A stretch of 64,000 nt of DNA from the NCBI GenBank assembly GCA_020072965.1, contig JAIQFY010000017.1, positions 17,604-81,603 of the forward strand, in the 5' to 3' direction. Below the pieces are notes generated by a model, which was not told where the DNA came from, ran no database searches, and was given only the letters and a program-made list of their open reading frames with translations. The DNA comes from Terriglobia bacterium (lineage in GTDB: Bacteria; Acidobacteriota; Terriglobia; JAIQFV01). Made by a program: the position numbers and the translations under genes. Positions 1 through 64,000 of the stretch are shown here, piece by piece (within the stretch, counting starts at the first letter, position 1; every line of letters starts with the position of its first letter).

Positions 1-310
1 TTTCACTCATAGCATGATACGTTTCGTCGGGATTCATCGTTATTGTTGAACTAAGGATGGTTTTCGGCTAAGGTCAGGCCTGAATCAAGACCTAGAATAC
101 AGATCGATTGAGTAGACTGCTTGGCAGAGTCTCACTCGGCGCTGTTCCGTCTGGGACATTTGATCCCGTAAAGGGCAGCTAGCCCCTCGGACAACACAAA
201 GGAGGTCTCCTGTGAAACCCATTCTTGCATCGATTTCAATACCGCGAACCCTAGAATCAAGCGAACATGATGGCCTTTTGTGCCCACCCCCGGACACTCA
301 AGATGTTCGT

Positions 311-1663
311 ATGGACAGTTCGGATCGGCGGTTTTCCTCGTTTTCAGTGAACACCGTCGTCTGGCGAATTCCGCTGCTCGTTGTGATCCTGTTTGGGGCG
401 CTTGGCAGCGCCGTGCAGGCCCAGGACCAGGGGTCTAAACCCGACGACCAGAAGGTAAAGAAGGCGTTCTATTCCGCGAGAGACCGCTTGGCGGCCATGA
501 AGGTAGCTCTCCTGTATAATCCGAGGGCAGTCGCCGAAGCCGATATCATGCAGGGTCCAGACCAGGACAAAAAGCAGTTCCAACTTCACTTCAACGATAA
601 AGTGATCTGTGACTTTGATACGCCCGGCTCGAAGATGGGCGGCAAGACGGTCAAGTTTGCCTGCAAGATCACCGGAGTCGAGAGCACTAATGGCCAGGTT
701 CAGACCTTGACCCCGGACATCGAAGAAGAGCCCGTGAAGGTGAAGTTCGGCGCCAACGATAACGAAGTTTACGCCGAAATCGTTGCGACACGACTGATGT
801 GGGCGTTGGGATACTATGCCGACTCGTGGTTCCCAGTTCGTGTGGAATGCCACAATTGTCCGGAAAACCCCGAGACTGGTTCAGGACCGACCGGCACCCG
901 TACCTTCGACCCCGCTACCATTGTTCGGAAGTTTCCCGGGCACAAGATGACCGAAGACGGCAAGGACGATGAGGGCTGGAGCTGGAAGGAACTCGATGCC
1001 GCCAATGGTCGCCCAACTTATGAACGGGACGGCCTCAAACTGCTGGCCGCATTCATGCAACACAGTGACAACAAACCTCCCCAGCAGCGCTTGGTCTGTC
1101 ACAAGGTAGATATGGACGAGAAGACCAAGCCCCCCACCGCGACCTGTGATGAGTCCGTCATGATGGTGCAAGACGTCGGCGCGACCTTCGGTACGGGCGG
1201 GGCGTTTACCAGCAACTCCTCGGCCAAAATGAATCTCAAGGGATGGTCCGGCTTGAAGCTCTGGAACCAGGTGGGGACCGACGGCGCACCAAAACAATGC
1301 AAAGCCGTGTTGCACAAAAGTTTGAGCGCACACGATGGCTTGAGCGATCCGATAATCAGCGAAGAGGGGCGGCGCTTCGACGCCGGTTTGATGTGCCAAC
1401 TCTCCGATCACCAAATCGAAGATCTCTTCAAGGCCTCGCGCGCGGCGGAGATGCCCGAGTATCACAACAGTGATGGCAGCTTCAAGGCCGGCGTGGATGA
1501 GGCTTCCGTCATGCAGCAATGGGTGGAGGCATTCAAGCGGAAGCGAGAGGATCTCGCGAAAGGGCGCTGCGCGTGGAAGGAAAAGCCTGCGGACCTCTCT
1601 GCGATCGACAATCCGATGGGCCTGGCAACTGTACCGAATAACTGTGCCGCCAAACCCTTCTGA
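311..1663 (+). CDS. Exported atypical protein-kinase-like fold protein (HipA/PI3K/CotH-like motifs)
   Basis: ORF 212..1663, likely start at ATG 311. Hydrophobic signal peptide ends AVQA-QD. Motifs in kinase order: GGKTVKF, VKVKFG, EVYAEIVATRLMWALG, HSDNK, QDVGATFG. Many Cys residues. Confidence 0.6.
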   Translation: MDSSDRRFSSFSVNTVVWRIPLLVVILFGALGSAVQAQDQGSKPDDQKVKKAFYSARDRLAAMKVALLYNPRAVAEADIMQGPDQDKKQFQLHFNDKVICDFDTPGSKMGGKTVKFACKITGVESTNGQVQTLTPDIEEEPVKVKFGANDNEVYAEIVATRLMWALGYYADSWFPVRVECHNCPENPETGSGPTGTRTFDPATIVRKFPGHKMTEDGKDDEGWSWKELDAANGRPTYERDGLKLLAAFMQHSDNKPPQQRLVCHKVDMDEKTKPPTATCDESVMMVQDVGATFGTGGAFTSNSSAKMNLKGWSGLKLWNQVGTDGAPKQCKAVLHKSLSAHDGLSDPIISEEGRRFDAGLMCQLSDHQIEDLFKASRAAEMPEYHNSDGSFKAGVDEASVMQQWVEAFKRKREDLAKGRCAWKEKPADLSAIDNPMGLATVPNNCAAKPF

Positions 1664-1795
1664 CCGCGGCGCAAGACAGACCAACAACAGCGCACAGACG
1701 AAGAATTCTCCTGCCGATAGGAAGAACGAATGCTGTCTTCACGTGTTTCCACACTTGGTCTTGTCCACCCCATCCGCAAGTGGTAGACTTTCCCA

Positions 1796-2251
1796 ATGCG
1801 GAAAAAGAAGCCCATTCGGACCAAGAAGACTGCCAGTCGAAAGAAGCCAAAGAGCCGGAAGAAAAACCTTACCCGAAAAAGGACAACGAGCCGCAAGGAG
1901 AAGGTGACCCGCCGCAAGAAGACTCTTACACGGAAAAAGACAACGAGCCGCAAGGTGGTGACCCGCCGCAAGAAGTCCACCCTTCGGAAAATCCTATTCG
2001 TCAGCGAAGCCGAGGCCGAAAAGGAAAGGTACAGTTCGGTCACTGCCGGGCAGTCAGGCGATATCCAGGGGCTGTCCCATATCCCGGAAGGGGATTCGGA
2101 GAGCGTGGAGGAGTTGGTCGAAGAGGGACAGGCCTTCGAGGCGGGGGTGGTCGACGGCATGGAAAATGCGCCCGAGGCCGACGAGGCGGAAGTCACGACG
2201 AAAGAGGTTTCCGAGGATGATGTTCCCCTCGAATACCGGGACAAGGATTAA
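1796..2251 (+). CDS. Hypothetical protein with Lys/Arg/Thr-rich repetitive N-terminus and highly acidic C-terminus
   Basis: ORF track. TRKKTT-like repeats are followed by EELVEEGQAFEAGVVDGMENAPEADE...DDVPLEY. Confidence 0.7.
   Translation: MRKKKPIRTKKTASRKKPKSRKKNLTRKRTTSRKEKVTRRKKTLTRKKTTSRKVVTRRKKSTLRKILFVSEAEAEKERYSSVTAGQSGDIQGLSHIPEGDSESVEELVEEGQAFEAGVVDGMENAPEADEAEVTTKEVSEDDVPLEYRDKD
1871..1984 (+). repeat. Two 57-nt tandem in-frame repeat units within the basic protein
   Basis: Units at 1871-1927 (TRKRTTSRKEKVTRRKKTL) and 1928-1984 (TRKKTTSRKVVTRRKKSTL). Confidence 0.85.
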
Positions 2252-2267
2252 CAATTCGCCACCATAG

Positions 2268-2416
2268 GAAACTGCGGATCTTCCGATTGCGGAATGAGGA
2301 TTGTGGATTTCGGATGGCGGACTTTAAAATGAGTAACTGTAATTCATTTCGAGCGATCAAGCATTTTCGCTCCGCCTTTTTCCATTCCGCAATTCAAAAA
2401 CCCTCATTCCGCAATT
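2268..2416. repeat. Intergenic inverted-repeat element, GATTGCG heptamer family
   Basis: Left arm ttccgattgcggaatgagg, right arm cctcattccgcaattg. The same family occurs at 37255, 39767, 40787, 43287 and 46018. Confidence 0.75.
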
Positions 2417-2585
2417 GATATGGGCCCTGCCCCGCGCCCTTCAGATCGCCACTAAATCATTGACACTCCGGCCACTAAAGTTGGAGAATCCTGCCCGAGT
2501 TGATTCCAGTCATTATTCGTTGGTTCTTTCGCTCATCTTCAAGATGAACGGATGGGAATTGGTCCAGCATGCCCTCGAAAGGGTG

Positions 2586-2643
2586 GGGACAGACATCGAC
2601 ACTGAAGGACCTTCGAGGTTAAGGAGCGCAGGGTGTCTGTCCC
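2586..2643. repeat. 58-nt palindromic REP-like element, copy 1
   Basis: gggacagaca...tgtctgtccc terminal inverted repeat. Core gaggttaaggagcg is shared with the copy at 4004-4061. Confidence 0.8.
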
Positions 2644-2690
2644 TGAGCTTCGATGAAGGGCGCGGATTGTTCGGGGGAGGCCGAAGAGCA

Positions 2691-2891
2691 ATGTTTAAAG
2701 TGGCCTTTGGAGCGGCGTTCGTTTTGACCCTGGGAACCTGGGTGTTCTTTTATATCAAGCTGCCCGATGCCCCACTGGGCCCTTCGGCAACCACGATCGT
2801 CTTTGGCGGATGGTTCATAGGTGCTCTCATTGTGAAATGGATCTGGACCAAAATCCAGAAACGAGAAGAGAAGAGTGACCAGAAGACTTAA
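2691..2891 (+). CDS. Small two-TM membrane protein
   Basis: ATG 2691 follows ggaggccg. MFKVAFGAAFVLTLGTWVFF...IVFGGWFIGALIVKWIW. Overlaps the next start. The upstream part of ORF 2415..2891 runs through repeat DNA. Confidence 0.6.
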   Translation: MFKVAFGAAFVLTLGTWVFFYIKLPDAPLGPSATTIVFGGWFIGALIVKWIWTKIQKREEKSDQKT

Positions 2892-3981
2892 AGACAGCAG
2901 TGAGTCCCGGCGTCACGGTCTGCTGGGAATTTCTTTGTTGGCCGTCCTGCTGATGGTCGCAGCCAACCCCCCTTGCTGTCTGTTCGCTCAACAGACCGAG
3001 CCGCCTCTCCGTGGCAACGTCTTCTCCCAGGGCAAAGCGCTTGCGGAAGTTAAGGTAACGGCCACAAACAGATCAACGGGAAGGGCCTACACTGCATTCA
3101 CGGACCCAGCCGGGCAGTATTCGTTTCTTGAGTTGAGCGATGGCACGTATGATGTGAAGGCTGAGAAGGATCGGTACGAGAGATTCACCCGGAAAGGAAT
3201 TGCCATTCGATCGGGAAAGCCTGCCGCGTTGGATTTCGTGTTGAAGGCTTCATCTCGTCCTGACCTGGAGAAGCCGCACCCCACCAAAGCCGCTCCTCCC
3301 CCCGCAACTCCAACAATGCCGCCTCCCCCGACAACCCTCACCCCGACAGGCGGCGATCAGCCTCGGGTCACCGCTCGTTCGTTTCTTGTGGGAAAGGATG
3401 TGGAGAAGGACGGATACGGGCTGTACAGCTATCTTCTCTTCGGAACTCCACCCAGTGAAATCATCCGCAACCGGTATCAGGAAGCGATCAGGGCCTATCT
3501 CGGAGAGATTCAGGATGTCAAGAGTGTCCAGGAATATATTCCTCCTCAACGGCTCAACGTGACTTACCTGCCCTTGACCCGGGAGCCCACGGGCGCAAAT
3601 CCCACGCCGGAATGGGTGCTTGATTCCTACAATTATGCGCGCTCGGAAGCCTTGCTCCTGAAGGTTCCAGGCGGGCTGCACCCCGGCGGCCCTTACCTCA
3701 TTTCCACCCTTACACCGCTGTCGAAGGTCGACATCCTCGTCGACGATTATCTCTATCTGGACCTGTCCGCGGTGCCTCCCGGTGTCATCCTTCCCTGGAT
3801 CAAAGAATTCATGGCCCAGGCTTCACAACAACGGTTTTGGGAAAAGCGGGACTACGCGCAATGGGTGCTGAAACTTCGGACGGCCATCGAAGACATGGCC
3901 GTGGCGTTGCCTGCTGTGAACAAAGCCGGCAAGGACTGGAAAGATCTGGTGGCGAGCATTGTCTGGCATGGATCAAAGTAG
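2875..3981 (+). CDS. Exported protein: carboxypeptidase-regulatory-like beta-sandwich, Pro-rich linker, uncharacterised C-terminal domain
   Basis: Signal-like N-terminus. LRGNV...TDPAGQYSF..LSDGTYDVKAEK matches the CarboxypepD_reg pattern. PPPATPTMPPPP linker. Confidence 0.7.
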   Translation: MTRRLKDSSESRRHGLLGISLLAVLLMVAANPPCCLFAQQTEPPLRGNVFSQGKALAEVKVTATNRSTGRAYTAFTDPAGQYSFLELSDGTYDVKAEKDRYERFTRKGIAIRSGKPAALDFVLKASSRPDLEKPHPTKAAPPPATPTMPPPPTTLTPTGGDQPRVTARSFLVGKDVEKDGYGLYSYLLFGTPPSEIIRNRYQEAIRAYLGEIQDVKSVQEYIPPQRLNVTYLPLTREPTGANPTPEWVLDSYNYARSEALLLKVPGGLHPGGPYLISTLTPLSKVDILVDDYLYLDLSAVPPGVILPWIKEFMAQASQQRFWEKRDYAQWVLKLRTAIEDMAVALPAVNKAGKDWKDLVASIVWHGSK

Positions 3982-4003
3982 GAAGGGGTTTCGTGGAGGG
4001 GAA

Positions 4004-4061
4004 AGGATAGACACCGACAATAAAGAACCTCGGAGGTTAAGGAGCGTAAGGTGTCTGTCCC
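4004..4061. repeat. 58-nt palindromic REP-like element, copy 2
   Basis: aggatagacacc...ggtgtctgtccc, same length and core as 2586-2643. Confidence 0.8.
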
Positions 4062-4064
4062 TAA

Positions 4065-4198
4065 CGGGCTGTTGCTCAAATCAATTTGCCGGGTCAGGGG
4101 ACCCGGCCTACAGCGCAGAATCATGTAGTTATGTTGTAGGCCTCCCCGATGAGTCATCGGGGCCTCACCGGGCGCTCTCGGGGTTGAGCAACAGCCCG
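4065..4198. mobile_element. Miniature inverted-repeat element (MITE-like), 15-bp perfect terminal inverted repeats
   Basis: cgggctgttgctcaa (4065-4079) pairs with ttgagcaacagcccg (4184-4198). Internal hairpins gccgggtcaggggacccggc and ccccgatgagtcatcgggg. Confidence 0.55.
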
Positions 4199-4398
4199 CT
4201 AAGATTGTACAATCGATTGGGCACTTCTTAGGACGAAATGCTGCTTATGTGAACCGTCGAGATTTTGGAAAATGAAGGGATTCTTTCACCCCTCCGGGGC
4301 TCAAATCACTATCGGATCCCTACCCCGCCCTTGCCCCGCAAAAGAAACACGCGGGGCTCGGACGGGGCTACTCTCTGACGGCCCGCTGGGCCTCTGAT

Positions 4399-4650
4399 AT
4401 GAGTATTTGCCTGAGGTCGATCGTCACAAAAAAAGGCGACTACCCTTACCGCGCCACCGTCAGCCATGACGACTTTGCTAAGGGCCTTGCCCGGATGGCG
4501 CGCGACATCCATTATGGCAACTTCAAGAACGAGGTGGAAAAGGAGATGGGCGCCCAGCGGGAACGGACCTACGAGGAGATCTGGAGTCTGTTGCGAGAAC
4601 TTGAAGAGGAAGAGGGATCAGACAGATCACGGGGGAGGTCGTGGAGTTAG
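4399..4650 (+). CDS. Hypothetical protein, possibly 5'-truncated
   Basis: 83-aa ORF with protein-like composition (DYPYRA...IHYGNFKNE), flanked by REP-like DNA. Confidence 0.45.
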   Translation: MSICLRSIVTKKGDYPYRATVSHDDFAKGLARMARDIHYGNFKNEVEKEMGAQRERTYEEIWSLLRELEEEEGSDRSRGRSWS

Positions 4651-4663
4651 GAAGAACTAAGAA

Positions 4664-4776
4664 TCCAACCGCAAAGCCCGCTAAGAAGGCGGAAAGAGCG
4701 CAAGAAACTCCAGTTTAGTTTTCAAGAAATATCGTCTTAGCGACCTTAGCGCCTACTTTGCGAGCTTGGCGGTTTG
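4664..4776. repeat. REP-like inverted repeat (CGCAAAG/CTTTGCG family)
   Basis: aaccgcaaagcccgctaag...cttagcg...ctttgcgagcttggcggtt. Related arms lie at 8388-8500. Confidence 0.65.
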
Positions 4777-4831
4777 ATTTTATCCCCCCAGAAAAGCAGA
4801 ATCGTTCTGTGAGCGCAAGAAAAGGGTCCGC

Positions 4832-5383
4832 ATGAAAGATGATCAAATCTTTCGTAATGATCTCAGCCTGATTCTTCGGGCGCTATCCTTTGCTGCCCAT
4901 AAGCACCGCGATCAGCGCCGCAAAGGAGAAAGCGCTTCGCCTTACATTAACCACCCCATCGCATTGGCCACCGTCCTGTGTAATGAAGGCGGCGTGAGTG
5001 ATGTCCGGGTCCTCTGTGCCGCCTTGTTGCACGACACGGTCGAGGACACTCAAACCACGCCCCAGGAATTGGAGGAGCATTTTGGCGCCGAGATCCGCCA
5101 TATCGTCGCGGAAGTCACCGACGACAAGAGTCTTCCCAAGGCCGAACGCAAACGCCTTCAAATTGAACGTGCCGCGCACAGCAGCCACCAGGCGAAGCTG
5201 GTCAAACTGGCTGACAAGATCTGCAACATGCGGGATCTTGTCGAGGATCCACCCGAACGGTGGGGCCTCAAAGAGCAGAAGGAATATTTTGATTGGGCGA
5301 AAGAGGTGGTGGATCAGATCCGAGGAACCAACCCGCAACTGGAAGCGTTGTTCGACGCCGCGTATGCGAAAATGCCGAAATAA
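4832..5383 (+). CDS. Stand-alone HD-domain (p)ppGpp/NADPH hydrolase, Mesh1/small alarmone hydrolase family
   Basis: HRDQRRK, PYINHP, AALLHDTVEDT, EVTDDK and KLADKICN are the RelA/SpoT-type hydrolase motifs. 183 aa with no synthetase domain. Confidence 0.85.
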   Translation: MKDDQIFRNDLSLILRALSFAAHKHRDQRRKGESASPYINHPIALATVLCNEGGVSDVRVLCAALLHDTVEDTQTTPQELEEHFGAEIRHIVAEVTDDKSLPKAERKRLQIERAAHSSHQAKLVKLADKICNMRDLVEDPPERWGLKEQKEYFDWAKEVVDQIRGTNPQLEALFDAAYAKMPK

Positions 5384-5531
5384 CCACTGCGGGTGTGAAC
5401 TCTCCCTTGCATTGCCCCCTTAATAACAATCGAATGATTCGAAAGTGTTGTGGTGATCACTGCGGGAGACGCCGTGATGAGAGGGGTCAGTTCCCCAATA
5501 GTCGGAGTGTGTGAGTGATCACCTCAATCCC

Positions 5532-8006
5532 TCACTCCCATCTCAAGGCCTCCACAGGGTCCACGCTGGAGGCGCGGCGTGCCGGGAAGTAGCTTGCAAG
5601 CAATGCGACCACGCCGAGAACGATCGTCACCGCATTATATGTCACCGGATCCAGCGCACTGACGCCAAATAGAAGCGCTGTCATAAGGCGGGTCAGCCCC
5701 ATCGCTGCACCCTGCCCCAGCGCGATCCCGATGCAGATCAACAGGAGGCCTTGCCGCACGAACATCAGGCGGACCTGTTCCTGTTGAGCCCCCAGGGCCA
5801 TGCGGATGCCAATCTCCCGTGTTCGCTGGGACACGGCATAAGCGATGACGCCGTAGATTCCCACCACCCCGAGCAGCAGTGCCACGCCGGCCGCGATGCC
5901 GAGCATGAGCAGGGTAAAGGAGGTCTGCGTCATCGACTCCTCAAGGATCTCCCGCAGGGTCCGGACATTCGCCAGGGGAAGGTTGGGGCTGGCCGCCCAC
6001 ACCGCCTGTTGAATTTCCTTGAAAAACGTGGGAGAGCCGACTCTCTCGCTGCGGATGGCGTAAGCCATATTCCGCTGAGCAATCAGCTTTTCCCCCCAGA
6101 AATTCTCCATCAGCATCGGCCAATACACCTCGGGAGTCGCCTTTTGATTGACACCATCGTCATGCTCATTCCCCACGATTCCGACGATTTCCCGCCACGG
6201 GTTCTTCGGAGTCTCCCGGATGCGCCTGCCTATGGCTTTGGTCGGATCCTTCCAATATTCCCTTGCCAGGTTATCGGTGATGACAGCCACCGGGGCCTTG
6301 TTGTAAATGTCGGCCCAGGTGATATCGCGTCCAACGAGAATGGGATTCCCCATCGTGGCGAAGTAATTCGGCGAGATCCATTTGAAGCGGCGAATGGGTG
6401 GAATCTGGCCCTCCGGCGCGGGAAATTCTTCGACGAAGATGGGATCGTTGTCGTCGTTGCCATCCATCGTGACTGAACTGGAAAGGCCGACGGAATTGAC
6501 TCCCGGGATCTGCTCAATTCGGCGCAGGATTTGCTCGTGGGTTCGAACCACTTTCTCCTCGTCAGAAATCTCTGCCTTCGGAATCGAGACGCGCACGGTC
6601 AGGACCTCTTCGGGACGGACGAACCCGGGCTGGACTTTTCTCAAGGCCTGGAAGGTCCGGATCATCAGTCCGGAGCTGACTAAAAGGACCAGGGCCGTGG
6701 CGATTTGAAAAACGACCAGCACATTGCGCGCCCGGTGGTGTTCCCGTCCGTCGCTGAACGACCGGCCCCCCTCCTTCAGTGCCGCCGCGAGATCCGGCCT
6801 CGCGTATTTGAGAACCGGGATGAGGCCAAAGAGCACCCCCGCCAGCAGTGAGATCCCAAGCGTAAACAGGAGAACCGTGGGATCGATGGAAATCTCATCC
6901 AGACGCGGGATGCTTTCCGGCCCCTTGGCCACCAGCAGCCGGACTCCCGCGTAGGCCAGAAACAATCCGAAAACGCCGCCCATAAATCCCAGTGAAACAC
7001 TCTCGAAAAGAAGTTCCCGCGCAATCCGACCCCAACTGGCACCCAGGGCCGTACGGATGGCGAGTTCCCGATGACGGCCCTCTGCACGGACCAGAAAGAG
7101 ATTTGCCACATTGGCACATGCAATGAGGAGCACCAGCCCAACGGTCCCCAGCAACACCCAGAGAATTTTGCCGACGTCGCCCACGGCATCCTGCTTGAGG
7201 GGGCGAAGGTTCGGGCCCAGCTTTGCCTCTTCGACCATCTTCATTGAAAACCCCGGAGGAAGGGGGAATTTCTGCAACGTGAGGGGGATCATGCGGGCCA
7301 CATCGGCATTCGCCTGTTCCAGGGTGACACCGGGTTTGAGCCGCGCGATCGCATAGTGGCTGAAGTTACCCACGAACACTTCGCTGCGGTTGAGCCGATA
7401 AGCAAGGATCAGGGACGGACGGGAACGCAAAAACCGGAAGCTCTGAGGCAGAACCCCGATCACTTCATGAGGCCGTCCCTCGATGATGATCCCGCGGCCA
7501 ATCACGCTGCGATCGCCCCCAAACTTCCGCTGCCAGTATGGATAAGTCAGTAGGACCGTTTCCGGGGTACCGGGAGAATCATCCGCGGCCGTGAACGTCC
7601 GTCCGAACATCGGTTGGACCCGAAGAACATGGAGAATGCCATCTGTCACCATCAAGGCGTCAACCCGCTCGGGCTCAGCGACCCCGGTTACAGTGACCGA
7701 TTCGTTACGCCACATGCCGATATCTTCGAAAACCCTGTTTTCTTCCCGATAGGTGAGATGGAAAGCCGGTCCCTGGTTCAACACGCTGAATCCAAGACCG
7801 GGCGCCTTGTGCCAGATCGCCACCAGCCGTTCCGGATCTTTGAAAGGAAGAGGCTTCAAAAGGACCCCATTCACCACGCTGAAGATGGCGCTGTTGGCGC
7901 CAATGCCCACTGCAAGGGTCATCACCACCACGAGGGTGAACAGGGGCGTGCGTCCGAACCGCCGCATCAACAATCGAAGCTTGATTCCAAGCGATTGCAT
8001 AAACAT
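5532..8006 (-). CDS. ADOP-type ABC permease (duplicated MacB_PCD + FtsX), isolated copy
   Basis: [36 protein letters not shown]-terminal RRASSVDPVEALRWE. 824 aa. Confidence 0.9.
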   Translation of the reverse strand: MFMQSLGIKLRLLMRRFGRTPLFTLVVVMTLAVGIGANSAIFSVVNGVLLKPLPFKDPERLVAIWHKAPGLGFSVLNQGPAFHLTYREENRVFEDIGMWRNESVTVTGVAEPERVDALMVTDGILHVLRVQPMFGRTFTAADDSPGTPETVLLTYPYWQRKFGGDRSVIGRGIIIEGRPHEVIGVLPQSFRFLRSRPSLILAYRLNRSEVFVGNFSHYAIARLKPGVTLEQANADVARMIPLTLQKFPLPPGFSMKMVEEAKLGPNLRPLKQDAVGDVGKILWVLLGTVGLVLLIACANVANLFLVRAEGRHRELAIRTALGASWGRIARELLFESVSLGFMGGVFGLFLAYAGVRLLVAKGPESIPRLDEISIDPTVLLFTLGISLLAGVLFGLIPVLKYARPDLAAALKEGGRSFSDGREHHRARNVLVVFQIATALVLLVSSGLMIRTFQALRKVQPGFVRPEEVLTVRVSIPKAEISDEEKVVRTHEQILRRIEQIPGVNSVGLSSSVTMDGNDDNDPIFVEEFPAPEGQIPPIRRFKWISPNYFATMGNPILVGRDITWADIYNKAPVAVITDNLAREYWKDPTKAIGRRIRETPKNPWREIVGIVGNEHDDGVNQKATPEVYWPMLMENFWGEKLIAQRNMAYAIRSERVGSPTFFKEIQQAVWAASPNLPLANVRTLREILEESMTQTSFTLLMLGIAAGVALLLGVVGIYGVIAYAVSQRTREIGIRMALGAQQEQVRLMFVRQGLLLICIGIALGQGAAMGLTRLMTALLFGVSALDPVTYNAVTIVLGVVALLASYFPARRASSVDPVEALRWE

Positions 8007-8042
8007 TCCTCTTATTGAGTTTCTTGTCGGCCGCTAGAACTC

Positions 8043-8079
8043 GGGTGCCGCAGGCATTGGCTCCCCCACAATGCCTGCG
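8043..8079. repeat. REP-like hairpin GGGTGCCGCAGGCAT-N13-ATGCCTGCG
   Basis: The same arms and a 13-nt loop occur at 61083-61119 and 61176-61212. Confidence 0.8.
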
Positions 8080-8387
8080 ATGAAGATCCAAAAGTCACCG
8101 TCTCATCGGGTGCCGCAGACGTTTAGCCTCATCCATTGTCTGTAACCGACAATCGAGCTGCGCATTCTTACTCGGCGTCCCTGCTCAAAGGGTGGAATGA
8201 CGGGGTCAGAGAATTTCACCCCGGCTCTCAAACCATGTTATTCGCCACGGCTCCATACCGTCAGAGACCCCTTGTCGGGCCTCAACTTGAATTTGATGAT
8301 ACGCCGCCGACTGGAGAAAAGTTCGACATTTTTGAATTTCTGCCGGGGTAAATCGGTACACTCTGAAGGGTATTACTATTGGGTTCA

Positions 8388-8641
8388 CCGCAAAGGGCGC
8401 AGAGAAGGCGCAAAGGACGCAGAGAATGCGAATAGGTTCACGACCAATACTTAGCTCATTGCGTCCTTTGCGCCTCCCTGGCGGACTCTGTGGTTAGTTC
8501 GGGGATTTTTCGAGAAGTCTGACACAAGCCCCCGCCGAGAAAAACGCTCGGCGAGACTACCAAACCTTAGAATCCTTGGCGTCCTTTGCGCCTCCCTGGC
8601 GGACTCTGTGGTTAGTTCGAGGATTTTTCGAGAAGTCTGAC
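8388..8641. repeat. REP mosaic with a 63-nt direct repeat (period 118 nt)
   Basis: 8461-8523 and 8579-8641 differ at one position. The upstream arm ggcgcaaaggacgca is complementary to them. Confidence 0.85.
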
Positions 8642-8649
8642 TTACAGTC

Positions 8650-10122
8650 TCAATGGCTCCCTGATTTCTCAACAGGGAAACCGGCGGCGATCCATGCACT
8701 GGTGCCCCCCACCACATTGAAGAGATTCTCAAATCCGTGCGGTGAGAGAATGCTGGTGGCGGCGCTGGATCGGTATCCGCCCTGGCAAATCACCGCAAGT
8801 GGCCGATTTGGATAGACCGCCAGACCCGTGTCAATTCCCGAGGAACCGGGACGGTTTTGTGTTGCAGGGACTGTCTCCATTTCTTTCACACTGGTTCGTG
8901 AAATCCTCTCGGAGAGGTTTGAGAGGGGCACATTCACGGCGCAAGGCACGTGGCCGTTCTGATATTCGCCCGGGCGGCGGACGTCGAGCACCTGCAGTTG
9001 CGGTTGTTCTTCGAGGCGGTGGCGAAGTTCATCCACGGGAATCTGCGGAACCTTCGCCAGGGGAAATCCGGCTTTGTCCCAGGCGTACACTCCCCCTTCC
9101 AGAAACCCTTTGACACTCTCGACCCCAACCCGCGCGAGCCGGAGGACGGCCTCGTCGACCTTGGCCGATTCTTCGGCGACCAGGATGAGAGGTGTCCCGG
9201 CAGGGATCAGGCATCCGGCCCAGGAGGCGAACTGGCCACCCAGTCCGATCTGAAGCGCCCCCGGCACGTGACCGGCTCCAAAGGCAGCCTCGTTGCGGAC
9301 ATCGAGAACAAGATGGCCGTGCCCGCTGTGCGCATTCACCTCCGCCGGAGATAATCCCTTGGGACGAGGTAATTGTTGAAGGGCTTCCGCGCCAGTGCGG
9401 TTGATTTCCGCGTCCCTCGAAAAGTAGGCGGGGGCTTCAGGCAGGTCGGTCGTCATCATCGCGATGAAATCTTCACGCGACATCGGTCGTAACGCATAGT
9501 TGAAGCGGCGCTGCTCGCCGAGGGTGGAGGAGGTGTCTTTTGAAATGTTGCGCCCGCACATCGACCCGGCGCCATGGGCAGGATAAACCTCGACGCTGTC
9601 CTCCAGCGTCAGGAGTTTTTCGTGCAGACTGTCGTAAAGCAGTCCGGCCATCTGTGGCGCCGTGTAACCTTTCGATCCCACCAGGTCAGGACGCCCCACA
9701 TCCCCGATGAAGAGCGTGTCGCCCGTCAGAACTTTTACAGGCGTGTCCGAAATTTCCTTGTCCAGGACACAGATGCAAATGCTCTCCGGCGTATGCCCGG
9801 GCGTCTCCAGGATTCGTAAGGTGACTTTTCCAATCCGGATTTCATCGCCATCTTTCACGGGCCGGTACGCAAACGCGGCGCCGGCCTTTTCTCCAAAAAC
9901 AATTTCAGCCCCGGTCCGTGCGGCCAGTTCGCGGTGTCCACTTACAAAATCGGCATGCAGGTGGGTCTCGATCACGTATTTGATCTTCAGACCCTGGGCC
10001 GAAGCTTCCTGCAGGTATTGGTCAACATCCCGCTGTGGGTCGACGACAACCGCTTCGCCCTCGGAGCCCATCAGGTATGACGCGTGTGCGAGACAGCCGA
10101 GGTAGAATTGCTTGAAGTACAT
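8650..10122 (-). CDS. MBL-fold persulfide dioxygenase fused to two rhodanese domains (CstB-like)
   Basis: ETHLHADFVSG, TPGHTPE, TGDTLFIGDVGRPDL, HGAGSMCG. The C-terminal rhodanese has VICQGGYRS; the middle one lacks Cys. Start at ATG 10122 with RBS gggagg. Confidence 0.85.
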   Translation of the reverse strand: MYFKQFYLGCLAHASYLMGSEGEAVVVDPQRDVDQYLQEASAQGLKIKYVIETHLHADFVSGHRELAARTGAEIVFGEKAGAAFAYRPVKDGDEIRIGKVTLRILETPGHTPESICICVLDKEISDTPVKVLTGDTLFIGDVGRPDLVGSKGYTAPQMAGLLYDSLHEKLLTLEDSVEVYPAHGAGSMCGRNISKDTSSTLGEQRRFNYALRPMSREDFIAMMTTDLPEAPAYFSRDAEINRTGAEALQQLPRPKGLSPAEVNAHSGHGHLVLDVRNEAAFGAGHVPGALQIGLGGQFASWAGCLIPAGTPLILVAEESAKVDEAVLRLARVGVESVKGFLEGGVYAWDKAGFPLAKVPQIPVDELRHRLEEQPQLQVLDVRRPGEYQNGHVPCAVNVPLSNLSERISRTSVKEMETVPATQNRPGSSGIDTGLAVYPNRPLAVICQGGYRSSAATSILSPHGFENLFNVVGGTSAWIAAGFPVEKSGSH

Positions 10123-10195
10123 TGTTGCCTCCCTTGGCAAGCTTCGTCGGTGTGCGGAAGGCCAAATATAGGGGGGATGGAGGGAAGAAGCAAGG

Positions 10196-10270
10196 GAATA
10201 GGTAATAGGTGATAGGTGATAGGTGATAGGTGATGGGTAATCGGTGATAGGGGTTAGGGATTAGGTGTCA
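10196..10270. repeat. Heptamer tandem tract (GGTRATA)n
   Basis: ggtaataggtgataggtgataggtgataggtgatgggtaatcggtgatagg. Confidence 0.85.
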
Positions 10271-10530
10271 AGCCGAAGGTCCGCCGGCTTTTTGGCGGAT
10301 GTCGGGTGTCGGGGGCATTGGTAGCCCCGGCGGGCGTTCTTCCCGCCGGGGGCACTTGCGAGCGGGCATCACATCTGAAGGGATTCTTGAGAATCCGTGA
10401 GGCAACCGAAAGCACTGGGGATTTGTCAAAAAAACTCTGGATCAACGATCTTAGTTGATCCAGAGAAAATCTACCGTCACAACAAACCGCCAAGGCGGAT
10501 GACCCCGAGATTGTAATCCCAATGGGAGCA

Positions 10531-11952
10531 CTAAGCGCGTGTTTCCTCCAAGACCCGATTCACGGCTTCAACAGCGCGGTCGACATCGGCCTCGTTGGTT
10601 TGCCAGTTGCACACAGAGACGCGCATGCAGCGTTTGCCGCGCCAGGTGGTCCCGCCGAAGAAGGTCTCACCAGTCTTGAGAATTCCGGCAATGACGGCAT
10701 CGGTGCGCCGGTCATGATCGGCGCCGGTGGCGTCCGATCCGGGATCGAGAAATCGCACGAGGCCTTGATTGATTTTAGGCTCCCACATAAGTTCGGCACC
10801 CCTCAATGCACCGAGGCGCATAACCAGGGTGTGGGCATGTCGGCAGGTTCGTTCCACCAGGTCCGCTATTCCCTGTCGACCAAGTTCGCGAAGGGCCGCA
10901 TAGGTGGCTACCCCGCGTCCGCGCCGTGACCACTCCGGGTTCCAGTCCATTGGGTCGCGGGCGTCCGCGGCGTGCGTGAGATAGCTGGCGCGATGCGACA
11001 TGGAAGCGTGATGGGCCTTCGGGTCAGCAACGAAGGCATAGCCACAATCATAAGGCACGTTCAGCCATTTGTGGCCGTCGGTCGCCCAGGAGTCTGCCAG
11101 TTCACAACCCCGAAGAAAATGGCGGTGCGTGGGGCTGGCAGCGGCCCACAGACCGAATGCTCCATCGACGTGAACCCAGGCGCCCTGGCGATGCGCCAGG
11201 GGAATGAGTTGATCGAAGGGATCGTAGCTCCCGATGTTTATGTCGCCGGCCTGAAGAAGGACAAGGGTGGGTCGTTCCGGTTGCGCTTGTAGTGCCGAGG
11301 CGAGGACATCCACCGGCAGGCGGCCTTCATCATCGACCGGCAAGTAAACGACATTGTCAATGCCCAGCCCCAGCAGGCGCACGGCACGTTCGAAGGATCC
11401 GTGGCGCTGGTCGCTGCTGAGGATGCGAATTGAAGGTGCGCCCGCCAGACCTTTCCGTTCCACGTCCCATCCCTGCCTCGAAAGAAGGGCGTTCCGTGCG
11501 GCTGCAAGACACGTGACGTGCGCCATTTGACAACCAGTGACCAGCGCAAAGCTGGCCTTTGGGGGTAAACCGAGCAGATCTTTCAGCCAATCACCACAGA
11601 TCTCTTCAATCACGGCCTCGGCGGGCCCGCTGGCATACAGGGTGGCATTCTGGTCCCAAGCCGAGGTGAGCCAGTCGGCCGCGAGGGCGGCCGGCGTTGA
11701 GCCACCAATCACCCAGGCAAAAAACCGACCCCCCGAGCTTCCCACGAGACCCCCCGCCACATCACCCACGAGGTCGTCAATGACCTGCGAGGCGCGAACT
11801 CCGCGCTCGGCCAGAGGACGTGCCAGGCGGGAACGCAATTCCGCGAGGGTCGCGGTAGGCGATACGGAAGTATGCCTTAGATTCTCAAGATAGGTGACTG
11901 CGTGTGCGAGGGCCCGCTCCAGCACGGGGCGATAGCAGGTGGTGGGTTCCAT
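10531..11952 (-). CDS. PLP-dependent group II (aromatic L-amino acid-type) decarboxylase
   Basis: WVHVDGAFG, ATDGHKWLNVPYDCG (PLP lysine), RFFAWVIGG. Confidence 0.9.
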   Translation of the reverse strand: MEPTTCYRPVLERALAHAVTYLENLRHTSVSPTATLAELRSRLARPLAERGVRASQVIDDLVGDVAGGLVGSSGGRFFAWVIGGSTPAALAADWLTSAWDQNATLYASGPAEAVIEEICGDWLKDLLGLPPKASFALVTGCQMAHVTCLAAARNALLSRQGWDVERKGLAGAPSIRILSSDQRHGSFERAVRLLGLGIDNVVYLPVDDEGRLPVDVLASALQAQPERPTLVLLQAGDINIGSYDPFDQLIPLAHRQGAWVHVDGAFGLWAAASPTHRHFLRGCELADSWATDGHKWLNVPYDCGYAFVADPKAHHASMSHRASYLTHAADARDPMDWNPEWSRRGRGVATYAALRELGRQGIADLVERTCRHAHTLVMRLGALRGAELMWEPKINQGLVRFLDPGSDATGADHDRRTDAVIAGILKTGETFFGGTTWRGKRCMRVSVCNWQTNEADVDRAVEAVNRVLEETRA

Positions 11953-12047
11953 CAGTTGACCTCCAGCAAATTCATAAGAACTCTTTCGCAGGCGAGGATT
12001 ATAGAGCGAAAGAAATCGGGGGACTATCCGTTTCGTGCGGTCAAAAT

Positions 12048-12123
12048 CAGGTGTCGGGTGTCAGGTGCCGGGTGTCAGGTGTCGGGGGAGAGGTGGGTAG
12101 GCGATAGGTAATAGGTATTAGGC
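12048..12123. repeat. Heptamer tandem tracts (GGTGTCR)n and (GGTAATA)n
   Basis: caggtgtcgggtgtcaggtgccgggtgtcaggtgtcggg...gataggtaataggtattagg. Confidence 0.85.
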
Positions 12124-12177
12124 AATTGGAAGAGAAGGGAGGATCGCGTCGCCATCAGTACGTTCGTGTCGGGCAGG

Positions 12178-12729
12178 TCAGGCTGAGGGGAGAGTCCTCG
12201 CGGGGTGATGTTTTTTGCCTTGATAATACAGCCATACGACGACGCCAATCATGCCGAGCCACCCGAGCAGGTAAACCAGGGCGGCAATCCGGGTGTCGTA
12301 CTTGAGGATCCCTATCTGGCTGAACAGGATGTTCCAGTCGTGTCCGACGTCATCAGCATTCCCCACCGTCACAAGGGGCAGTTCCAACTTTCGTGCGTCG
12401 GCCATGTAGGTGGAGATCTGAAGAAAGTTTTCAAAGAAGAAGAAAGCGGCAAAGGCAGTTCCCAGTAGTTGGCGTTCGAATAGAAAGTAACTTGCAATGG
12501 CCAACGGCACTCCCAACTGAAGAAGCGTGCCACCTGCAACTCCCATCGTCTGACCCAGCCAGGAGAACAAGAGGTGGCCGCCTTCATGAATGGGCAAGAA
12601 TACAAGATCAATGAAAAGGCCGTCTCCATGCTTCGAGAAGGCGTACATCAAAAAAAAGACATAGAATGCCAGCCATCCAAAAAGGGCGGGACGGGAAACG
12701 GGCTTCCAATCTTCTTGAAGCGCTTTCAT
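12178..12729 (-). CDS. Integral membrane protein with HExxH motif (site-2/M50-like metalloprotease candidate)
   Basis: Four hydrophobic segments, LPIHEGGHLLF and GHDW. The ORF track start is 12768; I prefer ATG 12729. Confidence 0.6.
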   Translation of the reverse strand: MKALQEDWKPVSRPALFGWLAFYVFFLMYAFSKHGDGLFIDLVFLPIHEGGHLLFSWLGQTMGVAGGTLLQLGVPLAIASYFLFERQLLGTAFAAFFFFENFLQISTYMADARKLELPLVTVGNADDVGHDWNILFSQIGILKYDTRIAALVYLLGWLGMIGVVVWLYYQGKKHHPARTLPSA

Positions 12730-12771
12730 GAATTCAAATTCCATAAAGTTCAACCTGTCGGCAATCATCGC

Positions 12772-13872
12772 TCAACCGGAGCGCAATGTGATCCGGAGGA
12801 TCTCACTGGGGCGCCAGAGCCTCATGCGCGGTCCCCATGTGCCTGTGCCGCGGCAGACGATCACCGGCATTCCGCCCACCTCGTACCTCCCCTCCAGCAG
12901 CGGATACCTGAGCCACACTAAATAGCTGAACGGCCAGATCTGCCCGGCGTGGGTGTGGCCGGAGAGCATCAAGCCCGCTCCGACGCTTGCTGCCGTCTCC
13001 GCCTGCCACGGCGTGTGTGAGAGAAGAATGGTGGCACCGGGGGGCCGACCTTTGAGCGCCTGGCCGATGGGGTCGCCGCCCTGACCGGAGCGGCGGCGGC
13101 GAGTGAGGTCATCGACCCCAGCCAGAACCAAGCCCGGCCGCACCTCCACCCAGCGGTTACTCAACACCTCGATGCCGGATTTCTTGAGCATGTTCGGATT
13201 GTCCGGACGACGGCCGTAAGACTCATGATTGCCGTTGACCGCCCAAACACCAAGTGGAGCGGAGATGCGGCCCAGGGTTGAAAGCATCCCTTCCCGAGGC
13301 GGTCCATGACCCTCAAAGATATCGCCGAGAAGGACCACAACGTCGGGCCGTTGTGCCTGGATTTGAGCGACGCGCCCAGCCAGCCATTGCTCGCCCAGCG
13401 ACGATCCCAGGTGCAAATCCGAAACCGCAACAAGTACCAAGCCATCCCTTTCGGGAGGCAGCCCGGCGAGGCGCACCTCGTAGTCCCGAATCACTGGCGG
13501 CCGCAATCCCTGGACGAGTGCAATCACACAAAGCCCCGCGCCCGCAATCAAGGCCCAGCCGCGCAGCGAAGGGGCCATTCTGGGCAGTAGAAAACCGAAT
13601 CCGGTGAAGATCTCTATCGTGAGTAGGCAAACAGAAGTTAAGAACAACGCGGCCAACCACGTCATGCCGATAAAGCCCAGCGTCTCGGCCAGGATCCCGC
13701 CGATGGAGTGCTCGAAGACGTGGCTGAGTAGAAAACTCAACCATAGGACCACACCCAATCCAATAATAAGTATTCGGGGGGCATGGCGCTCGATCAGAGG
13801 CACAGAAGCGGCGCGCCAGAAAACGTAGAGTTGCAGTACGGTGCAGGCTACAAGAAGAAAAGTTCCGAACAA
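12772..13872 (-). CDS. Membrane-anchored metallophosphoesterase (calcineurin-like, YkuE type)
   Basis: SDLHLG, LLGDIFEG, VNGNHE, LLSHTP, LSGHTHAGQ. N-terminal TM helices. TTG start at 13872 after gggagg. Confidence 0.85.
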   Translation of the reverse strand: MFGTFLLVACTVLQLYVFWRAASVPLIERHAPRILIIGLGVVLWLSFLLSHVFEHSIGGILAETLGFIGMTWLAALFLTSVCLLTIEIFTGFGFLLPRMAPSLRGWALIAGAGLCVIALVQGLRPPVIRDYEVRLAGLPPERDGLVLVAVSDLHLGSSLGEQWLAGRVAQIQAQRPDVVVLLGDIFEGHGPPREGMLSTLGRISAPLGVWAVNGNHESYGRRPDNPNMLKKSGIEVLSNRWVEVRPGLVLAGVDDLTRRRRSGQGGDPIGQALKGRPPGATILLSHTPWQAETAASVGAGLMLSGHTHAGQIWPFSYLVWLRYPLLEGRYEVGGMPVIVCRGTGTWGPRMRLWRPSEILRITLRSG

Positions 13873-14355
13873 AAGGCCTCCCCGGGCGCAGTCGAGCTTC
13901 CAATGAGTTTTGCATGGATTGATTGGCAATAGCAAGCGAGGGGCGGGAATAGGGGATAGGTCATAGGGGATAGCAATTAAAAGTTGGGGGGGAAGTTGGA
14001 GCAATTGACATTGCCACTACGATTCAAGATCCTCTCTGATGCCCTCGGAACTTGCCGCCGATTAGGCGCGCTCAATTTCGAAATCGAGGTCAAAGACCGT
14101 ATCCCAAATCTCAGGAGGAAAAGGTTCTTTTTCTTTGCGGAGGAATGCGGTTGTCGTTGACTTCGCCCAACACAACCCATAGACTCAGGACGTTCGGTCC
14201 AATACTCTGCGGTCAATAGAATTTGCTCCAATCAACCGTCGATTGAGTTGAGGAGGGAGCGAATCCAATTCCGGCTGAGTCGCTTGTTGCCAACCGGACC
14301 GGTTTCTTCAAGGACCCTCATTTAGTGCATCTGATTTGAACAAAAGGAGAGAAGA

Positions 14356-14679
14356 ATGGCAGCCGTAAAACTCGTTGTGATGTATCCGCGTCCGACCGAT
14401 ATTGATGCCTTTGAGAAGCGCTATCTAAAAGAGCACGTTCAGATGGCTGTTGAAAAAATGATTGGCAAGACAAAGATCGTGGCCACGAAGGCCGTGGGGT
14501 CTCCCCAGGGGACGCCGCTCTACTACCGTATTGCAGAGATCCATTTCCCCACGATGAAAGACCTGGAAGCCTGCGCGGCTTCCCAGGGAGCCAAGGAAAC
14601 CCTGGCGCACGCCTTCACAATTTCCACGGGAGGGCCGCCGGTGATTTTGGTGGCGGAGGAAGAGACGTTTAATTTCTAG
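14356..14679 (+). CDS. EthD family reductase/dabb-fold protein
   Basis: KLVVMYPRP.D..AFEKRY..EH and YYRIAEIHF; RBS aaggag. Confidence 0.8.
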   Translation: MAAVKLVVMYPRPTDIDAFEKRYLKEHVQMAVEKMIGKTKIVATKAVGSPQGTPLYYRIAEIHFPTMKDLEACAASQGAKETLAHAFTISTGGPPVILVAEEETFNF

Positions 14680-14741
14680 TCGAAGATAATTGAAATTTAC
14701 ATGGTCTCTGGCGCAGTCGAAAAACTGTTGTTCTGGAAATT

Positions 14742-14826
14742 GAAGTCAGAAATCGGAAGTCAGAGGCCGGAAGACAGAAGTCGGAAGTCAGAAGTCAGAG
14801 GCCGGAAGCCGGAAGTGGGAGGTCAG
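14742..14826. repeat. Heptamer tandem tract (GAAGTCR)n
   Basis: gaagtcagaaatcggaagtcagaggccggaagacagaagtcggaagtcagaagtcagagg. A second tract lies at 63843-63902. Confidence 0.85.
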
Positions 14827-15042
14827 ACAAGACCTGGACCCCGAGGTGTGAAGGCCACGAAGCGGTCCCGCACGCCGCGACTGTCGTGGGCCTCTTGTCC
14901 CATGTTGCGGCCATTTCGTGCTTTTTGGCAGCTCGTCTTCCCTCAATTCTAATAGCCGTTGCGCTGCCGCACTTCTCCACGCAAACCAGGTCCGGAACAA
15001 ATCTGCCTACTGGCACATCGTCGCTGCGCTGACAAATCTCCG

Positions 15043-15996
15043 ATGACGTTCAATCAAAGGGTTTCCGTGAGAATACCCAAGTCATTCATACTCGCTGTCA
15101 TCATCCCCTTCCTTGTTCTTACCGGCTGCGGAAAAAAAGAGACAAGAAAATCATCAAAAATCATTGGTGTGACCCTGTTGACCCGCGCCCATCTGTTTTA
15201 TAAGGACCTCGAAGAGGGATTGCTCTCAGCCGCTGCCCGAAACAACTACGAATTGATCATCACCGCCGCCGAGTTCGACTTGGGAAGACAATCCGGCCAG
15301 ATCGAAGATTTTGTGGCACGCCGGGTGGACGCCATCATTGTGTGTCCCGCCGATTCGCGGGGCGTGGGTCCGGCCATCGCCAAGGCCAACCAGGCAAAGA
15401 TCCCGGTCTTCACGGCTGACATCGCTTCGCAGGAAGGGGAGGTTGTCTGTCATGTTGCCTCCGACAACATCGCCGGGGGCCGACAGGCGGGAGAATATCT
15501 TGCCCGAACCCTGAAGGGAAAAGGCAACATCGCCATCATCGATCAGCCCACCCTCACCTCGGTCCTTGACCGGGTGCAAGGATTTAAGGATGCGGTGGCG
15601 CTGTATCCCGATATGCGGATTGTCGCGGACGTGAATGGCGAAGGGGTCCGTGACAAGGCCATGCAGGTGGCCTCCGACATCCTCCAGGCGCATCCGGAAC
15701 TGAACGGCATCTTCGGTATCAATGACGACTCGGCGCTCGGGGCGCTGGACGCTGTCCAGCAGTTCAAGCGATCAGGCATTTCCATCGTGGGGTACGATGC
15801 CACGCCCCCGGCGGTGGATGCGATCCTCAAGAACACCGCCCTGAAGGCGGATGTCGTCCAGTATCCGAGGAGGATCGGGGAAACCACCATCCAAAAGATC
15901 AGAGAATACTTCTCCGGCGTGCCTCCCCAAAAAGTTGTCCCGGTTGAGGTCGGAATCGTGGACCGGGATTCTCTTTCCAGAACGCAGACCCGATGA
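15043..15996 (+). CDS. Sugar ABC transporter substrate-binding lipoprotein (RbsB-like)
   Basis: Lipobox LTGC, VDAIIVCPAD, VASDNIAGG, GINDDSALGA, IVGYDA. Confidence 0.9.
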   Translation: MTFNQRVSVRIPKSFILAVIIPFLVLTGCGKKETRKSSKIIGVTLLTRAHLFYKDLEEGLLSAAARNNYELIITAAEFDLGRQSGQIEDFVARRVDAIIVCPADSRGVGPAIAKANQAKIPVFTADIASQEGEVVCHVASDNIAGGRQAGEYLARTLKGKGNIAIIDQPTLTSVLDRVQGFKDAVALYPDMRIVADVNGEGVRDKAMQVASDILQAHPELNGIFGINDDSALGALDAVQQFKRSGISIVGYDATPPAVDAILKNTALKADVVQYPRRIGETTIQKIREYFSGVPPQKVVPVEVGIVDRDSLSRTQTR

Positions 15997-17519
15997 GCTC
16001 ATCGCCGCTGCTCGAAATGCTTCACATCACGAAACAGTATCCCGGCGTGCTGGCGCTGGATGATGTGACGTTTGATCTGTATGCCGGAGAAGTTCACTGC
16101 CTGGTGGGGGAAAACGGCGCCGGGAAAACCACGTTGATCAAAATTCTCTCGGGGGCGCTTCCGAAGGATGTAGGCGAACTTCGGGTGAATGGAAAACCGG
16201 TCTTCCTGCATTCCCCGGCCGACGCCTTCGAGGCCGGCATCGGGATCATCCACCAGGATTTCAAGCTCGTGCCCGAACTCACCGTGGCGGAAAACATCTT
16301 TCTCGGCCGGGAACCGTGCAGGGGACGCTCTCCCTTTATTGATTTCGAAAAGATGCGCGAAGGCGCACGGGCCGTACTCGCACAACTCGGCGAATCCCTC
16401 GATCCCCGGGCCCGCATCGGTACTCTCAGCGTGGCCCAGCGACAGGTCGTCGAAATTGCCAAATCTTTGTCGGGAAAGAACCGCATCCTGGCCATGGATG
16501 AACCCTCTGCTGCATTGACGGGAAAGGAATTGAAAAACCTCTTTGCCGTGATCCGGCGCATGCAGGAAGAAGGAGTCGGCATCATTTACATCTCCCACCG
16601 GATCGATGAAATTTTCGAAATTGGAACTCGCGTCACGGTCCTGCGCGACGGGAAGCATGTTCACACCTGCAAGACCTCCGAGGCTGATCGCAGGGGCCTG
16701 GTGAGCTGGATGGTCGGCCGCGAGATGGATCAGGAGTATCCGAAAGTCAGGCTGCAGAGGGGAAAGGAAATCCTCAGGCTGGAGAACCTGAACGGAGGCA
16801 AGCTCCGGAATATCCATCTCGCAGTCTACCAGGGAGAGATCCTCGGGCTGGCGGGCCTGGTGGGAGCTGGCCGGACTGAATTGGCAAGGCTCATTTTTGG
16901 GGCCGACCGTTTGGAGAACGGAAGGATCCTCCTCGATGGAAAGGAAATTCACCCGCACTCCCCGCGCGACGCCATCGATGCCGGCATCGGGCTGCTGACC
17001 GAAGACCGCAACCGCTATGGTCTGATCATGGAAATGAGCATTGAGAAAAACATCACGCTGTCCAATCTCAAGGCCGTCAGCCGGGGAGGGTTCATTCAGG
17101 GAGAGAAGGAGCGAGGCGCCGCGCAGCAGTTTGCTGAAGAATTGCGTATCAAGACCCCCTCGCTCGATCGCGAGGTCTCCACCCTCAGCGGCGGCAACCG
17201 TCAGAAGGTCGTGCTCGCCCGCTGGCTTTTTACCCGTTCCCGTCTGCTCCTATTTGACGAACCCACGGCAGGGATCGACGTGGGCGTGAAGTATGAAATC
17301 TACAACCTCCTCAACCAGCTCGCACTGAACGGGAAAGGCGTGGTCATCATTTCCTCTGACCTGCCGGAACTGCTGGGTCTTTGTGACCGCATTGTGGTGT
17401 TGTGCGAAGGACGAATCACGGGAGAACTGTCGCGCGAGGAGGCGACCGAAGAAAAAATCATGCTGCTGGCAACAAGCGTTGTTGATATGAGGGGGCACAG
17501 AGACGATCGAGAAGCGTAA
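15993..17519 (+). CDS. Sugar ABC transporter ATP-binding protein (RbsA-like, two NBDs)
   Basis: GENGAGKT, MDEPS, LSGGNRQK, FDEPTAGIDVG. Confidence 0.92.
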   Translation: MSSSPLLEMLHITKQYPGVLALDDVTFDLYAGEVHCLVGENGAGKTTLIKILSGALPKDVGELRVNGKPVFLHSPADAFEAGIGIIHQDFKLVPELTVAENIFLGREPCRGRSPFIDFEKMREGARAVLAQLGESLDPRARIGTLSVAQRQVVEIAKSLSGKNRILAMDEPSAALTGKELKNLFAVIRRMQEEGVGIIYISHRIDEIFEIGTRVTVLRDGKHVHTCKTSEADRRGLVSWMVGREMDQEYPKVRLQRGKEILRLENLNGGKLRNIHLAVYQGEILGLAGLVGAGRTELARLIFGADRLENGRILLDGKEIHPHSPRDAIDAGIGLLTEDRNRYGLIMEMSIEKNITLSNLKAVSRGGFIQGEKERGAAQQFAEELRIKTPSLDREVSTLSGGNRQKVVLARWLFTRSRLLLFDEPTAGIDVGVKYEIYNLLNQLALNGKGVVIISSDLPELLGLCDRIVVLCEGRITGELSREEATEEKIMLLATSVVDMRGHRDDREA

Positions 17520-17537
17520 AAATGAGAACAGTTTATG

Positions 17538-17757
17538 AGGAAGCCAGGAATACAGGAGGACTAAGAGCTAAGCGTAGAGCCAAGTCAAGAGAGATAAGCC
17601 CAAGAAAAGTTACGAGACTCGCCGGTATGGATCACCTCGCTGTTGGTAGGGATGTGCGAAGGAGAACTGACCCAATTCCCTTCTCCCAGACTTTCAGCGA
17701 TTCCCAAGTCCCAGGTAACGAGCCAGGTTTTTAACTCTCCTGTATTCCTGGCTTCCT
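17538..17757. mobile_element. MITE-like element with 21-bp perfect terminal inverted repeats inside the sugar ABC operon
   Basis: aggaagccaggaatacaggag (17538-17558) pairs with ctcctgtattcctggcttcct (17737-17757). A related shorter copy lies at 27576-27691. Confidence 0.65.
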
Positions 17758-17805
17758 AATTGAACTTATTGTTCCATGGTTTCTTCTGTGGTTGGGGTTG
17801 ATTTC

Positions 17806-18759
17806 ATGACTTCGCGGAAAAACATTCTCTCCAGGATCCTGAGCCAATACGGCATCAGTCTCGCCCTGTTGATCGAGATCATTCTGTTCTCGCGCCTCTC
17901 CCCGTTCTTTTTTACCACCGAAAACATCCTCAATGTCACGCTCCAGATTTCAATCACGGCCATCATCGCGGCGGGAATGACCTTTGTCATCCTGACCGCC
18001 GGCATTGACCTCTCGGTGGGCGCCCTGGTGGCTCTCAGTGGCGTTCTCGCCACCAGCGTGTTGAAATTGCCGATCCCGTTGATTTATTCCTTCCCTCTAT
18101 TCCTCGCCACCGGGATCCTCGTCGGCGTTTTCTCCGGATGGCTGTCGGCATTCTTCATCACGCGATTCAATGTCACCCCTTTTATCGTGACCCTCGCTCT
18201 GATGAGCATCTGGCGCGGGGGGGCGTACCTTTATACCGGCGGCCGACCCGTCTGGGGTCTGCCTCATGCCTTCAGCATGCTGGGAGGCGGCAGGGTGGCA
18301 GGCATTCCCTTGCCGACCCTGATCATGCTTGCGGTTTACGCAGCCGCGTACATTGTGTTGCAGTACACCCGGTTCGGGCGACACGTCTATGCCGTCGGAG
18401 GAAACCAGGAGGCCGCCCGGTTGGCAGGGATCAATACAAAGCGGGTTCTCAGACAGGTTTATATCCTCTGTGGAGTGCTGTCCGCCCTGAGCGGGATGCT
18501 TCTCGCCTCGCGGATGAATTCCGGGCAACCGAATGCGGGGCTGATGTACGAACTCGATGTGATTGCCGCCGTGGTCGTGGGAGGCGCCAGCCTCTTTGGC
18601 GGCCGCGGCTCCATTGTCGGGACCTTTGTAGGAGCCATGCTGATCGGCGTGTCGCGCAACGGACTGAATCTACTCAATGTCAATTCTTACATTCAACAAA
18701 TCATTGTCGGATTGGTGATCCTGGTGGCGGTAATGTTGGACCAGATGAGAAAAAGGTAA
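17806..18759 (+). CDS. Sugar ABC transporter permease (RbsC-like)
   Basis: GMTFVILTAGIDLSVG, FGRHVYAVGGN.EAARLAGI, YELDVIAAVVVGG. Confidence 0.92.
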   Translation: MTSRKNILSRILSQYGISLALLIEIILFSRLSPFFFTTENILNVTLQISITAIIAAGMTFVILTAGIDLSVGALVALSGVLATSVLKLPIPLIYSFPLFLATGILVGVFSGWLSAFFITRFNVTPFIVTLALMSIWRGGAYLYTGGRPVWGLPHAFSMLGGGRVAGIPLPTLIMLAVYAAAYIVLQYTRFGRHVYAVGGNQEAARLAGINTKRVLRQVYILCGVLSALSGMLLASRMNSGQPNAGLMYELDVIAAVVVGGASLFGGRGSIVGTFVGAMLIGVSRNGLNLLNVNSYIQQIIVGLVILVAVMLDQMRKR

Positions 18760-18941
18760 CCCGCGAGGCACAGAAATGCTCAAGGATCTGAGGTGTGATC
18801 CAAGGTTCAGCGATCTTCAGGAGCCGCCCCTTACTCCCCCTGTCCACTCACGCCTCTCAACCTTCCGACACCGCCTCAACCGTTATGAATCTTGTGCCCC
18901 TTTGTGATTTCCAGATCTTGAAACCCCGAGGGATCCATCTC

Positions 18942-21900
18942 ATGAAAACATTAAGAACCCTGCTGACGCTTCTTATCGTGTGCTCTCCACTCAGCGCTCA
19001 AACCAGCGTCGATAAACTCTCTGAGGCGCTCGATTCTCTCACTCTGGCCTCCTTCAATGACTGGAAAATGAGCCCCGATCTCAAGGCCGCCCCTGTAATT
19101 CAAGGCGATCCGGTTCGTGGTGAATTCGACGACTCCCAATGGGAAACCCTGCCCCTCGGCAAGTCCTTGGATGTCGACTCCTGCTGGCTGCGAAAAGAGA
19201 TTGTTCTGCCCGATCGCATTCTGGGGCAGCCCATCAGAGGGAAAATCAAGTTCCTCATCACGGTGGACGACTATGGATTTCTTTGGGTTAACGGCCGGGA
19301 AAAGGGACGGTTTGATTGGGATGGGGAGTTTGTCTTGACTGAGGATGGCCATCCCGGGGACAAGTTCCTGATCGCGATCAAGGCCATCAACACAGGCGGC
19401 CCTCTGAGACTGCTTCGATCTCGAATCCAAATGGAGGATGAATCCGCCGCCACAAAACAGCTTCGCGAGAGGATCCGGGACTTCGCTTTAAGTCTAAGGA
19501 TCGGACAGAAATTGTTGAGCTTTGATACCTATCAGACCAACGCCACGAAACGCGAAGATCCAGGTATTGATAGATCGAGCATGGATAAGGAGGAAAAGAA
19601 GCGTCTCTCCGGATCTCTGCAAACCCTCGCAGAACAGGTCGATGTCGACGCCTTGAAGGGCGGGTCCGTGGATAAGTTTCTTCACTCGATGGAGGTCGTG
19701 CGCGCACAGTTGAAACCCTTCGATGCGTTCGCCAAGAGATTCACGCTGGTCTTGACCGCCAATGCCCACATCGATGCCGCCTGGCTGTGGCGCGAAAAAG
19801 AGACGGTTGAAGTGTGCAAGAACACTTTCAGCTCGGTCCTCAAAATGATGCAGGCGCGGCCGGACTTCACCTATACGCAGAGCTCCGCCGCCTACTACGA
19901 TTGGATGGAACAGTTATACCCGGATGTGTTCTCCAGCATTCAACAGCGCGTCAAAGAAGGACGATGGGAAGTCGTCGGTGGGATGTGGGTGGAACCGGAC
20001 TGCAATCTCCCCAGCGGGGAATCGTGGGCGCATCACCTGCTCTATGCCAAGCGGTATTTCAAACAGCACCTGGGGGCTGATGTGACGGTCGGGTGGAATC
20101 CGGACTCCTTCGGCTATAACTGGAACATGCCCATGATGTATCGCAACGCCGGCATCGATGCCTTTATTACACAAAAGATCGGATGGAATGAATCCAATGT
20201 TTTTCCCTACCACGTCTTCTGGTGGGAGGGTCCTGATGGCTCCCGCGTTCTCTGTTACTTCCCTTTCGACTACGTCAGCGACGTTGCTGACCCTTACAGC
20301 CTGGTCGATTGGCTCCGCCAATTCGAGGCCAATACCGGCTTCACGCGATTTTTGATCCTCTTCGGGGTTGGAGACCACGGAGGAGGGCCAACTGATGAAA
20401 TGCTGGATCGGATCGAGCACTTCAAGTCCCTGGACATCTATCCGAAGATCGAATACGGCACGGCGAGGGAATACCTGACCTGGCTGAAAAACCAGGATCC
20501 CGCGAAGATTCCAACATGGAAGGATGAGCTGTACCTTGAATACCACCAGGGGACTTTTACAACCCAGGCAAAGATGAAGGAATTGAATCGTCATAACGAA
20601 AGTCTTCTGGTCAACGCGGAGAAATTTTCCACGCTCTCAACCCTGCTCGGAGGCAATGTTCACCAGGATGTTCTGCAGGAGGCGTGGCGGAATCTCCTGT
20701 TTAACCAGTTCCATGACATCCTGCCGGGATCGGGAATCCGCGAAGTATACCTAGACGCCACCGGACGACACAGAGCAGCTGAAAGCATCGGGGATCACGA
20801 GCTGCGGACTGCCCTTGGAACCATTGCGCAGAAAGTCAACACGTCCGCTGTAAGCGGCAGCAGCGCGCTGGTCATCTTCAATCCTCTTTCGTGGGAAAGA
20901 ACCGACCTGGTTGAAGCGGCACTGCCCGAAGGAGACGAAGGAGACTATGCCCTCTTTGAGGTCAACGGAGGGGAGGTGGCTTCCCAGATTGTTCAGAAGG
21001 ATCGCTATCATCGCGGCTTGCTCTTTGTCGCGGAAAAGGTTCCCTCCCTGGGCTACAAGGTCTATGCACTGAGAAAGCAGAAATCCGGCAACCCGTCCAC
21101 GGCACTCTCCTTTACTTCACCTCTGACCCTTGAGAATGAATTTTTCCGGGTCAGTGTAAATGCTGTGACAGGATGGGTCCAAAGCGCTTTTGACAAAAGG
21201 CTTGGGAAAGAGCTTCTCAGTGGTCCCGGGAATGAATTGCAGATCCTTGAGGACAAGCCAAAACAATGGGATGCCTGGAATATCGGTCTGACCGGGACCG
21301 TGTATCCTTCCATCTTGCGAAAGGTCGAGGTCATTGAAAAGGGACCGGTGCGTTCCATCATCAGGATCCACCGGGATGTCCTGGGTCCAGGTTTCAAGCG
21401 GGAGTTTCCAGCCGAAGGCTTCCCGAGTTCCTTTTTCACCCAGGACGTGGTCCTGTATTCAGGCCTGGATCGAATCGAATTCCAAACCCGCGTGGACTGG
21501 TGGGAGGACAGAACCATGCTCAAGGTTGCGTTTCCACTGGCGGTCCAGGACAGGATCGCCACCTTCGAGATTCCCTATGGTCAGATCCGGCGCTCCACCG
21601 GGATGAATGACAGGTGGGAGAAAGCCCGTGTGGAGGTGCCCGCGGAGAGATGGGGGGACTTGTCTCAAGATGATTTTGGAGTGAGCCTGCTCAACCGGTC
21701 CAAGTATGGATACGACATCAAGGGGAACACGATCCGGCTCTCCCTGCTTCGCTCTCCCAAATGGCCCGACCCCACCGCCGACCGCGGCAAACATATCATT
21801 GAATATGCCCTCTATCCCCACCCCGGCCGTGTGAACGATGGGCGAACGGTCGAGCGTGGCTACGAGTACAACAATCCTTTGATCGCTTACCAAACGGGTT

Positions 21901-22187
21901 TACACCCAGGCGAGTTGCCACCCGTACATTCCTTTGTTCAGATCACTCCCGCTTCACTCGTTCTCACCACGATCAAGCAAGCAGAGGATTCCGAGGCATG
22001 GATGTTCCAGTGGTACGACACAAGAGGGGAAGACACAAAAGCCGTCGTGACGTTGCCGCGAATTCCCAAAAGGGTGGTTCAATCAAATTTCCTGGAAGCG
22101 GATGGAGAGACGGTTCCATTCAAAAGGAACACTGTAACCCTGAATTCGAGAAAGAATGCTGTGGTCACTTTGAAGGTGTATTTCTAG
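18942..22187 (+). CDS. Exported GH38 alpha-mannosidase with additional N-terminal beta-sandwich domain
   Basis: Signal peptide MKTLRTLLTLLIVCSPLSA. Motifs AHIDAAWLW, GGMWVEPD, WNPDSFGY, GVGDHGGGP, NQFHDILPG, RLSLLRSP. Confidence 0.9.
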   Translation: MKTLRTLLTLLIVCSPLSAQTSVDKLSEALDSLTLASFNDWKMSPDLKAAPVIQGDPVRGEFDDSQWETLPLGKSLDVDSCWLRKEIVLPDRILGQPIRGKIKFLITVDDYGFLWVNGREKGRFDWDGEFVLTEDGHPGDKFLIAIKAINTGGPLRLLRSRIQMEDESAATKQLRERIRDFALSLRIGQKLLSFDTYQTNATKREDPGIDRSSMDKEEKKRLSGSLQTLAEQVDVDALKGGSVDKFLHSMEVVRAQLKPFDAFAKRFTLVLTANAHIDAAWLWREKETVEVCKNTFSSVLKMMQARPDFTYTQSSAAYYDWMEQLYPDVFSSIQQRVKEGRWEVVGGMWVEPDCNLPSGESWAHHLLYAKRYFKQHLGADVTVGWNPDSFGYNWNMPMMYRNAGIDAFITQKIGWNESNVFPYHVFWWEGPDGSRVLCYFPFDYVSDVADPYSLVDWLRQFEANTGFTRFLILFGVGDHGGGPTDEMLDRIEHFKSLDIYPKIEYGTAREYLTWLKNQDPAKIPTWKDELYLEYHQGTFTTQAKMKELNRHNESLLVNAEKFSTLSTLLGGNVHQDVLQEAWRNLLFNQFHDILPGSGIREVYLDATGRHRAAESIGDHELRTALGTIAQKVNTSAVSGSSALVIFNPLSWERTDLVEAALPEGDEGDYALFEVNGGEVASQIVQKDRYHRGLLFVAEKVPSLGYKVYALRKQKSGNPSTALSFTSPLTLENEFFRVSVNAVTGWVQSAFDKRLGKELLSGPGNELQILEDKPKQWDAWNIGLTGTVYPSILRKVEVIEKGPVRSIIRIHRDVLGPGFKREFPAEGFPSSFFTQDVVLYSGLDRIEFQTRVDWWEDRTMLKVAFPLAVQDRIATFEIPYGQIRRSTGMNDRWEKARVEVPAERWGDLSQDDFGVSLLNRSKYGYDIKGNTIRLSLLRSPKWPDPTADRGKHIIEYALYPHPGRVNDGRTVERGYEYNNPLIAYQTGLHPGELPPVHSFVQITPASLVLTTIKQAEDSEAWMFQWYDTRGEDTKAVVTLPRIPKRVVQSNFLEADGETVPFKRNTVTLNSRKNAVVTLKVYF

Positions 22188-22692
22188 ACCCTCCAGGATT
22201 CAGCCGGCCTCGAGCGCGTTCGGGTCTCAGGACGAAGACCCCGCCCAGGGAGCCTGCTTTGGGAGCAGAGTAACCTCCGTGCTACATTTCGAGCCCCCAA
22301 TATAACAGGTCACCGGATCTCTGCACACGTCGCAAGCCCTGGACTAGGAGGTCCGACTGCCTCCTCTATCGCGGTCCGGGGTGCCAGACCCTCCGCCAAG
22401 ACGGCAAAGTCTTGGTACACCTCACAGTGCTCAATTGATGATGTAAAGCCTTCCCTTTTTGTTAACCCAATACCTTTTATCTCCGGGCTGTTCCGTAAAT
22501 ACGGAGGGGATCAATGGACTAATACAGATTTTGGAAGAAAGGGCCAAAAACGGACCGTTCAGTGGGCGGATCAATTGGCTTCTTTTCTTCATGGATATCA
22601 ACAAGACACACTTGGTGCTTATGCGTGGTTGAACATTGGCCACAAAGTTGCTAAGATTTTTCTATTCTAAAAAACTCAATTGGAGGTAATCC

Positions 22693-23187
22693 ATGAAGAA
22701 AGCAGTAGTGTTGTTGTTAGTGATACTCTTTGCCAGCGTCGCATGGGCTGATGATGGCACAGCGCTTCTAAAGTTCAAGACGATGATCGCTGTGACAGGG
22801 CCTTTTGTGGGAAGCGTGACTCCCCAGACTCCCATCCAGGGCGTCAATGGAGCCGGACTTGCCTGGATGATCTCTGAAGCCCAGGGAGAACTTAAATCGA
22901 ATGGGGACCTTGAGGTACGCGTCAGGGGGCTGGTGTTGGCAGCTGGAGCGAACGCGGGGAAAAATCCGTTGGCAAATTTCCGGGCAGTGCTGAGTTGTCA
23001 GAGCATCAACAGTGGCAACCCCACTATCGTTACCGTCAGCACGGACAATTTTCCAGCCACTATGCCAGAGGGAGATGCCGAAATTAGAGCGCATATCGAC
23101 ATCCCGAGCCCATGCTTCGCTCCCATTGTCTTTGTTACTACCCCTGGTCCTGGTGCTCCACGGTGGCTGGCAGTAACAGGGCAATGA
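22693..23187 (+). CDS. Small secreted hypothetical protein
   Basis: RBS ggaggt, signal peptide MKKAVVLLLVILFASVAWA, two Cys. 164 aa. Confidence 0.75.
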   Translation: MKKAVVLLLVILFASVAWADDGTALLKFKTMIAVTGPFVGSVTPQTPIQGVNGAGLAWMISEAQGELKSNGDLEVRVRGLVLAAGANAGKNPLANFRAVLSCQSINSGNPTIVTVSTDNFPATMPEGDAEIRAHIDIPSPCFAPIVFVTTPGPGAPRWLAVTGQ

Positions 23188-23805
23188 GGTAGATCGGGAT
23201 GTCCCAGTTGTGCTCTGAGAAGGTCGACAATGGGACTTCATCAGAGTATTGATGAAAGTGTGTTCACCCTAGCGATGAAATATCGTGGAAAATTTCCCGC
23301 AAAAGAGGGAGAGCTCTATTGGGGGGATCATCTGGGAGGTTCAATTCCCGCGTGACCTGGATGAAAAAGGTTATGACAGGAAATGCAGCGGAGCGGGCAC
23401 GAATAAGGATTCCCATTCGGGCCCGCACTGGCTGTGCGGTTGAGTGGCGATACTGAGAAGTTCCCGAACGCATATCCCCATTGAAAAGCAGGCGACACGA
23501 GGAAGACTGGGGAAGTTCGACGTTGGATTCCCTGAAGCGACCCGTTTCACCGCGCTAGATTTTTTAAGGCTGTTTGGCGAAGAGGGGATGATCCTCCTTC
23601 CTTGAGTGCCCAGTCCAGCATCATTGCCTCGCCGTGCCATCAGACTCTTCAAAAACCAAATCGCAAGAACACGAACAGGCTGAATCATTTTCCGGGGCCC
23701 TGGATGGGCTCCATGAAGACTGAACTTGTCGCGCCCTTCGCGTTTTTTCAAGGGGCATGATTAAGCATAGGGCCCCAAGGCTTGGATTCATCCTGAAAGC
23801 ACCCC

Positions 23806-23834
23806 TTGACAAATGAGAAATCGCTTATTAGAGT
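23806..23834 (+). promoter_or_regulatory. Sigma70-type promoter
   Basis: TTGACA-17 nt-TAGAGT upstream of the ArsR remnant. Confidence 0.55.
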
Positions 23835-23864
23835 GCGCGTTCATTCCTTTCAAGGTGTGCACGC

Positions 23865-24047
23865 ATGGGTGGTATTGCCGCCAGTGCAGATGTCTTCAGG
23901 GCCGTCGCGGACCCGGCGCGCCGTGCCCTGCTTGAACTCATGTGCGGTTCGGAACGCTCGGTCTCCCGGCGGTTGCCCTTGATCAGAAATGTAAAAGGGA
24001 AATGCTGTCCCTTTGCCAACGCATCAACCTGTGATTCCAGTTTTTAA
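23865..24047 (+). pseudogene. Truncated ArsR/SmtB-family regulator
   Basis: DVFRAVADPARRALLELM...ERSV is the ArsR N-terminus. Similarity is lost before the HTH recognition helix. Confidence 0.7.
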
Positions 24048-24095
24048 TTTGGAGATGACCCAAAAGAACCATGAAAACAACATTGAGGAGGGTCA

Positions 24096-24386
24096 ATGAG
24101 AACAGGTTCCCGGATGAGTGATGAAGCGGTGCAAGGAAAGGCGGGAAGAACTTGGAAGGAATGGTTCTCGATCCTGGATGCTGCTGGTGCCCGTAAGATG
24201 AACCACAAGGAGATTGTGGCCTATCTCAGCAGCAAGCATAAGGTGGGGTCCTGGTGGCGGCAAATGGTTACGGTGGGATACGAGCAGGCCCGCGGAATGC
24301 GTGAACTCCATCAAAAGCCGGGGGGATATGAAATCAGTGTTAGCAAGACAATTCCCGTCTCGCCCTCGGTCAGGGAGAGGATGTGA
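24096..24386 (+). pseudogene. DUF4287-like protein N-terminal part, truncated
   Basis: SDEAVQGKAGRTWKEWF.ILD...H.EIVAYL...WWRQMVTVGYEQARG...YEISVSKTI, then the ORF ends abruptly. Confidence 0.55.
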
Positions 24387-24637
24387 AAGCCTCCCCCAGC
24401 AAGACCATCGTACCGCTCTATCGGAACCATGTATTTGCGGAAATAAAGCCGGCCACACGGACGCGCATCGATCTTGGGTTTGCCTTGCGCGACCTGAAGG
24501 CACGGGGGCGATTGATTGATACCGGTGGATTGGCCAAGAAGGATCGAATCACGCACCGCATCCCGATCGCCAAGCTGGAGGAGATCGATGACGAGGTGAA
24601 GCATTGGCTGAAGATCGCTTACGAACTCGATGCATGA
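24383..24637 (+). pseudogene. DUF5655-like C-terminal fragment
   Basis: KTIVPLYRNHVFAEIKPATRTRIDLG...RITHRI...EIDDEVKHWLKIAYE. It lacks the usual N-terminal part. Confidence 0.55.
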
Positions 24638-24782
24638 AGACTGCAGACCCCCGGGATGAGGGCGGACGTTTTCGGATTGCGGATTTCGAATCGCGGGGTA
24701 GAGGGGGTCGCGGGGCGCTCCAGAATCTGACCCCCACAGAGCGGTAAGACTTTCAGGGAAGGATCGAGGATACAACCAATCC

Positions 24783-26039
24783 ATGGAAGAGAAAGCGGGA
24801 CCGGTCACATTTCGACAGGTGCTAAAGAACAAACAGTTTTTTGCGCTCTGGCTGGCACAGTACATCAGCAACTTTGGAGACTGGCTGGCTGTGCTGGCGC
24901 TGTTCAGTCTGGTAGCTTTTCGAATGCACGGAACGCCGTATCAAGTGGGAGGAATTTTCCTCGCCTACGGGATCCCCTGGGCTTTTCTCGGGCCGGTTGC
25001 AGGTGTTTTTGTGGACCGGTGGAATCTCAAATGGACGATGATTTCGAGCGACCTGATCCGTGCATGTCTGGCGGTCATGCTCGTGTTTGTGCACGACCTG
25101 CCACTGCTTTACCTTCTCTTTTTCGGCCTCAGTGCGGTGTCCTGTTTTTTCATGCCCGCTCAAACCTCCGCGATTCCGGTGCTGGTCGGCAAGGATGAGT
25201 TACTGGTGGCCAATGCCGCCAACACGCAATCCATCCACTTCAACAAAATCATTAGCCCGGCGATTGCAGGATTCCTTGTGGCTTGGGCAGGAGAGAAAGC
25301 CTGTTTTTACCTCGATGCCCTGTCGTTCGTGATTTCGGCGGCCCTTCTTTCGACGCTCCTTCTGAATCGAGTCCCGAAGGAATCCGCCAGCGGGGTCCGG
25401 GCCCTGCTTGAACAGATGCGGGAAGGCTTCCATTTCATTTGGACCCATCCCTCCGTCCGCTTTGTGACTGGGGCGATGGCCGTGACGCTCCTGGCGGCGG
25501 GAGCCTTCGATGCCTTGATCGTCGTTTATGTGCGCGACATCCTGCATTCCCAATCCCAGGTATTCGGAGCCCTAGTCGCCCTGGTCGGGCTGGGCACGAT
25601 CGTTGGCGCCCTTCTCATTGGCAGGTTTGCACAGAAGTGGTCCCGGGCGATGATGGTTTCATTAGGCATCATTGGATGTGGCATAGGCATTTTTCTGCTT
25701 GCCGTGGCTGCGACAGCTCCGATCGCGTTGGCCTCAAGCCTTGCCCTGGGGCTTGCCGTCAGCGCGGTGATGATCCCGTCGCAGACCCTGGTGCAGGAGG
25801 AAACACCGCAGGAGATGCTGGGCCGCGTGAGCAGTGCCGGCATTTCGCTGATGACAGTTTTCCAGATTGTCGGGGTCTCCATTTCAGGAAAGGTGGCGAA
25901 TTGGACCGGGGTGCGAAATCTTTATGACATCATCGCGGTGTTCCTGGTCGTGATGGGAGTGACTGGCTACCTGCATCTGCGCACAGGTGGTATGACTAAT
26001 CCAAGGGTGCCCAACCCGGAAGGACTGGTCTCCGAATAG
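24783..26039 (+). CDS. MFS transporter (DHA3/macrolide-efflux-like)
   Basis: FFALWLAQYISNFGDW, AGVFVDRWN, QEETPQEMLGRV. About 12 TM segments. Confidence 0.88.
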   Translation: MEEKAGPVTFRQVLKNKQFFALWLAQYISNFGDWLAVLALFSLVAFRMHGTPYQVGGIFLAYGIPWAFLGPVAGVFVDRWNLKWTMISSDLIRACLAVMLVFVHDLPLLYLLFFGLSAVSCFFMPAQTSAIPVLVGKDELLVANAANTQSIHFNKIISPAIAGFLVAWAGEKACFYLDALSFVISAALLSTLLLNRVPKESASGVRALLEQMREGFHFIWTHPSVRFVTGAMAVTLLAAGAFDALIVVYVRDILHSQSQVFGALVALVGLGTIVGALLIGRFAQKWSRAMMVSLGIIGCGIGIFLLAVAATAPIALASSLALGLAVSAVMIPSQTLVQEETPQEMLGRVSSAGISLMTVFQIVGVSISGKVANWTGVRNLYDIIAVFLVVMGVTGYLHLRTGGMTNPRVPNPEGLVSE

Positions 26040-26155
26040 CTCCTCGAGACTTTCGAGTCTCACTTCAGTCATCAAGGACGTCTTCGTCAGGATGAATCAA
26101 GTGGAAACCACCGTCATTCGGGACGACCTGGGTGAGTTATCGAGTTCAGTATTTC

Positions 26156-26184
26156 TTGACACAAATAGCCCTGCACCATAAAAT
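26156..26184 (+). promoter_or_regulatory. Sigma70-type promoter about 280 nt upstream of the methyltransferase
   Basis: TTGACA (26156-26161)-17 nt-TAAAAT (26179-26184). Confidence 0.7.
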
Positions 26185-26467
26185 TCTCCACGCTGCAAGG
26201 CTTTCAAACCTCAAATTCAGATTATGGCGAATCCACGGGGATTCGCAGGCCGGCCAGGGGCTGTGGTTAAGCGGGGCTGCTGCTTGAGCAGTTGAGGGTG
26301 CTCAAGGAAGCACGTGCCTCGAGTGCTGCGGTGGGCACAACATTTGAAAAGCAGGATGGACACTCCATTCTGGAAGGGACGTCGCAACATTACAGCAGAC
26401 CTTTATGTATGGGCCGGCTGAATTCATCGAATCAATTCAGCCATATTAAAACCACCCCAGGAGGTAC

Positions 26468-27544
26468 ATGAAAATGACAGCAACTCAGCGGGCCTTCAAT
26501 CAATCAAGAGTTGAAACTTTTTTGGGCAAAGCCGTCAATGACTTTGGCGCTGCGGTGAGCGCTGCCCTGGTGGTCATTGGCGATAAACTTGGACTCTACA
26601 AGGCGATGGCTGGAGCTCCACCCATGACCCCGGGAGAACTCGCCCAACGAACCGGAACAGACGAGCGTTATATTCGTGACTGGCTTGTCAATCAAGCGGC
26701 GAGCGGCTATGTCGATTACAACCCGGCAACCGGGCGCTATTCGATGCCTCCCGAGCACGCCCTGGCCCTGGCCGACGACCGCAGCCCGTTTTTTGTTTGT
26801 GGCGGCTTCCAGGTGATCACTGCCATGATGAAGTCCAGCGGGCGCATCGCCGAGGCCTTTCAGACCGGAAAGGGCATGTTCTGGGGCGAGCATGACAGTG
26901 ACCTTTTTGAAGGCACAGAACGATTCTTCCGCCCCGGTTATGCCGCGAATCTCATTTCAAGCTGGATCCCGGCGCTGGACGGTGTCAAGGCGAAGCTGGA
27001 AGCGGGCGCCAGGGTAGCGGACATTGGTTGCGGTCATGGCGCATCCACCCTCATCATGGCGCAGGCCTTTCCAAATTCCCGATTTTTCGGCTTCGACAAT
27101 CACGCCCCGTCCATCATCCATGCCCGCAAGGCAGCCTTCACGGCGGGAGTAGCTGATCGGTTGACCTTTGACATTGCGGGAGCGACCAATTTCCCGGGCT
27201 CCGGTTACGACCTCATTGCATTCTTTGATTGCCTCCATGACCTTGGCGAACCCGGCGGATCCCTGAAGAGGGCCCTTGAAACCTTGACGCCGGAGGGGAC
27301 GGTGCTCATTGTGGAGCCAATGGCGGCGGAGAGTGTGGAAGGCAATTTCAATCCTGTGGGACGGGTGTATTCGGGTGCTTCTGTGCTTTGCTGTACTCCC
27401 AACGCTATTGCCTCGGGACAGACGGCGTTGGGCACGATCGCCACGGAAGAACAGCTCCGGATGGTGGTCACCGCCGCCGGTTTCACCCGGTTCCGCCGGG
27501 CTACTGAAACGCCATTTAACCGCGTCTTTGAGGCGCGCCGTTAA
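26468..27544 (+). CDS. Class I SAM-dependent methyltransferase with N-terminal winged helix (Rv2258c-like)
   Basis: IGDKLGLYKAM, ELAQRTG.DERY..DWL, VADIGCGHG, FFDCLHD. RBS aggagg. Confidence 0.88.
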   Translation: MKMTATQRAFNQSRVETFLGKAVNDFGAAVSAALVVIGDKLGLYKAMAGAPPMTPGELAQRTGTDERYIRDWLVNQAASGYVDYNPATGRYSMPPEHALALADDRSPFFVCGGFQVITAMMKSSGRIAEAFQTGKGMFWGEHDSDLFEGTERFFRPGYAANLISSWIPALDGVKAKLEAGARVADIGCGHGASTLIMAQAFPNSRFFGFDNHAPSIIHARKAAFTAGVADRLTFDIAGATNFPGSGYDLIAFFDCLHDLGEPGGSLKRALETLTPEGTVLIVEPMAAESVEGNFNPVGRVYSGASVLCCTPNAIASGQTALGTIATEEQLRMVVTAAGFTRFRRATETPFNRVFEARR

Positions 27545-27575
27545 TCCCGGCAAGCTGGAAGCAAAGCCAGATTTT

Positions 27576-27691
27576 ATTAGGAGACCAGGAAACCTGGAGA
27601 TCGGATGGCGGTGAATGAGCCGCCGCGGCGGGATTATCGAGTCCTGTCCCGATGTAAGGTTTTTAACTTCCTGTATTCCTGGCCTCCTAAT
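27576..27691. repeat. Short copy of the 17538-type MITE-like element
   Basis: attaggagaccaggaa...ttttaacttcctgtattcctggcctcctaat. The right arm nearly matches 17729-17760. Confidence 0.65.
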
Positions 27692-27982
27692 GATAAATTT
27701 CCTTCTTGCCCTCGCTGGAACACATTCTGTTGATAAGCGACTAAGGGCTCGATGAGTGAACATCCCTGCGTGTGAGTCTTCTCTTGCGTGCTGAAACTCA
27801 GGACGGCGCTCATACGTAATGCTTGATAGTCCGATCCGTATATTGCAGGCAGGCCCTGCCTCGATCGAAGTGCCGGACTGAGGTTTTAACGATGTGATCA
27901 TCAAGCCAACCCTCCGAAGTCCGGCACCCGGCGCATCGCATCCATCGAACACCAATCACGTTCATAATAAGGAGAGCGTCCC

Positions 27983-28777
27983 ATGTTTCGAAGATTTTTT
28001 CTGAGTCTAACCTGTTTAACAATCCTGGCGCTGCCTGTAAGCGCCCAGACCGTGGATGAGATCGTCAACAAACACATCCAAGCGCGAGGCGGGCTGGAAA
28101 AGCTCAAAGCGGTGAAGACGATCCGCTATTCGGGCAAGATGCAGATGGGCCAGGGGCTGGAAGCCCCTGCTATTATGGAGCAGAAACGCCCAAACAGCAT
28201 GCGGATGGAGTTCACCGTCCAGGGACTCACAGCCGTCCAGGCATACGATGGCAAGACGGGCTGGTCGCTCATGCCATTCGGGGGCAAGAAAGATCCCGAA
28301 CTCATGGGGGAGGAAGAACTCAAGTCCATCTCAGAAGAAGCCGATTTCGACGGCCCCCTGGTCGATTACAAGGAGAAAGGCAACAAGGTCGAATTAGTGG
28401 GCAAAGAACCGGTGGAGGGTACTGACGCCTACAAACTCAAAGTGACTCTGAAGAACGGAGACGTGGATTACTTGTATCTGGACACTGATTCCTATCTTCA
28501 GTTGAAGCAAGAGAGCAAGCGAACCGTTCGGGGAGCGGAACGTGAATCGGAAGTCAACCTCGGCGACTACAAGGAGGTTGAAGGCCTCATGCTTCCTTTC
28601 TCTTACGAAATGGGGCTAAAAGGAGTGCCCCAAAAACAGAAGATCGTCATTGATAAAGTCGAATTGAATCCGGCTGTTGAGGACATGCGTTTCAAGATGC
28701 CCGAAGTGAAGAAGGTGGAGCCCAAGCCGGAAGAAAAGAAGCCCGAGGAGAAGAAACCGCCTGAAGAAAAGAAGTGA
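27983..28777 (+). CDS. Exported LolA-like outer-membrane lipoprotein-sorting family protein
   Basis: Signal peptide, QTVDEIV.KHIQARGG, YDGKTGW, DTDSYL. C-terminal KPEEKK repeats. Confidence 0.7.
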   Translation: MFRRFFLSLTCLTILALPVSAQTVDEIVNKHIQARGGLEKLKAVKTIRYSGKMQMGQGLEAPAIMEQKRPNSMRMEFTVQGLTAVQAYDGKTGWSLMPFGGKKDPELMGEEELKSISEEADFDGPLVDYKEKGNKVELVGKEPVEGTDAYKLKVTLKNGDVDYLYLDTDSYLQLKQESKRTVRGAERESEVNLGDYKEVEGLMLPFSYEMGLKGVPQKQKIVIDKVELNPAVEDMRFKMPEVKKVEPKPEEKKPEEKKPPEEKK

Positions 28778-28949
28778 CGGATTTCGATTCGTGAAACCGG
28801 AAATCTCACCCGCGCTGTTATTCTTGTAATTGTCTCATTAGAACCCAATTTCACTCGCGTCAAGACTTTTGGGGACGCATGGTGTTACATGCGTACCATG
28901 CCCCCCAAGGTGCCCATCCACATTCAGAAGTTTTGAGAGGATCCCAGTC

Positions 28950-31900
28950 ATGCCATTCCGCCCGATGAGGATATTGATTTCTGGCTTGAGTCTGTTGCTT
29001 CTGTTTGCGCTTCCCACTCTCGCACAAACAGAGACCCCGAAGACTGAGGTGGTCAAGGTGGATTCAGACACTTTTTCCGGCCTGGACGCCCGGCCGATTG
29101 GACCAGCTACCATGAGCGGCCGAATCGCGTCGATTGACGGCGCGATCGAGAAGGGGCGACTGACGCTCTATGTCGGCTCCGCCAGTGGAGGCGTCTGGAA
29201 ATCCGTGAACGGCGGGACCACGTTCAAGCCGGTGTTCGACAAGTACACCCAATCGATCGGCGCCGTCACGATTGACCCCTCCAACCCAAAGACGGTCTGG
29301 GTGGGAACCGGCGAAACCTGGGTGCGAAACAGTGTATCCGTGGGCACCGGGATTTATAAGACGATGGATGGCGGTGAGAACTGGCAACATCTGGGACTGG
29401 CAGACTCAGAGCGCATTTCGCGCATTCTCGTAGACCCGAACCACGGTGACACAGTTTACGCCTGCGCGACAGGTCATCTCTGGGATGCCAGTGCTGAGCG
29501 CGGCGTTTTTAAGACGGTCGACGGGGGGAAAACCTGGCAGAAATCGCTGTTTGTAAATAATGACACGGGCTGCGCCATGATTGCCATGGATCCGCAGGAT
29601 ACAAAAATCCTCTACGCCGCAATGTGGCAGTTCCGCCGGAAGCCTTACTTGTTCACGTCTGGAGGACCAGGAAGCGGCCTCTTCAAAAGTACCGATGCCG
29701 GTGTGACCTGGAAGAGGATGACCCAGGGTATGCCTGAGGGGGACTTGGGCAGGATTGGGATTGCTGTGGCTCCGTCCCGGCCGAGCGTGGTCTACGCCGT
29801 GGTGGAAGCAAAACATAGCGCCCTCTTTCGCTCTGATGACCTCGGGGAATCCTGGACCGAGATGAACTCAGGCGCTGCGATTGTGGGCCGGCCCTTCTAT
29901 TTCGCGCACTTGTTTGTGGATCCCAGGGACTATGACCGTGTCTACAAGCCCGGAACCGGACTGGTGGTGAGCGACAATGGTGGAAAGGCCTTCAGCGGGA
30001 TTGCCGGGAGTGTGCACAGCGATTTTCACGCCATGTGGATTAATCCTGCAAATCCCGACCAAATGTTTGTCGGTACCGATGGCGGTCTCTACACCTCCGA
30101 AGACCGGGGCAACACCTGGCGGTTCATCGCCAATCTGCCGCTTTCACAGTTCTACCATGTGAGCTACGACATGGAACAACCTTACAACGTGTATGGCGGT
30201 CTCCAGGACAACAGTTCATGGTTCGGGCCTTCGCGCGCCACCAGCGGCATTCAAAACCGCCACTGGAAAAGTGTCTATGGGGGAGACGGTTTTTGGGTCT
30301 TTGAAGATCCTTCGGATGCGGAATACATTTATGCCGAGTATCAGGGCGGAAATCTTGGCCGAATCAACCGGAAGACCCTGGAGACCAAAGACATCAAGCC
30401 ATTCCCGGATGCGGGTGAAAAGAAATTCCGCTTCAACTGGAACTCGCCGATCCAAATCAGCCCAAACTCAAAGGGAACTATCTACTTTGGTTCCCAATTT
30501 CTCTTCCGCTCCCATGACCACGGCGATTCCTGGGAGCGAATTTCACCGGACCTGACTACAAACGATCCCAACAAGCAACGACAAGAAGAATCCGGCGGCT
30601 TGACGGTAGACAATTCAGATGCGGAAGCTCACACCACCATCTACACCATCTGCGAATCGCCCAGGAATGGGGACATTATCTGGGCTGGGACTGACGACGG
30701 TAATCTTCAGATAACGCGCAATGGGGGAAAGACCTGGACCAACGTGGTCGGCAACGTGGCGGGACTCCCGTCCAATACCTGGGTGTCCACGGTGGAGGCC
30801 AGCCGTTTCGAAGAGGCGACGGCCTTTGCCACTTTCGATGGTCACGCCGGCGGCGACATGAAGACCTACGTGTACAAGACCACCGATTATGGAAAGACAT
30901 GGCAATCGCTCGCCACCCCGGACATCACCGGATACGCCCACGTCATCAAGGAGGACACCGTCAATAAGAACCTGCTCTTCCTTGGGACGGAACTCGGGTT
31001 GTTTATCTCGGTGGATGGAGGCCGCCAGTGGGCGCAGTTCAAGGGCGGCAATTTCCCTGCTGTGGCGGTGCGGGACATTGCCATTCACCCCCGTGAATCC
31101 GACCTGATTCTAGCCACGCACGGACGAGGTATCTGGATTGTTGACGACATCACTCCGCTGAGGGCCCTGACCCCCCAGGTTCTGGCCATGGAAGCGACAT
31201 TTGTGGAGTCCAGGCCCGCAGTCCAGACCATCCCCGCCTCGGAATTCGGATTTAATGGGGATGCAGAGTATGTCGGCCGCTCTGCGAGCGAAGGTGCTCC
31301 CATCACCTACTATCAGAGGAAGCGCCATATCTTCGGTGACCTCAAGTTTGAGATCTATGATTCTTCCGGCAAGCTTGTTTCAACAGTTCCCGGGAGCATG
31401 CGCCGGGGGTTGAACCGCATCGAGTGGTCGATGCGAATGAAAGCACCCAAGGTGCCTCCAGCCGCCGGTCTGGTGCCCAATTTTTTCTCCTTCATCGGGC
31501 CGCGTGTCCTGGAAGGCACCTACACGGTGAAAATGATAAAGGGCAAGAACACTTACACCGAGGAATTGAAAGTAATCCCCGACCCCCGTTCCAAACACAC
31601 GAGGGAAGATCGCTTACGGCAATATGAGACGGTGATGAAGCTTTACGACATGCTGGGGGAACTGACATACCAGGTCGACACGATTGCGGATGCGCGTGAT
31701 CAAAGCCGAGATCGGGCCACAAAGCTTCCCGCCGGCGATGTCAACCGAAAGCGGGTCGAAGATCTGGCCAGGTCCCTTGAAGTTGTCCGTTCCAAACTGG
31801 TCGCGACCAAAGAAGGGGGCGGGATCACCGGAGAAGAGAAGATCCGCGAGCAGATGGGCACACTTTACGGCGCCGTCAACGGATACGAAGGACGGCCTAC

Positions 31901-32081
31901 GCAATCCCAGATTCTCCGCATGGAGGCTTTAAAAAAAGAATTTGACGTCGTGGTCGCCGAGTTTGACACATTCACGAAGAAGGAACTGCCGGTAGTGAAT
32001 GCCATCCTCGAAAAAAGGAAATTGGATCCCATCCGGGTGATGACTAAGGAAGAGTGGGAGAAGAAGCAGTCGAAGCAATAA
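28950..32081 (+). CDS. Exported VPS10/sortilin-like BNR (Asp-box) beta-propeller glycosyl hydrolase family protein
   Basis: RPIGPA.MSGRI, about 11 Asp-box motifs (S/T-x-D-x-G-x-T-W), YGGLQDN. RBS gagagg before ATG 28950. Confidence 0.85.
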   Translation: MPFRPMRILISGLSLLLLFALPTLAQTETPKTEVVKVDSDTFSGLDARPIGPATMSGRIASIDGAIEKGRLTLYVGSASGGVWKSVNGGTTFKPVFDKYTQSIGAVTIDPSNPKTVWVGTGETWVRNSVSVGTGIYKTMDGGENWQHLGLADSERISRILVDPNHGDTVYACATGHLWDASAERGVFKTVDGGKTWQKSLFVNNDTGCAMIAMDPQDTKILYAAMWQFRRKPYLFTSGGPGSGLFKSTDAGVTWKRMTQGMPEGDLGRIGIAVAPSRPSVVYAVVEAKHSALFRSDDLGESWTEMNSGAAIVGRPFYFAHLFVDPRDYDRVYKPGTGLVVSDNGGKAFSGIAGSVHSDFHAMWINPANPDQMFVGTDGGLYTSEDRGNTWRFIANLPLSQFYHVSYDMEQPYNVYGGLQDNSSWFGPSRATSGIQNRHWKSVYGGDGFWVFEDPSDAEYIYAEYQGGNLGRINRKTLETKDIKPFPDAGEKKFRFNWNSPIQISPNSKGTIYFGSQFLFRSHDHGDSWERISPDLTTNDPNKQRQEESGGLTVDNSDAEAHTTIYTICESPRNGDIIWAGTDDGNLQITRNGGKTWTNVVGNVAGLPSNTWVSTVEASRFEEATAFATFDGHAGGDMKTYVYKTTDYGKTWQSLATPDITGYAHVIKEDTVNKNLLFLGTELGLFISVDGGRQWAQFKGGNFPAVAVRDIAIHPRESDLILATHGRGIWIVDDITPLRALTPQVLAMEATFVESRPAVQTIPASEFGFNGDAEYVGRSASEGAPITYYQRKRHIFGDLKFEIYDSSGKLVSTVPGSMRRGLNRIEWSMRMKAPKVPPAAGLVPNFFSFIGPRVLEGTYTVKMIKGKNTYTEELKVIPDPRSKHTREDRLRQYETVMKLYDMLGELTYQVDTIADARDQSRDRATKLPAGDVNRKRVEDLARSLEVVRSKLVATKEGGGITGEEKIREQMGTLYGAVNGYEGRPTQSQILRMEALKKEFDVVVAEFDTFTKKELPVVNAILEKRKLDPIRVMTKEEWEKKQSKQ

Positions 32082-32261
32082 GGCGATTGCTTGGGACCCA
32101 TCTGTATTGCCCGGGAATATTCCCCAGCCCCCTTAGAGCGGGAGAGGGTCCTGCTTATTCAATAAAGCCTGTAGTGGGCAATGCAATTGATTGGACGCGA
32201 CCTCACAGAGCCTTGGCCTCAATGGATCGCAGGAAACAGCTCCACTGCTCCGCCCTCGATG

Positions 32262-34073
32262 TCAGATCGCACGAGAGATCCGGCGCTTCGGGGTAAGAAA
32301 TGCCGCCGCCGTAACCACAGCCATCAACAAAAATGCGCCCCATGAAATCTTCCTCCCCAGTCCCCGGGGCGGGGTGTCATTATAATCAAGCTCCACGTGA
32401 TGAGCGCCAACGGGCAATTCGAGCACTATGATACCCAGCTTCTTGTCCGTAGCGATGACTGCAGGACGGCCGTCCACTGAGGCGACCCAGCCACGATAAT
32501 TGAAGGTCCGGATCCTTACCTCATCGCTTTTACTCAAGGTGACGCGCAAGACGCGATGCTCGGGTTTCCATTGCTCGATCGACACGCGACCGTTCCCATG
32601 GGCCACGGTCGCGCGGTCGAGCGGAGGAAGATCTTCGATATTTGCGGGCGCTGTGCTCGGAATGATCACATCGTTGAGGTGCTGGGATTCAGGCTCGAAT
32701 CTCACCGCCCCCCACATGGGAGCCACTACTGTTCGGATACTGAATGCCGCACTTCCCAGCGTCATCAGGACTGCAAGAGCGAAAAATATGGTGAGCTTCA
32801 ATTTGTGCTTTTCACGACGGGCATCCAGAGCGGCCTCGATCGCAGCCCCTGCCAGCAGAGCCACAACCAACGTCGTGATCGTAAGCATCCGCCATGAAAA
32901 CACCCCCACCTCAATCTCAGGGATTCTGCGGCCGAGAGGAGCTGAAGCCCGCGTCATCATGAAACACGTAAATCCTCCTAACACGGTCCACAGCACGATA
33001 TGCTCCCTGAACCAGCGGGACACACCCTGACCGCGGGTCTTCAGGGAAAACAACGCAATAGCTCCCGCCCCCATCGCCGCCGTTCCAAAGATCCAAATTT
33101 CATCGATCCGCTTGAAGAAGTCGGGATTGTCCTTCGTGTACTCTGCGCGGGCAAACACATGGGTCTCGTGATAAGGCCAATCCTGCTCAATGATCTCGTG
33201 GCGGATAAGATTCTGTTCCACCGCGGCCGGGTAGAGATAAGCGGCCGACAATCCCAGTGCGAGGATCATTGCCCCAGCGACTCCCACCGCGCCTCTCCAG
33301 TCCTGGTGATAAATTGTCAAGACAAGCACAAACAAGCCGAGCGCGAGCGTGAACTGAAACGCAGTCGGCGGGTGAGTCCAGAGAAAGGCGCCATAACTCA
33401 AGGTCAGTCCAATCACGTTGAATAGAACATTATTGGCCCGGCCAGTACTTCCCTGACTCGGCGTACCAATAATTGTCTCTTCGATTTCTCCATCTCGATT
33501 CCATGCAGTCCCCTTCCCTTCCCTGAATAATCGTTCGGTGAAAAGCAGGACCAGGGGCATCCAAACGAAGGCCAGCAGCTCGGCTATTGCACCCCGCTGA
33601 TACTGGTCCAGAAAATAGTAGGGGAAGAAGACATAAGCAGACATGGCAACACAGGCCGCGGGGCGCGACATCAGGCGGCGAGCATAAATGTAGATGGCGC
33701 AAGCGGACGCCACCCTGATCAGGAGTTGCACCGCCAAGATCACCCAGATCCAGTTACGAAGGAAGACGTAAAGGGCTGAAGTGAGATAGTAAATTCCGGG
33801 AGGATAGAAACTTGTCGTGGGCGCTCCGTAACCCTGGTTTGTATCTTCCTCCCAACGGGGATAGAACTCACCAGCCGAAAGACCGGCATAAAACGATTTC
33901 ATCTGGTCGAGGTGCAAACCCAGGTCATGGGTATCCGGCATCCGGAGGCTCCAAAAGCTGTCGCCGGGCTCGCTCTCACCCAGGAAGTAAAAAGGCATCA
34001 CGGACACTACCGATAATCCGAGGCACAGGAGCAGGACTCCCCATGGTGTACCGCGCTCACCTACTTCATTCAT
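32262..34073 (-). CDS. GT-C-like polytopic membrane protein (6-pyruvoyl-tetrahydropterin synthase-related/YfhO-like)
   Basis: HDLGLH, FYPRW...GYGAP...FYPPG, RGAIAELLAF. C-terminal FNYRGW.A.VDG and LPVGAHHVEL. Confidence 0.75.
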   Translation of the reverse strand: MNEVGERGTPWGVLLLCLGLSVVSVMPFYFLGESEPGDSFWSLRMPDTHDLGLHLDQMKSFYAGLSAGEFYPRWEEDTNQGYGAPTTSFYPPGIYYLTSALYVFLRNWIWVILAVQLLIRVASACAIYIYARRLMSRPAACVAMSAYVFFPYYFLDQYQRGAIAELLAFVWMPLVLLFTERLFREGKGTAWNRDGEIEETIIGTPSQGSTGRANNVLFNVIGLTLSYGAFLWTHPPTAFQFTLALGLFVLVLTIYHQDWRGAVGVAGAMILALGLSAAYLYPAAVEQNLIRHEIIEQDWPYHETHVFARAEYTKDNPDFFKRIDEIWIFGTAAMGAGAIALFSLKTRGQGVSRWFREHIVLWTVLGGFTCFMMTRASAPLGRRIPEIEVGVFSWRMLTITTLVVALLAGAAIEAALDARREKHKLKLTIFFALAVLMTLGSAAFSIRTVVAPMWGAVRFEPESQHLNDVIIPSTAPANIEDLPPLDRATVAHGNGRVSIEQWKPEHRVLRVTLSKSDEVRIRTFNYRGWVASVDGRPAVIATDKKLGIIVLELPVGAHHVELDYNDTPPRGLGRKISWGAFLLMAVVTAAAFLTPKRRISRAI

Positions 34074-34841
34074 CTTTCCGCACTCAAGGACTGGATTGGG
34101 TTCTGTCTAGAACACTGACGTTTTCTGTCCAGACAGATGTGGAACGAGAATACGAAATCAAGACGCAGGTACACAACGGGAAATCGCGAAATAGGCACAA
34201 TCATTGGGGTGCCTATTTGTGCAAGGACGATTTCGACATCCTCCCGTGAAGTGAAATGATGGCATCCATTCGAAAAGGCAACGACTCCGCATCTCGCTTT
34301 GCCATCTTACCAAGCTTCTGAAGTAATGGGAGGAATTACTCCAAAGAGCCCGGCCGATTGAAAACAGAATCCATATGGGAGGATCGCCGCCGTCGCAGGA
34401 GAATCACCGAGCACAAATCGCTCGCGACCTCTTGAAGTGACCTGGAAAGAGGTGACCTCGAAGCATGTCAATGATCCCTTGAACATCTATAACCGCAAAG
34501 GTTCAACCTCAATCACAAAGCTCGCGTTGAGGTCAAAAACGCAGTCACGATTCTGGGACGTTCAATCCCAAAACCGAACAAGGGGAATTGAACCCCCGGG
34601 GGCAAATAACCTTTAACTTCTTCAAAATACATTAAATGTTAGGACAAATCAGTTGGCTCAGGAATTGCGACTGTGAAGTGATGAGTTTTCAACCTTCAGT
34701 GGGAAGAGGCTCAATGAAGACGGGTTTCAAGTAATCGACGAAACGGAGCGGTCCTTAGGTTTCAGATCCCCACGATTCCGAATCTTATGCAGTCGGGGAG
34801 AACTGGCAACGGAAAACAGTAAAAGGACAACTTTCCCACAT

Positions 34842-37256
34842 ATGGACACCTTCCTTCAAGACCTTCGACAAGGTTTTCGAGCTCTCTTAAAGAACCCCGG
34901 GCTTACGGCGGTAGGCGTGCTAACGCTGGCGCTCGGCATCGGGGCCAACACGGCGATCTTCACTGTCATCGACGCCACGCTTCTTCGGCCACTTCCATAC
35001 AGAAGCGCCGACCGGGTGGTCATGGTATTCGAGACCGAGCCGGAGTTGACCACAGCTCCGGTAACACCGCCGGATTACTTCGATTGGAAGGAGCAGAACG
35101 ATGTCTTTGAGAGCATGGCTGCCGGAACGGAGGATTCCGCTAATCTCACGGGAGCAGGCGAGCCGGAGCGTCTGGAGCTGGCGTCCGTTTCTGCAAACTT
35201 TTTTGAGATGCTCGGGACCCAGCCGATGTTAGGGAGACCGTTCCGGGTGGAGGAAGATCAGCCCGGTAAGAACCTTGTCGTGATCCTGAGTCATGCCTTG
35301 TGGCGTCGCAAGTTTGGCGCAGATCCTGCCGTCATTGGAAGGAAGGTCACTTTGGACGGGTATCCCTGTGAGGTGGTCGGCGTCTTGCCCGCAGAATTTC
35401 AATTTCCACCCATTTGGGGGAATCGGCCCGCGTTCTTTATGCCCTTGGGACTGGCCCGGGATGAAACGCTACGCGGCTCTCATATCTTGTGGGTGATGGC
35501 GCACTTGAGATCGGGCGTGACGGTTGAAAAGGCCCGCTCTGGAATGGAAGCCATTGCCGCGCGACTGGCCACGCAGTATCCATCCTCGAATGCCCACATC
35601 GGGGTCAACCTAAAGACTCTCCGCGAGCAATTCACAGGTGACGTTAGGCGTCCCCTCCTGATTCTCTTTGGCGTGGTAGGGTTTGTTTTGCTGATTGCGT
35701 GCACAAACATGGCAAACCTGTCTCTGGCTCGGGCCACGGCGCGGGAGAGGGAGATTGCTATCCGGGCCGCACTTGGGGCCAGGCGCGGGCGGGTGATCCG
35801 GCAGTTACTCACGGAGAGCATCATCCTTTCATTGTTCGGCGGCCTGGCCGGCATACTGTTGGCGGTCTGGGCGAAAGATGCTCTGCTGGCCCTGGGCCCC
35901 GCCGATTTCATCACTCGCGCCGGGAGAATGAATCTCAATCCTGGGGTCCTTGCCTTTACGCTGACCCTCTCTTTGCTGACTGGAGTGGCATTCGGTCTGG
36001 TGCCTGCCTTACAGGCCTCGCGCATACGGTTCAACGAGACACTGAAGGAGGGAGGAAGCAGGTTATCGTCGGGCACGCGCGGCCGTCGCTTTCGAAGTGC
36101 ACTGATTGTCGCGGAAGTCTCCCTGACCCTGGTGCTTCTGATTGGCGCCGGCCTGATGGTTCGAAGCCTGCATGCTCTCCTTAAGGTGGACCCGGGATTC
36201 GACCCGAAAAACATCCTCACGATGAAAACAGAACTTCCGGATCTCCGTTACCCCAAGGAAGACCAACAAGTCAATTTCTATCAGAAACTCCTGGAGAAGA
36301 TTCGCCCCTTGCCGGGCGTCCAGTCTGTGGCCGCCACATCGCAACTCCCCCTTGGCGGAGGCCCCAATGGTTGGATCCTGATTGAAGGGCGTCCGCGGGA
36401 CCCCGTGTTCAGTGGTCCGCTGGTCCAGCCGACGTCGGTCACGCTCGATTATCTCAAGGCCATGGGCATCCGCCTGTTGAAGGGCCGTTCCTTCGCCTCT
36501 GCTGACAGCCCCAATGCTCCCCACGTGGCTATTATCAATGAGAAGCTGGCACGCCAGTTCTGGCCGAACGAAAATCCCCTCGGAAAGCGACTGAGCTGGT
36601 CGAGCGATTCTCCGGTATGGTGTGAGGTCGTGGGAATCGTCCAGGATGTCCGGGAATGGGGGCTGGCCAACGAACCCATCGCCGAGGCTTACTTCCCTCA
36701 GTCGCAGAAGCCAAGCAAGGCCATGAATCTGGTGATTCGAAGCGAGGGGGATCCCACCGCGCTCACCCTCGCCGCCCGCGCCAGGATTTCGGAGCTCGAC
36801 AAGGATCTTGCTATCTTCGGTGTTTCAACGATGGATCAGATCATCGCGAGCTCCGTTTCGTTTCCACGATTCCAGTCGGTCCTGATGAGCCTCTTCGGAT
36901 TGCTTGCCCTGCTCCTCTCGGCCGTCGGCGTGTATGGTGTGATTGCCTATTCGGTGAGCCTTCGCACACAGGAGATGGGTATCCGCATGGCCCTGGGCGC
37001 TACGCGGGAGGATCTGCTGAAGCATTTGCTGCGACAAGGACTCGTGCTCACTCTGATCGGAGTCACCGTGGGTCTGGCGGGCGCCTTGGCCTTGACCCGG
37101 TTTATGTCGAGTCTTCTTTACGGAGTCCGCCCCAATGATACACTGACCTTTGTAGTCGGATCGCTTGGGCTCGTATGCGTTATCGCGGCGGCAATTTACA
37201 TTCCCTCACGCCGGGCGACGAAGGTGGATCCGGTCGTGGCACTGAGATATGAATGA
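34842..37256 (+). CDS. ADOP-type ABC permease, array copy 1
   Basis: MDTFLQDLRQG...[42 protein letters not shown]. Confidence 0.92.
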   Translation: MDTFLQDLRQGFRALLKNPGLTAVGVLTLALGIGANTAIFTVIDATLLRPLPYRSADRVVMVFETEPELTTAPVTPPDYFDWKEQNDVFESMAAGTEDSANLTGAGEPERLELASVSANFFEMLGTQPMLGRPFRVEEDQPGKNLVVILSHALWRRKFGADPAVIGRKVTLDGYPCEVVGVLPAEFQFPPIWGNRPAFFMPLGLARDETLRGSHILWVMAHLRSGVTVEKARSGMEAIAARLATQYPSSNAHIGVNLKTLREQFTGDVRRPLLILFGVVGFVLLIACTNMANLSLARATAREREIAIRAALGARRGRVIRQLLTESIILSLFGGLAGILLAVWAKDALLALGPADFITRAGRMNLNPGVLAFTLTLSLLTGVAFGLVPALQASRIRFNETLKEGGSRLSSGTRGRRFRSALIVAEVSLTLVLLIGAGLMVRSLHALLKVDPGFDPKNILTMKTELPDLRYPKEDQQVNFYQKLLEKIRPLPGVQSVAATSQLPLGGGPNGWILIEGRPRDPVFSGPLVQPTSVTLDYLKAMGIRLLKGRSFASADSPNAPHVAIINEKLARQFWPNENPLGKRLSWSSDSPVWCEVVGIVQDVREWGLANEPIAEAYFPQSQKPSKAMNLVIRSEGDPTALTLAARARISELDKDLAIFGVSTMDQIIASSVSFPRFQSVLMSLFGLLALLLSAVGVYGVIAYSVSLRTQEMGIRMALGATREDLLKHLLRQGLVLTLIGVTVGLAGALALTRFMSSLLYGVRPNDTLTFVVGSLGLVCVIAAAIYIPSRRATKVDPVVALRYE

Positions 37257-37375
37257 TTCGATTGCGGATTTCTGATTTCGGAATGCGAAATTCAAATTCA
37301 GGACCTATGATTTCATCTTCTGTCCAATGTTCACGGGCAGTGCTTTTCAATCCGAAATCCACAATCCGCAATCAT
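37255..37375. repeat. GATTGCG-family intergenic hairpin element
   Basis: gattgcggatttctgatttcgga...tccgaaatccacaatccgcaatc. Confidence 0.8.
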
Positions 37376-37389
37376 AGGCGGTTAACGAG

Positions 37390-39768
37390 ATGAGAGCTCT
37401 GCTCCAGGACCTTCGTTACGGCTTGCGGATGCTCTCTAAAAATCGGGGGTTCACTCTTGTGGCGGTCTTTACCCTGGCGCTGGGCATCGGCGCGAATACG
37501 GCTATCTTCAGCGTGGTTAACGCCGTGCTCTTGCGCCCGCTGCCGTACCCGGAGCCTGACAGGATTGTCACCATCAATTGGGACGGCCTGGATTACCTGT
37601 CTCGTCTCTCAGAATCCAGTTCCGATCATTTGAGTTGGAAGGACCACGTTCAGTCGTTTGAAAGTGTGGCATCGTATCAAGTCGGCGAGGTGAACCTGGC
37701 GGGAGGTGACGAGCCGGAACGTGTGCGGACGGCTCAGGTGACGCGGGATTTCTTTCGTGTCCTCGAGGTGAGAGCCTCCCTGGGCCGGGATTTTTCTTCC
37801 GAACAAATCGGCGGCGCGCCGGTCATCGTGATCAGTGATGGATTGTGGCGACGCCAATATGGAGTGGACCCGAATCTCATCGGCAAGTCGGTGATGCTCA
37901 ATGCCAAGGTAGTTACGGTGCTGGGTATTATGCCGCCGCGCTTTGAGTTTCCGGAAGGGGTTGAGGCTTGGGTCCTCCCAGGAACGGGCAGCGACACGAT
38001 CATCCCAAGGGTCATACTCCCTCGCCCGATTGCCCGACTCAAACGAGGGCTGTCTCTGGCCCAGGCCCAAGCACAAATGGACGCGATCACAGCCCGGGGG
38101 CAGGCCGACGATACGCGCCTCAAGACCAAGCCTGGAATCCTGCTCACCCCTTTGCAGGTCAGCCTGGCGAGCGGCAGTCGGACCGCGCTGTTCGTTCTGC
38201 TGGGAGTCGTTGGATTCGTACTATTAATCGCTTGTGCCAACCTGGCCAATTTACTGCTGGCCCGCGGGGCGCAACGAACCCGGGAATATGCAATTCGAAC
38301 TGCCCTTGGGGCGAGCCGCCTTCAGTTGATCATGCAATTGCTCACGGAGAGCGTTTTGCTTTCTCTGGCAGGGGGAACACTGGGGGTTATCATCGCGGAG
38401 TGGGGCGTCGACCTCATGGTTTCGTTCCTTCCAATCGACCTGCCCAAGATAAATCCAATTGAGATCGATCGTTGGGTGCTAGGGGCAACGACACTGCTCG
38501 CTGTGACTGTCGGGTTCTTGTTCGGGCTTGCTCCATCGATCATAGCCTCCAAACCTGACCTCATCCAGTCTTTGAAAGAAGGCTCACAAGCGCCCACAAA
38601 CCGCCCACATCGACGGCTCAGGGGCGCCCTTTTGGTTTCTGAGGTGGGGCTGGCATTCGTTCTGCTGATCGGCGCTGGGCTGATGATCCGGACCTTACGG
38701 CGTCTGCTCAGCGTCGATCCGGGCTTTCAGCCAAAACAAGTTCTGACCATGGACATTTCACTGCCTACTTCGAAATATAGCCACCCTTCTCAGATCAGTT
38801 CTTATTATGAACAAGTGCTCACCCGGATTGAAGCCTTGCCCGCAGTGCTCTCCGTTGGGGCGGTCAGTTATCTACCCCTGGCAGGCCGTGATGATGCTCT
38901 TTTTCCAGTCCGCCCGGAAGGACGTTCCGAACCGGTCGAAACTTATGCCCCCTATCGCACTGTGACCCCGGCTTATTTTTCAACCCTGGGTATTCCACTG
39001 CTGCGAGGACGTTTTTTCGACGCCCAGGATGCTCAAAGCGAAACGAAGCTCGCGATCGTGAACAATGCCCTGGCACGTCGCTTATGGCCGGGTGAAGATC
39101 CGATTGGAACACATATTAAACTCATGGATGAATACGAAGTTATTGGAGAGGTCGGGGGCGTCAGAGATTACGACCTTCAAGATTCTGGGGGGCCCTTGTT
39201 ATACGTCTCGATGCAGCAAAGCCCATCACCTGCGATGAGCCTCGTCATTCAGACTTCGGGTGATCCTACCCCAATGATCTCTGCCATCCGGGGTCAAGTT
39301 TTGGCGGTCGATAAAGATCAACCTGTGTCGAGGATCATGACCATGGATCGGGTCATTCTCAACTCGGTCTCATCGCAGTGGTCACACATGCTTTTGTTGA
39401 CCTTTTTTGCCGGGTTGGCCCTTGTCCTCGCAGACGTCGGGGTCTATGGACTCGTTGGCTACCAGGTGACGCAGCGCACGCATGAACTTGGCGTTCGCCA
39501 GGCACTTGGTGCCCTGCCCGGGGATGTACTTTGGCTCGTGGTCCGCGAAGGGATGATGCTAGCAGCGATAGGACTCCTCTTTGGTCTTACGGTCGCGCTG
39601 GGCCTGAGCCGCGTCATTGCCAGTTTTTTATTTGGCGTCACACCCAGCGATCCGCTGACCTTCATCTTCGTCTCACTTCTCCTGATTGCTGCGGCGCTCG
39701 TTGCCTGTTACATCCCTGCTCGCCGTGCGACGAAGGTGGATCCGGTCGTGGCGCTGAGATATGAATGA
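37390..39768 (+). CDS. ADOP-type ABC permease, array copy 2
   Basis: [45 protein letters not shown]. Confidence 0.92.
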
Positions 39769-39921
39769 TTCGATTGCGGATTTCTGATTTCGGAATGCGG
39801 AAGGTTGCGTTAAAGACGGCAGACGAGGACGTCTGCCCCACGGGAGTCGTTCTCGTGGTAACATTGAGGTCCAGTCAAGCGACAGGAAACTGCAAAAACG
39901 ACCTCCTGAGGTGAAGGGAAT

Positions 39922-39984
39922 ATGGTCAAAGCAATTGTTCTGCTGATCGTTGTCCTCATCCTTCTGCAATTTGTATCGGCATAA
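39922..39984 (+). CDS. Candidate 20-aa hydrophobic peptide MVKAIVLLIVVLILLQFVSA
   Basis: Read from the sequence and below the ORF-track threshold. Preceded by gaggtgaaggga. Confidence 0.3.
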   Translation: MVKAIVLLIVVLILLQFVSA

Positions 39985-40034
39985 CTCATCCACAATCTCG
40001 ACCATTTTGGATCGATCAAGGGACTTACCCTGTC

Positions 40035-40715
40035 ATGAATTGTCACGGCAAGAACGCCTGGAGATACCGCTACCATCTACTTCTGCTGATCGTCGCGTTC
40101 TCCGTCTCTTGCGGCCTCTTTTCGCAGGATAGCGGGCCGAGGAGGGATCAGTGGCAGCACCCGCAAGTGGTGATGGATGCGTTGCACATCCATCCCGGCA
40201 GCATGGTCGCCGATGTGGGGGCCGGAGACGGTTATTTCACTTTTCACCTGGCCGAGCGCGTAGGACCCCAGGGCAAGGTCTATGCGGAGGATATTAAGAA
40301 CGACGACGTGGAGGAGATCCGTCGGCTGGCTAAGGAGAAGCATCTTTCGCAGATTGAGGCCTTGCACGGCGAACCGGGTGACCCCAAGCTGCCCGAAAGC
40401 TCCCTGGATGTCGTCCTCGTTATGAATGCATACCACGAATTTCAATCCTACGAAGCCATGCTTCAAGCCATTTTCAATGCGCTGAAGCCCGAAGGAATAC
40501 TCGCCATCATCGACTCTCCTACACCTCCGGGTAATTCCCGCTCCGATTATTACCCTCGCCACAGAATTCCGGAGGAATTGGTTCGAGAGGACGTTGCCCA
40601 TGCCGGGTTTCAATTTCTCCGCAAGGAGCCGGGCTTCACAAATCCGGCGAACAAGAAGGATTTTTACTTCTTGATTTTCGAGAAGCCCAGGGAACGGGCG
40701 GAAATTTCGGATTGA
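40035..40715 (+). CDS. Class I SAM-dependent methyltransferase with signal-peptide-like N-terminus
   Basis: LLLLIVAFSVSCGLFSQ, then RDQWQHP and VADVGAGDGYF. Confidence 0.82.
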   Translation: MNCHGKNAWRYRYHLLLLIVAFSVSCGLFSQDSGPRRDQWQHPQVVMDALHIHPGSMVADVGAGDGYFTFHLAERVGPQGKVYAEDIKNDDVEEIRRLAKEKHLSQIEALHGEPGDPKLPESSLDVVLVMNAYHEFQSYEAMLQAIFNALKPEGILAIIDSPTPPGNSRSDYYPRHRIPEELVREDVAHAGFQFLRKEPGFTNPANKKDFYFLIFEKPRERAEISD

Positions 40716-40881
40716 ACGTAGTAACGACTTAAGTCGTTACTATTCTTTGAATCTTGAGAAGCAGAAGGTACCCGCAGGAATTGCGGATTGCGGATTAAGA
40801 GCAGGTCAAATCGATCTATCCGCAATCCGGAATCTGAAATCAGCACTGTTGAACGTAGTAACGACTTAAGTCGTTACTACG
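40712..40881. repeat. Two 31-nt direct repeats carrying a perfect palindrome, flanking a GATTGCG hairpin
   Basis: ttgaacgtagtaacgacttaagtcgttacta at 40712-40742 and 40849-40879. A perfect 28-bp palindrome lies at 40854-40881. Confidence 0.9.
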
Positions 40882-41031
40882 AAGACGTAACACCTTCCCC
40901 GTTCTCTTTCTCCCTTCGAGTTGTCGGTGCGCTTCTGCCGCACCTAAGCATCAGTTCGATTCTCTGATTTGAGTTCGAGTTTCCAGAGATGTAGTCTCAA
41001 CTCGCGTGCTTTGGAGAAAGGGCGCGATGGG

Positions 41032-41160
41032 TGTCCGGTTTTGCGACAAAACAATCCCAATAACGGGCAAGTGGAGAGGATTTGTGGATTATCCAAGTAC
41101 ATGTTAAAACCATCCGTTTCATAGTGATAGAAAGAAAGCCCCACTCGGCAACAAAGTTGC
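41032..41160 (+). promoter_or_regulatory. Candidate sigma54 promoter with upstream enhancer-like palindrome
   Basis: CGGCAACAAAGTTGC (GG-N10-GC) at 41146-41160, and TGTC-N9-GACA at 41032-41048. Confidence 0.5.
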
Positions 41161-41183
41161 CCATATAGTGGTGGAGGAGACCC

Positions 41184-42437
41184 ATGGACATACCAAGGAA
41201 GTCGGCAGCACGGCAGCGTCTGATCAAGCGGATCATCTACATTACTATCGCCATTATTCTGATTTCCGCTACGACTGTGGTTTTGTCGCGTTTGAAGCCA
41301 GCTGCACCAACTGTTGAACGCGCCACTGTCTGGATCGATACCGTGAAGCGGGGACCCATGTTACGCCAGGTTCGAGGTCTGGGGACGCTTGTACCCGAGG
41401 AAATCCGCTGGATCCCAGCAACCACCGAAGGGAGAGTGGAGCGGCGGCTGATCGACCCGGGCACTCAAGTCAGACCCAACTCGGTTCTGTTGGAGCTCAG
41501 CAATCCCACCCTCGTCCAAGTAGCACTCGATGCCGAAATGCAGGTGAAGGGTGCAGAGGCACGATTGGCCGATTTGCGAGTAACGCTGCAGAGCCAGCAG
41601 TTGACTCAGAAGGCGGGGGCTGCTCAAGTGGAGGCCGAATACAAGCAGGCGCAGTTGAGGGCTGACACAGACGCCGAGTTGGCACGACAAGGACTGACCG
41701 CCGATTTGAACCGTCAGTTGTCGGCGCTGGCCGCGGAACAACTCGGGAACCGCAATCGTATTGAGAAGGAGCGATTGGCCATCAGCGGTGATTCGATCAA
41801 GGCTCAGCTCGCCGTCCAGCAAGCGGAGGTGGAGCGGCTCCGGGCGTTGGCCGACTTGAAGCGACAACAAGTCGATCAGTTGCACGTGCGAGCCGGCCTG
41901 GAGGGTGTGTTGCAGCAGGTTCCCGTGGAAATCGGACAACAAGTCACCGCGGGGACAAACCTCGCCCGAGTGGCGGAGCCCCGGAAGTTGAAGGCGGAAC
42001 TGAAGATTGCGGAGACTCAGGCCAAGGATGTGCAGATCGGGCAGGTCGCTTCGATCGATACGCGCAACGGGATTATTTCCGGTCACGTTGTGAGAATCGA
42101 TCCGGCCGTTGTGGCGGGAACGGTCACGGTGGATGTAAAACTGGAAGGAGCTCTGCCTGACGGAGCGCGGCCGGACTTGAGCGTGGAAGGAACGATTGAG
42201 CTCGAACGACTCACTGATGTCGTTTATGTCGGCCGGCCAGTACAGGGGCAAGCCTTCAGCACCGTCGGACTCTTCAAACTGGTTGAAGATGGCAAAGACG
42301 CTATTCGCGTCCCGGTCAAACTGGGCCGCAGTTCGGTCAACACGATCGAGATCGTTGAGGGATTGCAGGTGGGTGACCAGGTAATCCTCTCCGACATGTC
42401 AGCGCAGGACCGGTCGGACCGGATCCGATTGAATTGA
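41184..42437 (+). CDS. HlyD/MacA-family periplasmic adaptor (membrane fusion protein)
   Basis: One N-terminal TM, VRGLGTLVPEE, coiled-coil hairpin, VRAGLEGVLQ, GLQVGDQVILS. RBS ggaggag. Confidence 0.92.
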   Translation: MDIPRKSAARQRLIKRIIYITIAIILISATTVVLSRLKPAAPTVERATVWIDTVKRGPMLRQVRGLGTLVPEEIRWIPATTEGRVERRLIDPGTQVRPNSVLLELSNPTLVQVALDAEMQVKGAEARLADLRVTLQSQQLTQKAGAAQVEAEYKQAQLRADTDAELARQGLTADLNRQLSALAAEQLGNRNRIEKERLAISGDSIKAQLAVQQAEVERLRALADLKRQQVDQLHVRAGLEGVLQQVPVEIGQQVTAGTNLARVAEPRKLKAELKIAETQAKDVQIGQVASIDTRNGIISGHVVRIDPAVVAGTVTVDVKLEGALPDGARPDLSVEGTIELERLTDVVYVGRPVQGQAFSTVGLFKLVEDGKDAIRVPVKLGRSSVNTIEIVEGLQVGDQVILSDMSAQDRSDRIRLN

Positions 42438-42565
42438 GAAAGCAGTTGTCAGTTCTCAGTTGTCAGTTGCCAGTGAAAAGCAGTTAGCTTTCTGCCCTTT
42501 ACTGGTAACAGTTTTCTGACAACTGGGAACTGGTCACTGGCAACTGCTTTCGACAACTGAGAACT
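42438..42565. repeat. CAGTTST heptamer inverted-repeat element
   Basis: gaaagcagttgtcagttctcagttgtcag...ctgacaactgggaactggtcactggcaactgctttc. Confidence 0.85.
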
Positions 42566-42583
42566 TTTTCCCGAGGAGAATAC

Positions 42584-43288
42584 ATGAGCGACAACAATGT
42601 GCTGATCAAGCTGGAAGGTGTCACGAAGGTCTTCTTCACCGACGAGGTGGAGACGCATGCGCTGTCCGGAATTCATCTCGATATCCACTCGGGCGAATAC
42701 GTCGCAATAGCCGGCCCGTCGGGATGTGGCAAGTCCACCTTGCTATCGATCCTGGGGTTGCTCGACACTCCCACGGAAGGCCACTACACCTTGAACGCCA
42801 CACCGGTCGAAGCGCTGAAGCCTTCGGAGCGGGCCCGCATCCGCAATCAGGAAGTGGGTTTCATCTTCCAGAGTTTCAATTTGATTGGCGACTTGACCGT
42901 GTACGAAAACGTGGAGTTGCCTCTGACCTATCGGGGGATGCGGGCAGTGGAGCGGCGCGAGCGGGCCAAGGAAGCCCTCGAGAAGGTGGGAATGGGCCAT
43001 CGCTCCAAGCACCTGCCGAGCCAGTTATCGGGCGGGCAGCAGCAGCGCGTGGCGGTGGCGCGAGCGCTGGTGGGCCGCCCCTCCATCCTGCTGGCGGACG
43101 AACCAACGGGAAACCTGGATTCTAAGAATGGCGAGGCCGTCATGGAGTTGCTGCGGCAGCTGCATCGGGACGGGGCGACCATCTGCATGGTGACACACGA
43201 TGCGCGTTTTGCCGCACACGCCGACCGCTCGGTACACCTGTTTGACGGCCGTGTGGTGGAAGAAAGCACGGAAGCCGAACCGGTTTGA
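42584..43288 (+). CDS. ABC ATP-binding protein (MacB/LolD-type)
   Basis: GPSGCGKS, LSGGQQQR, LLADEP, H-loop MVTHD. Confidence 0.95.
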   Translation: MSDNNVLIKLEGVTKVFFTDEVETHALSGIHLDIHSGEYVAIAGPSGCGKSTLLSILGLLDTPTEGHYTLNATPVEALKPSERARIRNQEVGFIFQSFNLIGDLTVYENVELPLTYRGMRAVERRERAKEALEKVGMGHRSKHLPSQLSGGQQQRVAVARALVGRPSILLADEPTGNLDSKNGEAVMELLRQLHRDGATICMVTHDARFAAHADRSVHLFDGRVVEESTEAEPV

Positions 43289-43554
43289 AATGCGGAATTC
43301 GGATTGCGGATTGCGGAATGACATTTGCCAAGGTCGAGTTAAAGGTTATGGCAGTTGTCGGAAATAAGTTCTCAGCTGTCAGTTCTCAGTTGCCAGTAAA
43401 AACCGTTGACCGGGAAGTAATGACTCTGACAAATGCAACAGCAAAAGGATGTTTGGAAGTGCGTTCCTCATTTCACGACATAAAGTCGACTCGCAACTTA
43501 CAAGGGTTTACTGGCAACTGAGAACTGGCCACTGAGAACTGAGGTCCGACAACT
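43287..43554. repeat. Composite element: GATTGCG arm plus CAGTTST inverted-repeat element
   Basis: Arms at 43353-43400 and 43507-43554 are largely complementary. Confidence 0.85.
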
Positions 43555-43570
43555 TCTCGAGGTAAGACTG

Positions 43571-46018
43571 ATGGATTCATTCCTCCACGACATCCGTTAC
43601 AGCCTGCGGCTGTTGTTCAAACACCCTGGCTTCATGGCGGTTGCGATTGCCACGCTGGCGCTGGGCATCGGAATCAACACCAGCATCTTCACCGTTTTCA
43701 ATGCCCTTGCGCTGCGACCGCTCCCAGCGAAGGACCCCGGCAGTGTGGTGAGAGTCTATGAGTCGTTCGAGGATGGAAGCCGTTACGGATCAGCCTCCTA
43801 CCCGGATTACGTGGATTTCAGAGACCAAAACAACGTTTTCTCGGGCCTGGTCGCCTACACTGGAGCGGCGCTGCGATTGGGCGAAAGCAGTGAACCCAAT
43901 GCCTCCAGCGAAACGTTCCAGGGAACGCTCGTTTCAGGAAACTTCTTTTCCGTGCTCGGAGTTGACGCTATTGTTGGACGGACTTTCATTCCTGAAGAAG
44001 ATAAGACACCCGGTTCGCATCCCGTGGCCGTTCTGAGTTATGGCTTATGGGTAAGGCGATTCGGTTCAGACCCCGGTGTAGTGGGAAAAACGCTGACCCT
44101 GAATTTCCATCCGTACACCGTGGTCGGGGTGGCGCCCAAATGGTTCACCGGCTTGGAACCGACGGCCACGGATCTCTGGGTACCCATGATGATGGAAGCG
44201 GAGGCGGTGCCCGGCCGCAACTTCCTCAATAATCGCAATTCCCACCGGCTGAAACTGGTGGGCCGGCTGAAGCCGGGAGTAACTCTAGAGCAGGCCGAGG
44301 CTCAAATTTCTACCCTGGCAGACCAACTCGATCAGACCTACAACCAGCCTGTTGCCAAAAAGAGGAAGGTTAGCGCAACCCTGGCCCCGGGCTCATTCCT
44401 TGACCCCAACGAGAATGGAAACGTTATTCCGGTCGCCTTCCTTATGATGGCTGGGGTCGGCCTCGTCCTCCTCATCGCCTGTGCCAATCTCGCCAATCTG
44501 TTGCTATCGCGGGCCGCCTCGCGGCAAAGAGAGATCGGAATCCGGCTTTCCTTGGGAGCCACCCGGGGCCGGTTGATCAGACAACTTCTGACCGAGAGCA
44601 CACTGCTTTCTCTGGGAGGGGGAATCACGGGACTCCTCCTTACTTTCTGGATTACGGACCTGCTCATCAGGTTCATTCATCCTCCCGGGGAGCTGCCGCT
44701 CGCAATCAATGTGAGTCCCGATGTTAATGTCTTCGTATATGCCCTGGTGATCTCGCTTATGGCGGGAGTTGCATTTGGCCTGCTCCCCTCCATGCAATCA
44801 ACGAAGCTGACTCTCACGTCGGCCTTGAAGGATGAGGGCACCCCCTTCGGTCAAGGCGTAAGCCGCTCTCGACTACGAAGTCTGTTGGTGGGGGGGCAGG
44901 TGGCGGTCTCATTGGTCCTGTTGATCGGCGCCGGATTGCTGGTCCGGGCACTTCATAATGCGCAAACCACTGACCCCGGATTTGCCATGAAGGATGTCCT
45001 CGTCCTGTCCCCTGATCTGCGATTGCATGGCTACACGCCGACCCGCGCCGCCGAATTTGACCGGGAACTTTTGGACAAGCTCCAATACTTGCCAGGAGTA
45101 AAGTCCGTGGGGATGGCGTGGGTCATCCCCCTGGGCTCATCAATGTCCGATACCAACGTGGAGATTGAAGGCCACGAGACTCCCCCTGGGAAAAAATCGC
45201 CTTTTGCCAGTCTCAATTTTGTTTCCGAAAAATATTTTGACGCCCTGAACATTCCGATAGTTCGCGGCCGTACCTTCACTGAGCAGGAGGTGGCGAATAA
45301 CGCGAAGGTCGCCCTTATCAATGAATCGTTTGCACGACGCTTTTGGCCGGGTGTCGATCCCATCGGAAAACGATTTAATTACGGGATTGAAATCGTCGGG
45401 GTCGTGAAAGACACCCGTAGCGTTCATCTCTGGTCGTCGAGTGAGCCTATCGTCTATCGGCCAGTTGAACCCGACTTCCAGCCCGACATGAAATTCTTCG
45501 TTCGAACTGACGGCGGCTCAAACTATCTCGCGACAACACTTCCGGGGATTGTCGGAAAGATCGACGGCAGCGTACAGACTAATGTCAAAACGCTGGAAGA
45601 TAACCTCCAGGCGTGGTTGTGGCCCTCCCGCATGGGAGCGCTGCTCTCGGCGGCTTTGGGAGTTCTGGCAATACTGCTGGCCTCGGTGGGCATTTACGGC
45701 GTGACCGCTTACGCGGTCAGCCAGAGGACTCATGAGATTGGCATTCGCATGGCGCTGGGTGCGGAGCGGCGCGATGTGCTTCACCTGGTCTTGCGGGATG
45801 GCATGAGGCCGGTCATCACGGGCATCGCGGCCGGTCTGGTGATTTCCATTGCGGCGACGAACTTGCTTGCAAAATTCCTTTACGGATTGAGCGCCGTTGA
45901 TGTGGTGACGTTTGCCATCGTGTCGGTGGTTCTGGCGGCAGTGGCCGCATTGGCGAATTACCTTCCCGCGCGACGTGCTGCAAGAGTCGATCCAATGGTG
46001 GCGCTACGATACGAATGA
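43571..46018 (+). CDS. ADOP-type ABC permease, array copy 3
   Basis: MDSFLHDIRYSLRLL.K.PGF, REIGIRLSLGA, RRAARVDPMVALRYE. Confidence 0.92.
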   Translation: MDSFLHDIRYSLRLLFKHPGFMAVAIATLALGIGINTSIFTVFNALALRPLPAKDPGSVVRVYESFEDGSRYGSASYPDYVDFRDQNNVFSGLVAYTGAALRLGESSEPNASSETFQGTLVSGNFFSVLGVDAIVGRTFIPEEDKTPGSHPVAVLSYGLWVRRFGSDPGVVGKTLTLNFHPYTVVGVAPKWFTGLEPTATDLWVPMMMEAEAVPGRNFLNNRNSHRLKLVGRLKPGVTLEQAEAQISTLADQLDQTYNQPVAKKRKVSATLAPGSFLDPNENGNVIPVAFLMMAGVGLVLLIACANLANLLLSRAASRQREIGIRLSLGATRGRLIRQLLTESTLLSLGGGITGLLLTFWITDLLIRFIHPPGELPLAINVSPDVNVFVYALVISLMAGVAFGLLPSMQSTKLTLTSALKDEGTPFGQGVSRSRLRSLLVGGQVAVSLVLLIGAGLLVRALHNAQTTDPGFAMKDVLVLSPDLRLHGYTPTRAAEFDRELLDKLQYLPGVKSVGMAWVIPLGSSMSDTNVEIEGHETPPGKKSPFASLNFVSEKYFDALNIPIVRGRTFTEQEVANNAKVALINESFARRFWPGVDPIGKRFNYGIEIVGVVKDTRSVHLWSSSEPIVYRPVEPDFQPDMKFFVRTDGGSNYLATTLPGIVGKIDGSVQTNVKTLEDNLQAWLWPSRMGALLSAALGVLAILLASVGIYGVTAYAVSQRTHEIGIRMALGAERRDVLHLVLRDGMRPVITGIAAGLVISIAATNLLAKFLYGLSAVDVVTFAIVSVVLAAVAALANYLPARRAARVDPMVALRYE

Positions 46019-46214
46019 ATTGCGGATTGCAGTTTTCCGATTGCGGAATGGAGAGCAGTTTCCCTTGGCTCAGCTTCCGCAATCCGAAATCCACAATCCG
46101 AAATTGGATTGGAACGTGGAGCGCCTGGCAGACGCGCCTTCCACTCTGAATCCCTATGCCAAAACCCGGAGACAGGCAGGATGCCTGCACTCCAAACCTA
46201 ACAAGGAGAATGTA

Positions 46215-46856
46215 ATGAAATCCAAGCTCATCATCCTCGGGGTGTCAATCCTGACACTTTTCCTTTCGCTCCCGCGTCTCATTCAGGCCCAGCCGACGCA
46301 GCCGACCCAGCCTACTATTGTCGCCTTTGGAAGCGACTCCCCGGAACGCGGGACCACACGCGTGGGATATTGGAATAGAGTGAAAAACATGGGCGCCGGC
46401 CAGTTTGCCATTAATTACGGCCGTCCCGTGTGGAATAAGGATTATGAGGATCCCGCGAAGTTCGATCCCATGACCAAAGGCAAGACGTGGCGAATGGGAA
46501 GCAACTTCTGGACGGTGCTTGACACGGACATGCCCCTCAAGATCTCCGGGAAGACCGTCCCGGCGGGGCTCTGGTATCTCGGGCTCCATCGATCCGAGGA
46601 CGGGAAGCAATGGAGCCTTGCCTTCATTGACCCGGTCAAGGCTCGGCGTGAACACGTGGACGCTTCGGAAATCGAACGGGCGCCCGCTGAATTTACCGTT
46701 CCAGTGACCATGGACCCTGCCGGCGATCTGAAGGATAAGCTAACCATCGACCTGGTTTTCAAGCGGCCCGATATTCAAAACGTCACTCTCAAGATTGCAT
46801 GGGGCACACTTCGGTTGAGCGCCCCGATCGTCGTGCCCATCACGACAGGGAGTTAA
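46215..46856 (+). CDS. DUF2911-like exported protein
   Basis: RBS aaggag, signal peptide MKSKLIILG, INYGRP, WRMGSN.WT.LDTD, I.GKTVPAG.WYL, IAWG. Confidence 0.75.
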   Translation: MKSKLIILGVSILTLFLSLPRLIQAQPTQPTQPTIVAFGSDSPERGTTRVGYWNRVKNMGAGQFAINYGRPVWNKDYEDPAKFDPMTKGKTWRMGSNFWTVLDTDMPLKISGKTVPAGLWYLGLHRSEDGKQWSLAFIDPVKARREHVDASEIERAPAEFTVPVTMDPAGDLKDKLTIDLVFKRPDIQNVTLKIAWGTLRLSAPIVVPITTGS

Positions 46857-46867
46857 GAAGTGGAAAA

Positions 46868-47113
46868 GTTGTCAGTTGTCGGTTCTCAGTTGTCAGTGAA
46901 GAGCGATCAGCCACCAACTACGGACAAATCTGGTCAACTCAGAAGGTGGAGGCTATTTTCTGATTTCAAACGTTTAAATAGGGTATCCGTTACTGCAAGA
47001 GTTCCGGGGCGACGTAGCTCAAAACTTGGCACACTACTGCGGGCCGGTCACTGAGTTTTAGATTTGATGGCTGACCGCTCTTCACTGACAACTGAGAACC
47101 GACAACTGATAAC
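46868..47113. repeat. CAGTTST element with 46-bp terminal inverted repeats (2 mismatches)
   Basis: 46868-46913 versus the reverse complement of 47068-47113. Confidence 0.9.
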
Positions 47114-47133
47114 TATTTAGACAGGAATGAAGA

Positions 47134-49686
47134 ATGGAAACCTTGCTTCAGGATCTTCGCTTCAGTCTTCGAATGCTGCTGAAGAATCCCGGCTTCACCC
47201 TGGTGGCGGTGATGACCTTGGCACTTGGTATCGGAGCGAACACCGCCATATTCAGCATTCTCAACGCGGTGTTGCTCCGAACTCTGCCCATCCCCCATCC
47301 CCAGGAACTGGTAGTCCTCGGAAACCCGGATGCGCATGGGATGGCCACTGGGAGCAACAGTGGAGAACAAGATCTTTTTTCCTACCATGAATTCGAGCAG
47401 CTTCGCGATCAGAACCAGGTATTTACGAATATCTTCGCGGCAGCCAGCTTCGTGGACTCCATGGACGGCTATATCGACGGGACGGGGTTGAGCGACCATG
47501 CTGAGCCTGTTAAGCCCAGCCTTGTTAGTGGCGCTTTTTTCTCCGTTCTGGGGGCGAAGCCCATTCTCGGCCGAACCTTTACACAGGAAGTCGATGAGGT
47601 TCCGGGCGTGAATGCCGTAGCACTGATCAGCTACGATTTTTGGAACCGGCGGTTTAACCGGGATCCCTCTGTCTTGGGGCGCTCCGTCCGACTTCGTCAA
47701 ACCACTTTTGAGATCATCGGAGTCACGGGCCCCGGATTTTTTGGTGAAACGGTCGGTGAATCGCCGGATCTGTGGGTGCCCTTGTCCATGCAAATGGCCG
47801 TGATCCCTGGAAAAAATCTCCTGGTCGATCCAAACAGCATTATGGAGAGGACCACGTGGATACAAATCATGGGGCGACTAAAACCCGGCGTGAGTATGGA
47901 ACAAGCCCGGGCTAGCATCAATGTGACGTTTCAACAGGTGCTCCAAACTAATGCCAGTTCGAGCCTAACAGCGGACCAGCGCAAGGAATGGATGGATCAG
48001 CGAATTGCCCTGACGAGCGCCAGAAAGGGCGCCTCGACTTTGAGGGGACGTTTTACCCATCCCCTCCGGGTCTTGATGGGATTGGTCGGACTTGTTCTGC
48101 TGATTGCCTGTGCCAATGTAGCCAACCTCCTGTTCTCGCGCTCGACCATGCGCCAGAAGGAAATTGCGATGAGGCTGGCATTGGGTGCGCGGCGCTCCCG
48201 CCTGGTGCGACAGCTTCTGACCGAAAGTATCCTGCTCGCGCTGGTCGGCGGAGGCGTCGGCCTTGTTCTTGCGCAATGGACCAACAGTTTGCTGGTTCGC
48301 CTGGCGTCCAGCGGGCCGGACCTGATCGCGATTGATCTTCATCCCGATGCTCGTATCCTCGGATTTACCCTTGCCCTCTCCACCCTCACTGGCATTTTGT
48401 TCGGATTGATGCCCTCTCTCCACTCGACACGGTTCGACTTGAGCTCCATCCTCAAAGCCAGCGGCCGGGGTGTCACAGCCGACCGCGGTCGCAGTGCTGT
48501 GTCCAGATTGCCCGTCGGAAAAATTCTCGTTGTGGCCCAGGTTTCCATTTCCCTGCTTCTTCTGGTGGTCGCGGGACTCTTCGTGAGGAGTTTTCAAAAA
48601 CTCGTGGACGTCGATCTCGGTTATAAACCTGACAAGTTCTTGTTGTTCCGAATCAACCCGCTTCAAAGTGGTTATAAAGGCGCCGCCCTGCTCCAATTTC
48701 ATCAGACCCTGCTGGAAAGAATCGCAGCGATTCCCGGCGTGCAGGGGGTAACCCTTTCCGAAAATGGTCTGTTCAGCCACACCGAATCCGCGGACCCCAT
48801 CTGGGTAGAGGGCTACACGCCAAAAACAGGCCCAGACAAGCATGCGCGATTTGACCAGGTGGGCCCACAATATTTCTCGACGGTGGGCATCCCTGTGTTA
48901 ATGGGTCGTGACGTTGATTCGCACGATGGCGGAAATGGTCCGCGGGTCGGCTGGATCAATCAGACCATGGCCCGATTCTATTTTCCAAACTCGAATCCGC
49001 TGGGGAAACACATCCGTGATGAGTACCCCGACAACCCCGGGGAATTTGAAATCGTGGGGGTCGTCTCCGATGCCAAGTACAACAGCCTCCGGGAAACGAC
49101 ACCGCGACGATTCTATGTCCCCTTCTTCAATCCGATCACCGAGGTGGCCGCCGCCAATTTCGAGATTCGCACCCGGGCGGAACCTGCTGCGGTGGCCGCT
49201 TCCCTCCGCGAAGTCGTGAAATCGATGGATCGATCCCTCCCCACACTGCATGTCCATACGATGACGGAGCTGGTTGATCAATCGTTGGCCCGGGAGCGTT
49301 TGATCACCAGTCTATCAGGCTTGTTTGGGGCCCTTGCGGTGTTGCTTGCCTGCATTGGTCTTTATGGCGTCATGGCATTCGCGGTGGCTCGAAGAACGAA
49401 TGAGATCGGTATTCGCATGGCCCTGGGGGCACAGGGTCGAAACGTGCTGGGGATCGTCATGCGGGAGACATTGGTGCTAGCTCTGCTCGGCATCGGCATC
49501 GGACTGCCGGTGGTATTTGCCTCCACGCGCCTGCTTTCAGGATTGCTCTTTGGGCTGGCGCCGGTCGACCCTGCAACAATATTCATGGCCACAATAGCGA
49601 TGGTTTCAGTTGCCGCCTTGGCCGGCTACCTCCCCGCCCACCGGGCAAGCCGGGTGGATCCCATGGTGGCGTTGAGGTATGAATGA
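47134..49686 (+). CDS. ADOP-type ABC permease, array copy 4
   Basis: METLLQDLRFSLRMLLKNPGF, RRTNEIGIRMALGA, PAHRASRVDPMVALRYE. Confidence 0.92.
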   Translation: METLLQDLRFSLRMLLKNPGFTLVAVMTLALGIGANTAIFSILNAVLLRTLPIPHPQELVVLGNPDAHGMATGSNSGEQDLFSYHEFEQLRDQNQVFTNIFAAASFVDSMDGYIDGTGLSDHAEPVKPSLVSGAFFSVLGAKPILGRTFTQEVDEVPGVNAVALISYDFWNRRFNRDPSVLGRSVRLRQTTFEIIGVTGPGFFGETVGESPDLWVPLSMQMAVIPGKNLLVDPNSIMERTTWIQIMGRLKPGVSMEQARASINVTFQQVLQTNASSSLTADQRKEWMDQRIALTSARKGASTLRGRFTHPLRVLMGLVGLVLLIACANVANLLFSRSTMRQKEIAMRLALGARRSRLVRQLLTESILLALVGGGVGLVLAQWTNSLLVRLASSGPDLIAIDLHPDARILGFTLALSTLTGILFGLMPSLHSTRFDLSSILKASGRGVTADRGRSAVSRLPVGKILVVAQVSISLLLLVVAGLFVRSFQKLVDVDLGYKPDKFLLFRINPLQSGYKGAALLQFHQTLLERIAAIPGVQGVTLSENGLFSHTESADPIWVEGYTPKTGPDKHARFDQVGPQYFSTVGIPVLMGRDVDSHDGGNGPRVGWINQTMARFYFPNSNPLGKHIRDEYPDNPGEFEIVGVVSDAKYNSLRETTPRRFYVPFFNPITEVAAANFEIRTRAEPAAVAASLREVVKSMDRSLPTLHVHTMTELVDQSLARERLITSLSGLFGALAVLLACIGLYGVMAFAVARRTNEIGIRMALGAQGRNVLGIVMRETLVLALLGIGIGLPVVFASTRLLSGLLFGLAPVDPATIFMATIAMVSVAALAGYLPAHRASRVDPMVALRYE

Positions 49687-49687
49687 A

Positions 49688-49871
49688 TCAGTTGTCAGTT
49701 CTCAGTTGCCAGTAAAAAGCTGTCAGCGTTCAGCTATCAGCCGTAATCGGATGCACATGACCAGAATAAAAGAAATACTCGAGTTTTTTGATATGTTTCA
49801 CTCTAATCCTAGCTGAGGGCTGAATGCTGATCGCTAACGGCTGGATTCTGAAAACTGAGAACTGACAACTC
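49688..49871. repeat. CAGTTST element with conserved core, forward orientation
   Basis: Core aatcggat...ctcgagttttttgatatgtttcactctaatcctagctga is homologous to 60180-60377. Confidence 0.85.
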
Positions 49872-49883
49872 TTTTTTGAAACG

Positions 49884-52313
49884 ATGATGGACCATCTACT
49901 GCAAGATCTCCGGCACGGCCTGCGATTGCTCGCCAAATCGCCCGGGTTCACCGTGGTCGCCGTGCTGACACTCGCGCTGGGTATCGGCGCGAACACGGCC
50001 ATTTTCAGCCTTGTCAATGCAGTCCTCCTGAACCCCCTTGCATTCCCCCGGGAAAGTCAACTGGTGGTCCTCACCGGCCAGACCCACCAGGAGAAGCGGA
50101 CCGGAATCTCCTACCCGGAATTCGAGGATTGGCGGAGACAGAGCCGGTCCTTCTCGGCCCTTTCCACGTGGATGACACAGAGTGTGAATCTGACGGGCGT
50201 CGATGAGCCCCAGCGCGTGCGCGGCGGATTTGTCTCCGCCAATTTTTTTGATCTGCTTGGCATCAGGCCGGCGCAAGGTCGCGCTTTCCTCAAGGGAGAG
50301 GATCAGCCGGGGAGGGATCGAGTGGCGGTCGTGAATTACAGCCTGTGGCAAACGCGTTTCGGGGCCGATCCCGGGTTAGTCGGAAAACAACTCATTCTCA
50401 ACGGTGCGGTGTTCACGGTGATTGGCATCCTCCCGCAGACATTCGAGTTCCCACTGGACAAGGATCGGGATGAAATCTGGATGCCCGTATCCAGCTATCC
50501 CAATTTTTCTCGAGAGCGCAGTACCTACAACCTCGTGGGGATCGGCCGCCTAGGGCCGGACGCCACCCTCAGCCAGGCACAAGTGGAGATGAATACCATC
50601 TCGCAACGACTCGCCGAGGAGTACCCAGACACCGACGGGCAGCGCCATGTAGTGGTCGCCCTCCTGCACGAAGTGGCCGTCGAAGAGGTGCGGACTTCCC
50701 TCCTGGTTCTGTTCGCAGCCGTGGGGTTCGTCCTGCTGATCGCGTGTGCCAACGTGTCGAATCTGATGCTTGCCCGTGCGGCCGGGAGACGAAAAGAAAT
50801 GGCATTGCGTTCCGCTCTGGGGGCAAGCCGGGGGAGGTTGATCCTCCAGATGCTCACGGAGAGCGTCCTGTTGTGGCTGGTGGGAGGGGCACTCGGTCTT
50901 CTAGCTGGCAATTGGGGCCTGCACGCTATTCAGATGACTGCCCCCTTGGATTTTCCCCCGGGCATTGTTCCTCACCTGGACGGTCTGGTCTTCGGTTTTA
51001 CCTGGTTGGTGGCAGTCCTCACGGGGATCCTCTCAGGGCTTGTGCCGGCTTTTCAATTCTCCCGTCCGGACTTGAACCACACGCTCAAAGAAGGCGGGAG
51101 AGTCTCAGATGAAGGATCGAGCCGGAAATGGTCGCAGAAATTGCTCCTGGTATCCCAAGTGGCGCTTTCGTTAGTGCTTCTGGTTGGCGCTGGACTGATG
51201 TTGAAGACAGTGATCCGGCTCTCAAGGACCGATCCGGGGTTCCACCCGGAAAATCTTCTGACTCTGGAGTATCGCCTGCCTGAAACCAAGTATCCCAAGG
51301 CGGCGGAACAATGGAATTTCCACCGCGAGGTGGTGGAGCGCGTGAGCGCTCTGCGGGGCGTGCAATCGGCGGCCGTCTCCCTGGGAATTCCCTTTAGCGG
51401 GAACTTTGGCTCGAATCCGGTCGTATTGCTGGATCGACCGGAGCCTCCTCCTGGAGAGGAGCCAATCGCCGAAACTAATCTGGCCGACACACATTACTTT
51501 GAAACCATGGGAATTCCACTCATCAAAGGTCGCTGGTTCTTTGAGCATGACGAAGCAGGAGCCCCCCACGTCGCGGTTATCAACCAGAACATGGCAAGAC
51601 GTTATTGGCCAGGACGGGACCCTGTCGGTCAGCAAATCCAGCTGCGCGATGAACTCTCCCTCTTTAGTAAGGAACCAGCTACCATCATCGGCATAGTCGA
51701 TAACGTCAAACAACAGAACCTGGAAGACCCTGCGAGCGCCCAGATCTATTTTGCCTTCAAGCAGAACCCAAACATATTCGCCACTCTGACGGTCCGGACC
51801 CAAGCCGATCCCATGCTGTTTGCCAACACAGTTCGCCGGGCAGTCTGGTCAGTGGACAAGGACCAGCCCATGTGGAAAGTGCGGTCGCTCGAATCGATGC
51901 TCGACCATTCCCTGGGTGCGCGACGGTATCTGATGTTTTTGCTCAGTATCTACGCAGCCCTGGCACTGGGCCTGGCGACGCTGGGAATCTACGGAGTCCT
52001 TTCTTACGCGGTGAACCAGCGTTTCCAGGAAATCGGCGTGCGGATGGCGTTGGGCGCCCAAACCGGAGACGTCCTTCGCCTGGTGATCCGGGATGGGATG
52101 CAACTGGTTCTTGCCGGGTTGGGGATCGGACTCCTCGGCGCACTTAGCTTGACACGATTGATGGCGGGATTGTTGTTCGAGGTGACCCCCACCGACCTGT
52201 CAACAATCGCAGCCGTGTCAGCACTTCTGGCGGGAGTTGCCTTCCTGGGATGTTATTTGCCGGCGCGCCGGGCAACGCGCGTCGATCCGATGGCGGTGCT
52301 AAGGTGCGAATAG
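49884..52313 (+). CDS. ADOP-type ABC permease, array copy 5
   Basis: MDHLLQDLRHGLRLL.KSPGF, RRATRVDPMAVLRCE. Confidence 0.92.
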   Translation: MMDHLLQDLRHGLRLLAKSPGFTVVAVLTLALGIGANTAIFSLVNAVLLNPLAFPRESQLVVLTGQTHQEKRTGISYPEFEDWRRQSRSFSALSTWMTQSVNLTGVDEPQRVRGGFVSANFFDLLGIRPAQGRAFLKGEDQPGRDRVAVVNYSLWQTRFGADPGLVGKQLILNGAVFTVIGILPQTFEFPLDKDRDEIWMPVSSYPNFSRERSTYNLVGIGRLGPDATLSQAQVEMNTISQRLAEEYPDTDGQRHVVVALLHEVAVEEVRTSLLVLFAAVGFVLLIACANVSNLMLARAAGRRKEMALRSALGASRGRLILQMLTESVLLWLVGGALGLLAGNWGLHAIQMTAPLDFPPGIVPHLDGLVFGFTWLVAVLTGILSGLVPAFQFSRPDLNHTLKEGGRVSDEGSSRKWSQKLLLVSQVALSLVLLVGAGLMLKTVIRLSRTDPGFHPENLLTLEYRLPETKYPKAAEQWNFHREVVERVSALRGVQSAAVSLGIPFSGNFGSNPVVLLDRPEPPPGEEPIAETNLADTHYFETMGIPLIKGRWFFEHDEAGAPHVAVINQNMARRYWPGRDPVGQQIQLRDELSLFSKEPATIIGIVDNVKQQNLEDPASAQIYFAFKQNPNIFATLTVRTQADPMLFANTVRRAVWSVDKDQPMWKVRSLESMLDHSLGARRYLMFLLSIYAALALGLATLGIYGVLSYAVNQRFQEIGVRMALGAQTGDVLRLVIRDGMQLVLAGLGIGLLGALSLTRLMAGLLFEVTPTDLSTIAAVSALLAGVAFLGCYLPARRATRVDPMAVLRCE

Positions 52314-52485
52314 GTAATAGGTAGTAGGTGATAGAAAATAGGTAATAGGTAATAGGTTCTAGGTTATTGGGAATTGGAGATAGCTGAAGGCCTTGGGTAT
52401 CCCGGAAGACCTGTCTGGGCTGGAAATACAAATGCGGCATGCAAATGGGTTTTTCTAACTCCTATCACCTGACACCTGGCACCTC
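52311..52485. repeat. GGTRATA heptamer inverted-repeat element
   Basis: Left arm taggtaataggtagtaggtgatag begins in the stop codon. Right arm cctatcacctgacacctggcacct lies before the next RBS. Confidence 0.8.
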
Positions 52486-52501
52486 TTTGAAAAAAGGAAA
52501 A

Positions 52502-54121
52502 ATGAACATCTCGACGACAATGATTCCCAACCTCACCAAACCTAAAGCCTTGATTGCCGATGACCAGACCGATGTTCTGGAAGCGTTGCGGCTGTTATTA
52601 AAGGGAGAAGGGTTTCACACTGAAACTGTCACCTCTCCCGCGGCGGTCATGACGGCTCTTAGAGACCAGAATTTTGACATCCTTCTGATGGACCTCAATT
52701 ATGCCCGGGACACGACCTCCGGACAGGAGGGATTGAACCTCCTCTCTCAAATCCGCGAACTGGATGCCACCCTTCCGGTCGTGGTAATGACCGCCTGGGG
52801 AACCATCGAGTTGGCGGTTGAAGCCATGCATCAGGGGGTTCAGGATTTTGTCCAGAAGCCCTGGGAAAACGAGCGCTTGATGAGCATCCTCCGCACCCAG
52901 GTTGATCTCGGACGGTCACGGCGCAAGTTAGTTCACCTGAAGACTGCAACCAAGAGCCTAAGCGAAAAAATCCGGGAAGTGTCCGAGCTCAAACCGTTAA
53001 TGGAGATTGTCTCGGCCCACTTGCAAAGTGCTTTGGAGTGCGAATCCGTGGTGGTGTTCACACGGGCACCCCATGAACCCGCCTTCACAGTGGCCTCCTC
53101 GGTCGGCTTTCCCGAGGACGATGTCGGCCGCTTGAAATTTGAACTCAGTAGCCCCATCTTTGAACTCCTGGAAAATCTGGTCCATGTTGAAGGACGGGAC
53201 TTCCCTTCCCACGAGAAATCCAAGTTGGAAGAGATCAAGGCTGCCCTGCTTGTCCCGGTCCTCATGGAAGGGGCCCTGGTGGGTTTCCTTGCCGTGGGGT
53301 GTAAGAGAACGGGCCAGAAATATGATGAGCAGGACAGTAAATTTTTATCCACCATCGCAGGGCAGATCGCCGCCGCCGTCAATCATTTGCGCTGGCAGGA
53401 GCAGGAGAGGGAGTTCAAGGAAGCCCGGGAGATCCAGCAAGGTTTGTTGCCCAAGGAGATTCCACAGATCGCCGGATTTGAAATATCCGGGGCGTGGCAA
53501 CCCGCGCGCGCTGTGGGTGGGGATTATTTTGATGTTCTCAAACTTAGCGAGACGCAAATCGCGCTGTGCATCGCGGACGTGGTGGGCAAGGGCATGCCTG
53601 CGGCCCTACTGATGTCTAATGTCCAGGCCGCAGTCAAAGCCTTCGCGTCAGATTTGGTTTCACCCAAGGAATTGTGCGCCAAGGTGAATCGCGTGATCAG
53701 CGGCAACATTGCCCCCGAGAGGTTTATCACCTCCTTTTACTGCGTCCTTTATGCCCGCTCAAAGAAACTTGTTTATACCAACGCCGGACACAACGCCCCG
53801 ATACTGCTGCACCGGGACGGGACTCTTCTTCGCCTGACAAAAGGAGGCGCGGTGCTGGGCGTGTTTCGCGACGGCCACTACCAGGAGGGCGAGGTCGAGT
53901 TGACCCCCGGCGATCGCCTCCTGCTCTTCACGGATGGGGTGACCGAATTGACCAACCCGGACGGTGACGAATTCGGGGAGAACCGCCTCATTGAACTGTT
54001 GCGTGGAAACCATCATCTGGGTGCAAGTGAACTGCAGCAGAAGGTGATGAATGCCATCGTGGAATTCAGCGGGGGAGAATTTCAGGACGATGCCACCATG
54101 CTCGTGCTGGCGGTAGGATGA
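52502..54121 (+). CDS. Response regulator REC-GAF-PP2C (SpoIIE/RsbU-like) phosphatase
   Basis: REC: IADDQ, LMDLNYARDTTSGQEG, MTAW, QKP. Central GAF-like segment. PP2C: VGGDYFD, IADVVGKG, TDGVTE, QDDAT. Start 52502 after aaggaa. Confidence 0.88.
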   Translation: MNISTTMIPNLTKPKALIADDQTDVLEALRLLLKGEGFHTETVTSPAAVMTALRDQNFDILLMDLNYARDTTSGQEGLNLLSQIRELDATLPVVVMTAWGTIELAVEAMHQGVQDFVQKPWENERLMSILRTQVDLGRSRRKLVHLKTATKSLSEKIREVSELKPLMEIVSAHLQSALECESVVVFTRAPHEPAFTVASSVGFPEDDVGRLKFELSSPIFELLENLVHVEGRDFPSHEKSKLEEIKAALLVPVLMEGALVGFLAVGCKRTGQKYDEQDSKFLSTIAGQIAAAVNHLRWQEQEREFKEAREIQQGLLPKEIPQIAGFEISGAWQPARAVGGDYFDVLKLSETQIALCIADVVGKGMPAALLMSNVQAAVKAFASDLVSPKELCAKVNRVISGNIAPERFITSFYCVLYARSKKLVYTNAGHNAPILLHRDGTLLRLTKGGAVLGVFRDGHYQEGEVELTPGDRLLLFTDGVTELTNPDGDEFGENRLIELLRGNHHLGASELQQKVMNAIVEFSGGEFQDDATMLVLAVG

Positions 54122-54126
54122 AAAGA

Positions 54127-54316
54127 AGTTATCAGTGGTCAGTGGTCAGTGGTCAGCAACTGGCAGTAACCGATCAGCTATCGGCTGTTAGGCATGAATA
54201 GAACATATCAAAAGACTTAAGCACTTCGTTGATTCTGATCATCTCAATCCGATTCCATCTGATAGTCGAATGCTGACAGCTGCTTACTCGCAACCGACCA
54301 CTGGCCACTGACAACT
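54127..54316. repeat. CAGTGGT/CAGTTST element with the conserved core in reverse orientation
   Basis: The reverse complement of about 54195-54256 is ggaatcggattgagatgatcagaatcaacgaagtgcttaagtcttttgatatgttctattc, which aligns with the 60180 core. Confidence 0.8.
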
Positions 54317-54330
54317 TTTTGGAGACAATG

Positions 54331-56835
54331 ATGGAATCGTTATTCCAGGATCTTCGCTACGCCCTCCGGATGCTGTTCAAGAACCCCGGCTTCACTGCGG
54401 TGGCCGTATTGACCCTGTCGCTCGGGATCGGCGCCAATACGGCGATCTTTTCTCTCACCGATCAGGTTCTTTTCCGGCTTCTCCCGGTCGTGCGTCCGGG
54501 GGAACTCGTGATCCTGCGCTCGCCCGGGCCGAATCCGGGGCACACCTGGAGCGATAGCGATGATACGGCCTCCTTCTCTTACCCGTTATACAAGGACCTG
54601 CGAGAACGCAATACGGTGCTTGCCGGTGTTCTGGCCCGCTTCCCGACTTCGTTGAACGTGGCGGGAGATGGACAAACGGAACGTGCAAGCGGCGAGCTGG
54701 TGTCCGGAAATTACTTCGAATTGCTAGGAGTGCGCCCGGCTCTGGGCCGCGTCCTGACTCCGGCGGACGAGAGCGCGCCCGGGGCAAATCCGGTGGCAGT
54801 GTTGAGTTATGGTTACTGGACACGCCGGTTTGGCGGGGATCCCGGCATTCTGAACAAAGTCCTGAATGTCAATGGAACGCCGCTCACCGTGGTCGGTGTG
54901 TCTCGCCCCGGTTTTGCTGGAATTCAGATCGGTCAGTTGCCGGATATCTTTGTTCCCATCACGATGAAACCGATGATGACGCCCAATTGGGACGGGCTGA
55001 ATGATCTCAAGGATCATTGGGTCGCGATCCTCGGTCGACTGAGGCCGGGTATGACGCGACCTCAAGCGGAAGCGGGTTTGTTGCCGGTTTATCGATCCAT
55101 TCTTGAATCCGAGTTGCCCCTGATGGGCCTGTCTGCGACAACGAAAAGTCGGTTTCTCCAAAAGCAAATCCTACTGGGCGAGGGATCCCACGGCAGACCC
55201 GTTCTACAGAATGACGCTCAGCGGCCCTTGCTGGTCCTGATGGCGATGGTGGGACTGGTGCTGCTGATCGCTTGCGCCAACCTCGCAAACCTCCAGTTGG
55301 CGCACGGGCTGGCGAGGCAGCGCGAGGTCGCCGTGCGGGCCGCACTGGGCGCTGGACGCCTCCGCATGGTCCGTCAGCTGTTGACAGAGAGTGTGCTGCT
55401 GGCGCTTGCCGGAGGCGCCACCGGTCTGCTGGTTGCTTCGTGGATGCTCGAAACCTTCATTGGAGCGATTCCCCAGGGACTGGGAGCGGTGGGGCTTGAG
55501 GCCCGACTGGATCCTCGGGTAATAGGATTCACCCTGGGCCTTTCGGTTGGGACAGCTATCCTGTTCGGTTTAATCCCCGCCCTGCGGGCGACACGAATCG
55601 ATTTGCAAAGCACGCTCCAGGGACAAGGGGCCGCTGTCTCGAACAGCTTGTCCCACGTGCGCTTGCGGAAAGGATTGATCGTTTCACAGGTGGCGCTCAC
55701 GGCGGTGCTGCTCATCGTGGCCGGATTATTTGCCCGGAGTCTTGACAACTTGAAACGATTATCCCTGGGTGTGCGCATCGATCACGTGATCCAGTTTTCC
55801 ATCGCGCCCGAATTGAATCGCTATACCCCACCGCAGACCCTGTCTCTGTTTGACCGCATGAGAGCAGGCATCGGCGCTTTGCCCGGCGTGCGTTCGGTCA
55901 GCACTGCGGAGGTTCCCGTGTTCGATAACAGCGATATGGGGTCCAATATCACGGTGCAAGGATATGCGCCCCATGAAGAGGAAGACATGCATGTGTTCAA
56001 GAACTGGGTGGGACCCGATTATTTCTCGACCATGGGCACCCCCTTGATTGCGGGCCGTGAGTTCAATGAAGGCGACAGGGCGGAAGCCCCGAAGGTTGCT
56101 ATCATAAATGAGACGATGGCTCGTCGTTTTTTTGCGGGCCGCAACCCCATCGGCGGCCGATTCGCTTTCGGGGCCGGCCACAACACACTTCCGGACATCG
56201 AAATTGTCGGTCTGGTGAAAGACAGCAAACACACCAGCCTGCGGAGCGAAATCCATCCGTTCGTGTGCCTTCCTTATGAGCAGGACACAAAGCTGGGAGG
56301 GATCACGTTTTATGTGCGGACGGCGATGGAGCCGGCTGCAATGCTCGAAACACTGCGCCACACCGTCGAACGCTTCGACCCGAATCTGCCGCTGTATGAT
56401 CTCAAGACCCTTCAAAATAAGGTGGACGAGTCGCTCTTCAGCGACCGGCTGTTGACGTTTCTTTCTTTGTGCTTTGGGGTACTGGCTGCTCTACTGGCGG
56501 CCGTGGGGCTGTACGGGGTGATGACCTACACGGTAACACGCCGTACGCGCGAGATCGGCATGCGCGTCGCACTCGGCGCCACCCGCGAAAATGTGGCCTG
56601 GTTGATTTTGCGGGAAGTCGCACGCATGACGGGCGTGGGACTCACGATCGGCCTGGCAGCAGCGTTCGCCCTCGGCCGGTTGATTGAGTCGCAGTTGTTT
56701 GGCATCCGGGCCAGCGACCCTTTGGTCTTCGTCCTGGCGGCAGTGCTGCTTGCGGCGGTGGCTCTTTTGGCCGGCTATCTGCCGGCACATCGGGCAACGC
56801 GGGTGGATCCCATGGTGGCATTGAGATGCGAGTAA
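54331..56835 (+). CDS. ADOP-type ABC permease, array copy 6
   Basis: MESLFQDLRYALRML.KNPGF, PAHRATRVDPMVALRCE. Confidence 0.92.
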   Translation: MESLFQDLRYALRMLFKNPGFTAVAVLTLSLGIGANTAIFSLTDQVLFRLLPVVRPGELVILRSPGPNPGHTWSDSDDTASFSYPLYKDLRERNTVLAGVLARFPTSLNVAGDGQTERASGELVSGNYFELLGVRPALGRVLTPADESAPGANPVAVLSYGYWTRRFGGDPGILNKVLNVNGTPLTVVGVSRPGFAGIQIGQLPDIFVPITMKPMMTPNWDGLNDLKDHWVAILGRLRPGMTRPQAEAGLLPVYRSILESELPLMGLSATTKSRFLQKQILLGEGSHGRPVLQNDAQRPLLVLMAMVGLVLLIACANLANLQLAHGLARQREVAVRAALGAGRLRMVRQLLTESVLLALAGGATGLLVASWMLETFIGAIPQGLGAVGLEARLDPRVIGFTLGLSVGTAILFGLIPALRATRIDLQSTLQGQGAAVSNSLSHVRLRKGLIVSQVALTAVLLIVAGLFARSLDNLKRLSLGVRIDHVIQFSIAPELNRYTPPQTLSLFDRMRAGIGALPGVRSVSTAEVPVFDNSDMGSNITVQGYAPHEEEDMHVFKNWVGPDYFSTMGTPLIAGREFNEGDRAEAPKVAIINETMARRFFAGRNPIGGRFAFGAGHNTLPDIEIVGLVKDSKHTSLRSEIHPFVCLPYEQDTKLGGITFYVRTAMEPAAMLETLRHTVERFDPNLPLYDLKTLQNKVDESLFSDRLLTFLSLCFGVLAALLAAVGLYGVMTYTVTRRTREIGMRVALGATRENVAWLILREVARMTGVGLTIGLAAAFALGRLIESQLFGIRASDPLVFVLAAVLLAAVALLAGYLPAHRATRVDPMVALRCE

Positions 56836-56837
56836 AC

Positions 56838-57049
56838 CAGTTGTCAGTTGCCAGTTCTCAGTTCTCAGTTGAAAGTCGCAAAATGCTAGTGTTCAGCTAT
56901 CAGCGATCAGCCTTCAGCTTTGGAAAGGGCGCATGATGAGTCATGACTACGCTCTGACTCTTGTTTGATTACGGAGACGGCCAAGAGAATCTGACTGTGT
57001 GTCGGTACTTCACTGAGAACTGGCAACTGACAACTGCTTCTGACAACTC
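56838..57049. repeat. CAGTTST element, second core subfamily
   Basis: tagtgttcagctatcagcg...ctgactctt...gattac...caagagaatc is shared with 59560-59750. Confidence 0.8.
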
Positions 57050-57062
57050 TTCGGAGGTTACG

Positions 57063-59498
57063 ATGGAAACCTTGTTCCAGGATCTTCGCTACGGCTTCCG
57101 GATGCTGCTGAAGAATCCCGGGTTCACCGCTGTGGGCATTTTGACCCTGGCGCTCGGAATTGGCGCCAACACGGCAATCTTCAGTGTCGCGGATGCATTC
57201 CTGCTGAAGCCGCTTTCGATCCCCAACGAGAATCGCATGGTGGTCGCCCTCGAAGTGGGGCCCAATCAGAGGGGCGATGACACCTCAAGTGTCTCTCCTG
57301 CCAACTTTGAAGACTGGAAGAGTCAAGCCAAGACCTACGACGCCATGGCTGCTTATGCTTGGGCGAATGTCAATCTGACGGGTCAGGGAGAGCCCGAGAA
57401 GGTCCAAGGATTCGAGGTCTCCCCTAATTTCTTCGGGGTCGTGGGAATGCAGCCAGCCCTGGGTCGAGTTTTCTTACCCGAGGAGGAAAATCCCGGGCAT
57501 GAACAGGTGGCGATTCTCAGTCATGGGCTCTGGCAGCGCCGGTACGCTTCTGACCCCAGCATCGTTGGAAAGAACGTGACGATTGACGGAAGGACTTACG
57601 CGGTCATCGGAGTCATGCCTGCAGGGTTCAACTTCCCCACCACCGTGGAGTTGTGGATGCCGCTCGCACTCGACTCGAAGGCCCGGAGCGTTCGAAATGC
57701 ACACTACCTGTTTGCGCTGGGCCTGCTCAAACCCGGAATGTCTACCTCCTCCGCACGAGCCGAGTTGAAGACGATTGCGGCGCAGTTGGCACAGGCTTAC
57801 CCGACCACAAACAAGGGTTGGTCAGTCCGTGTCATGTCCATGCGGGATTTTGTGACCGAGGACTTAACGCGGCAGTATACCCTGATGTCAGTCGTCGCCG
57901 TCGCCTTTGTGCTCCTGATCGCTTGCGCCAACGTCGCCAATCTTCAGTTCGCCCGGGCCACAAGCCGCCAGAGAGAGATGGCCGTGCGGGTGTCCCTCGG
58001 CGCAGGTCGATGGCGGATCATGCGGCAACTTTTGACAGAAAGCGTCGCGGTGTCTCTGCTGGGTGCGGCACTCAGCTTGCTCCTGGCCCAGTGGGGCATC
58101 GAACTTATCCTGGCACACATGCCTCCCGAGACCGCCAAGTTTATCGCCGCGTGGAATCACATCAGCCTTGATTACCGGGCCTTTTTGTACACTTTGACCG
58201 TGGCCCTGCTTACCGGCATCCTGTCCGGCCTTCTCCCAGCTTTTCAGAGCTCAAAGCCGGATCTCAACGAAGCCTTGAAGGAAGGCGGACGCAGTGCAAC
58301 AGCAGGCCAATCGAAACATCGTCTGCGAAGTTTCCTGGTCATGGCCGAAGTGGCGTTGGCCCTGATTCTCCTGGTGGGATCGGGGTTGATGGTGAAGAGC
58401 TTTAAAGCCCTGCTGAACATGAATCAGGGACTCGATCCGAATGGTGCCCTCACCCTGCGCATCGATCTTCCTCCGGCCAAATACAAGACCCCGCCGCAAA
58501 GGGCGGCCTTCTATGAACAGGTGCTGCAAAATCTGAAGATGATCCCCGGAGTCGAGGCTGCCGCCACCGCCACCAATATTCCCTATGGGAATTACGGGAG
58601 CAACGCGCTTATCAGCGTGGAAGGGAGGGTGTCAGTTAATGCCTCAGACCTTCAGTTGGCCACGAACCAGGTCATTGGTGCAGACTATTTTCGATTGATG
58701 CACATCCCGCTTCAAGCAGGCCGTGAGTTCACCGGCCAGGATGGGACAGATTCTCCTCCCGTCGCGCTCGTGAGCGAGTTGCTGGCACGCAGGTACTGGC
58801 CCAATCAAAACCCGATCGGGAAACGAGTGAAGTTGGGGCTCGAGAACAGCATTCACCCCTGGATGACCGTGGTGGGTGTGGTCGGCGACGTCAAGTATGA
58901 GTGGAGTGAGCGGGATCCGAGACCCACGCTCTATTATCCTTTTCAACAAGCTCCTGTACTGAACTCGTACGTGGCGATCCGCTCCCAGGGGGATCCCAGG
59001 CAATTCATTTCGGCGGTGCGGGCTGCGATTGCGCGGGTCGATTCCCAACAACCCCTCTCCGACATTAAACCGTTGGACAAGGTGATTTCAGATTCCACGG
59101 TCGGCATTGCCTATGTCGCCGTCATCATGAGCGTCCTTGCAGTCATCGCGTTAATTCTTTCAACCGTGGGGGTCTTTGGGGTGGTGTCTTATCAGGTGAC
59201 GGAGCGAATCCATGAAATTGGAATCCGCATGGCCCTCGGCGCCAACCCGCGCGATGTATTGGGGATGGTTGTTGCCCGGGGGGCCTGGTTGACATTCACG
59301 GGTTTGGGAATTGGTCTCATTTTCTCGATCGGACTCGCACGGCTGCTCGCCAGCCTGATTTTTGGAATCGAGGCGATGGATTGGCTCACTTTCGGAAGTC
59401 TTTCTTTGACGCTCGCGCTGGTGGCCATGCTGGCCAGCTATCTGCCTGCACGACGCGCCACCCGGGTGGACCCGGTGGTCGCGCTGCGACATGAGTGA
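57063..59498 (+). CDS. ADOP-type ABC permease, array copy 7
   Basis: RBS ggagg, [36 protein letters not shown]. Confidence 0.92.
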   Translation: METLFQDLRYGFRMLLKNPGFTAVGILTLALGIGANTAIFSVADAFLLKPLSIPNENRMVVALEVGPNQRGDDTSSVSPANFEDWKSQAKTYDAMAAYAWANVNLTGQGEPEKVQGFEVSPNFFGVVGMQPALGRVFLPEEENPGHEQVAILSHGLWQRRYASDPSIVGKNVTIDGRTYAVIGVMPAGFNFPTTVELWMPLALDSKARSVRNAHYLFALGLLKPGMSTSSARAELKTIAAQLAQAYPTTNKGWSVRVMSMRDFVTEDLTRQYTLMSVVAVAFVLLIACANVANLQFARATSRQREMAVRVSLGAGRWRIMRQLLTESVAVSLLGAALSLLLAQWGIELILAHMPPETAKFIAAWNHISLDYRAFLYTLTVALLTGILSGLLPAFQSSKPDLNEALKEGGRSATAGQSKHRLRSFLVMAEVALALILLVGSGLMVKSFKALLNMNQGLDPNGALTLRIDLPPAKYKTPPQRAAFYEQVLQNLKMIPGVEAAATATNIPYGNYGSNALISVEGRVSVNASDLQLATNQVIGADYFRLMHIPLQAGREFTGQDGTDSPPVALVSELLARRYWPNQNPIGKRVKLGLENSIHPWMTVVGVVGDVKYEWSERDPRPTLYYPFQQAPVLNSYVAIRSQGDPRQFISAVRAAIARVDSQQPLSDIKPLDKVISDSTVGIAYVAVIMSVLAVIALILSTVGVFGVVSYQVTERIHEIGIRMALGANPRDVLGMVVARGAWLTFTGLGIGLIFSIGLARLLASLIFGIEAMDWLTFGSLSLTLALVAMLASYLPARRATRVDPVVALRHE

Positions 59499-59500
59499 AG

Positions 59501-59750
59501 AGTTCTCAGTTGTCAGTTCTCAGTTGTCAGTTGACTGAAAGCAGTTTCCAGTTGCCATTTCTCAGTTGACAGCCGGGAGGTGTTAGTGTTGAGCTATCAG
59601 CGTTCAGCGATGAGAACCACGCAAGGTGAGTTAGAGCTTGCTTCTGACTCTTCCGAATCGATTACCACCGTCGTCAAGGGAATCAGCCAGGAGTGGGGGC
59701 TCTTCACTGGCAACTGAGAACTGACAACTGAGAACTGATTTCCGGCAACT
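59501..59750. repeat. CAGTTST element, second core subfamily
   Basis: Left arm gttctcagttgtcagttctcagttgtcagttg, right arm actggcaactgagaactgacaactgagaactg. Confidence 0.85.
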
Positions 59751-59774
59751 GTCTTTCAGATCGGAGATTCCTCC

Positions 59775-60179
59775 ATGCGAACCTCTCGCGAGATCGGATA
59801 TGCATTGCTGCGGGTGACCCTGGGTGTCTTGTTTGCGACTTATGGAATCGGAAAATTCCGGATGGGGATCGGCAACTTCGCCGGCGTGATAGAAAAAGAG
59901 TTCACCGGCAAACTCCCGATGGTCCTGGTCTCCCCGTTTGGTTACATTCTCCCTTTCGCTGAACTGCTGGTCGGTGTCCTGCTGACCCTCGGGCTCTTCA
60001 CTTCCCTCGCACTCATCCTGGCCGGGCTGCTGATGATTGCGCTAACGTTTGGGATGGCGCTCACGGGGCAGGCTCCCGTTGTCGCGCAAAACCTCACCTA
60101 CGTCCTCGTCATTTTTATTCTTTTCTGGGCCTTGGAAAGTAATGGATATTCCCTGGATCGACTGCGGCAGGGTAGGTAA
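59775..60179 (+). CDS. DoxX family membrane protein
   Basis: LLRVTLGVLF..YG.GKF, LPFAELLVG.LL.LGLFT. Four TM segments. Confidence 0.8.
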   Translation: MRTSREIGYALLRVTLGVLFATYGIGKFRMGIGNFAGVIEKEFTGKLPMVLVSPFGYILPFAELLVGVLLTLGLFTSLALILAGLLMIALTFGMALTGQAPVVAQNLTYVLVIFILFWALESNGYSLDRLRQGR

Positions 60180-60377
60180 CAGTTGTCAGTTGTCAGTTCT
60201 CAGTTGTCAGTGAGGAGCTGTCAGCATTCAGCTATTAGCCATCAGCTGGAATCGGATTCAAATGACTGGAAACAACGAAGTGCTCGAGTCTCTTGATATG
60301 TCTCACTCTAATCATAGCTGACTGCTGATAGCAGATAGCTGACGGCTAGTTGCTGACAACTGAGAACTGACAACTGT
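60180..60377. repeat. CAGTTST element with conserved core, forward orientation
   Basis: cagttgtcagttgtcagttctcagttgtcagt...ctcgagtctcttgatatgtctcactctaatcatagctga...ctgacaactgagaactgacaactg. Confidence 0.85.
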
Positions 60378-60401
60378 ATTTCCAACTTCACCCCCGGGGG
60401 A

Positions 60402-61070
60402 ATGATGATCAAACTCGTTGATTTAGAGAAGTTCTATGCTCATGGCGTATCAAAGACGTTCGTGCTGCGGCGCGTGAGTTTTGAAGTTCAGGAGGGAGAG
60501 TTCGTCTCGATCATGGGCCCGTCGGGCGCGGGCAAATCCACGGTGCTCCATATCCTGGGGATGTACGACAGCGACTGGAGCGGCGAATTCTATTTTCTGG
60601 ATCAGCCGATTCACAAGCTCGACAAGAAGAAGCGGGCGGAATTCAACAAGAAGTATGTCGGCTTCGTTTTTCAAAGCTATCACCTGCTCGATAACCTGAC
60701 GGTCTATGAAAATCTCGAAATTCCCCTGTCTTACCGGGACGTCAAGAAGAGTCAACGAGAGAGCATCGTCTGCGATGTTCTGGACCGGTTTCAAATTGTC
60801 GGAAAGAAGGATCTGTTCCCCAATCAACTTTCCGGCGGACAGCAGCAACTGGTTGCCGTCGCCCGGGCGGTGATTGCCAATCCCAAAGTCATTCTCGCCG
60901 ACGAGCCCACGGGAAACCTTCACTCCAGCCAGGGCGAGGAGATCATGGAACTTTTCAAGAAGCTGAATTCCGAGGGAACCACTATCATCCAAGTCACTCA
61001 CTCCGAAAGGAACGCCTCTTACGGCAGCCGCATCATCAATCTCCGCGACGGATGGGTCGTGAATGATTAG
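60402..61070 (+). CDS. ABC ATP-binding protein (MacB/LolD-type), second copy
   Basis: [30 protein letters not shown]. Confidence 0.95.
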
Positions 61071-61082
61071 GGTTTCTGGTGG

Positions 61083-61212
61083 GGGTGCCGCAGGCATCGT
61101 GCTCTTTACGATGCCTGCGCCGGGTTCCCGATGAGATCAGTGGCTGTTCCCGCAATGTCCCTGAAACGACAGCTGGGGTGCCGCAGGCATCGCGCTCCTG
61201 GCAATGCCTGCG
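61083..61212. repeat. Two copies of the GGGTGCCGCAGGCAT-N13-ATGCCTGCG hairpin
   Basis: 61083-61119 and 61176-61212. Confidence 0.85.
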
Positions 61213-61302
61213 CTGGAACCCTGTTCAAACACGCTCTGCTAGCCCCGCCCCGATAATCCCCTACCTCCTCCTACGGATTTATTGTAGATACTGGTATTCC
61301 GC

Positions 61303-61340
61303 TTGTATCATAATGCTATCAGCGTTATAATATCATTATG
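61303..61340 (+). promoter_or_regulatory. Sigma70 promoter with overlapping inverted repeat (toxin-antitoxin operator candidate)
   Basis: TTGTAT (61303)-17 nt-TATAAT (61326). CATAATG (61309-61315) and CATTATG (61334-61340) form an inverted pair. Confidence 0.6.
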
Positions 61341-61547
61341 GACGCGATCACCTTCTCTTGGGATGAGGCGAAGGGGAGGGAGAACCTGCGCAAGCACAAG
61401 GTCCCATTCGAAGGGGCGGGTTGGTCGTGCATGAACTTCCGAACCGATTGTAAAGCATGATCGCGGGTATTTAACCATTCCTCTGGCAACTGACCACTGA
61501 GAACTGACAACTTTTATGAGCGGAAACAACACGGGAGTTTTTTATGA
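61338..61547 (+). pseudogene. brnT: Disrupted BrnT (DUF497) toxin
   Basis: MDAITFSWDEAKGRENLRKHKVPFE, then a stop at 61458-61460 and a heptamer arm at 61484-61512. An in-frame C-terminal remnant ERKQHGSFL* overlaps the brnA ATG (ATGA). Confidence 0.7.
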
Positions 61548-61756
61548 GAAAGGAATACGACTTTTCAAAATCTGTCAAAAACCCCTATGCCAAACACCTG
61601 AAAAAACAGGTCACGCTTCGCCTGGGGGTGGACGTGATTGAGTACTTCAAAGTGCTGGCTCAGGAGACAGGCGTTCCCTACCAGAACTTGATCAATCTCT
61701 ACCTCAAGGAATGCGCGCACTCGGGAAAGAAACTCACTCTCAAGTGGGCGTCCTGA
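61544..61756 (+). CDS. brnA: BrnA-family (CopG/RHH) antitoxin
   Basis: MRKEYDFSKSVKNPYAKHLKKQVTLRL..DVIEYFK......G.PYQNLIN.YL. Confidence 0.85.
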   Translation: MRKEYDFSKSVKNPYAKHLKKQVTLRLGVDVIEYFKVLAQETGVPYQNLINLYLKECAHSGKKLTLKWAS

Positions 61757-61843
61757 TGTAAGGATGGAAACGGCGCTACGATCTAAGTTACTTCTGACGA
61801 TCGGATGGGCCCACTTTGATCACCCAAAATGGACCCCCCGCCC

Positions 61844-61899
61844 CATCCCTGAAAGGGATGCCTTCAAAAGCCCAGGGTTGCGTTGTGTGCAACCCTGGG
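61844..61899. repeat. REP-like palindromes
   Basis: catccctgaaagggatg and cccagggttgc-N7-gcaaccctggg. Confidence 0.7.
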
Positions 61900-62425
61900 T
61901 ATGGGACCGTTTATTGGACCAAATTAACTCTGAAGGAGTTACGTCATCGTGCTGGCGCGATAGGACTCTCTCGGCGTCAGGATTCAAATTGAGAGGAACA
62001 TCATGTGGCGCATGAAAGGACGGCAGCCCGATACGAGAGGAAACAACACATGAGCCTTCTGTGACGAAGGAACCAGAGCGTGTCAAAGTACTGCATTCGG
62101 CATGAGTGAAAACTTCTCCCGACTTGATACGGAATTAAAGAATGCGGAGCTCTGACCCTCAGACTTCCCTTTCTGCCAGCCTCCCCCCACGGACTGTGTG
62201 GTTCGGGGCATCTGGTTGCGGCGAGCGCGGAATCGACGGTCCTGTGTGAATTCAGGGAAGAGCCCCCACCGGGCACAGAGCACCCGCCGTGGCTACCAAG
62301 GCCCTGGGAATCGCAACCGTCGGCTGAAATCCGCGTGGCAGCGATGCCAAACTCATCTGTACCTTACTGTGGTTGTCCTCAAAGCTTCGTTGACCTATAA
62401 ACATTTCCGGTTTCTCCCCTAACCG

Positions 62426-63028
62426 ATGGCCATCGACTCCAGTCTAATGAATCGGATGGAAGGGAATGATGCGGCTGCCGTGGCTCAGGTGTTGGCTGGC
62501 GATGAGGATGCCTACCGCATCCTCGTCGAGCGGCACAGCCGCAGTATCTTCCGCCTGGCATATCGCATGACGGCCAATGAACAAGACGCCGAGGATGTGG
62601 TGCAGGAAACGTTCCTTCGCGCCTACCGGCAACTGAAGCGGTTTGAATCGCGGTCCAATTTCGGCACCTGGCTGTATCGCATCGCGGTGAATTGTTCGCT
62701 GGATCTTATCCGAAAGCGACGGCGGCACGACGAGCCTCCGACGGAGCCATCCTCCGAGGAAGAAACCATGTATCAACTGAGGGACGAACGCCCCACGCCG
62801 GATCGAATGGTTTTGGGCGCTGAAATACAGAAGAAAGTGGACACCGTGCTCTCAACCCTGGGCCCCAAAGAAAGGGCCGCGTTTTCGCTGAGGCACTATG
62901 ACGGGATGAGCATTGAGGAAATAGGGGTGGTGTTGGGGGTACGCCCGAGCGCAATTAAGAACAGCATCTTCCGCGCCGTGCAGAAACTGCGGCGCGAATT
63001 ACAGCCTGTGGTTCATTTGACTCCATGA
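62426..63028 (+). CDS. ECF RNA polymerase sigma factor
   Basis: DAEDVVQETFLRAY, FGTWLYRIAVNCSLD, region 4 SIEEIG.VLG...SAIKNSIFRAVQKLR. Confidence 0.93.
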   Translation: MAIDSSLMNRMEGNDAAAVAQVLAGDEDAYRILVERHSRSIFRLAYRMTANEQDAEDVVQETFLRAYRQLKRFESRSNFGTWLYRIAVNCSLDLIRKRRRHDEPPTEPSSEEETMYQLRDERPTPDRMVLGAEIQKKVDTVLSTLGPKERAAFSLRHYDGMSIEEIGVVLGVRPSAIKNSIFRAVQKLRRELQPVVHLTP

Positions 63029-63780
63029 AACATCTGACGGAAGAACAAATCATCCTTTATTACTACCGCGACCTCGCCGGGAAGGCGACCGTTGAGGCGC
63101 ACCTGGCCCTGTGTGGTGAATGTCGTCGCCAACTCGAGGACGTGCGGGCCACGCTGGATACCGTGGGGTCTTCGACCGTTCCGGACCGGGCGGAAAACTA
63201 CGGCGCTGAAGTGTGGACACGCCTTCGACCCCGCCTGGAGAGGCCTCCCCGCATGGACTGGATGGCACTTATTCAGCCACGCCGATTGGCCGCCCTTGCA
63301 ACCGTCGCCGCCCTCTTAGTCGTGGCATTTCTGACCGGCCGATATTGGCCAAGACCAGAAGTGTCCCCGCCTCTGGCGATCTCGGCGCAGGCGCAGGACC
63401 GGATTTTCCTTCTTGCAGTCGGGGAGCACCTGGACCGTTCTCAAAGCGTGCTGCTGGAATTGTTAAATACCCCATCGGGAGGACCCGTCGATATCTCTTC
63501 CGAACAGCAGCGGGCTGAAGACCTGGTCGCCGCGAACCGCATCTACCGCCAGACGGCGACACGTGCGGGAGAGCCGGGAATCGCAAATGTCCTGGATGAC
63601 CTCGAGCGAGTCCTGCTTGAAGTGGCCCGCGGTCCCTCGGAGCTGTCGGCCGCGGATCTTGAGGAAGTCCGGCAACGGATCGAAAATCAGGGAATTCTTT
63701 TTAAAGTACGGGTGACGGACTCGACCGTGCACGAGCGGGAACGGGAAGGCGTGCCGGGATCGGTCACCGGGAAGATTTAG
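63025..63780 (+). CDS. Zinc-binding anti-sigma factor (ZAS) with single TM and C-terminal helical domain
   Basis: HLALCGEC (HxxxCxxC), TM LAALATVAALLVVAFLTG. ATGA overlap with the sigma gene. Confidence 0.85.
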   Translation: MKHLTEEQIILYYYRDLAGKATVEAHLALCGECRRQLEDVRATLDTVGSSTVPDRAENYGAEVWTRLRPRLERPPRMDWMALIQPRRLAALATVAALLVVAFLTGRYWPRPEVSPPLAISAQAQDRIFLLAVGEHLDRSQSVLLELLNTPSGGPVDISSEQQRAEDLVAANRIYRQTATRAGEPGIANVLDDLERVLLEVARGPSELSAADLEEVRQRIENQGILFKVRVTDSTVHEREREGVPGSVTGKI

Positions 63781-63842
63781 CCTGGGATCCGTGAAATTCA
63801 GCTGGTTTCTGGTTCAGTCGAAGATCTGTCGCTCTGGATACT

Positions 63843-63902
63843 GAAGTCGGAAGCAAGAAGCCGGAAGTCGGAAATCAGAAGTCGGATGTCAGAAGTCGGA
63901 GT
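63843..63902. repeat. Heptamer tandem tract (GAAGTCR)n
   Basis: gaagtcggaagcaagaagccggaagtcggaaatcagaagtcggatgtcagaagtcgga. Confidence 0.85.
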
Positions 63903-63989
63903 GCGGAGGTGGCATCGGGAACAGCGTCACCAAGGGTTGGAACGGTTCTGCACTGATTTAACAATTTAGAGTTTGTCACGGGAGCCCAC

Positions 63990-64000
63990 ATGAAAAAGAT
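63990..64000 (+). CDS. Start of a CDS cut off by the window edge
   Basis: ggag RBS followed by ATGAAAAAGAT. Confidence 0.4.

Follow-up and report, generated by a model that had tools for sequence, protein, structure and literature searches.

Gene content of the array

The window, that is, the whole 64,000-nucleotide stretch of DNA analysed here, contains between positions 34842 and 61070 seven intact, co-oriented ADOP permease genes (A1 to A7), one adaptor gene (M) and two ABC ATPase genes (N1 and N2) (Table 1). This gene content, proposed in the first-pass annotation, was borne out by matches to TIGR03434 and Pfam. An eighth permease gene, A0, is located 27 kb upstream from the array. All eight products matched the full TIGR03434 model with 908-1000 bits (915-1000 for the seven array copies), the curated cutoff being 622.3 bits. 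The A6 and A7 reading frames, first delimited as 54319-56835 and 56961-59498, were corrected to ATG codons at 54331 and 57063, respectively, from gene calls in relatives.

Table 1. Positions of the array genes, the isolated permease gene and the spacer repeats (passenger and regulator roles as judged from gene distribution)
Feature	Position	Strand	Details
ADOP permease A1, subgroup a	34842..37256	+	804 aa; TIGR03434 1000 bits
ADOP permease A2, subgroup a	37390..39768	+	792 aa; TIGR03434 915 bits
Class I SAM methyltransferase, passenger	40035..40715	+	Pfam Methyltransf_31/25/11
Adaptor M, HlyD/MacA type, membrane-anchored periplasmic	41184..42437	+	417 aa; Pfam HlyD_3, HlyD_D23
ABC ATPase N1, MacB/LolD/DarD type	42584..43288	+	234 aa; Pfam ABC_tran
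ADOP permease A3, subgroup b	43571..46018	+	815 aa; TIGR03434 948 bits
DUF2911 protein, passenger	46215..46856	+	213 aa as called; Pfam DUF2911
ADOP permease A4, subgroup b	47134..49686	+	850 aa; TIGR03434 924 bits
ADOP permease A5, subgroup a	49884..52313	+	809 aa; TIGR03434 986 bits
REC-GAF-PP2C (SpoIIE-type phosphatase) response regulator, candidate regulator	52502..54121	+	Pfam Response_reg, GAF, SpoIIE
ADOP permease A6, subgroup b, cluster P1	54331..56835	+	834 aa; TIGR03434 953 bits
ADOP permease A7, subgroup a, cluster P3	57063..59498	+	811 aa; TIGR03434 981 bits
DoxX/MauE-family small membrane protein, passenger	59775..60179	+	Pfam MauE, DoxX
ABC ATPase N2, MacB/LolD/DarD type	60402..61070	+	221-222 aa; Pfam ABC_tran
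Eighth ADOP A0, isolated 'orphan'	5532..8006	-	824 aa; TIGR03434 908 bits
Heptamer-repeat hairpins	42441..61513	.	repeat matches and folding

The word 'orphan' in the TIGR03434 family description presumably refers to the lack of an adjacent ABC ATPase gene. This description does not hold for the array: A3 is located downstream from N1, across a gap of 282 bp, and a single DoxX gene is all that stands between A7 and N2. One or two ATPases are likewise present in most of the adaptor-headed arrays of other genomes. The description does fit A0, whose neighbouring genes encode an HD-domain protein and an MBL-rhodanese protein but neither an ATPase nor an adaptor; the A0 N-terminus also deviates from the QDLR motif. 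A locus of the PadR-linked kind, in which a PadR-family regulator adjoins the ADOP gene and which we take to be the TIGR03433 neighbourhood, was ruled out for both the array and A0. In agreement with the first-pass annotation, neither a PadR nor an OEP/TolC domain turned up in the scanned ORFs of the window, which include the small ones flanking the array and A0, or among the genes called on the source contig and in its close relatives. For OEP/TolC this extends to the genes called, with Pfam annotation, in the related loci.

Architecture and divergence of the permeases

Pre-computed Pfam annotation of the called array ADOPs showed a MacB_PCD-FtsX-MacB_PCD-FtsX architecture, i.e. an internal duplication. 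The AlphaFold2 (AF2) model of A1 has eight transmembrane helices (4+4), two periplasmic domains and two coupling helices. Its N-terminal half consists of TM1 (residues 19-48), the PCD (59-259), TM2 (260-300), a coupling helix (302-310), TM3 and TM4; the C-terminal half repeats this layout after a short, low-confidence cytoplasmic linker (400-411). The model has the topology of the type VII ABC / MacB superfamily: TM1 and TM2 enclose a large extracytoplasmic domain, and a coupling helix connects TM2 to TM3. The top Foldseek match was YbbP, followed by MacB, LolC/E and BceB; HrtB was also retrieved.

Pairwise identity among the seven array ADOPs was 35-43%. When computed by block, it was 55-77% for the membrane and cytoplasmic segments and 17-45% for the periplasmic ones, confirming that the periplasmic domains are strongly diverged and that divergence along the genes is not uniform. 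Neighbouring copies do not pair as closest relatives, and the seven are split between two deep subgroups, a and b.

For 136 ADOPs from 85 loci (see below), the highest conservation was found in TM1, the cytoplasmic C-terminal helix and coupling helix 2, followed by the N-terminal helix; the periplasmic domains were the least conserved segments. The near-invariant protein ends reported for the array are therefore truly conserved but not peculiar to it, since the same motifs occur across the 136 proteins. They are family-wide cytoplasmic elements that face the nucleotide-binding domain (NBD), and their counterparts in MacB contact or adjoin the NBD (PMC5985334).

Adaptor M and two distinct ATPases

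Adaptor M gave a full-length but weak match to DarC and distant PDB matches to MexJ and MacA. Its homologues number thousands at 65-70% identity, with at least 585 relatives among GTDB species genomes. All 85 loci are headed by this HlyD/MFP-family adaptor; an adaptor of this family encoded with its transporter, as in the array, is a feature of MacAB-TolC-type tripartite pumps.

The best NCBIfam matches of N1 were DarD, the MacB NBD and LolD, all under cutoff. N1 and N2 are only 42% identical and belong to separate, sharply divided orthogroups: type 1 orthologues are 73-83% identical across loci, and type 2 orthologues 62-76% in loci and approximately 80% in the database. Catalytic motifs are canonical in both; the D-loop carries a conserved GNLH in N2 versus GNLD in N1. 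Every two-ATPase locus among the 85 has exactly one N1 and one N2, no third ATPase type was found in any of them, and a search for an N1-N2 fusion protein yielded none. The two ATPases are thus two conserved types, and not interchangeable copies.

Variation of permease content across genomes

The comparison covered the best 80 of at least 585 adaptor loci, each with 10 kb on either side, from species-level genomes of Acidobacteriota and Verrucomicrobiota; the orthologous adaptors in this sample are 59-67% identical to M. They head clusters with 0 to 5 ADOPs, and the 136 ADOPs from the 85 loci fell into 52 clusters at approximately 45% identity. Gene content was counted in the 58 loci with at least 8 kb available downstream from the adaptor. 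N1 was present in 51 and N2 in 35 of these, two ATPases of one type never. No ADOP was found in nine loci, one in nine, two in 16, three in 19, four in four and five in one; ADOPs outnumbered ATPases in 27 of the 58. In seven species loci M and N1, with or without N2, occurred with no ADOP within 10 kb on either side, and the sampled downstream genes were unrelated in five of the seven. In both respects the loci resemble shared-module ABC systems, whose energising module is encoded apart from its membrane partners and is outnumbered by them.

The proposal that permeases outnumber the shared ATPases and adaptor held here and in most related loci, and the number, order and identity of the ADOPs vary. 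Two of the three outcomes named beforehand as speaking against the proposal were not seen: the order of permeases is not conserved one-to-one across loci, even among close relatives, and divergence is not uniform along the genes.

In the close relatives, defined as loci with an adaptor 93-94% identical to M, the second half of the array is conserved and the turnover amounts to one case each of absence, internal deletion, replacement and gain of an ADOP. A1 is missing from GCA_020073085.1 and is an internally deleted fragment in GCA_041490505.1. The A2 orthologue in one relative (L004) is 85-86% identical, and the same position in another (L007) is taken by an ADOP with no more than 35-38% identity. 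For A3, close relatives have orthologues at 86-91% identity (best distant match 53%); orthologues of A4 are 88-92% identical and that of A5 83-84%. Ratios of dN/dS were 0.04-0.06 for M, 0.01-0.03 for N1, 0.02-0.03 for N2 and 0.10-0.18 for the ADOPs, all seven of which are under purifying selection.

Passenger genes and a candidate regulator

The genes interleaved with the permeases had been put forward as possible accessory parts. Among the 85 loci, homologues of the methyltransferase occur in the three closest relatives only, DUF2911 in the closest relatives only, and DoxX only in the close relatives L094 and L095. Judged from this distribution, these three genes are lineage-specific passengers, and the proposal does not apply to them. 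It may apply to the REC-GAF-PP2C gene (product called as 539 aa in relatives), which has an orthologue of REC-PP2C type directly after the adaptor in L039 and may be a genuine regulator. Most of the distant lineages have a sigma54-type response regulator in its place. Within 10 kb and in the same orientation, this conserved regulator was present at 33-35 of the 85 loci, and a histidine kinase adjoins it in all three loci with Pfam-annotated gene calls. The term 'cassette', also used in the first-pass annotation, is not upheld in a mechanistic sense: no recombinase or integron-like machinery was found to support it.

A core probably shared by alternative permeases

On balance, this array of an uncultured soil bacterium of the Terriglobia probably encodes a type VII (MacB-type) ABC envelope efflux system in which a fixed M/N1/N2 module is used by alternative, fast-evolving, fused MacB-like permeases. 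More than 80 related genomes retain these three proteins alongside varying permeases. The core is conserved and present in single copy, while the ADOPs are numerous and divergent and are gained, lost or replaced at a fast pace. Hence the core is probably shared by them. The earlier idea of shared ATPases and adaptor is thereby supported in part, and indirectly, by comparative genomics, with the amendment that the ATPases are of two types; physical sharing is inferred.

Each ADOP is a single-chain pseudo-dimer of two 4-TM MacB units, fused directly and each with its own periplasmic domain. A working complex would contain one ADOP, two ATPase subunits, an adaptor ring and an outer-membrane channel encoded elsewhere. 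The simplest ATPase pair would be an N1/N2 heterodimer, but N1 and N2 might instead each form homodimers that serve different ADOP subgroups. ATP binding would act through the two coupling helices by mechanotransmission, squeezing the periplasmic domains and expelling a substrate drawn from the periplasm or the outer leaflet. The divergent periplasmic domains would set what is handled, and the core would act in trans for alternative ADOPs, including 'orphans' encoded elsewhere. The isolated A0, with no ATPase, in the same window is in line with this.

Some observations are less easily accommodated. The adaptor is highly conserved and the periplasmic domains that would have to carry it are not, which is not obviously expected if one adaptor docks on all of them. 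High conservation of the ATPases is normal for ABC NBDs and is not by itself the sign of a hub, MacB-type ATPases and adaptors elsewhere in the genomes may be dedicated to particular ADOPs, and an outer-membrane factor is linked to the core neither in the array nor in the relatives with Pfam annotation.

The Acidobacteriota are dominant soil bacteria, and the ADOPs rank with their largest paralogous families of membrane proteins. No functional study of ADOPs was found in the searchable literature, and the family name records the puzzle that these proteins seem to be without ATPases. The M, N1 and N2 core offers a concrete and testable answer, with three genes to work on instead of dozens. We also consider it possible, with less confidence than sharing within the array, that one adaptor and a heterodimeric N1/N2 pair energise the whole ADOP family of a genome, including dozens of scattered 'orphans'. 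If true, this would explain the name 'orphan permease', and ADOP function could be tested through three genes. With a fixed engine and fast-changing periplasmic 'heads', soil bacteria could plausibly track changes in their chemical surroundings, for example in antimicrobials, lipids or secreted products.

Alternative readings of the array

The alternative that survives best, although we regard it as unlikely, is that of two ordinary pumps with bystanders: A3 would work with N1 and A7 (or A6/A7) with N2, the adaptor being common to both, and the remaining ADOPs would be independent, using other ATPases or none and clustered by descent or co-regulation only. The gene-order statistics also fit this reading. 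The commonest multi-gene pattern is 'M Pb N1 Pa N2' (P, permease, with its subgroup); the ADOP next upstream from N2 belongs to subgroup a in 22 of approximately 30 cases and that next upstream from N1 to subgroup b in 11-12 of 14, and one locus (L096) consists of N2 and one ADOP with neither M nor N1. In addition, clear distant orthologues (49-59% identity) exist for A6 and A7 alone. Relatives of A6, from the most widespread cluster P1, are 51-59% identical and hold the first permease slot in 'M P1 N1 P3 N2' loci, and those of A7 (49-53%) are located just upstream from N2 in Acidoferrum-type loci. Against two separate pumps, loci in which three to five ADOPs accompany a single ATPase or none are common (e.g. 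M P P P N1 and M P P P P), and there are cores with no permease at all. In several tight operons (L080, L082-L084, L011 and L097) a single permease is flanked by both ATPase types, and in L045 N1 and N2 overlap by 4 nt. The lack of a third ATPase type in the 85 loci and the purifying selection on all seven copies also argue against independent bystanders.

A little less likely again, the ADOPs could be mechanotransducers or sensors like FtsEX or BceAB and not transporters. Their periplasmic domains would bind different periplasmic partners or ligands, and movement powered by ATP would switch on an enzyme or signal to the REC-GAF-PP2C or sigma54 two-component regulators. Type VII ABC systems do include the non-transporting FtsEX-EnvC and YbbAP-TesA (PMC12646458), the fold search retrieved BceB, a response regulator is embedded in the array, and the sigma54-type regulator is often co-oriented with related loci. 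Adjoining two-component systems are, however, equally usual as inducers of efflux operons; the MacA/HlyD-type adaptor heading every cluster is typical of tripartite efflux and not of FtsEX or Bce systems, and no conserved periplasmic enzyme partner is linked, DUF2911 being lineage-specific.

It is improbable that the array is a mere cluster of tandem-duplicated paralogues with no functional modularity, its variation reflecting neutral gene birth and death: ADOPs do form large paralogous families, A1 is a pseudogene fragment in one relative and a 42-kb cluster of about ten paralogues exists in Psychroflexus torquis (PMC3914696), but the array copies are only 35-43% identical, do not group with their neighbours and span two deep subgroups, all remain under purifying selection, and arrays in other genomes combine ADOPs from many clusters, always in one orientation behind the same adaptor. 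In P. torquis (Bacteroidota) the paralogues, on genomic island 43, are associated with other transporter genes, including ones for ATP-binding proteins; compared by description, no conserved adaptor/N1/N2 core is reported there (PMC3914696).

Comparison with known systems

A shared core would have a functional parallel in the group II ECF transporters and in MsiK/MalK, in which one energising module serves many substrate-specific membrane components encoded elsewhere; the ECF module includes two different ATPases, A and A'. Those systems are importers with unrelated folds, and sharing is experimentally established there but only inferred for the array. If confirmed, ECF-like modularity would be present in a type VII envelope exporter, extending the shared energising module from importers to MacB-type machines.

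The ADOP system resembles MacAB-TolC in its 4-TM halves with a large TM1-TM2 periplasmic domain, TM2-TM3 coupling helix and C-terminal minor helix, in its MacA/HlyD-type adaptor and in its MacB-type NBD sequences (PMC5985334). It differs in that MacB is a homodimer and an ADOP a single fused pseudo-dimer, in its NBDs, which are separate polypeptides of two distinct types, and in having many alternative permeases per adaptor and no linked TolC-like gene. The ADOPs are not MacB proper (NF007826; 102-138 bits against a cutoff of 966) and lack an NBD within the polypeptide.

The best full-length structural match was YbbP of the E. coli YbbAP(-TesA) system (9ge6_A). Like the ADOPs, YbbP is a fused pseudo-symmetric permease, and it works with two separate NBD subunits in a 2:1 stoichiometry (PMC12646458). 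It has ten TM helices and a linking helix pair (PMC12646458), in contrast to the eight TM helices and directly fused halves of the ADOP model; YbbA is a single ATPase type acting as a homodimer, and the system has no adaptor and one permease. Membership of the YbbP family (NF041854) was rejected, with 23 bits for the ADOP against a cutoff of 999 and eight instead of ten TM helices.

The darobactin exporter DarBCD (NF038008/NF038010/NF038007) likewise combines a large FtsX-type permease, an adaptor and a MacB-type ATPase, and DarD was the best NCBIfam match for both array ATPases. It has one permease and one ATPase type, and no biosynthetic cluster is present at the array. Scores were below cutoff for DarD (254 and 253 against 375 bits), DarC (55 against 450) and DarB (19-30 against 700), and the assignment was rejected.

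Heptamer repeats in the spacers

Between the adaptor and a point just past N2, almost all intergenic spacers are filled with hairpin-forming repeats of the form (CAGTTGT/CAGTTCT)n ... (ACAACTG/AGAACTG)n. Heptamer matches numbered 42 against 0.01 expected, all within 42443-61513, and folding of whole spacers gave z values of -6.5 to -9.5. Other parts of the window contain heptamer repeats too, with different sequences. Among related loci the repeats are present in some lineages only; the hairpins are a separate, lineage-specific feature.

Gene content of the ADOP array

The window corresponds to a metagenome contig (ENA ERZ27248001, k141_1232600), and its nearest genomes are MAGs labelled Acidobacteriia/Terriglobia. 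Seven ORFs of 792-850 aa (A1-A7), all in the same orientation, make up the array; each matched the ADOP profile TIGR03434 end to end with 915-1000 bits (cutoff 622). These scores, together with the domain matches, bore out the first-pass annotation of a seven-ADOP array with one HlyD/MacA-type adaptor (M) and two MacB-type ABC ATPases (N1 and N2). An eighth copy, A0, lies on the strand opposite to the array. The true starts of A6 and A7 were assigned according to gene calls in relatives. No TolC/OEP or PadR domain was detected among the scanned ORFs of the window or among the genes annotated on the contig and in its relatives, in agreement with the absence of tolC and padR noted earlier from the sequence alone.

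Positions of features in the window (nt) and in the AlphaFold2 model of A1 (residues)
Feature	Position	Remarks
ADOP A0	5532-8006 (-)	isolated copy
Sugar-type ABC importer region	14959-18759 / 18795-22187	binding protein, 508-aa duplicated ATPase, permease; GH38 alpha-mannosidase
ADOP array	34842-61070	A1-A7
Matching 3' ends of A1 and A2	37196-37290, 39708-39802	
SAM methyltransferase	40035-40715	
Methyltransferase-adaptor spacer	40716-40880	
HlyD/MacA-type adaptor M	41184-42437	
ABC ATPase N1	42584-43288	
DUF2911 protein	46215-46856	
REC-GAF-PP2C response regulator	52502-54121	
A6 start	54331	ATG, 834 aa
A7 start	57063	ATG, 811 aa
DoxX/MauE protein	59775-60179	
ABC ATPase N2	60402-61070	
GC-rich palindromic repeat pair	61082-61123, 61175-61216	3' of N2
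CopG/BrnA antitoxin-domain small ORF	61544-61756	3' of N2
ECF sigma factor	62426-63028	stop overlapped by a 251-aa ORF
Other heptamer families	2273-2321, 10198-10267, 12047-12126, 14742-14827, 37348-37373, 40780-40796, 43289-43320, 46076-46104, 52309-52364, 63843-63900	intergenic
A1 amphipathic N-terminal helix	2-17	
A1 TM1	19-48	
A1 periplasmic domain 1	59-259	
A1 TM2	260-300	
A1 coupling helix 1	302-310	
A1 TM3	315-351	
A1 TM4	367-393	
A1 short linker	400-411	low confidence
A1 TM5	410-447	
A1 periplasmic domain 2	458-663	
A1 TM6	664-707	
A1 coupling helix 2	709-717	
A1 TM7	722-759	
A1 TM8	767-792	
A1 C-terminal helix	797-802	

A contig from another sample (L002; ENA ERZ27248265 k141_3418393) was 100% identical to the window over 31184-45795 and diverged inside A3, continuing with non-ADOP sequence and then unrelated genes, including a GTPase-like one. 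In view of this tail it was not taken for a recombinant; it is probably an assembly chimera formed at a conserved ADOP segment, and less likely a real rearrangement.

Domain structure of the permeases

Pairwise identity of the seven copies is 35-43%, with no neighbouring pair especially close, and two subgroups can be distinguished: a (A1, A2, A5, A7) and b (A3, A4, A6). Domain-wise alignment gave 55-77% identity in the N-terminal helix/TM1, TM2-coupling helix-TM3, coupling helix 2 and C-terminal blocks versus 17-45% in both periplasmic domains, confirming the reported contrast between shared ends and diverged periplasmic domains.

The ends described as near-invariant correspond to the N-terminal amphipathic helix and the C-terminal minor coupling helix. 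They are indeed conserved in all seven copies, but are not specific to the array: among 136 ADOPs from 85 related loci the C-terminal helix, TM1 and coupling helix 2 were the most conserved segments (top-residue frequency 0.74-0.80), followed by the N-terminal helix (0.62), and the periplasmic domains were the least conserved (0.43-0.45). The ends are thus a family-wide, cytoplasm-facing signature. In MacB, the C-terminal helix and the major coupling helix touch the NBD, and the N-terminal amphipathic helix joins the NBD to TM1 (PMC5985334).

The AlphaFold2 single-chain model of A1 (pLDDT 77, pTM 0.66) predicts that an ADOP is a direct fusion of two MacB units (4+4 TM) in one chain. The top full-length Foldseek match of the model was E. 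coli YbbP (9ge6_A), followed by MacB, Spr0695, LolC/E, BceB and HrtB; by sequence comparison, MacB is the closest protein of solved structure. Ten helices, including a linking pair, are present in YbbP and BceB (PMC12646458, PMC5985334), whereas the ADOP model has eight TM helices, so that the direct fusion represents a different arrangement of the same fold.

Two local similarities between copies were also observed. A1 and A2 match at 93% over their last ~60 nt and at least 31 nt beyond the stop codons, against ~43% protein identity elsewhere, which could be due to gene conversion or to a common repeat element. The 5' ends of A6 and A7 share 80% identity over 155 nt.

A constant core with variable permeases

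Homologues of adaptor M at 65-70% identity number in the thousands. When one genome per GTDB species was scanned with a pattern, at least 585 adaptor relatives were retrieved, and the best 80 loci, in 80 different assemblies, were kept. They belong to Terriglobia, Acidoferrales, Bryobacteraceae/Solibacteraceae, Vicinamibacteria and Blastocatellia/Pyrinomonadaceae, and also to Verrucomicrobiota (Chthoniobacterales); adaptor identity among them was 59-67%, save for one close relative at 94%. These 80 loci and five more obtained by exact-protein look-ups were annotated over ±10 kb around the adaptor, using HMMs built from the window proteins.

The adaptor stood at the head of a co-oriented cluster in all 85 loci. 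The recurrent gene orders (P, ADOP) were M N1; M N1 N2; M N1 P; M P N1 P N2; M P P P (P) (N1); M N1 P P N2; and M N1 P N2 P P. Counts were made on the 58 loci having at least 8 kb downstream of the adaptor: N1 was present in 51, N2 in 35 and both in 34, and none carried two ATPases of the same type. The number of ADOPs was 0 in nine loci, 1 in nine, 2 in 16, 3 in 19, 4 in four and 5 in one, exceeding that of the ATPases in 27 of the 58. The 136 full-length ADOPs fell into 52 clusters at ~45% identity; the loci thus differ widely in permease content, whereas M, N1 and N2 each form one orthogroup. This comparison of related genomes, in which ADOP number, order and identity vary around a constant core, is in line with the earlier proposal of interchangeable permeases on a shared ATPase and adaptor.

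Seven loci contained the core with no ADOP, even as a fragment, within ±10 kb, and the sampled downstream genes of five of them were unrelated (peptidases, hydrolases, DUF1501/1553 etc.). A Bryobacteraceae contig carried N2 and one ADOP, with neither adaptor nor N1 within 10 kb. Tight operons with a single ADOP between both ATPase types were found at L080, L082-L084, L011 and L097.

The Chthoniobacterales loci (L029, L035, L040-L042, L048-L050, L060, L062, L064, L066, L069, L070, L072, L074-L076, L081, L087, L092) likewise have ADOP arrays together with ATPases of both types and this adaptor, at 59-64% identity. The presence of the module in two phyla may reflect either inter-phylum transfer or an ancient origin.

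Two types of ATPase

N1 and N2 are 42% identical. The MacB-type ATPases of the related loci split cleanly into type 1 (73-83% identity to N1) and type 2 (62-76% to N2), with a cross-identity of 40-48%, and two-ATPase loci had one of each without exception; in L045 there is a 4-nt overlap between N1 and N2. Judged by sequence, N1 and N2 are distinct types and not duplicates. Both types have canonical Walker A, Q-loop, LSGGQ, Walker B-Glu and H-loop motifs. The D-loop is conserved as GNLH in N2 versus GNLD in N1, and 22 further positions are at least 90% conserved within each group with a residue that differs between groups.

A Rosetta-stone check on an N1/N2 heterodimer found tandem-NBD proteins among the top N1 matches, both halves being ~40-45% identical to N1; these are generic fusions from other lineages. 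The 508-aa ATPase of the unrelated upstream importer was rejected as an ADOP partner, its score being far below the MacB-type group.

Proposed mode of action and relation to known systems

From gene content, conservation and the single-chain model we infer how the system may function. The evidence best supports a MacAB-like envelope efflux machine, in which an exchangeable permease would join a fixed adaptor and ATPase module. A complex would be made up of the adaptor, a single fused ADOP with two NBDs, and an outer-membrane channel encoded at an unlinked site; the NBDs would form an N1/N2 heterodimer on the pseudo-heterodimeric ADOP. This heterodimer is the simplest model because one-ADOP operons are flanked by both ATPase types and the one-of-each rule is strict.

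An arrangement of two pumps, N1 serving the ADOPs of subgroup b and N2 those of subgroup a, would also fit. It agrees with the stand-alone N2 and ADOP of the Bryobacteraceae contig and by the adjacency of subgroups a and b to N2 and N1, respectively, although these are tendencies and follow no clean rule. With the heterodimer and with two pumps alike, use in trans is required, since there are more permeases than core components and no permease lies near some of the cores; we infer from the sequences that ADOPs use the core in this manner. The divergent periplasmic domains are the obvious candidates for specificity determinants.

The system belongs to TIGR03434 and the Type VII ABC superfamily. 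N1 and N2 scored below the curated cutoffs for LolD, FtsE, YbbA, MacB and DarD; with curated scores or defining features lacking, the system is neither MacB proper, YbbAP nor DarBCD. The ADOP family has been described as lacking ATPases. Searches of the literature brought up no study of ADOP function or structure, and no publication on the adaptor, N1 and N2 core or its service to the family. Clusters of ADOP paralogues are already known, as in Psychroflexus torquis, where about ten occur in a 42-kb island (PMC3914696); it is the conserved core for which no publication was found.

Permease turnover and selection in close relatives

Two MAGs, GCA_020073085.1 and GCA_041490505.1, encode M, N1 and N2 proteins 93-98% identical to those of the window; for the orthologous ADOPs the figure is 82-92%. 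The backbone M-N1-A3-DUF2911-A4-A5-PP2C-A6-A7-DoxX-N2-ECF sigma is common to both. In GCA_020073085.1, A1 is missing and an extra alcohol-dehydrogenase gene is present. In GCA_041490505.1, A1 is present only as an internally deleted fragment (residues ~1-186 fused to ~695-730), the A2 position is occupied by a different ADOP with 35-38% identity to each window copy, an extra 824-aa ADOP lies between DUF2911 and A4, and a further ADOP is located 5 kb 3' of N2.

The dN/dS values (Nei-Gojobori) were 0.04-0.06 for M, 0.01-0.03 for N1, 0.02-0.03 for N2 and 0.10-0.18 for the ADOPs, indicating that all seven copies are functional genes under purifying selection, with a constraint three- to ten-fold weaker than on the core. 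No signal of gene-wide positive selection on the ADOPs was detected by dN/dS, nor of diversifying selection on their periplasmic parts among orthologues: these gave 0.11-0.22, far less than 1 and only slightly above the 0.08-0.15 of the membrane and cytoplasmic parts.

Clear distant counterparts (49-59% identity) were found for A6 and A7 only, in ADOP clusters P1 and P3, which fill both permease slots of the Acidoferrum-type operon M P1 N1 P3 N2. On sequence grounds the array can be read as this five-gene core with A1-A5 and passenger genes added.

Beyond the counterpart of the window end, a 797-aa ADOP of GCA_041490505.1 adjoins a 23S_rRNA_IVP/bAvd-fold gene (L095, 15452-18598); the same bAvd-like gene is found in GCA_020073085.1 (L094, 20442-20666), with no ADOP. 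This fold family includes accessory proteins of diversity-generating retroelements.

Accessory genes and regulators

The methyltransferase, DUF2911 and DoxX genes had been proposed as accessory parts. Across the 85 loci their homologues are limited to the closest three or four relatives; they were therefore rejected as parts of the system and are regarded as passengers. An orthologue of the REC-GAF-PP2C regulator lies immediately 3' of the adaptor in L039, and a partial one is present in L052.

In 33-35 of the 85 loci, spanning Acidobacteriota and Verrucomicrobiota (among them L011, L012, L016, L018, L033, L051, L059, L072, L080, L084 and L097), a well-conserved, co-oriented sigma54-type (NtrC-family) response regulator either precedes M or follows N2; it adjoins a histidine kinase in all three loci with Pfam-annotated gene calls. 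The lineage of the window has no such regulator and carries REC-GAF-PP2C in its place. A search of the window for the sigma54 -24/-12 promoter pattern gave matches at chance level, consensus searches for promoters and terminators did no better than chance, and Rfam gave no matches in the window; a T-arm-like string near 34590 was rejected as a tRNA. The ECF sigma factor gene and the overlapping 251-aa ORF, which matches no known family, are kept as a pair in close relatives.

Intergenic repeats

From M to just past N2 (42441-61513) the spacers have a near-uniform layout of heptamer-repeat hairpins, found in M-N1, N1-A3, DUF2911-A4, A4-A5, PP2C-A6, A6-A7, A7-DoxX, DoxX-N2 and after N2. Tandem heptamers (CAGTTGT/CAGTTCT/CAGTTGC) directly follow the stop codon, and their reverse complement stops 15-35 nt before the next start codon; many spacers contain nested inner heptamer inverted repeats. 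The motif had 42 matches against 0.01 expected, all inside 42443-61513. Whole spacers fold into long hairpins (-68 to -110 kcal/mol, z -6.5 to -9.5), several followed by a short T-run.

The spacers at A1, A2 and the methyltransferase have a different heptamer, GCGGATT, and further families (TGCGGAT/GCGGATT, ATAGGTG/AATAGGT, GGTGTCG, GAAGTCG) are spread over intergenic regions of the window, which points to a genome-wide habit of the lineage. Heptamer repeats occur in only about a dozen of the 85 loci and are confined to part of the Terriglobia lineages. In most of the remaining lineages the operons are tight, with gaps between -4 and about 100 bp, and the hairpins were therefore rejected as an intrinsic part of the system. 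The long gaps of the array (125-280 bp) are due to these repeats. They may modulate termination, mRNA stability or recombination, and are similar in kind to REP/ERIC-like or cyanobacterial STRR-like repeats.

The A4-A5 and DoxX-N2 spacers share 79% identity over 159 nt, and the two palindromic repeats 3' of N2 are 86% identical. The methyltransferase-adaptor spacer contains two copies, ~140 bp apart, of a perfect palindrome-containing element, ACGTAGTAACGACTTAAGTCGTTACTA, which flank a GCGGATT/AATCCGC heptamer hairpin.

Follow-up and report, generated by a model that had tools for sequence, protein, structure and literature searches.

Every intergenic gap of a transporter operon in the window (the whole 64-kb stretch of DNA analyzed here, from an uncultured Terriglobia soil bacterium) contains a long palindrome of 7-nt repeats. 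The operon forms a 13-gap array whose genes are duplicated MacB_PCD+FtsX permeases, and the genomes nearest to the window are Terriglobia/Acidobacteriia MAGs. On balance, and with appreciable doubt, we read these elements as STRR-type palindromic repeats, modular and non-autonomous, which colonize the spacers between cistrons. Their arms are tandem STRR-type heptamers: a unit of the 5' arm consists of TCAG followed by three variable bases, and the 3' arm carries the complement.

The first-pass annotation had placed heptamer arrays at 13 positions, and tandem heptamers were found at all 13, starting 0–12 nt past the stop codon. Arrays of the CAGTTNT type lie at 42438, 43353, 46868, 49688, 56838, 59501 and 60180; the array at 54127 is of the CAGTGGT type, that at 52311 of the TAGGTAA type, and those at 37255, 39767, 40787 and 46018 of the GATTGCG type. 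Besides CAGTTGT and CAGTTCT, the units CAGCNNT and CAGGTGT occur in the window and related genomes. A search for (CAGTTSY)3CAGT that tolerated at most 2 mismatches gave 25 matches, all inside 42443-61513 (0.00 expected), and tandem-repeat (TRF) and period-7 scans returned period-7 arrays, every one of which was intergenic. The gaps contain no noteworthy ORFs.

The same annotation had described a 46-bp inverted repeat (46868-46913 / 47068-47113) and had proposed that each gap would fold into one long stem. The inverted repeat has exactly the 2 mismatches claimed, and an inverted-repeat search of this element returned 54-nt arms with 93% complementarity. One long stem per gap was borne out by folding, with a dG of -125.5 (z -12.5) for element E46860 and of -104.4 (z -10.4) for E60176. 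The arms measure 25-61 nt and the elements 110-260 bp. Across 42 gap hairpins (10 gaps in each of 4 genomes, plus 2), the stem-loop covers 86% of the gap, the distance from stop codon to stem has a median of 5.5 nt, and that from stem to start a median of 20 nt, in agreement with the earlier placement of the left arm close to the stop codon and of the right arm shortly before the next gene. The elements are listed in the table.

Heptamer hairpins and arrays of the operon, in window coordinates (., no strand assigned; I numbers denote inverted repeats)
Position	Strand	Element and location	Arms	Inverted repeats	Remarks
37255-37380	.	GATTGCG hairpin, gap between 804-aa and 792-aa permease genes	about 37260-37285, 37348-37373	I16 (26 nt, 85% complementary)	fold, 114/133 nt; array 3 nt past stop
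39767-39800	.	GATTGCG array directly past 792-aa permease stop			included in 93-nt repeat, 37196-37287 vs 39708-39799, 94.6% identity
40780-40833	.	short GATTGCG hairpin		I24, I12	fold; between two copies of a perfect 26-nt palindrome (40717-40742, 40856-40881)
42438-42566	.	CAGTTNT hairpin, HlyD-ABC gap	42438-42473, 42516-42551	I10	dG -67.4; stop-to-stem 0 nt; followed 3' by two unpaired NAACTGA units, then T5, then SD
43289-43321	.	lone GATTGCG array right behind ABC ATPase stop codon
43353-43554	.	CAGTTNT hairpin, ABC-815 gap	43353-43400, 43507-43554	I3	core orthologous to L123, 76% identity
46001-46122	.	GATTGCG hairpin, 815-DUF2911 gap		I7	orthologous in L123, L126 and L128
46864-47117	.	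hairpin with outer CAGTTGT arms, inner CAGC-type arm and core A		I1	core A about 170 nt, 46905-47076
49688-49872	+	family Y, core forward; outer CAGTTNT and inner CAGCNNT arms		I4	asymmetric core about 70 nt
52311-52490	.	weaker hairpin, (TAGGTAA)n with CCTATCACCTGACACCTGGCACC, 808-RR gap			dG -51.3
54127-54318	-	family Y, CAGTGGT arms			core reverse-complemented relative to 49688 and 60180; orthologous in L133, reversed there too
56835-57050	.	CAGTTNT hairpin, 834-811 gap	56835-56862, 57012-57039	I11	core partly related to that at 59499
59499-59752	.	CAGTTNT hairpin, 811-DoxX gap	59501-59572, 59706-59751	I6, I9	dG -118.1
60180-60377	+	family Y, core forward, DoxX-ABC gap		I2, I14	0 nt past stop
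61475-61513	+	lone CTGA-type array GGCAACTGACCACTGAGAACTGACAACT, without left partner			70-aa ORF 30 nt downstream

Comparison of the window with three related Terriglobia revealed a hairpin in 10 of 10 orthologous gaps of the 4 genomes, and heptamer type, nesting and cores varied among these gaps. The heptamer type switched on both arms jointly; 7-nt units were gained or lost one arm at a time, the left arm of L128 being that of L126 plus 2 units. Nesting took the form of outer CAGGTGT arms enclosing inner CAGTTNT and CAGC arms, which in turn enclosed the core. Cores recur at separate sites, with family Y present in 3 copies in the window and 10 across the 4 genomes, whereas core A was found once in the window and three times in a sister genome. 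The RR-834 gap is occupied by family Y both in the window and in L133, by a plain CAGGTGT hairpin of 109 nt in L134, and by core A in L135; the difference between L134 and L135 looks like a replacement of the loop and one arm, with boundaries that are not clean. No empty site with clean boundaries was found among the compared orthologous gaps. Several hairpins persist as orthologues that have diverged like genes (80-89% identity), indicating that turnover has not been uniformly fast. In L126 and L128 the left CAGTT arm has been lost and three unpaired ANAACTG units stand ahead of the RBS. L132, a more distant relative with a homologous HlyD-ABC-permease operon, has hairpin-free gaps of 9 nt, and the hairpins are therefore dispensable for this type of operon.

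The strict polarity toward the genes that had been ascribed to the elements was not supported, the arm order being symmetric and the cores occurring in both orientations. Because (CAGTTGT)n...(ACAACTG)n and its reverse complement show identical arms in identical succession, arm order is uninformative about the gene strand, and the gene-relative polarity is mostly a symmetry artefact. The core is the sole asymmetric part of a hairpin, and both of its orientations were found inside this one-direction operon. Element E54122 aligned at full length with E49685 and E60176 only as the reverse complement (A2, 74% column identity), and L133 carries the element at 60179-60382 in inverted form in its orthologous gap (85.9% identity, 205 nt), between flanks that are collinear (88%).

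A rule of arrangement that is not trivial was observed: GT-rich TCAG-type arrays lie past stop codons and AC-rich CTGA-type arrays lie ahead of starts. At the genome loci, the arrangement 5'-(TCAGNNN)n...(NNNCTGA)n-3' accounted for 58 array ends, versus 1 for the reverse. Candidate reverse ("R..L") hairpins were rejected, every one of them consisting of an array before and an array behind a small gene. Genes in the 180 survey loci were called by a crude longest-ORF rule; lone arrays near start codons were CTGA-type on the sense strand in 31 cases versus 5 others, and those near stop codons in 14 versus 17. The arrays at 10191-10248 and 12047-12126, in a minus-strand operon of the window, are likewise AC-rich when read on the sense strand. 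CTGA-type arms are poor in G, lack ATG, GTG and TTG, and in most cases have a TGA in each of the three frames; TCAG-type arms contain TTG or GTG, plus an SD-like AGG. The fixed order of GT-rich and AC-rich arms would be maintained by selection on the sequence adjoining start codons. An account of the rule based on stop codons was only partly tenable, since the stops of the TAGGTAA type fall within its 5' arm and since the arrangement is opposite in a GATTTCG-type hairpin at L130.

Heptamer repeats of the STRR and TAACTGA kinds have been known for decades in cyanobacteria and since 2015 in sulfur bacteria; to our knowledge, no mechanism has been established for them. The STRR units are CCCCAGT (STRR1), TTGGTCA (STRR2) and CAACAGT (STRR3). 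The likeness to STRRs drawn in the first-pass annotation proved apt: both systems consist of tandem 7-bp units in non-coding DNA, the units here have the CAGT core common to STRR1 and STRR3, and the hairpins stand between co-transcribed genes. The units of the window are, however, none of STRR1/2/3, their host belongs to the Acidobacteriota and not to the (heterocystous) cyanobacteria, and the window differs in having 13/13 gaps occupied, nested modules, dispersed cores and in-place inversions. The STRR hairpin between hupS and hupL is discussed as a transcript stabilizer or translational coupler of unknown function (PMC2670836). Heptamer direct repeats of TAACTGA were described by MacGregor (2015) from Beggiatoaceae, Cyanobacteria, Bacteroidetes and Thiocystis as 169 direct sets, with only one indirect repeat and no structure predicted (PMC4679880). 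The 3' arm of the present hairpins is the published unit in the form NAACTGA, with C or G and not T at position 1. Direct NAACTGA repeats of at least two copies were found here in the forward orientation near the start, the right arms lying a median of 20 nt ahead. In both systems the repeats run forward where they lie a few nt from the SD or start, have TGA in every reading frame, run in reverse past stop codons, and show a patchy distribution over several phyla. The present elements differ in their paired complementary arms, 100-260-nt hairpins, dispersed cores and occurrence in Acidobacteriota; Planctomycetota and viral contigs are also hosts not listed by MacGregor (PMC4679880).

The Correia elements of Neisseria are co-transcribed MITEs cleaved by RNase III (PMC10969869, PMC3184786). 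Like these, the present elements are small and non-coding, lie between genes, end in inverted repeats, are predicted to form a stable RNA hairpin, and occur as dispersed copies in both orientations. Unlike the Correia elements, they have arms that are variable tandem arrays in place of a fixed 20-30 bp inverted repeat, and no target-site duplication or partner insertion sequence was found here. REP/REPIN sequences (Bertels and Rainey 2011, PMC3116915; Di Nocera 2013, PMC3733652) are similar in being extragenic palindromic doublets with long hairpins, non-random placement between genes and long persistence; they differ in that the window lacks the GTAG/CGTC head, the 20-40-nt REP unit and the RAYT gene, and in that the arms here are 7-nt tandem repeats.

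If the elements are STRR-type repeats, as we favor, they would propagate and be replaced through recombination or template switching among hairpins with heptamer microhomology in common. Such a process would explain why target-site duplications are absent, why replacement is seen in place of clean insertion, why both orientations occur, and why a single heptamer type is clustered locally at 42-61.5 kb; classical transposition would be a poorer fit to these four features. The gaps would be filled by landing in short intercistronic spacers, because only the stretch from stop codon to SD tolerates insertion. On a polycistronic mRNA each element would fold into a 30-60-bp stem bridging the upstream stop and the downstream RBS. 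The most likely consequence of this stem would be double-strand-specific cleavage (RNase III) and/or protection of the 3' end, which would be a tolerated or mildly useful side effect and not a polar signal. Processing of the predicted RNA hairpins is plausible.

The small size of the elements (110-260 bp), their lack of coding content, their long terminal inverted repeats, their dispersed copies with related cores in both orientations, their nested arrangements and their presence in many phyla and in viral contigs would also suit classical MITEs, that is, non-autonomous deletion derivatives of an insertion sequence whose transposase would bind the heptamer arrays in the terminal inverted repeats. 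Such an origin is distinctly unlikely, since the three family Y copies lack a consistent target-site duplication and their flanks share no direct repeat, since the unit number and heptamer type of the arms vary between copies, and since the orthologous differences look like replacements of loop and one arm, as in L134 versus L135, and not like clean insertions. No transposase, integrase or RAYT was found in the 64-kb window. The autonomous parent for which a search had been suggested, with a TIGR02436-type gene or a transposase, was not found, there being none in the window; the TIGR02436 four-helix-bundle motif gave only a spurious match in a six-frame translation of the window. A four-helix-bundle gene was rejected as a general parent, with an array-adjacent ORF in 1 of 120 genome loci (L116 6236-6802). 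An array-bounded transposon was likewise rejected: at L008, the one inspected locus with arms more than 1 kb apart (1.25 kb), what lies between the arms is an ordinary ABC ATPase gene. When the JGI metagenome collection was scanned for the exact pattern of the family Y core, 0 matches were returned and the known JGI-derived copies were missed too; this result suggests that the host lineage is absent from that collection. The first-pass annotation had further suggested that the hairpins may be recombination handles for cassette exchange. As such handles they would mark off gene cassettes and allow permease paralogues to be gained, lost or exchanged, much as in an integron. One case stands in support of this proposal: L128 equals L126 plus an 824-aa permease gene and one hairpin, with the breakpoints at the hairpin edge and just ahead of the next SD. 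The number of permeases upstream of HlyD also varies among relatives, the 93-nt repeat covers the ends of two genes together with the beginnings of their hairpins, and complementary arrays bracket genes. No further clean case was found, however, unequal crossing-over between paralogues is an alternative for this one, and the array genes are syntenic conserved core genes with 80-89% identity. Integron attC sites have 5'-RYYYAAC...GTTRRRY-3' ends and a nearby IntI integrase. They were rejected here because the ends, 5'-CAGTTGT...ACAACTG-3', are in the opposite order, GTT being 5' and AAC 3', and because the window has no integrase domain. We regard a role as recombination handles as extremely improbable.

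A hairpin in every gap of every close relative fits selection for the hairpin as well, and the elements might thus be adaptive RNA units, with RNase III cutting the stems to divide a ~26-kb transcript into per-gene messages whose ends would be protected by half-stems. RNase III has an established specificity for long double-stranded stems; stems of 30-60 near-perfect bp would qualify as substrates if transcribed, as had been suggested from the first reading. Consistent with such units, the hairpin is kept in the 10 orthologous gaps despite sequence turnover, and sigma-70-like promoters in the gaps were not above chance. The hairpin structure is conserved, with 90.2% of cells paired versus 23-44% in slid controls, and compensatory changes between arms were found in 11 of 53 pairs, with a covariation score above 500 of 500 shuffles; arm-to-arm conversion at the DNA level can also give compensatory change. 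In 28 of 42 gaps, which are not independent of one another, the sense-strand fold had the greater stability (mean -5 kcal/mol; p=0.0009 by a Wilcoxon test), and sense folds contained 322 G-U pairs versus 272. This excess could reflect selection at the RNA level. In family Y, however, the more stable strand tracks the element and not the direction of transcription in 7 of 10 copies, and the G-U excess was not accepted as proof of RNA selection, given this orientation bias, the non-independence of the gaps and a transcription-linked C-to-T bias that would yield the same pattern. Core flips are no argument against adaptive units because the palindromic arms leave the stem unaltered. The 9-nt gaps of the L132 operon do argue against them, as does the finding that about half of the surveyed arrays are solitary, non-hairpin runs. 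Correia elements provide a precedent for cleavage by RNase III (PMC10969869), and we judge adaptive units unlikely. An intrinsic-terminator consensus scan found none in the gaps (25 found versus 20.1 expected, all elsewhere), and runs of T4-T6 lie behind several long stems, e.g. at 49873, 54315 and 42567. Rfam gave 0 matches at the gathering threshold for the whole window and 0 at E<=1 for 42000-61600.

It is also conceivable, if quite improbable, that the functional part is the (NAACUGA)n array ahead of the start, which would take part in translation initiation or bind a regulator, as has been proposed for Beggiatoaceae (PMC4679880). The 5' arm would then be an anti-sequence that masks the array or links it to upstream termination (translational coupling). 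The excess of CTGA-type sequence among lone start-adjacent arrays is consistent with this, as are the three unpaired ANAACTG units kept in L126 and L128 and the viral contig L154, in which (NCAACTG)14 abuts the SD and ATG. Given the established ribosome footprint, a ribosome terminating at a stop codon 5.5 nt ahead of the stem would melt the first ~12 nt of that stem. Against a masking role, the stem stops short of the SD and start (median 20 nt) and so leaves little to unmask, and the unrelated types GATTGCG, TAGGTAA and CAGGTGT occur in the same positions. We know of no protein that binds heptamer arrays. As a long shot, the arrays might constitute a cross-phylum "gene-bracketing" system acting on RNA, in which pairing of (UCAGNNN)n with (NNNCUGA)n may set the terminating ribosome no more than one helix width from the next ribosome-binding site. 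If true, this would mean re-initiation across a 150-280-nt gap, a prokaryotic counterpart of ribosome shunting; alternatively, cistrons cut by RNase III would be left with complementary 5' and 3' ends, which would pair and be protective. The bracketing rule is followed in Acidobacteriota, Planctomycetota, Cyanobacteria, Chromatiaceae and phage contigs, a range that would suggest either a trans-acting factor common to these groups or horizontal spread on repeated occasions. Arrays of (CAGTTNN)n were found in Acidobacteriota, Planctomycetota, Cyanobacteria, Bacteroidota, Chromatiaceae and viral contigs, the last with 60 stretches; the array scan recovered Thiocystis, Chromatium, Nostocales, Microcoleus and Bacteroidota.

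To the known heptamer repeats this locus adds a repeat class abundant in Acidobacteriota, Planctomycetota and viral contigs, its organization as nested, flipping palindromic modules with recognizable dispersed cores, and a simple, strand-independent and widely holding rule (GT-rich past the stop, AC-rich ahead of the start). The four syntenic genomes supply a natural time series of turnover that includes type change, nesting, inversion, one-arm unit gain, and the loss of one gene together with one hairpin. Together, these additions make testable the question of whether such repeats are selfish DNA under translational constraints or a device for operon processing or coupling.

An assembly artefact was ruled out as the source of the hairpins, the same ones being present in independent ENA, NCBI, JGI and Logan assemblies; heptamer repeats of this kind are likely to break short-read assemblies. 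Three ORF starts in the window apparently overlap right arms. Because the orthologues are 539, 834 and 811 aa in length, these starts were probably mis-called, with the true positions near 52502 (the RR gene past the 52311 hairpin), 54331 and 57063, respectively. Open-frame 5' arms together with alternative start codons mislead ORF callers.

The gene array of the window encodes, based on Pfam matches, duplicated MacB_PCD+FtsX permeases of approximately 800 aa, an HlyD-type adaptor, two ABC ATPases, a methyltransferase, a response-regulator/GAF/SpoIIE phosphatase, and a MauE/DoxX protein; a DUF2911 protein is an additional array gene, called on the source contig (ENA metagenome ERZ27248001:k141_1232600). 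Tandem Repeats Finder and a period-7 scan revealed numerous heptamer arrays in the window, and a heptamer hairpin or array was present in 13 of 13 gaps of the gene array. All 13 positions named in the first-pass annotation hold a heptamer array that begins 0–12 nt after a stop codon; the inverted repeat and the single long stem-loop per gap that it described were also recovered, the latter in predicted folds. Two folds tested against dinucleotide shuffles gave z-scores of −12.5 and −10.4. The motif (CAGTTSY)3CAGT, allowing up to 2 mismatches, had 25 matches, all at 42443-61513, compared to 0.00 expected. The descriptive part of the annotation is correct; what it observed is real, with overwhelming statistical support.

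Features of the window (window positions)
Position	Feature	Details
34842-61070	Gene array	All genes in one direction
46868/47113	46-bp inverted repeat	Exactly 2 mismatches
49688, 60180, 54127	Family Y elements	Outer arms CAGTTNT or CAGTGGT, inner arms CAGCNNT; core ~70 nt, AATCGGATT...CTCGAGTCTTTTGATATGTTTCACTCTAATCATAGCTGAC
37196-37287; 39708-39799	93-nt repeat, 94.6% identical	Covers the final ~60 nt of two adjacent permease paralogues plus the first ~30 nt of the downstream hairpins
40717-40742; 40856-40881	Identical, perfect, self-complementary 26-nt palindromes (CGTAGTAACGACTTAAGTCGTTACTA)	Flank a small GATTGCG hairpin in the methyltransferase–HlyD gap; a different repeat class around a heptamer hairpin
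10191-10248; 12047-12126; 14742-14827; 63843-63900	Heptamer arrays outside the permease array (ATAGGTG, CAGGTGT/CGGGTGT, GAAGTCR)	Mostly without a clear partner arm; the first two, at minus-strand genes, are of AC-rich type when read in the sense direction
8044; 61084; 61177	REP-like hairpin, three copies	Starts GGTGCCGCAGGCAT; stem GCAGGCAT...ATGCCTGC; 0.01 expected by chance
about 8389-8649	20-nt tandem repeat (CGCAAAGGACGCAGAGAAGG x2), then two direct ~70-nt copies (…GCGTCCTTTGCGCCTCCCTGGCGGACTCTGTGGTTAGTTCG…)	Gap downstream of the minus-strand 824-aa permease
17520-17775	256-nt gap, sugar-type ABC ATPase/permease	One long predicted hairpin without heptamers, dG −90 kcal/mol; outer arms ~22 nt, near-perfect, GAGGAAGCCAGGAATACAGGAG / CTCCTGTATTCCTGGCTTCCT
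61338-61460	40-aa ORF (MDAITFSWDEAKGRENLRKHKVPFEG...), broken off	Presumably resembles the N-terminus of a BrnT-type toxin
61544-61756	Intact 70-aa ORF	Putative BrnA-type antitoxin; a solitary CTGA-type array separates it from the preceding ORF

The nearest genomes to the window are Terriglobia/Acidobacteriia MAGs. Using homologues of the HlyD and SpoIIE proteins, we reached syntenic loci in three related genomes (L123/L133, L126/L135, and L128/L134), whose genes have 80–89% nucleotide identity to the window. Across 42 gaps from the window and these genomes, the median distance was 5.5 nt from stop codon to stem and 20 nt from stem to start codon, with the stem covering 86% of the gap. Under a longest-ORF rule, the ORFs starting at 52439, 54319, and 56961 extend back into hairpin right arms; their orthologues, of 539, 834, and 811 aa, place the probable true starts near 52502, 54331, and 57063.

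A long hairpin was present in 10 of 10 orthologous gaps in all four genomes (window included), but its content varied. In the HlyD–ABC gap, the window and L123 have CAGTTNT arms, whereas L126 and L128 have CAGCNAT arms that enclose a 'core A' of approximately 170 nt and retain three unpaired ANAACTG units before the RBS. Core A also occupies the gap between DUF2911 and the 850-aa gene in the window, L126, and L128; L123 has (CAGGTGT)n/(ACACCTG)n arms and a different core. Between the 850- and 808-aa genes, family Y stands alone in the window and lies inside outer CAGGTGT arms in L126, with L123 having CAGGTGT arms and a different core. Between the response regulator and the 834-aa gene, the window and L133 share a reversed family Y element; L134 has a plain CAGGTGT hairpin of 109 nt, and L135 combines core A with eight CAGGTGT units. 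There is one copy of core A in the window, but there are three each in L126 and L128. One hairpin has two more units in its left arm in L128 than in L126, without a matching change in the right arm. The gap hairpins E46860, E54122, and that between the 815-aa and DUF2911 genes are alignable throughout, at the same identity as the genes; persistence and turnover therefore coexist. Other loci include an HlyD operon of 68% identity with 9-nt gaps and no hairpins (L132), heptamer hairpins of 146–160 nt between permease paralogues (L131), and a 281-nt GATTTCG-type hairpin with an arm order opposite to that of the window (L130).

The elements had been described as having strict polarity. Taking the reverse complement of a hairpin whose left arm is X and whose right arm is rc(X) gives X as the left arm once more; a CAGTTGT left arm and ACAACTG right arm are therefore seen on either strand and do not indicate orientation relative to the gene. 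The loop, or core, is the sole asymmetric part. Full-length alignment of E54122 with the other two family Y copies was obtained only as the reverse complement, the genes around all three window copies being on the plus strand. In addition, the whole element at 60179-60382 is inverted in the orthologous DoxX–ABC gap of L133 (GCA_020073085.1), with 85.9% identity over 205 nt between collinear flanking genes of 88% identity. The presence of both core orientations among plus-strand genes, together with this inversion, refutes gene-relative polarity for the core, the only part able to show polarity. The claim of strict polarity is mostly a symmetry artefact; behind it stands a real arrangement rule that is independent of strand.

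This rule is apparent from an exact array scan using one genome per species, which gave at least 120 loci. Approximately 50 of those listed are from Acidobacteriota, the other hosts including Planctomycetota, Cyanobacteria, Bacteroidota, Chromatiaceae, Chloroflexota, Omnitrophota, and Poribacteria. The same arrays were found in 60 stretches of IMG/VR contigs (L136-L195), several with a GC content of 61–70%; one of these, L154, carries a (CAGTTGC)16 hairpin and a (NCAACTG)14 run touching the SD and ATG. These contigs are catalogued as viral, and phages may be a vehicle for the distribution across phyla. Where a complementary array lay within 600 nt, the GT-rich TCAG-type preceded its AC-rich complement, the CTGA-type, at 58 array ends versus 1 for the reverse among the genome loci listed, and at 81 versus 15 among the viral loci. 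All apparent reverse cases span 447–557 nt and consist of a CTGA-type array, a small gene (read as ribosomal protein L14 in L089), and then a TCAG-type array. About half of the arrays are solitary; at start codons these are CTGA-type on the sense strand in 31 cases versus 5, but at stop codons they are unbiased (14 versus 17). Minus-strand genes of the window follow the same rule. An SD-like AGGTG is part of the ATAGGTG and CAGGTGT types, whose complements are similar to the anti-SD CACCT.

Pairing was examined in an alignment of ten family Y copies, whose consensus hairpin has 53 pairs. Paired cells amounted to 90.2%, compared to 23–44% with slid partners. Compensatory changes of both arms were found at 11 pairs, and the covariation score of 0.197 was reached in 0 of 500 shuffles. 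The double changes are mostly heptamer-type switches in both arms. These data show that arm complementarity is maintained in family Y, without separating RNA-level selection from arm-to-arm conversion of DNA. In 28 of 42 gaps, the sense fold exceeded the antisense fold in stability (mean −5 kcal/mol); G-U pairs numbered 322 in sense folds versus 272. We discounted this bias as evidence for RNA selection because the gaps are not independent and because the more stable strand tracks element orientation, not transcription direction, in 7 of 10 family Y copies.

The elements are non-coding palindromic modules that have heptamer arrays as arms, are dispersed, nest within one another, and can invert. 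They represent an acidobacterial, modular variant of the known, unexplained heptamer-repeat (STRR/TAACTGA) phenomenon rather than a new kind of element, and the locus is unusually informative for this long-open question. The closest structural precedent is the cyanobacterial STRR hairpins between hupS and hupL, for which roles in stability or coupling were proposed (PMC2670836). The arrays here agree in arrangement with the TAACTGA direct repeats that Beggiatoaceae, Cyanobacteria, Bacteroidetes, and Thiocystis carry just 5' of start codons; those repeats place stops in all three frames, translational regulation was proposed for them, and only one indirect repeat was found (MacGregor 2015, PMC4679880).

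We considered whether the hairpins are NAACUGA translational elements, adaptive processing units, classical MITEs, or recombination handles for cassettes. Cassette exchange is supported by one case: relative to L126, L128 has one additional permease and one additional hairpin. The extra 824-aa permease gene and (TAGGTAA)n hairpin (L128 16084-18762) are absent from the 96–98% identical L126, with one breakpoint at the right-arm end of a hairpin and the other immediately 5' of the following gene's SD. No transposase, integrase, or RAYT gene was found within the 64-kb window; Rfam gave no match there. The window likewise yielded no TIGR02436-type four-helix-bundle gene as a candidate mobile parent. 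Among the 120 genome loci listed, the sole such ORF (23S rRNA IVS protein-like, ...QLRRAAVSVPSNIAEG...ARGSLVEIETQ; L116 6236-6802) ends 40 nt before two CTGA-type arrays.

We infer that the modules spread and replace each other by recombination or template switching between hairpins, with shared heptamer microhomology as the basis of exchange. Such a process would account for the absence of target-site duplications at the three family Y copies of the window, for replacement of the loop and one arm without clean insertion, for both orientations and in-place inversion, and for the CAGTT type being limited to 42-61.5 kb while other types occur elsewhere in the window. If insertion struck intercistronic spacers as short as those of L132, filled gaps would result because only the stretch from stop codon to SD is free to accept it. 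The fixed arrangement would reflect selection acting on the downstream gene's leader: the CTGA-type arm is poor in G and AC-rich, contains no ATG, GTG, or TTG, and in most cases has TGA in every frame, whereas TTG or GTG occurs in the TCAG-type arm, together with an SD-like AGG in the CAGGTGT and TAGGTGA types. Stop codons alone do not explain the arrangement of the TAGGTAA type, and L130 departs from the rule.

In the mRNA, the predicted stems of 30–60 bp would, on established knowledge, be cleaved by RNase III and block 3'-exonucleases. Correia elements provide a precedent for RNase III cleavage (PMC10969869). No sigma-70-like promoters above chance were found in a scan of the gaps, which is compatible with co-transcription. 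T4-T6 lies directly 3' of several stems, making partial termination possible at these.

Gap-filling hairpins are not confined to heptamer elements, since that at 17520-17775 has none. The 93-nt repeat suggests that a gene end and its hairpin may have been duplicated or converted together. A contig from a second sample, L002, matches window 32584-45795 at 100% identity but diverges thereafter (L002 13213-14260, window 45796 onward), beginning within the 3' end of the 815-aa permease; either paralogues recombined at the strain level or the contig is an assembly chimera.

Follow-up and report, generated by a model that had tools for sequence, protein, structure and literature searches.

Heptamer tandem repeats and palindromic intergenic elements are both known from bacteria. 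The cyanobacterial STRR repeats are tandem-repeat elements made of heptamers. The Correia (NEMIS) elements of Neisseria and the ERIC (IRU) elements of enterobacteria are imperfect palindromes of about 100-200 bp that lie in transcribed intergenic regions in both orientations, occur with variant internal segments and are thought to act as RNA stem-loops affecting mRNA processing and stability. They are present in tens to hundreds of dispersed, near-identical copies, and Correia elements carry TA target duplications. A segment between close inverted repeats can also flip by inverted-repeat-mediated inversion or quasipalindrome template switching, with the crossover inside the repeats. TAACTGA repeats are known in Beggiatoaceae, Cyanobacteria and Bacteroidetes, and in the 170 published sets the repeats are nearly always direct and lie a short way upstream of a start codon, a single set being inverted (PMC4679880). 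Further heptameric repeats are known in Xanthomonas and Nostoc (PMC4692102). Finally, REP/REPIN elements, which are found with RAYT transposases, are intergenic hairpin-forming repeat pairs with a variable spacer (PMC3116915).

The elements analysed here come from the genome of an uncultured soil acidobacterium (G000), where they sit in gaps among transporter genes (Table 1). The window, that is, the whole 64,000-nt stretch of DNA that was analysed, is part of a 103-kb contig (C19). Like the published heptamer repeats, those of this genome are intergenic arrays of 7-nt words with a patchy distribution across taxa (19 of the 151 genomes of the class), and many of the words (CAACTGA, GAACTGA, TAGCTGA, CACCTGA) have the same CTGA/TCAG core as TAACTGA. 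Unlike the published TAACTGA sets, however, the arrays are paired in inverted orientation, and each pair makes a hairpin of 100-300 nt that encloses a conserved interior. Such shared, invertible cores are not described in the papers on heptamer repeats cited here (PMC4679880, PMC4692102).

Table 1. Hairpins, genes and orthologous gaps in the transporter gene array. Positions are counted from the first letter of the window; G001, G002 and G003 are congeneric genomes, and A(+) and A(-) give the orientation of core A.
Feature	Position	Strand	Context or content
Hairpin E46, core C	46864..47117	+	interior 46918-47063
ADOP family duplicated permease gene	47134..49686	+	TIGR03434, 924 bits
Hairpin E49, core A(+)	49687..49875	+	between two ADOP permease genes
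E49 outer arms	about 49690-49713 and 49848-49870		CAGTTSY
E49 inner arms	about 49718-49744 and 49817-49842		TCAGCNN
E49 core	49745-49816		
ADOP family duplicated permease gene	49884..52313	+	TIGR03434, 986 bits
Response-regulator receiver - GAF - PP2C (SpoIIE) phosphatase gene	52502..54121	+	
Hairpin E54, core A(-)	54127..54316	-	between REC-GAF-PP2C gene and ADOP permease gene
ADOP family duplicated permease gene	54331..56835	+	TIGR03434, 953 bits
Hairpin E56, core B	56838..57049	+	core about 56919-57005; TCAGCNN array on left side only
ADOP family duplicated permease gene	57063..59498	+	TIGR03434, 981 bits
Hairpin E59, core B	59501..59751	+	core about 59600-59700; left arm orthologous to that of the G003 element, where it runs into core A
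Small DoxX/MauE-like membrane protein gene	59775..60179	+	
Hairpin E60, core A(+)	60180..60377	+	core 60246-60321; between DoxX/MauE-like gene and ABC ATPase gene
MacB/LolD-type ABC transporter ATPase gene	60402..61070	+	
Orthologous gap	49687-49883		G000 A(+), G002 A(+), G001 A(-), G003 unrelated
Orthologous gap	54122-54330		G000 A(-), G003 A(-), G002 core C
Orthologous gap	56836-57062		G000 core B, G002 A(+), G003 A(+)
Orthologous gap	59499-59774		G000 core B, G002 and G003 A(+)
Orthologous gap	60180-60401		G000 A(+), G003 A(-), G002 unrelated

A sequence-only reading of this DNA had aligned the loops at 49745-49816 and 60248-60321 and placed the loop at 54174-54256 on the opposite strand. 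In local alignments controlled with 500 dinucleotide shuffles, the first two loops scored 79 against 13.7 ± 2.3 for the shuffles (z=28). The reverse complement of the third scored 51 and 63 against them (z=17 and 22), whereas its forward strand gave chance scores of 12 and 15; this copy thus lies on the opposite strand, as had been proposed. The elements are indeed true sequence families and not independent low-complexity expansions. The same reading had put the common core at about 60 nt: the sharing was confirmed, the size was not. The common unit spans about 135-150 nt and consists of a core of about 70 bases together with inner arms built of TCAGCNN heptamers, while the outer arms vary by site (CAGTTSY or CAGTGGT, and GGTGTCA in relatives). 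In E54 the whole module is inverted, inner arms included, and the outer arms are a compensated variant (CAGTGGT / ACCACTG) of the kind seen in quasipalindrome switching. All five elements with core A or B are predicted to fold as long hairpins (-76.9 kcal/mol, z=-7.5, for E49; -74 kcal/mol, z=-4.3, for E54). Their arms are 53-61 nt long and 79-82% complementary (53 nt and 79% in E49), and are made of tandem heptamers, not of a unique terminal repeat.

The second core subfamily, which had been read in 56838-57049 and 59560-59750, is real but weaker than core A. The loops alone (56919-57005 and 59600-59700) match weakly (z=3.7), and the two elements have blocks and the left inner arm in common. 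A third copy, just beyond the window (C19:84727-84815; 67124-67212 in window numbering), gives a better match (z=8.6) and is inverted as a unit together with its one-sided inner array. Core C is the 146-nt interior of E46; in G002 the same interior is also found in the gap orthologous to 54122-54330.

We then have the distribution of core A. A profile of 10 copies, run against the 5.9-Mb genome, retrieved just three, all within 10.5 kb, and no further copy even at E≤10. Since these copies differ from each other by 12-40%, core A has not undergone a recent burst in this genome. Outside it, a search of 185,579 species genomes found the pattern only in the same gene cluster of three Terriglobia metagenome-assembled genomes of the same genus; it was not found in JGI metagenomes. 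Plasmids and phages gave no match, and an origin from either was rejected. Core A with its TCAGCNN inner arms is a lineage-specific unit, found nowhere but in this transporter gene array. The sequence-only reading had looked to a genome-wide search for dispersed copies and target-site duplications, and neither was found; as regards the latter, none was seen at the arm ends of E49, E54 and E60, a weak test given that the ends of the elements are fuzzy. In contrast to Correia and ERIC elements, therefore, core A has three local copies, no target-site duplication, and arms of tandem heptamers instead of a fixed terminal repeat.

The three relatives (G001, G002 and G003) are congeneric with G000; all four genomes are draft assemblies, and at least G001 and G002 are metagenome-assembled. 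At the gaps compared, flanks are 80-90% identical and fourfold sites 58-75%. Every orthologous gap in the relatives carries a heptamer-armed hairpin, and the interiors are unrelated in 13 of 19 pairwise comparisons. From gap to gap the core A module is present, absent, replaced by another core, or inverted (Table 1). At 60180-60401, the reverse complement of the G003 element matches that of G000 at 168 of about 200 positions, arm idiosyncrasies included, and the forward strand matches only at the outermost heptamers and the flanks. At 49687-49883, flanks and outer arms of G001 and G002 are collinear (93% identity over 4 kb) and the interior is inverted. This interior, with an inverted match of about 10 nt (CGGGTGYCAG) at its borders, is identical over about 135 nt save for one 14-nt indel, without substitutions. 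Judged from these alignments, the inversions at the two gaps are in situ, with breakpoints within the heptamer arms; the proposal that cores invert through exchange within the arms is borne out to that extent. At 54122-54330, G000 and G003 have the same orientation, with cores 88% identical. The arms themselves can be mosaic, the CAGTTSY layer being on one side only in G001, G002 and G003.

Between species, core A is 81, 85 and 88% identical in three orthologous pairs, against about 64% at fourfold sites, and it is conserved above fourfold sites in three of five such pairs. This conservation hints at some function, and the inversions would be other than neutral if that function were tied to orientation. 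Coding was rejected: about 7 of 10 copies keep a 19-codon frame open, but its substitutions are mostly non-synonymous, and core variability is flat over the codon positions (0.175, 0.155 and 0.190), with no codon periodicity. The elements matched no Rfam family, either at gathering score or at E≤1. Covariation in the core was no better than in shuffles (44 of 500 reached the observed score), though 89.7% of cells are paired. A search for promoters of the sigma-70 type found none in any core, and no terminator-like site fitting the elements was found; five or more T in the 10 nt after the stem occur in only 3 of 61 co-directional hairpins, and the antisense side is alike. A sigma-70-type promoter or an intrinsic terminator in the core was consequently rejected. 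In 38 of the 61 co-directional elements the sense strand is predicted to fold more stably than the antisense strand (p=0.006), which suggests a role for the hairpins as RNA.

Heptamer hairpins are widespread in this genome, which has 553 period-7 runs but only 2-3 runs of period 8 or 9. Paired heptamer-armed hairpins number at least 133, of which 127 are intergenic, and the polarity of the words is fixed in 131 of the 133. Other loop families likewise form local pairs, some of them inverted (C14:3680 and 9858, 84% over 138 nt, inverted; C48:4290 and 9687). One loop family is dispersed across contigs (C10, C68, C43, C81, C52). Inverted heptamer arrays flank each of the eight strongest single-domain PF05635 genes. 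Two such cassettes have arm words of the core A elements (TCAGCTR at C15:15840-16443, CAGTTSY at C52:67300-67882), and a gene-bearing one with ATAGGKK arms is found on the contig of the window (C19:86679-87256). Compared with these cassettes, the elements in the array have similar arm words but are gene-less, and their cores are dissimilar: no match was obtained by blastn (word size 7) to the interiors of eight cassettes from this genome and 27 from congeneric ones. The idea that a core is the remnant of a PF05635 cassette was rejected on the dissimilarity to these 35 interiors. The elements also differ from rRNA intervening sequences in lying between protein genes and not in rRNA.

We consider it somewhat more likely than not that the cores belong to gene-less foldback modules that have spread locally and that are flipped through recombination or template switching at the arms. 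Cores A, B and C would be the non-coding interiors of heptamer-armed foldback elements that fill many intergenic gaps, and the elements may be gene-less counterparts of the cassettes that hold a PF05635 ('23S rRNA intervening-sequence protein') gene between like arms. Since neighbouring hairpins share heptamer arrays and the two arms of each element are inverted repeats, the arms could provide homology for recombination, gene conversion or replication template switching. Through such exchange a nearby hairpin would receive a copy of a module, in one orientation or the other, or the module would be turned round where it stands, and from the sequence comparisons we infer that the arms are an active recombination substrate. 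Inverted-repeat inversion is a general mutational mechanism and not a family of elements; at this locus it appears to act repeatedly on one conserved module at several neighbouring sites. On this view, the differences in orientation would have arisen over evolutionary time as a side effect of the palindromic architecture and would not be the states of a regulated on/off switch. Within the permease array, whose genes run in one direction, transcription probably turns the elements into long intercistronic RNA stem-loops. Against this explanation, neither donor nor recipient intermediates were observed, and an enzyme was not identified. Moreover, gene conversion cannot account for interiors that are unique in the genome, and this bears on the 13 unrelated orthologous comparisons. 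The identical interior of G001 and G002 within 93%-identical flanks could also be due to strong constraint, to gene flow in the recent past or to a mobile unit that was active not long ago.

The last of these leads to a MITE-like origin, as the sequence-only reading had offered, in which the TCAGCNN-armed core A is a non-autonomous unit moved by a trans-acting enzyme into hairpin loops or arms in either orientation. What stands of that proposal is that the gaps holding a module differ from species to species, that either orientation occurs, and that the modules are nested in gap-specific outer arms (GGTGTCA in G002, CAGTTSY in G000). The identical but oppositely oriented interiors of G001 and G002, set in flanks that diverge by 7%, the arm words shared with PF05635 cassettes and the dispersed loop family also speak for it, and the fixed polarity of the words suggests descent from masters instead of local origin. 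What does not stand is the rest: the copies are few, clustered and diverged, target-site duplications are not visible, and no transposase specific to the element was found. PF05635 is not a known transposase, its cassette interiors do not resemble the cores, and no autonomous element with the same ends and a transposase was found. The genome does have 36 matches to the Y1 (IS200/RAYT-type) transposase domain, and the elements resemble REP/REPIN in being intergenic hairpins. However, a period-7 run lies within 400 nt of only 1 of the 36 Y1_Tnp genes, as against 11% of all genes; the Y1 genes lack flanking heptamer arrays, and the arms of the elements consist of tandem words where REP has a single palindrome. 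A REPIN/RAYT system was rejected on these grounds, and we regard MITE-like movement as unlikely.

More doubtful again is a reading in which the heptamer arrays are the recombination sites of an unrecognised system for cassette exchange and inversion, perhaps with PF05635 four-helix-bundle proteins, that would actively exchange and flip small non-coding modules at set places between genes. On that reading, core A would have a function sensitive to its orientation and would tune expression within the ADOP array, a form of phase variation without a classical invertase.

The sequence-only reading had also suggested a switch between permease genes. In a programmed switch, the core would flip often in the population and so change the expression of the flanking permease, regulator or ATPase genes. 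A conserved segment bounded by inverted-repeat arms has the form of such a device; the core is conserved above the fourfold-site level, and there are two independent in-situ inversions among four genomes, one of them without substitutions since the flip. Yet the core has neither a sigma-70-type promoter nor the T-run of a classic terminator, and contig C19 encodes no tyrosine or serine recombinase (PF00589, PF00239; six and one in the whole genome). The arms are imperfect, with exact inverted matches of only about 10 nt at the breakpoints. Two species have the same orientation at 54122-54330, interiors were replaced far more often than they were inverted (13 versus 1 of 19 comparisons), and both orientations were seen only between species. 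A regulated or working genetic switch is therefore unsupported, and we hold it to be very improbable.

Passive inheritance alone, in which cores were duplicated along with tandem permease genes and then diverged without movement between gaps, would fit the fact that all copies lie in one array of paralogous ADOP genes. It is poorly compatible with their neighbours, which are not homologous (an ADOP permease, REC-PP2C and DoxX-like gene upstream; two ADOP permeases and an ABC ATPase downstream). It is already contradicted by the gap comparison, in which orthologous gaps hold different cores among species and one module is inverted in place, and we give it very little credence. Finally, that the orientation differences are assembly artefacts at hairpins is hardly credible: at least G001 and G002 are short-read assemblies, and a de Bruijn assembler has no means of orienting a loop whose flanking inverted repeats are perfect and exceed k, but the arms are imperfect and shorter than 65 nt, exact inverted matches at the breakpoints (about 10-25 nt) are far below the k of 127 and 141 given in contig names, and E54 is inverted together with diverged, compensated arms in an orientation independently reproduced in G003.

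Reports of intergenic heptamer repeats come from several phyla, and no explanation of them is generally accepted. This locus shows in concrete terms how such repeats change: among congeneric species, every gap has a heptamer-armed hairpin, the interior of which is conserved, replaced or flipped. With a 150-nt module, three sites and four genomes, it is a small and tractable case in which to study the rate of rearrangement and the effects of orientation. Should the elements turn out to be sites of RNA processing, or exchangeable cassettes with a link to PF05635 proteins, the finding would be relevant to bacterial repeats of a class that is widespread and still unexplained. Otherwise it would still be useful in indicating that inverted cores common to several hairpins need not imply transposition or switching.

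The genome studied here (G000; 5.9 Mb, 108 contigs), to which MAGs of uncultured Terriglobia (Acidobacteriota) are closely related, carries at 47-61 kb of the window (C19:17604-81603) an array of genes in one shared direction: four ADOP-family duplicated permeases (TIGR03434, 924-986 bits), together with one REC-GAF-PP2C regulator, one DoxX/MauE-like small gene and one MacB-type ABC ATPase. All gaps of this array contain a long imperfect hairpin with arms of tandem 7-nt words, spanning the gap nearly from stop codon to ribosome-binding site. Shuffled sequences fold much less well than these elements, whose cores are true sequence families. The sequence-only reading had proposed that three hairpins share a core, one of them inverted, and the alignments bear this out. 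The loops at 49745-49816 and 60248-60321 align with a local score of 79, where dinucleotide shuffles reach 13.7 +/- 2.3 (z=28); against these copies the reverse complement of 54174-54256 scores 51 and 63 (z=17 and 22), and its forward strand scores at chance level. Since the alignment continues past the core first recognized into inner arms of TCAGCNN heptamers, the true shared unit (core A with its inner arms) is about 135-150 nt. The outer arms differ among copies, consisting of CAGTTSY or, in the hairpin at 54127-54316, of CAGTGGT with a compensated partner, ACCACTG. A second proposed subfamily (core B) is also real but more diverged (z=3.7 for the two loops in the window; z=8.6 with a third, inverted copy just outside it).

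We examined the same gaps in three same-genus genomes (G001-G003) in which the syntenic cluster is present, with cluster genes at 77-90% nucleotide identity and 58-75% identity at fourfold sites. Orthologous gaps were pulled out by their flanks and their interiors classified; only one gap was comparable in G001, because this genome is represented by a 4-kb contig. A heptamer-armed hairpin was present in every compared gap. Of 19 pairwise comparisons (seven gaps, three genomes), five had homologous interiors with matching orientation, one an inverted interior and 13 interiors that were unrelated or ambiguous. Thus, the dominant change is replacement of the interior, and inversion is recurrent but minor. 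The left arm of the hairpin after the second permease (52314-52501) contains AATAGGT words and the right arm CACCTGR-type words; in the relatives this gap has GGTGTCA arms on both sides and differing interiors, and a weak signal hints that those of G002 and G003 may be inverted to each other.

Coordinates of the features and, for gaps, the interiors found in each genome (A, B and C, cores; + and -, core orientation; coordinates with no contig prefix are window positions)
Feature	Coordinates	G000 interior or arm word	G001	G002	G003
Gap	49687-49883	A(+)	A(-)	A(+)	unrelated
Gap	54122-54330	A(-)		C	A(-)
Gap	56836-57062	B		A(+)	A(+)
Gap	59499-59774	B		A(+), diverged	A(+)
Gap	60180-60401	A(+)		unrelated	A(-)
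Element with core C as interior	46864-47117	C
Third core B copy	C19:84727-84815	B, inverted
Neighbouring hairpins	C14:3680-3940; C14:9858-10173
Neighbouring hairpins	C48:4290-4495; C48:9687-9910
~50-nt loop family	C10:17265-17374; C68:131129-131247; C43:19332-19470; C81:6628-6775; C52:51385-51516
PF05635 cassette	C15:15840-16443	TCAGCTR
PF05635 cassette	C52:67300-67882	CAGTTSY
PF05635 cassette	C19:86679-87256 (window numbering 69076-69653)	ATAGGKK
PF05635 cassette	C40:10288-10861
PF05635 cassette	C40:13298-13925
PF05635 cassette	C40:1300-1900
PF05635 cassette	C5:1798-2313
PF05635 cassette	C5:55547-56078
Y1 transposase domain (example)	C66:4619-4960
Y1 transposase domain (example)	C22:32052-32393

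Two gaps bear on how the cores invert. At 60180-60401, the reverse complement of the G003 element matches G000 at 168 of ~200 positions, inner-arm idiosyncrasies and the derived 'TGTCTCAC' variant included; on its forward strand, matches are confined to the outermost heptamers and flanks. At 49687-49883, G001 and G002 share 93% identity across 4 kb, with collinearity extending through the outer arms, and the interior (L012, G001:C224 versus L010, G002:C9) is inverted, its ~135 nt being identical except for one 14-nt (two-heptamer) indel; the inverted match at the segment edges is ~10 nt (CGGGTGYCAG). These inversions therefore occurred in place with crossovers within the arms, in agreement with the earlier proposal that cores invert through them, and at least one seems very recent. 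No 135-nt window in the G001/G002 coding flanks has zero differences (mean 7.4, minimum 1); candidate causes of an identical inverted interior amid 7% flank divergence are constraint, gene flow and very recent mobility. Breakpoints are asymmetric, and consequently the CAGTTSY layer is one-sided in G001, G002 and G003. That the orientation differences are an assembly artefact is unlikely, since the exact inverted matches (10-25 nt) are far shorter than the k=127 and k=141 in the contig names.

The sequence-only reading went on to suggest a switch between permease genes. One very recent flip keeps a slight probability for such regulation, but the arms are imperfect, orientation at 54122-54330 is the same in two species, replacement is far commoner than inversion, contig C19 encodes no tyrosine or serine recombinase, and neither a sigma-70-type promoter nor a terminator-like site was found within the core; a regulated switch is therefore not supported. 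The core matched no Rfam family. In the predicted fold of the core A module, 89.7% of cells are paired (21-44% in slid registers) and a short helix reaches into the core; conservation alone argues for this fold, because covariation is no better than in shuffles. Identity within orthologous pairs of core A is 81, 88, 85, 74 and 70%, compared with ~64% at fourfold sites, and three of the five pairs are conserved above neutral expectation; this suggests some constraint or a lowered mutation rate. Core A was rejected as coding sequence, its variability being flat over codon positions. A 19-codon frame (MTGNNEVLESLDMSHSNHS*) crosses it at 49758-49816 and 60261-60321, and about 7 of 10 copies keep this frame open. 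Substitutions show no codon periodicity, which makes a gene unlikely.

A profile built from ten copies (E<=10) detected no core A in the whole genome beyond the three known copies. When one genome from each of 185,579 species was scanned for the exact pattern, core A turned up only in two congeneric MAGs, and there was no match in JGI metagenome contigs (two scans) or in plasmids and phages. Rather than a dispersed repeat, core A is thus a strictly local sequence restricted to the genus. Insertion as a classical MITE, the other origin first envisaged, is not supported: copies are few and all local, with neither target-site duplications nor a matching autonomous element. Y1 (IS200/RAYT-type) transposase domains (PF01797) are unusually many (36 matches), and heptamer runs show no association with their genes (1/36 versus 11% background).

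The genome contains 553 period-7 runs, compared with 3 of period 8 and 2 of period 9, and no fewer than 133 hairpins with paired heptamer arms. Intergenic positions account for 127 of the hairpins (co-directional neighbours in 95, convergent in 20, divergent in 9). The 5'-arm word is constant within its word family in 131/133 elements (e.g. GAAGTCA 21:1, GTCAGTT 16:1, AAATTCC 14:0), and this fixed polarity argues against arms arising independently at each locus. Among 61 co-directional elements, sense RNA is more stably folded than antisense in 38 versus 23 (p=0.006), which modestly favours selection acting on the RNA. The hairpins were rejected as classic terminators, T-runs 3' of the stem being rare. 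Within the class, CAGTTSY arrays are patchy (19/151 genomes). Further loop families are local pairs, some inverted. Two pairs of neighbours, 5-6 kb apart, share interiors (C14, 84% over 138 nt, inverted; C48, 80% over 97 nt, direct), so local core sharing is not peculiar to the permease array. A ~50-nt loop family on five contigs is dispersed and, unlike core A, behaves more like a mobile repeat.

Hairpins of this kind also enclose genes. The genome has 13 matches to PF05635 ('23S rRNA intervening sequence protein'), and the eight strongest single-domain genes all lie within inverted-heptamer-arm hairpins, each with its own word; the ATAGGKK cassette lies just beyond the window, 9 kb downstream of the hairpin at 60180-60377. 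No similarity to cores A, B and C was detected in these eight cassettes or in 27 from congeners; cassettes and gene-less hairpins are linked in architecture, with no support for a cassette origin of the cores.

Among published descriptions, those of heptamer direct repeats, for example TAACTGA (PMC4679880), come closest; these repeats have CTGA-containing words in common with our elements but lack the hairpin-with-core architecture. In the permease array, modules have been exchanged between neighbouring gaps and flipped in place within the arms. Gene conversion, recombination or replication template switching, acting both between hairpins and within a single one, would use the shared heptamer arrays as homology; with arms that are inverted repeats, either orientation would be produced.
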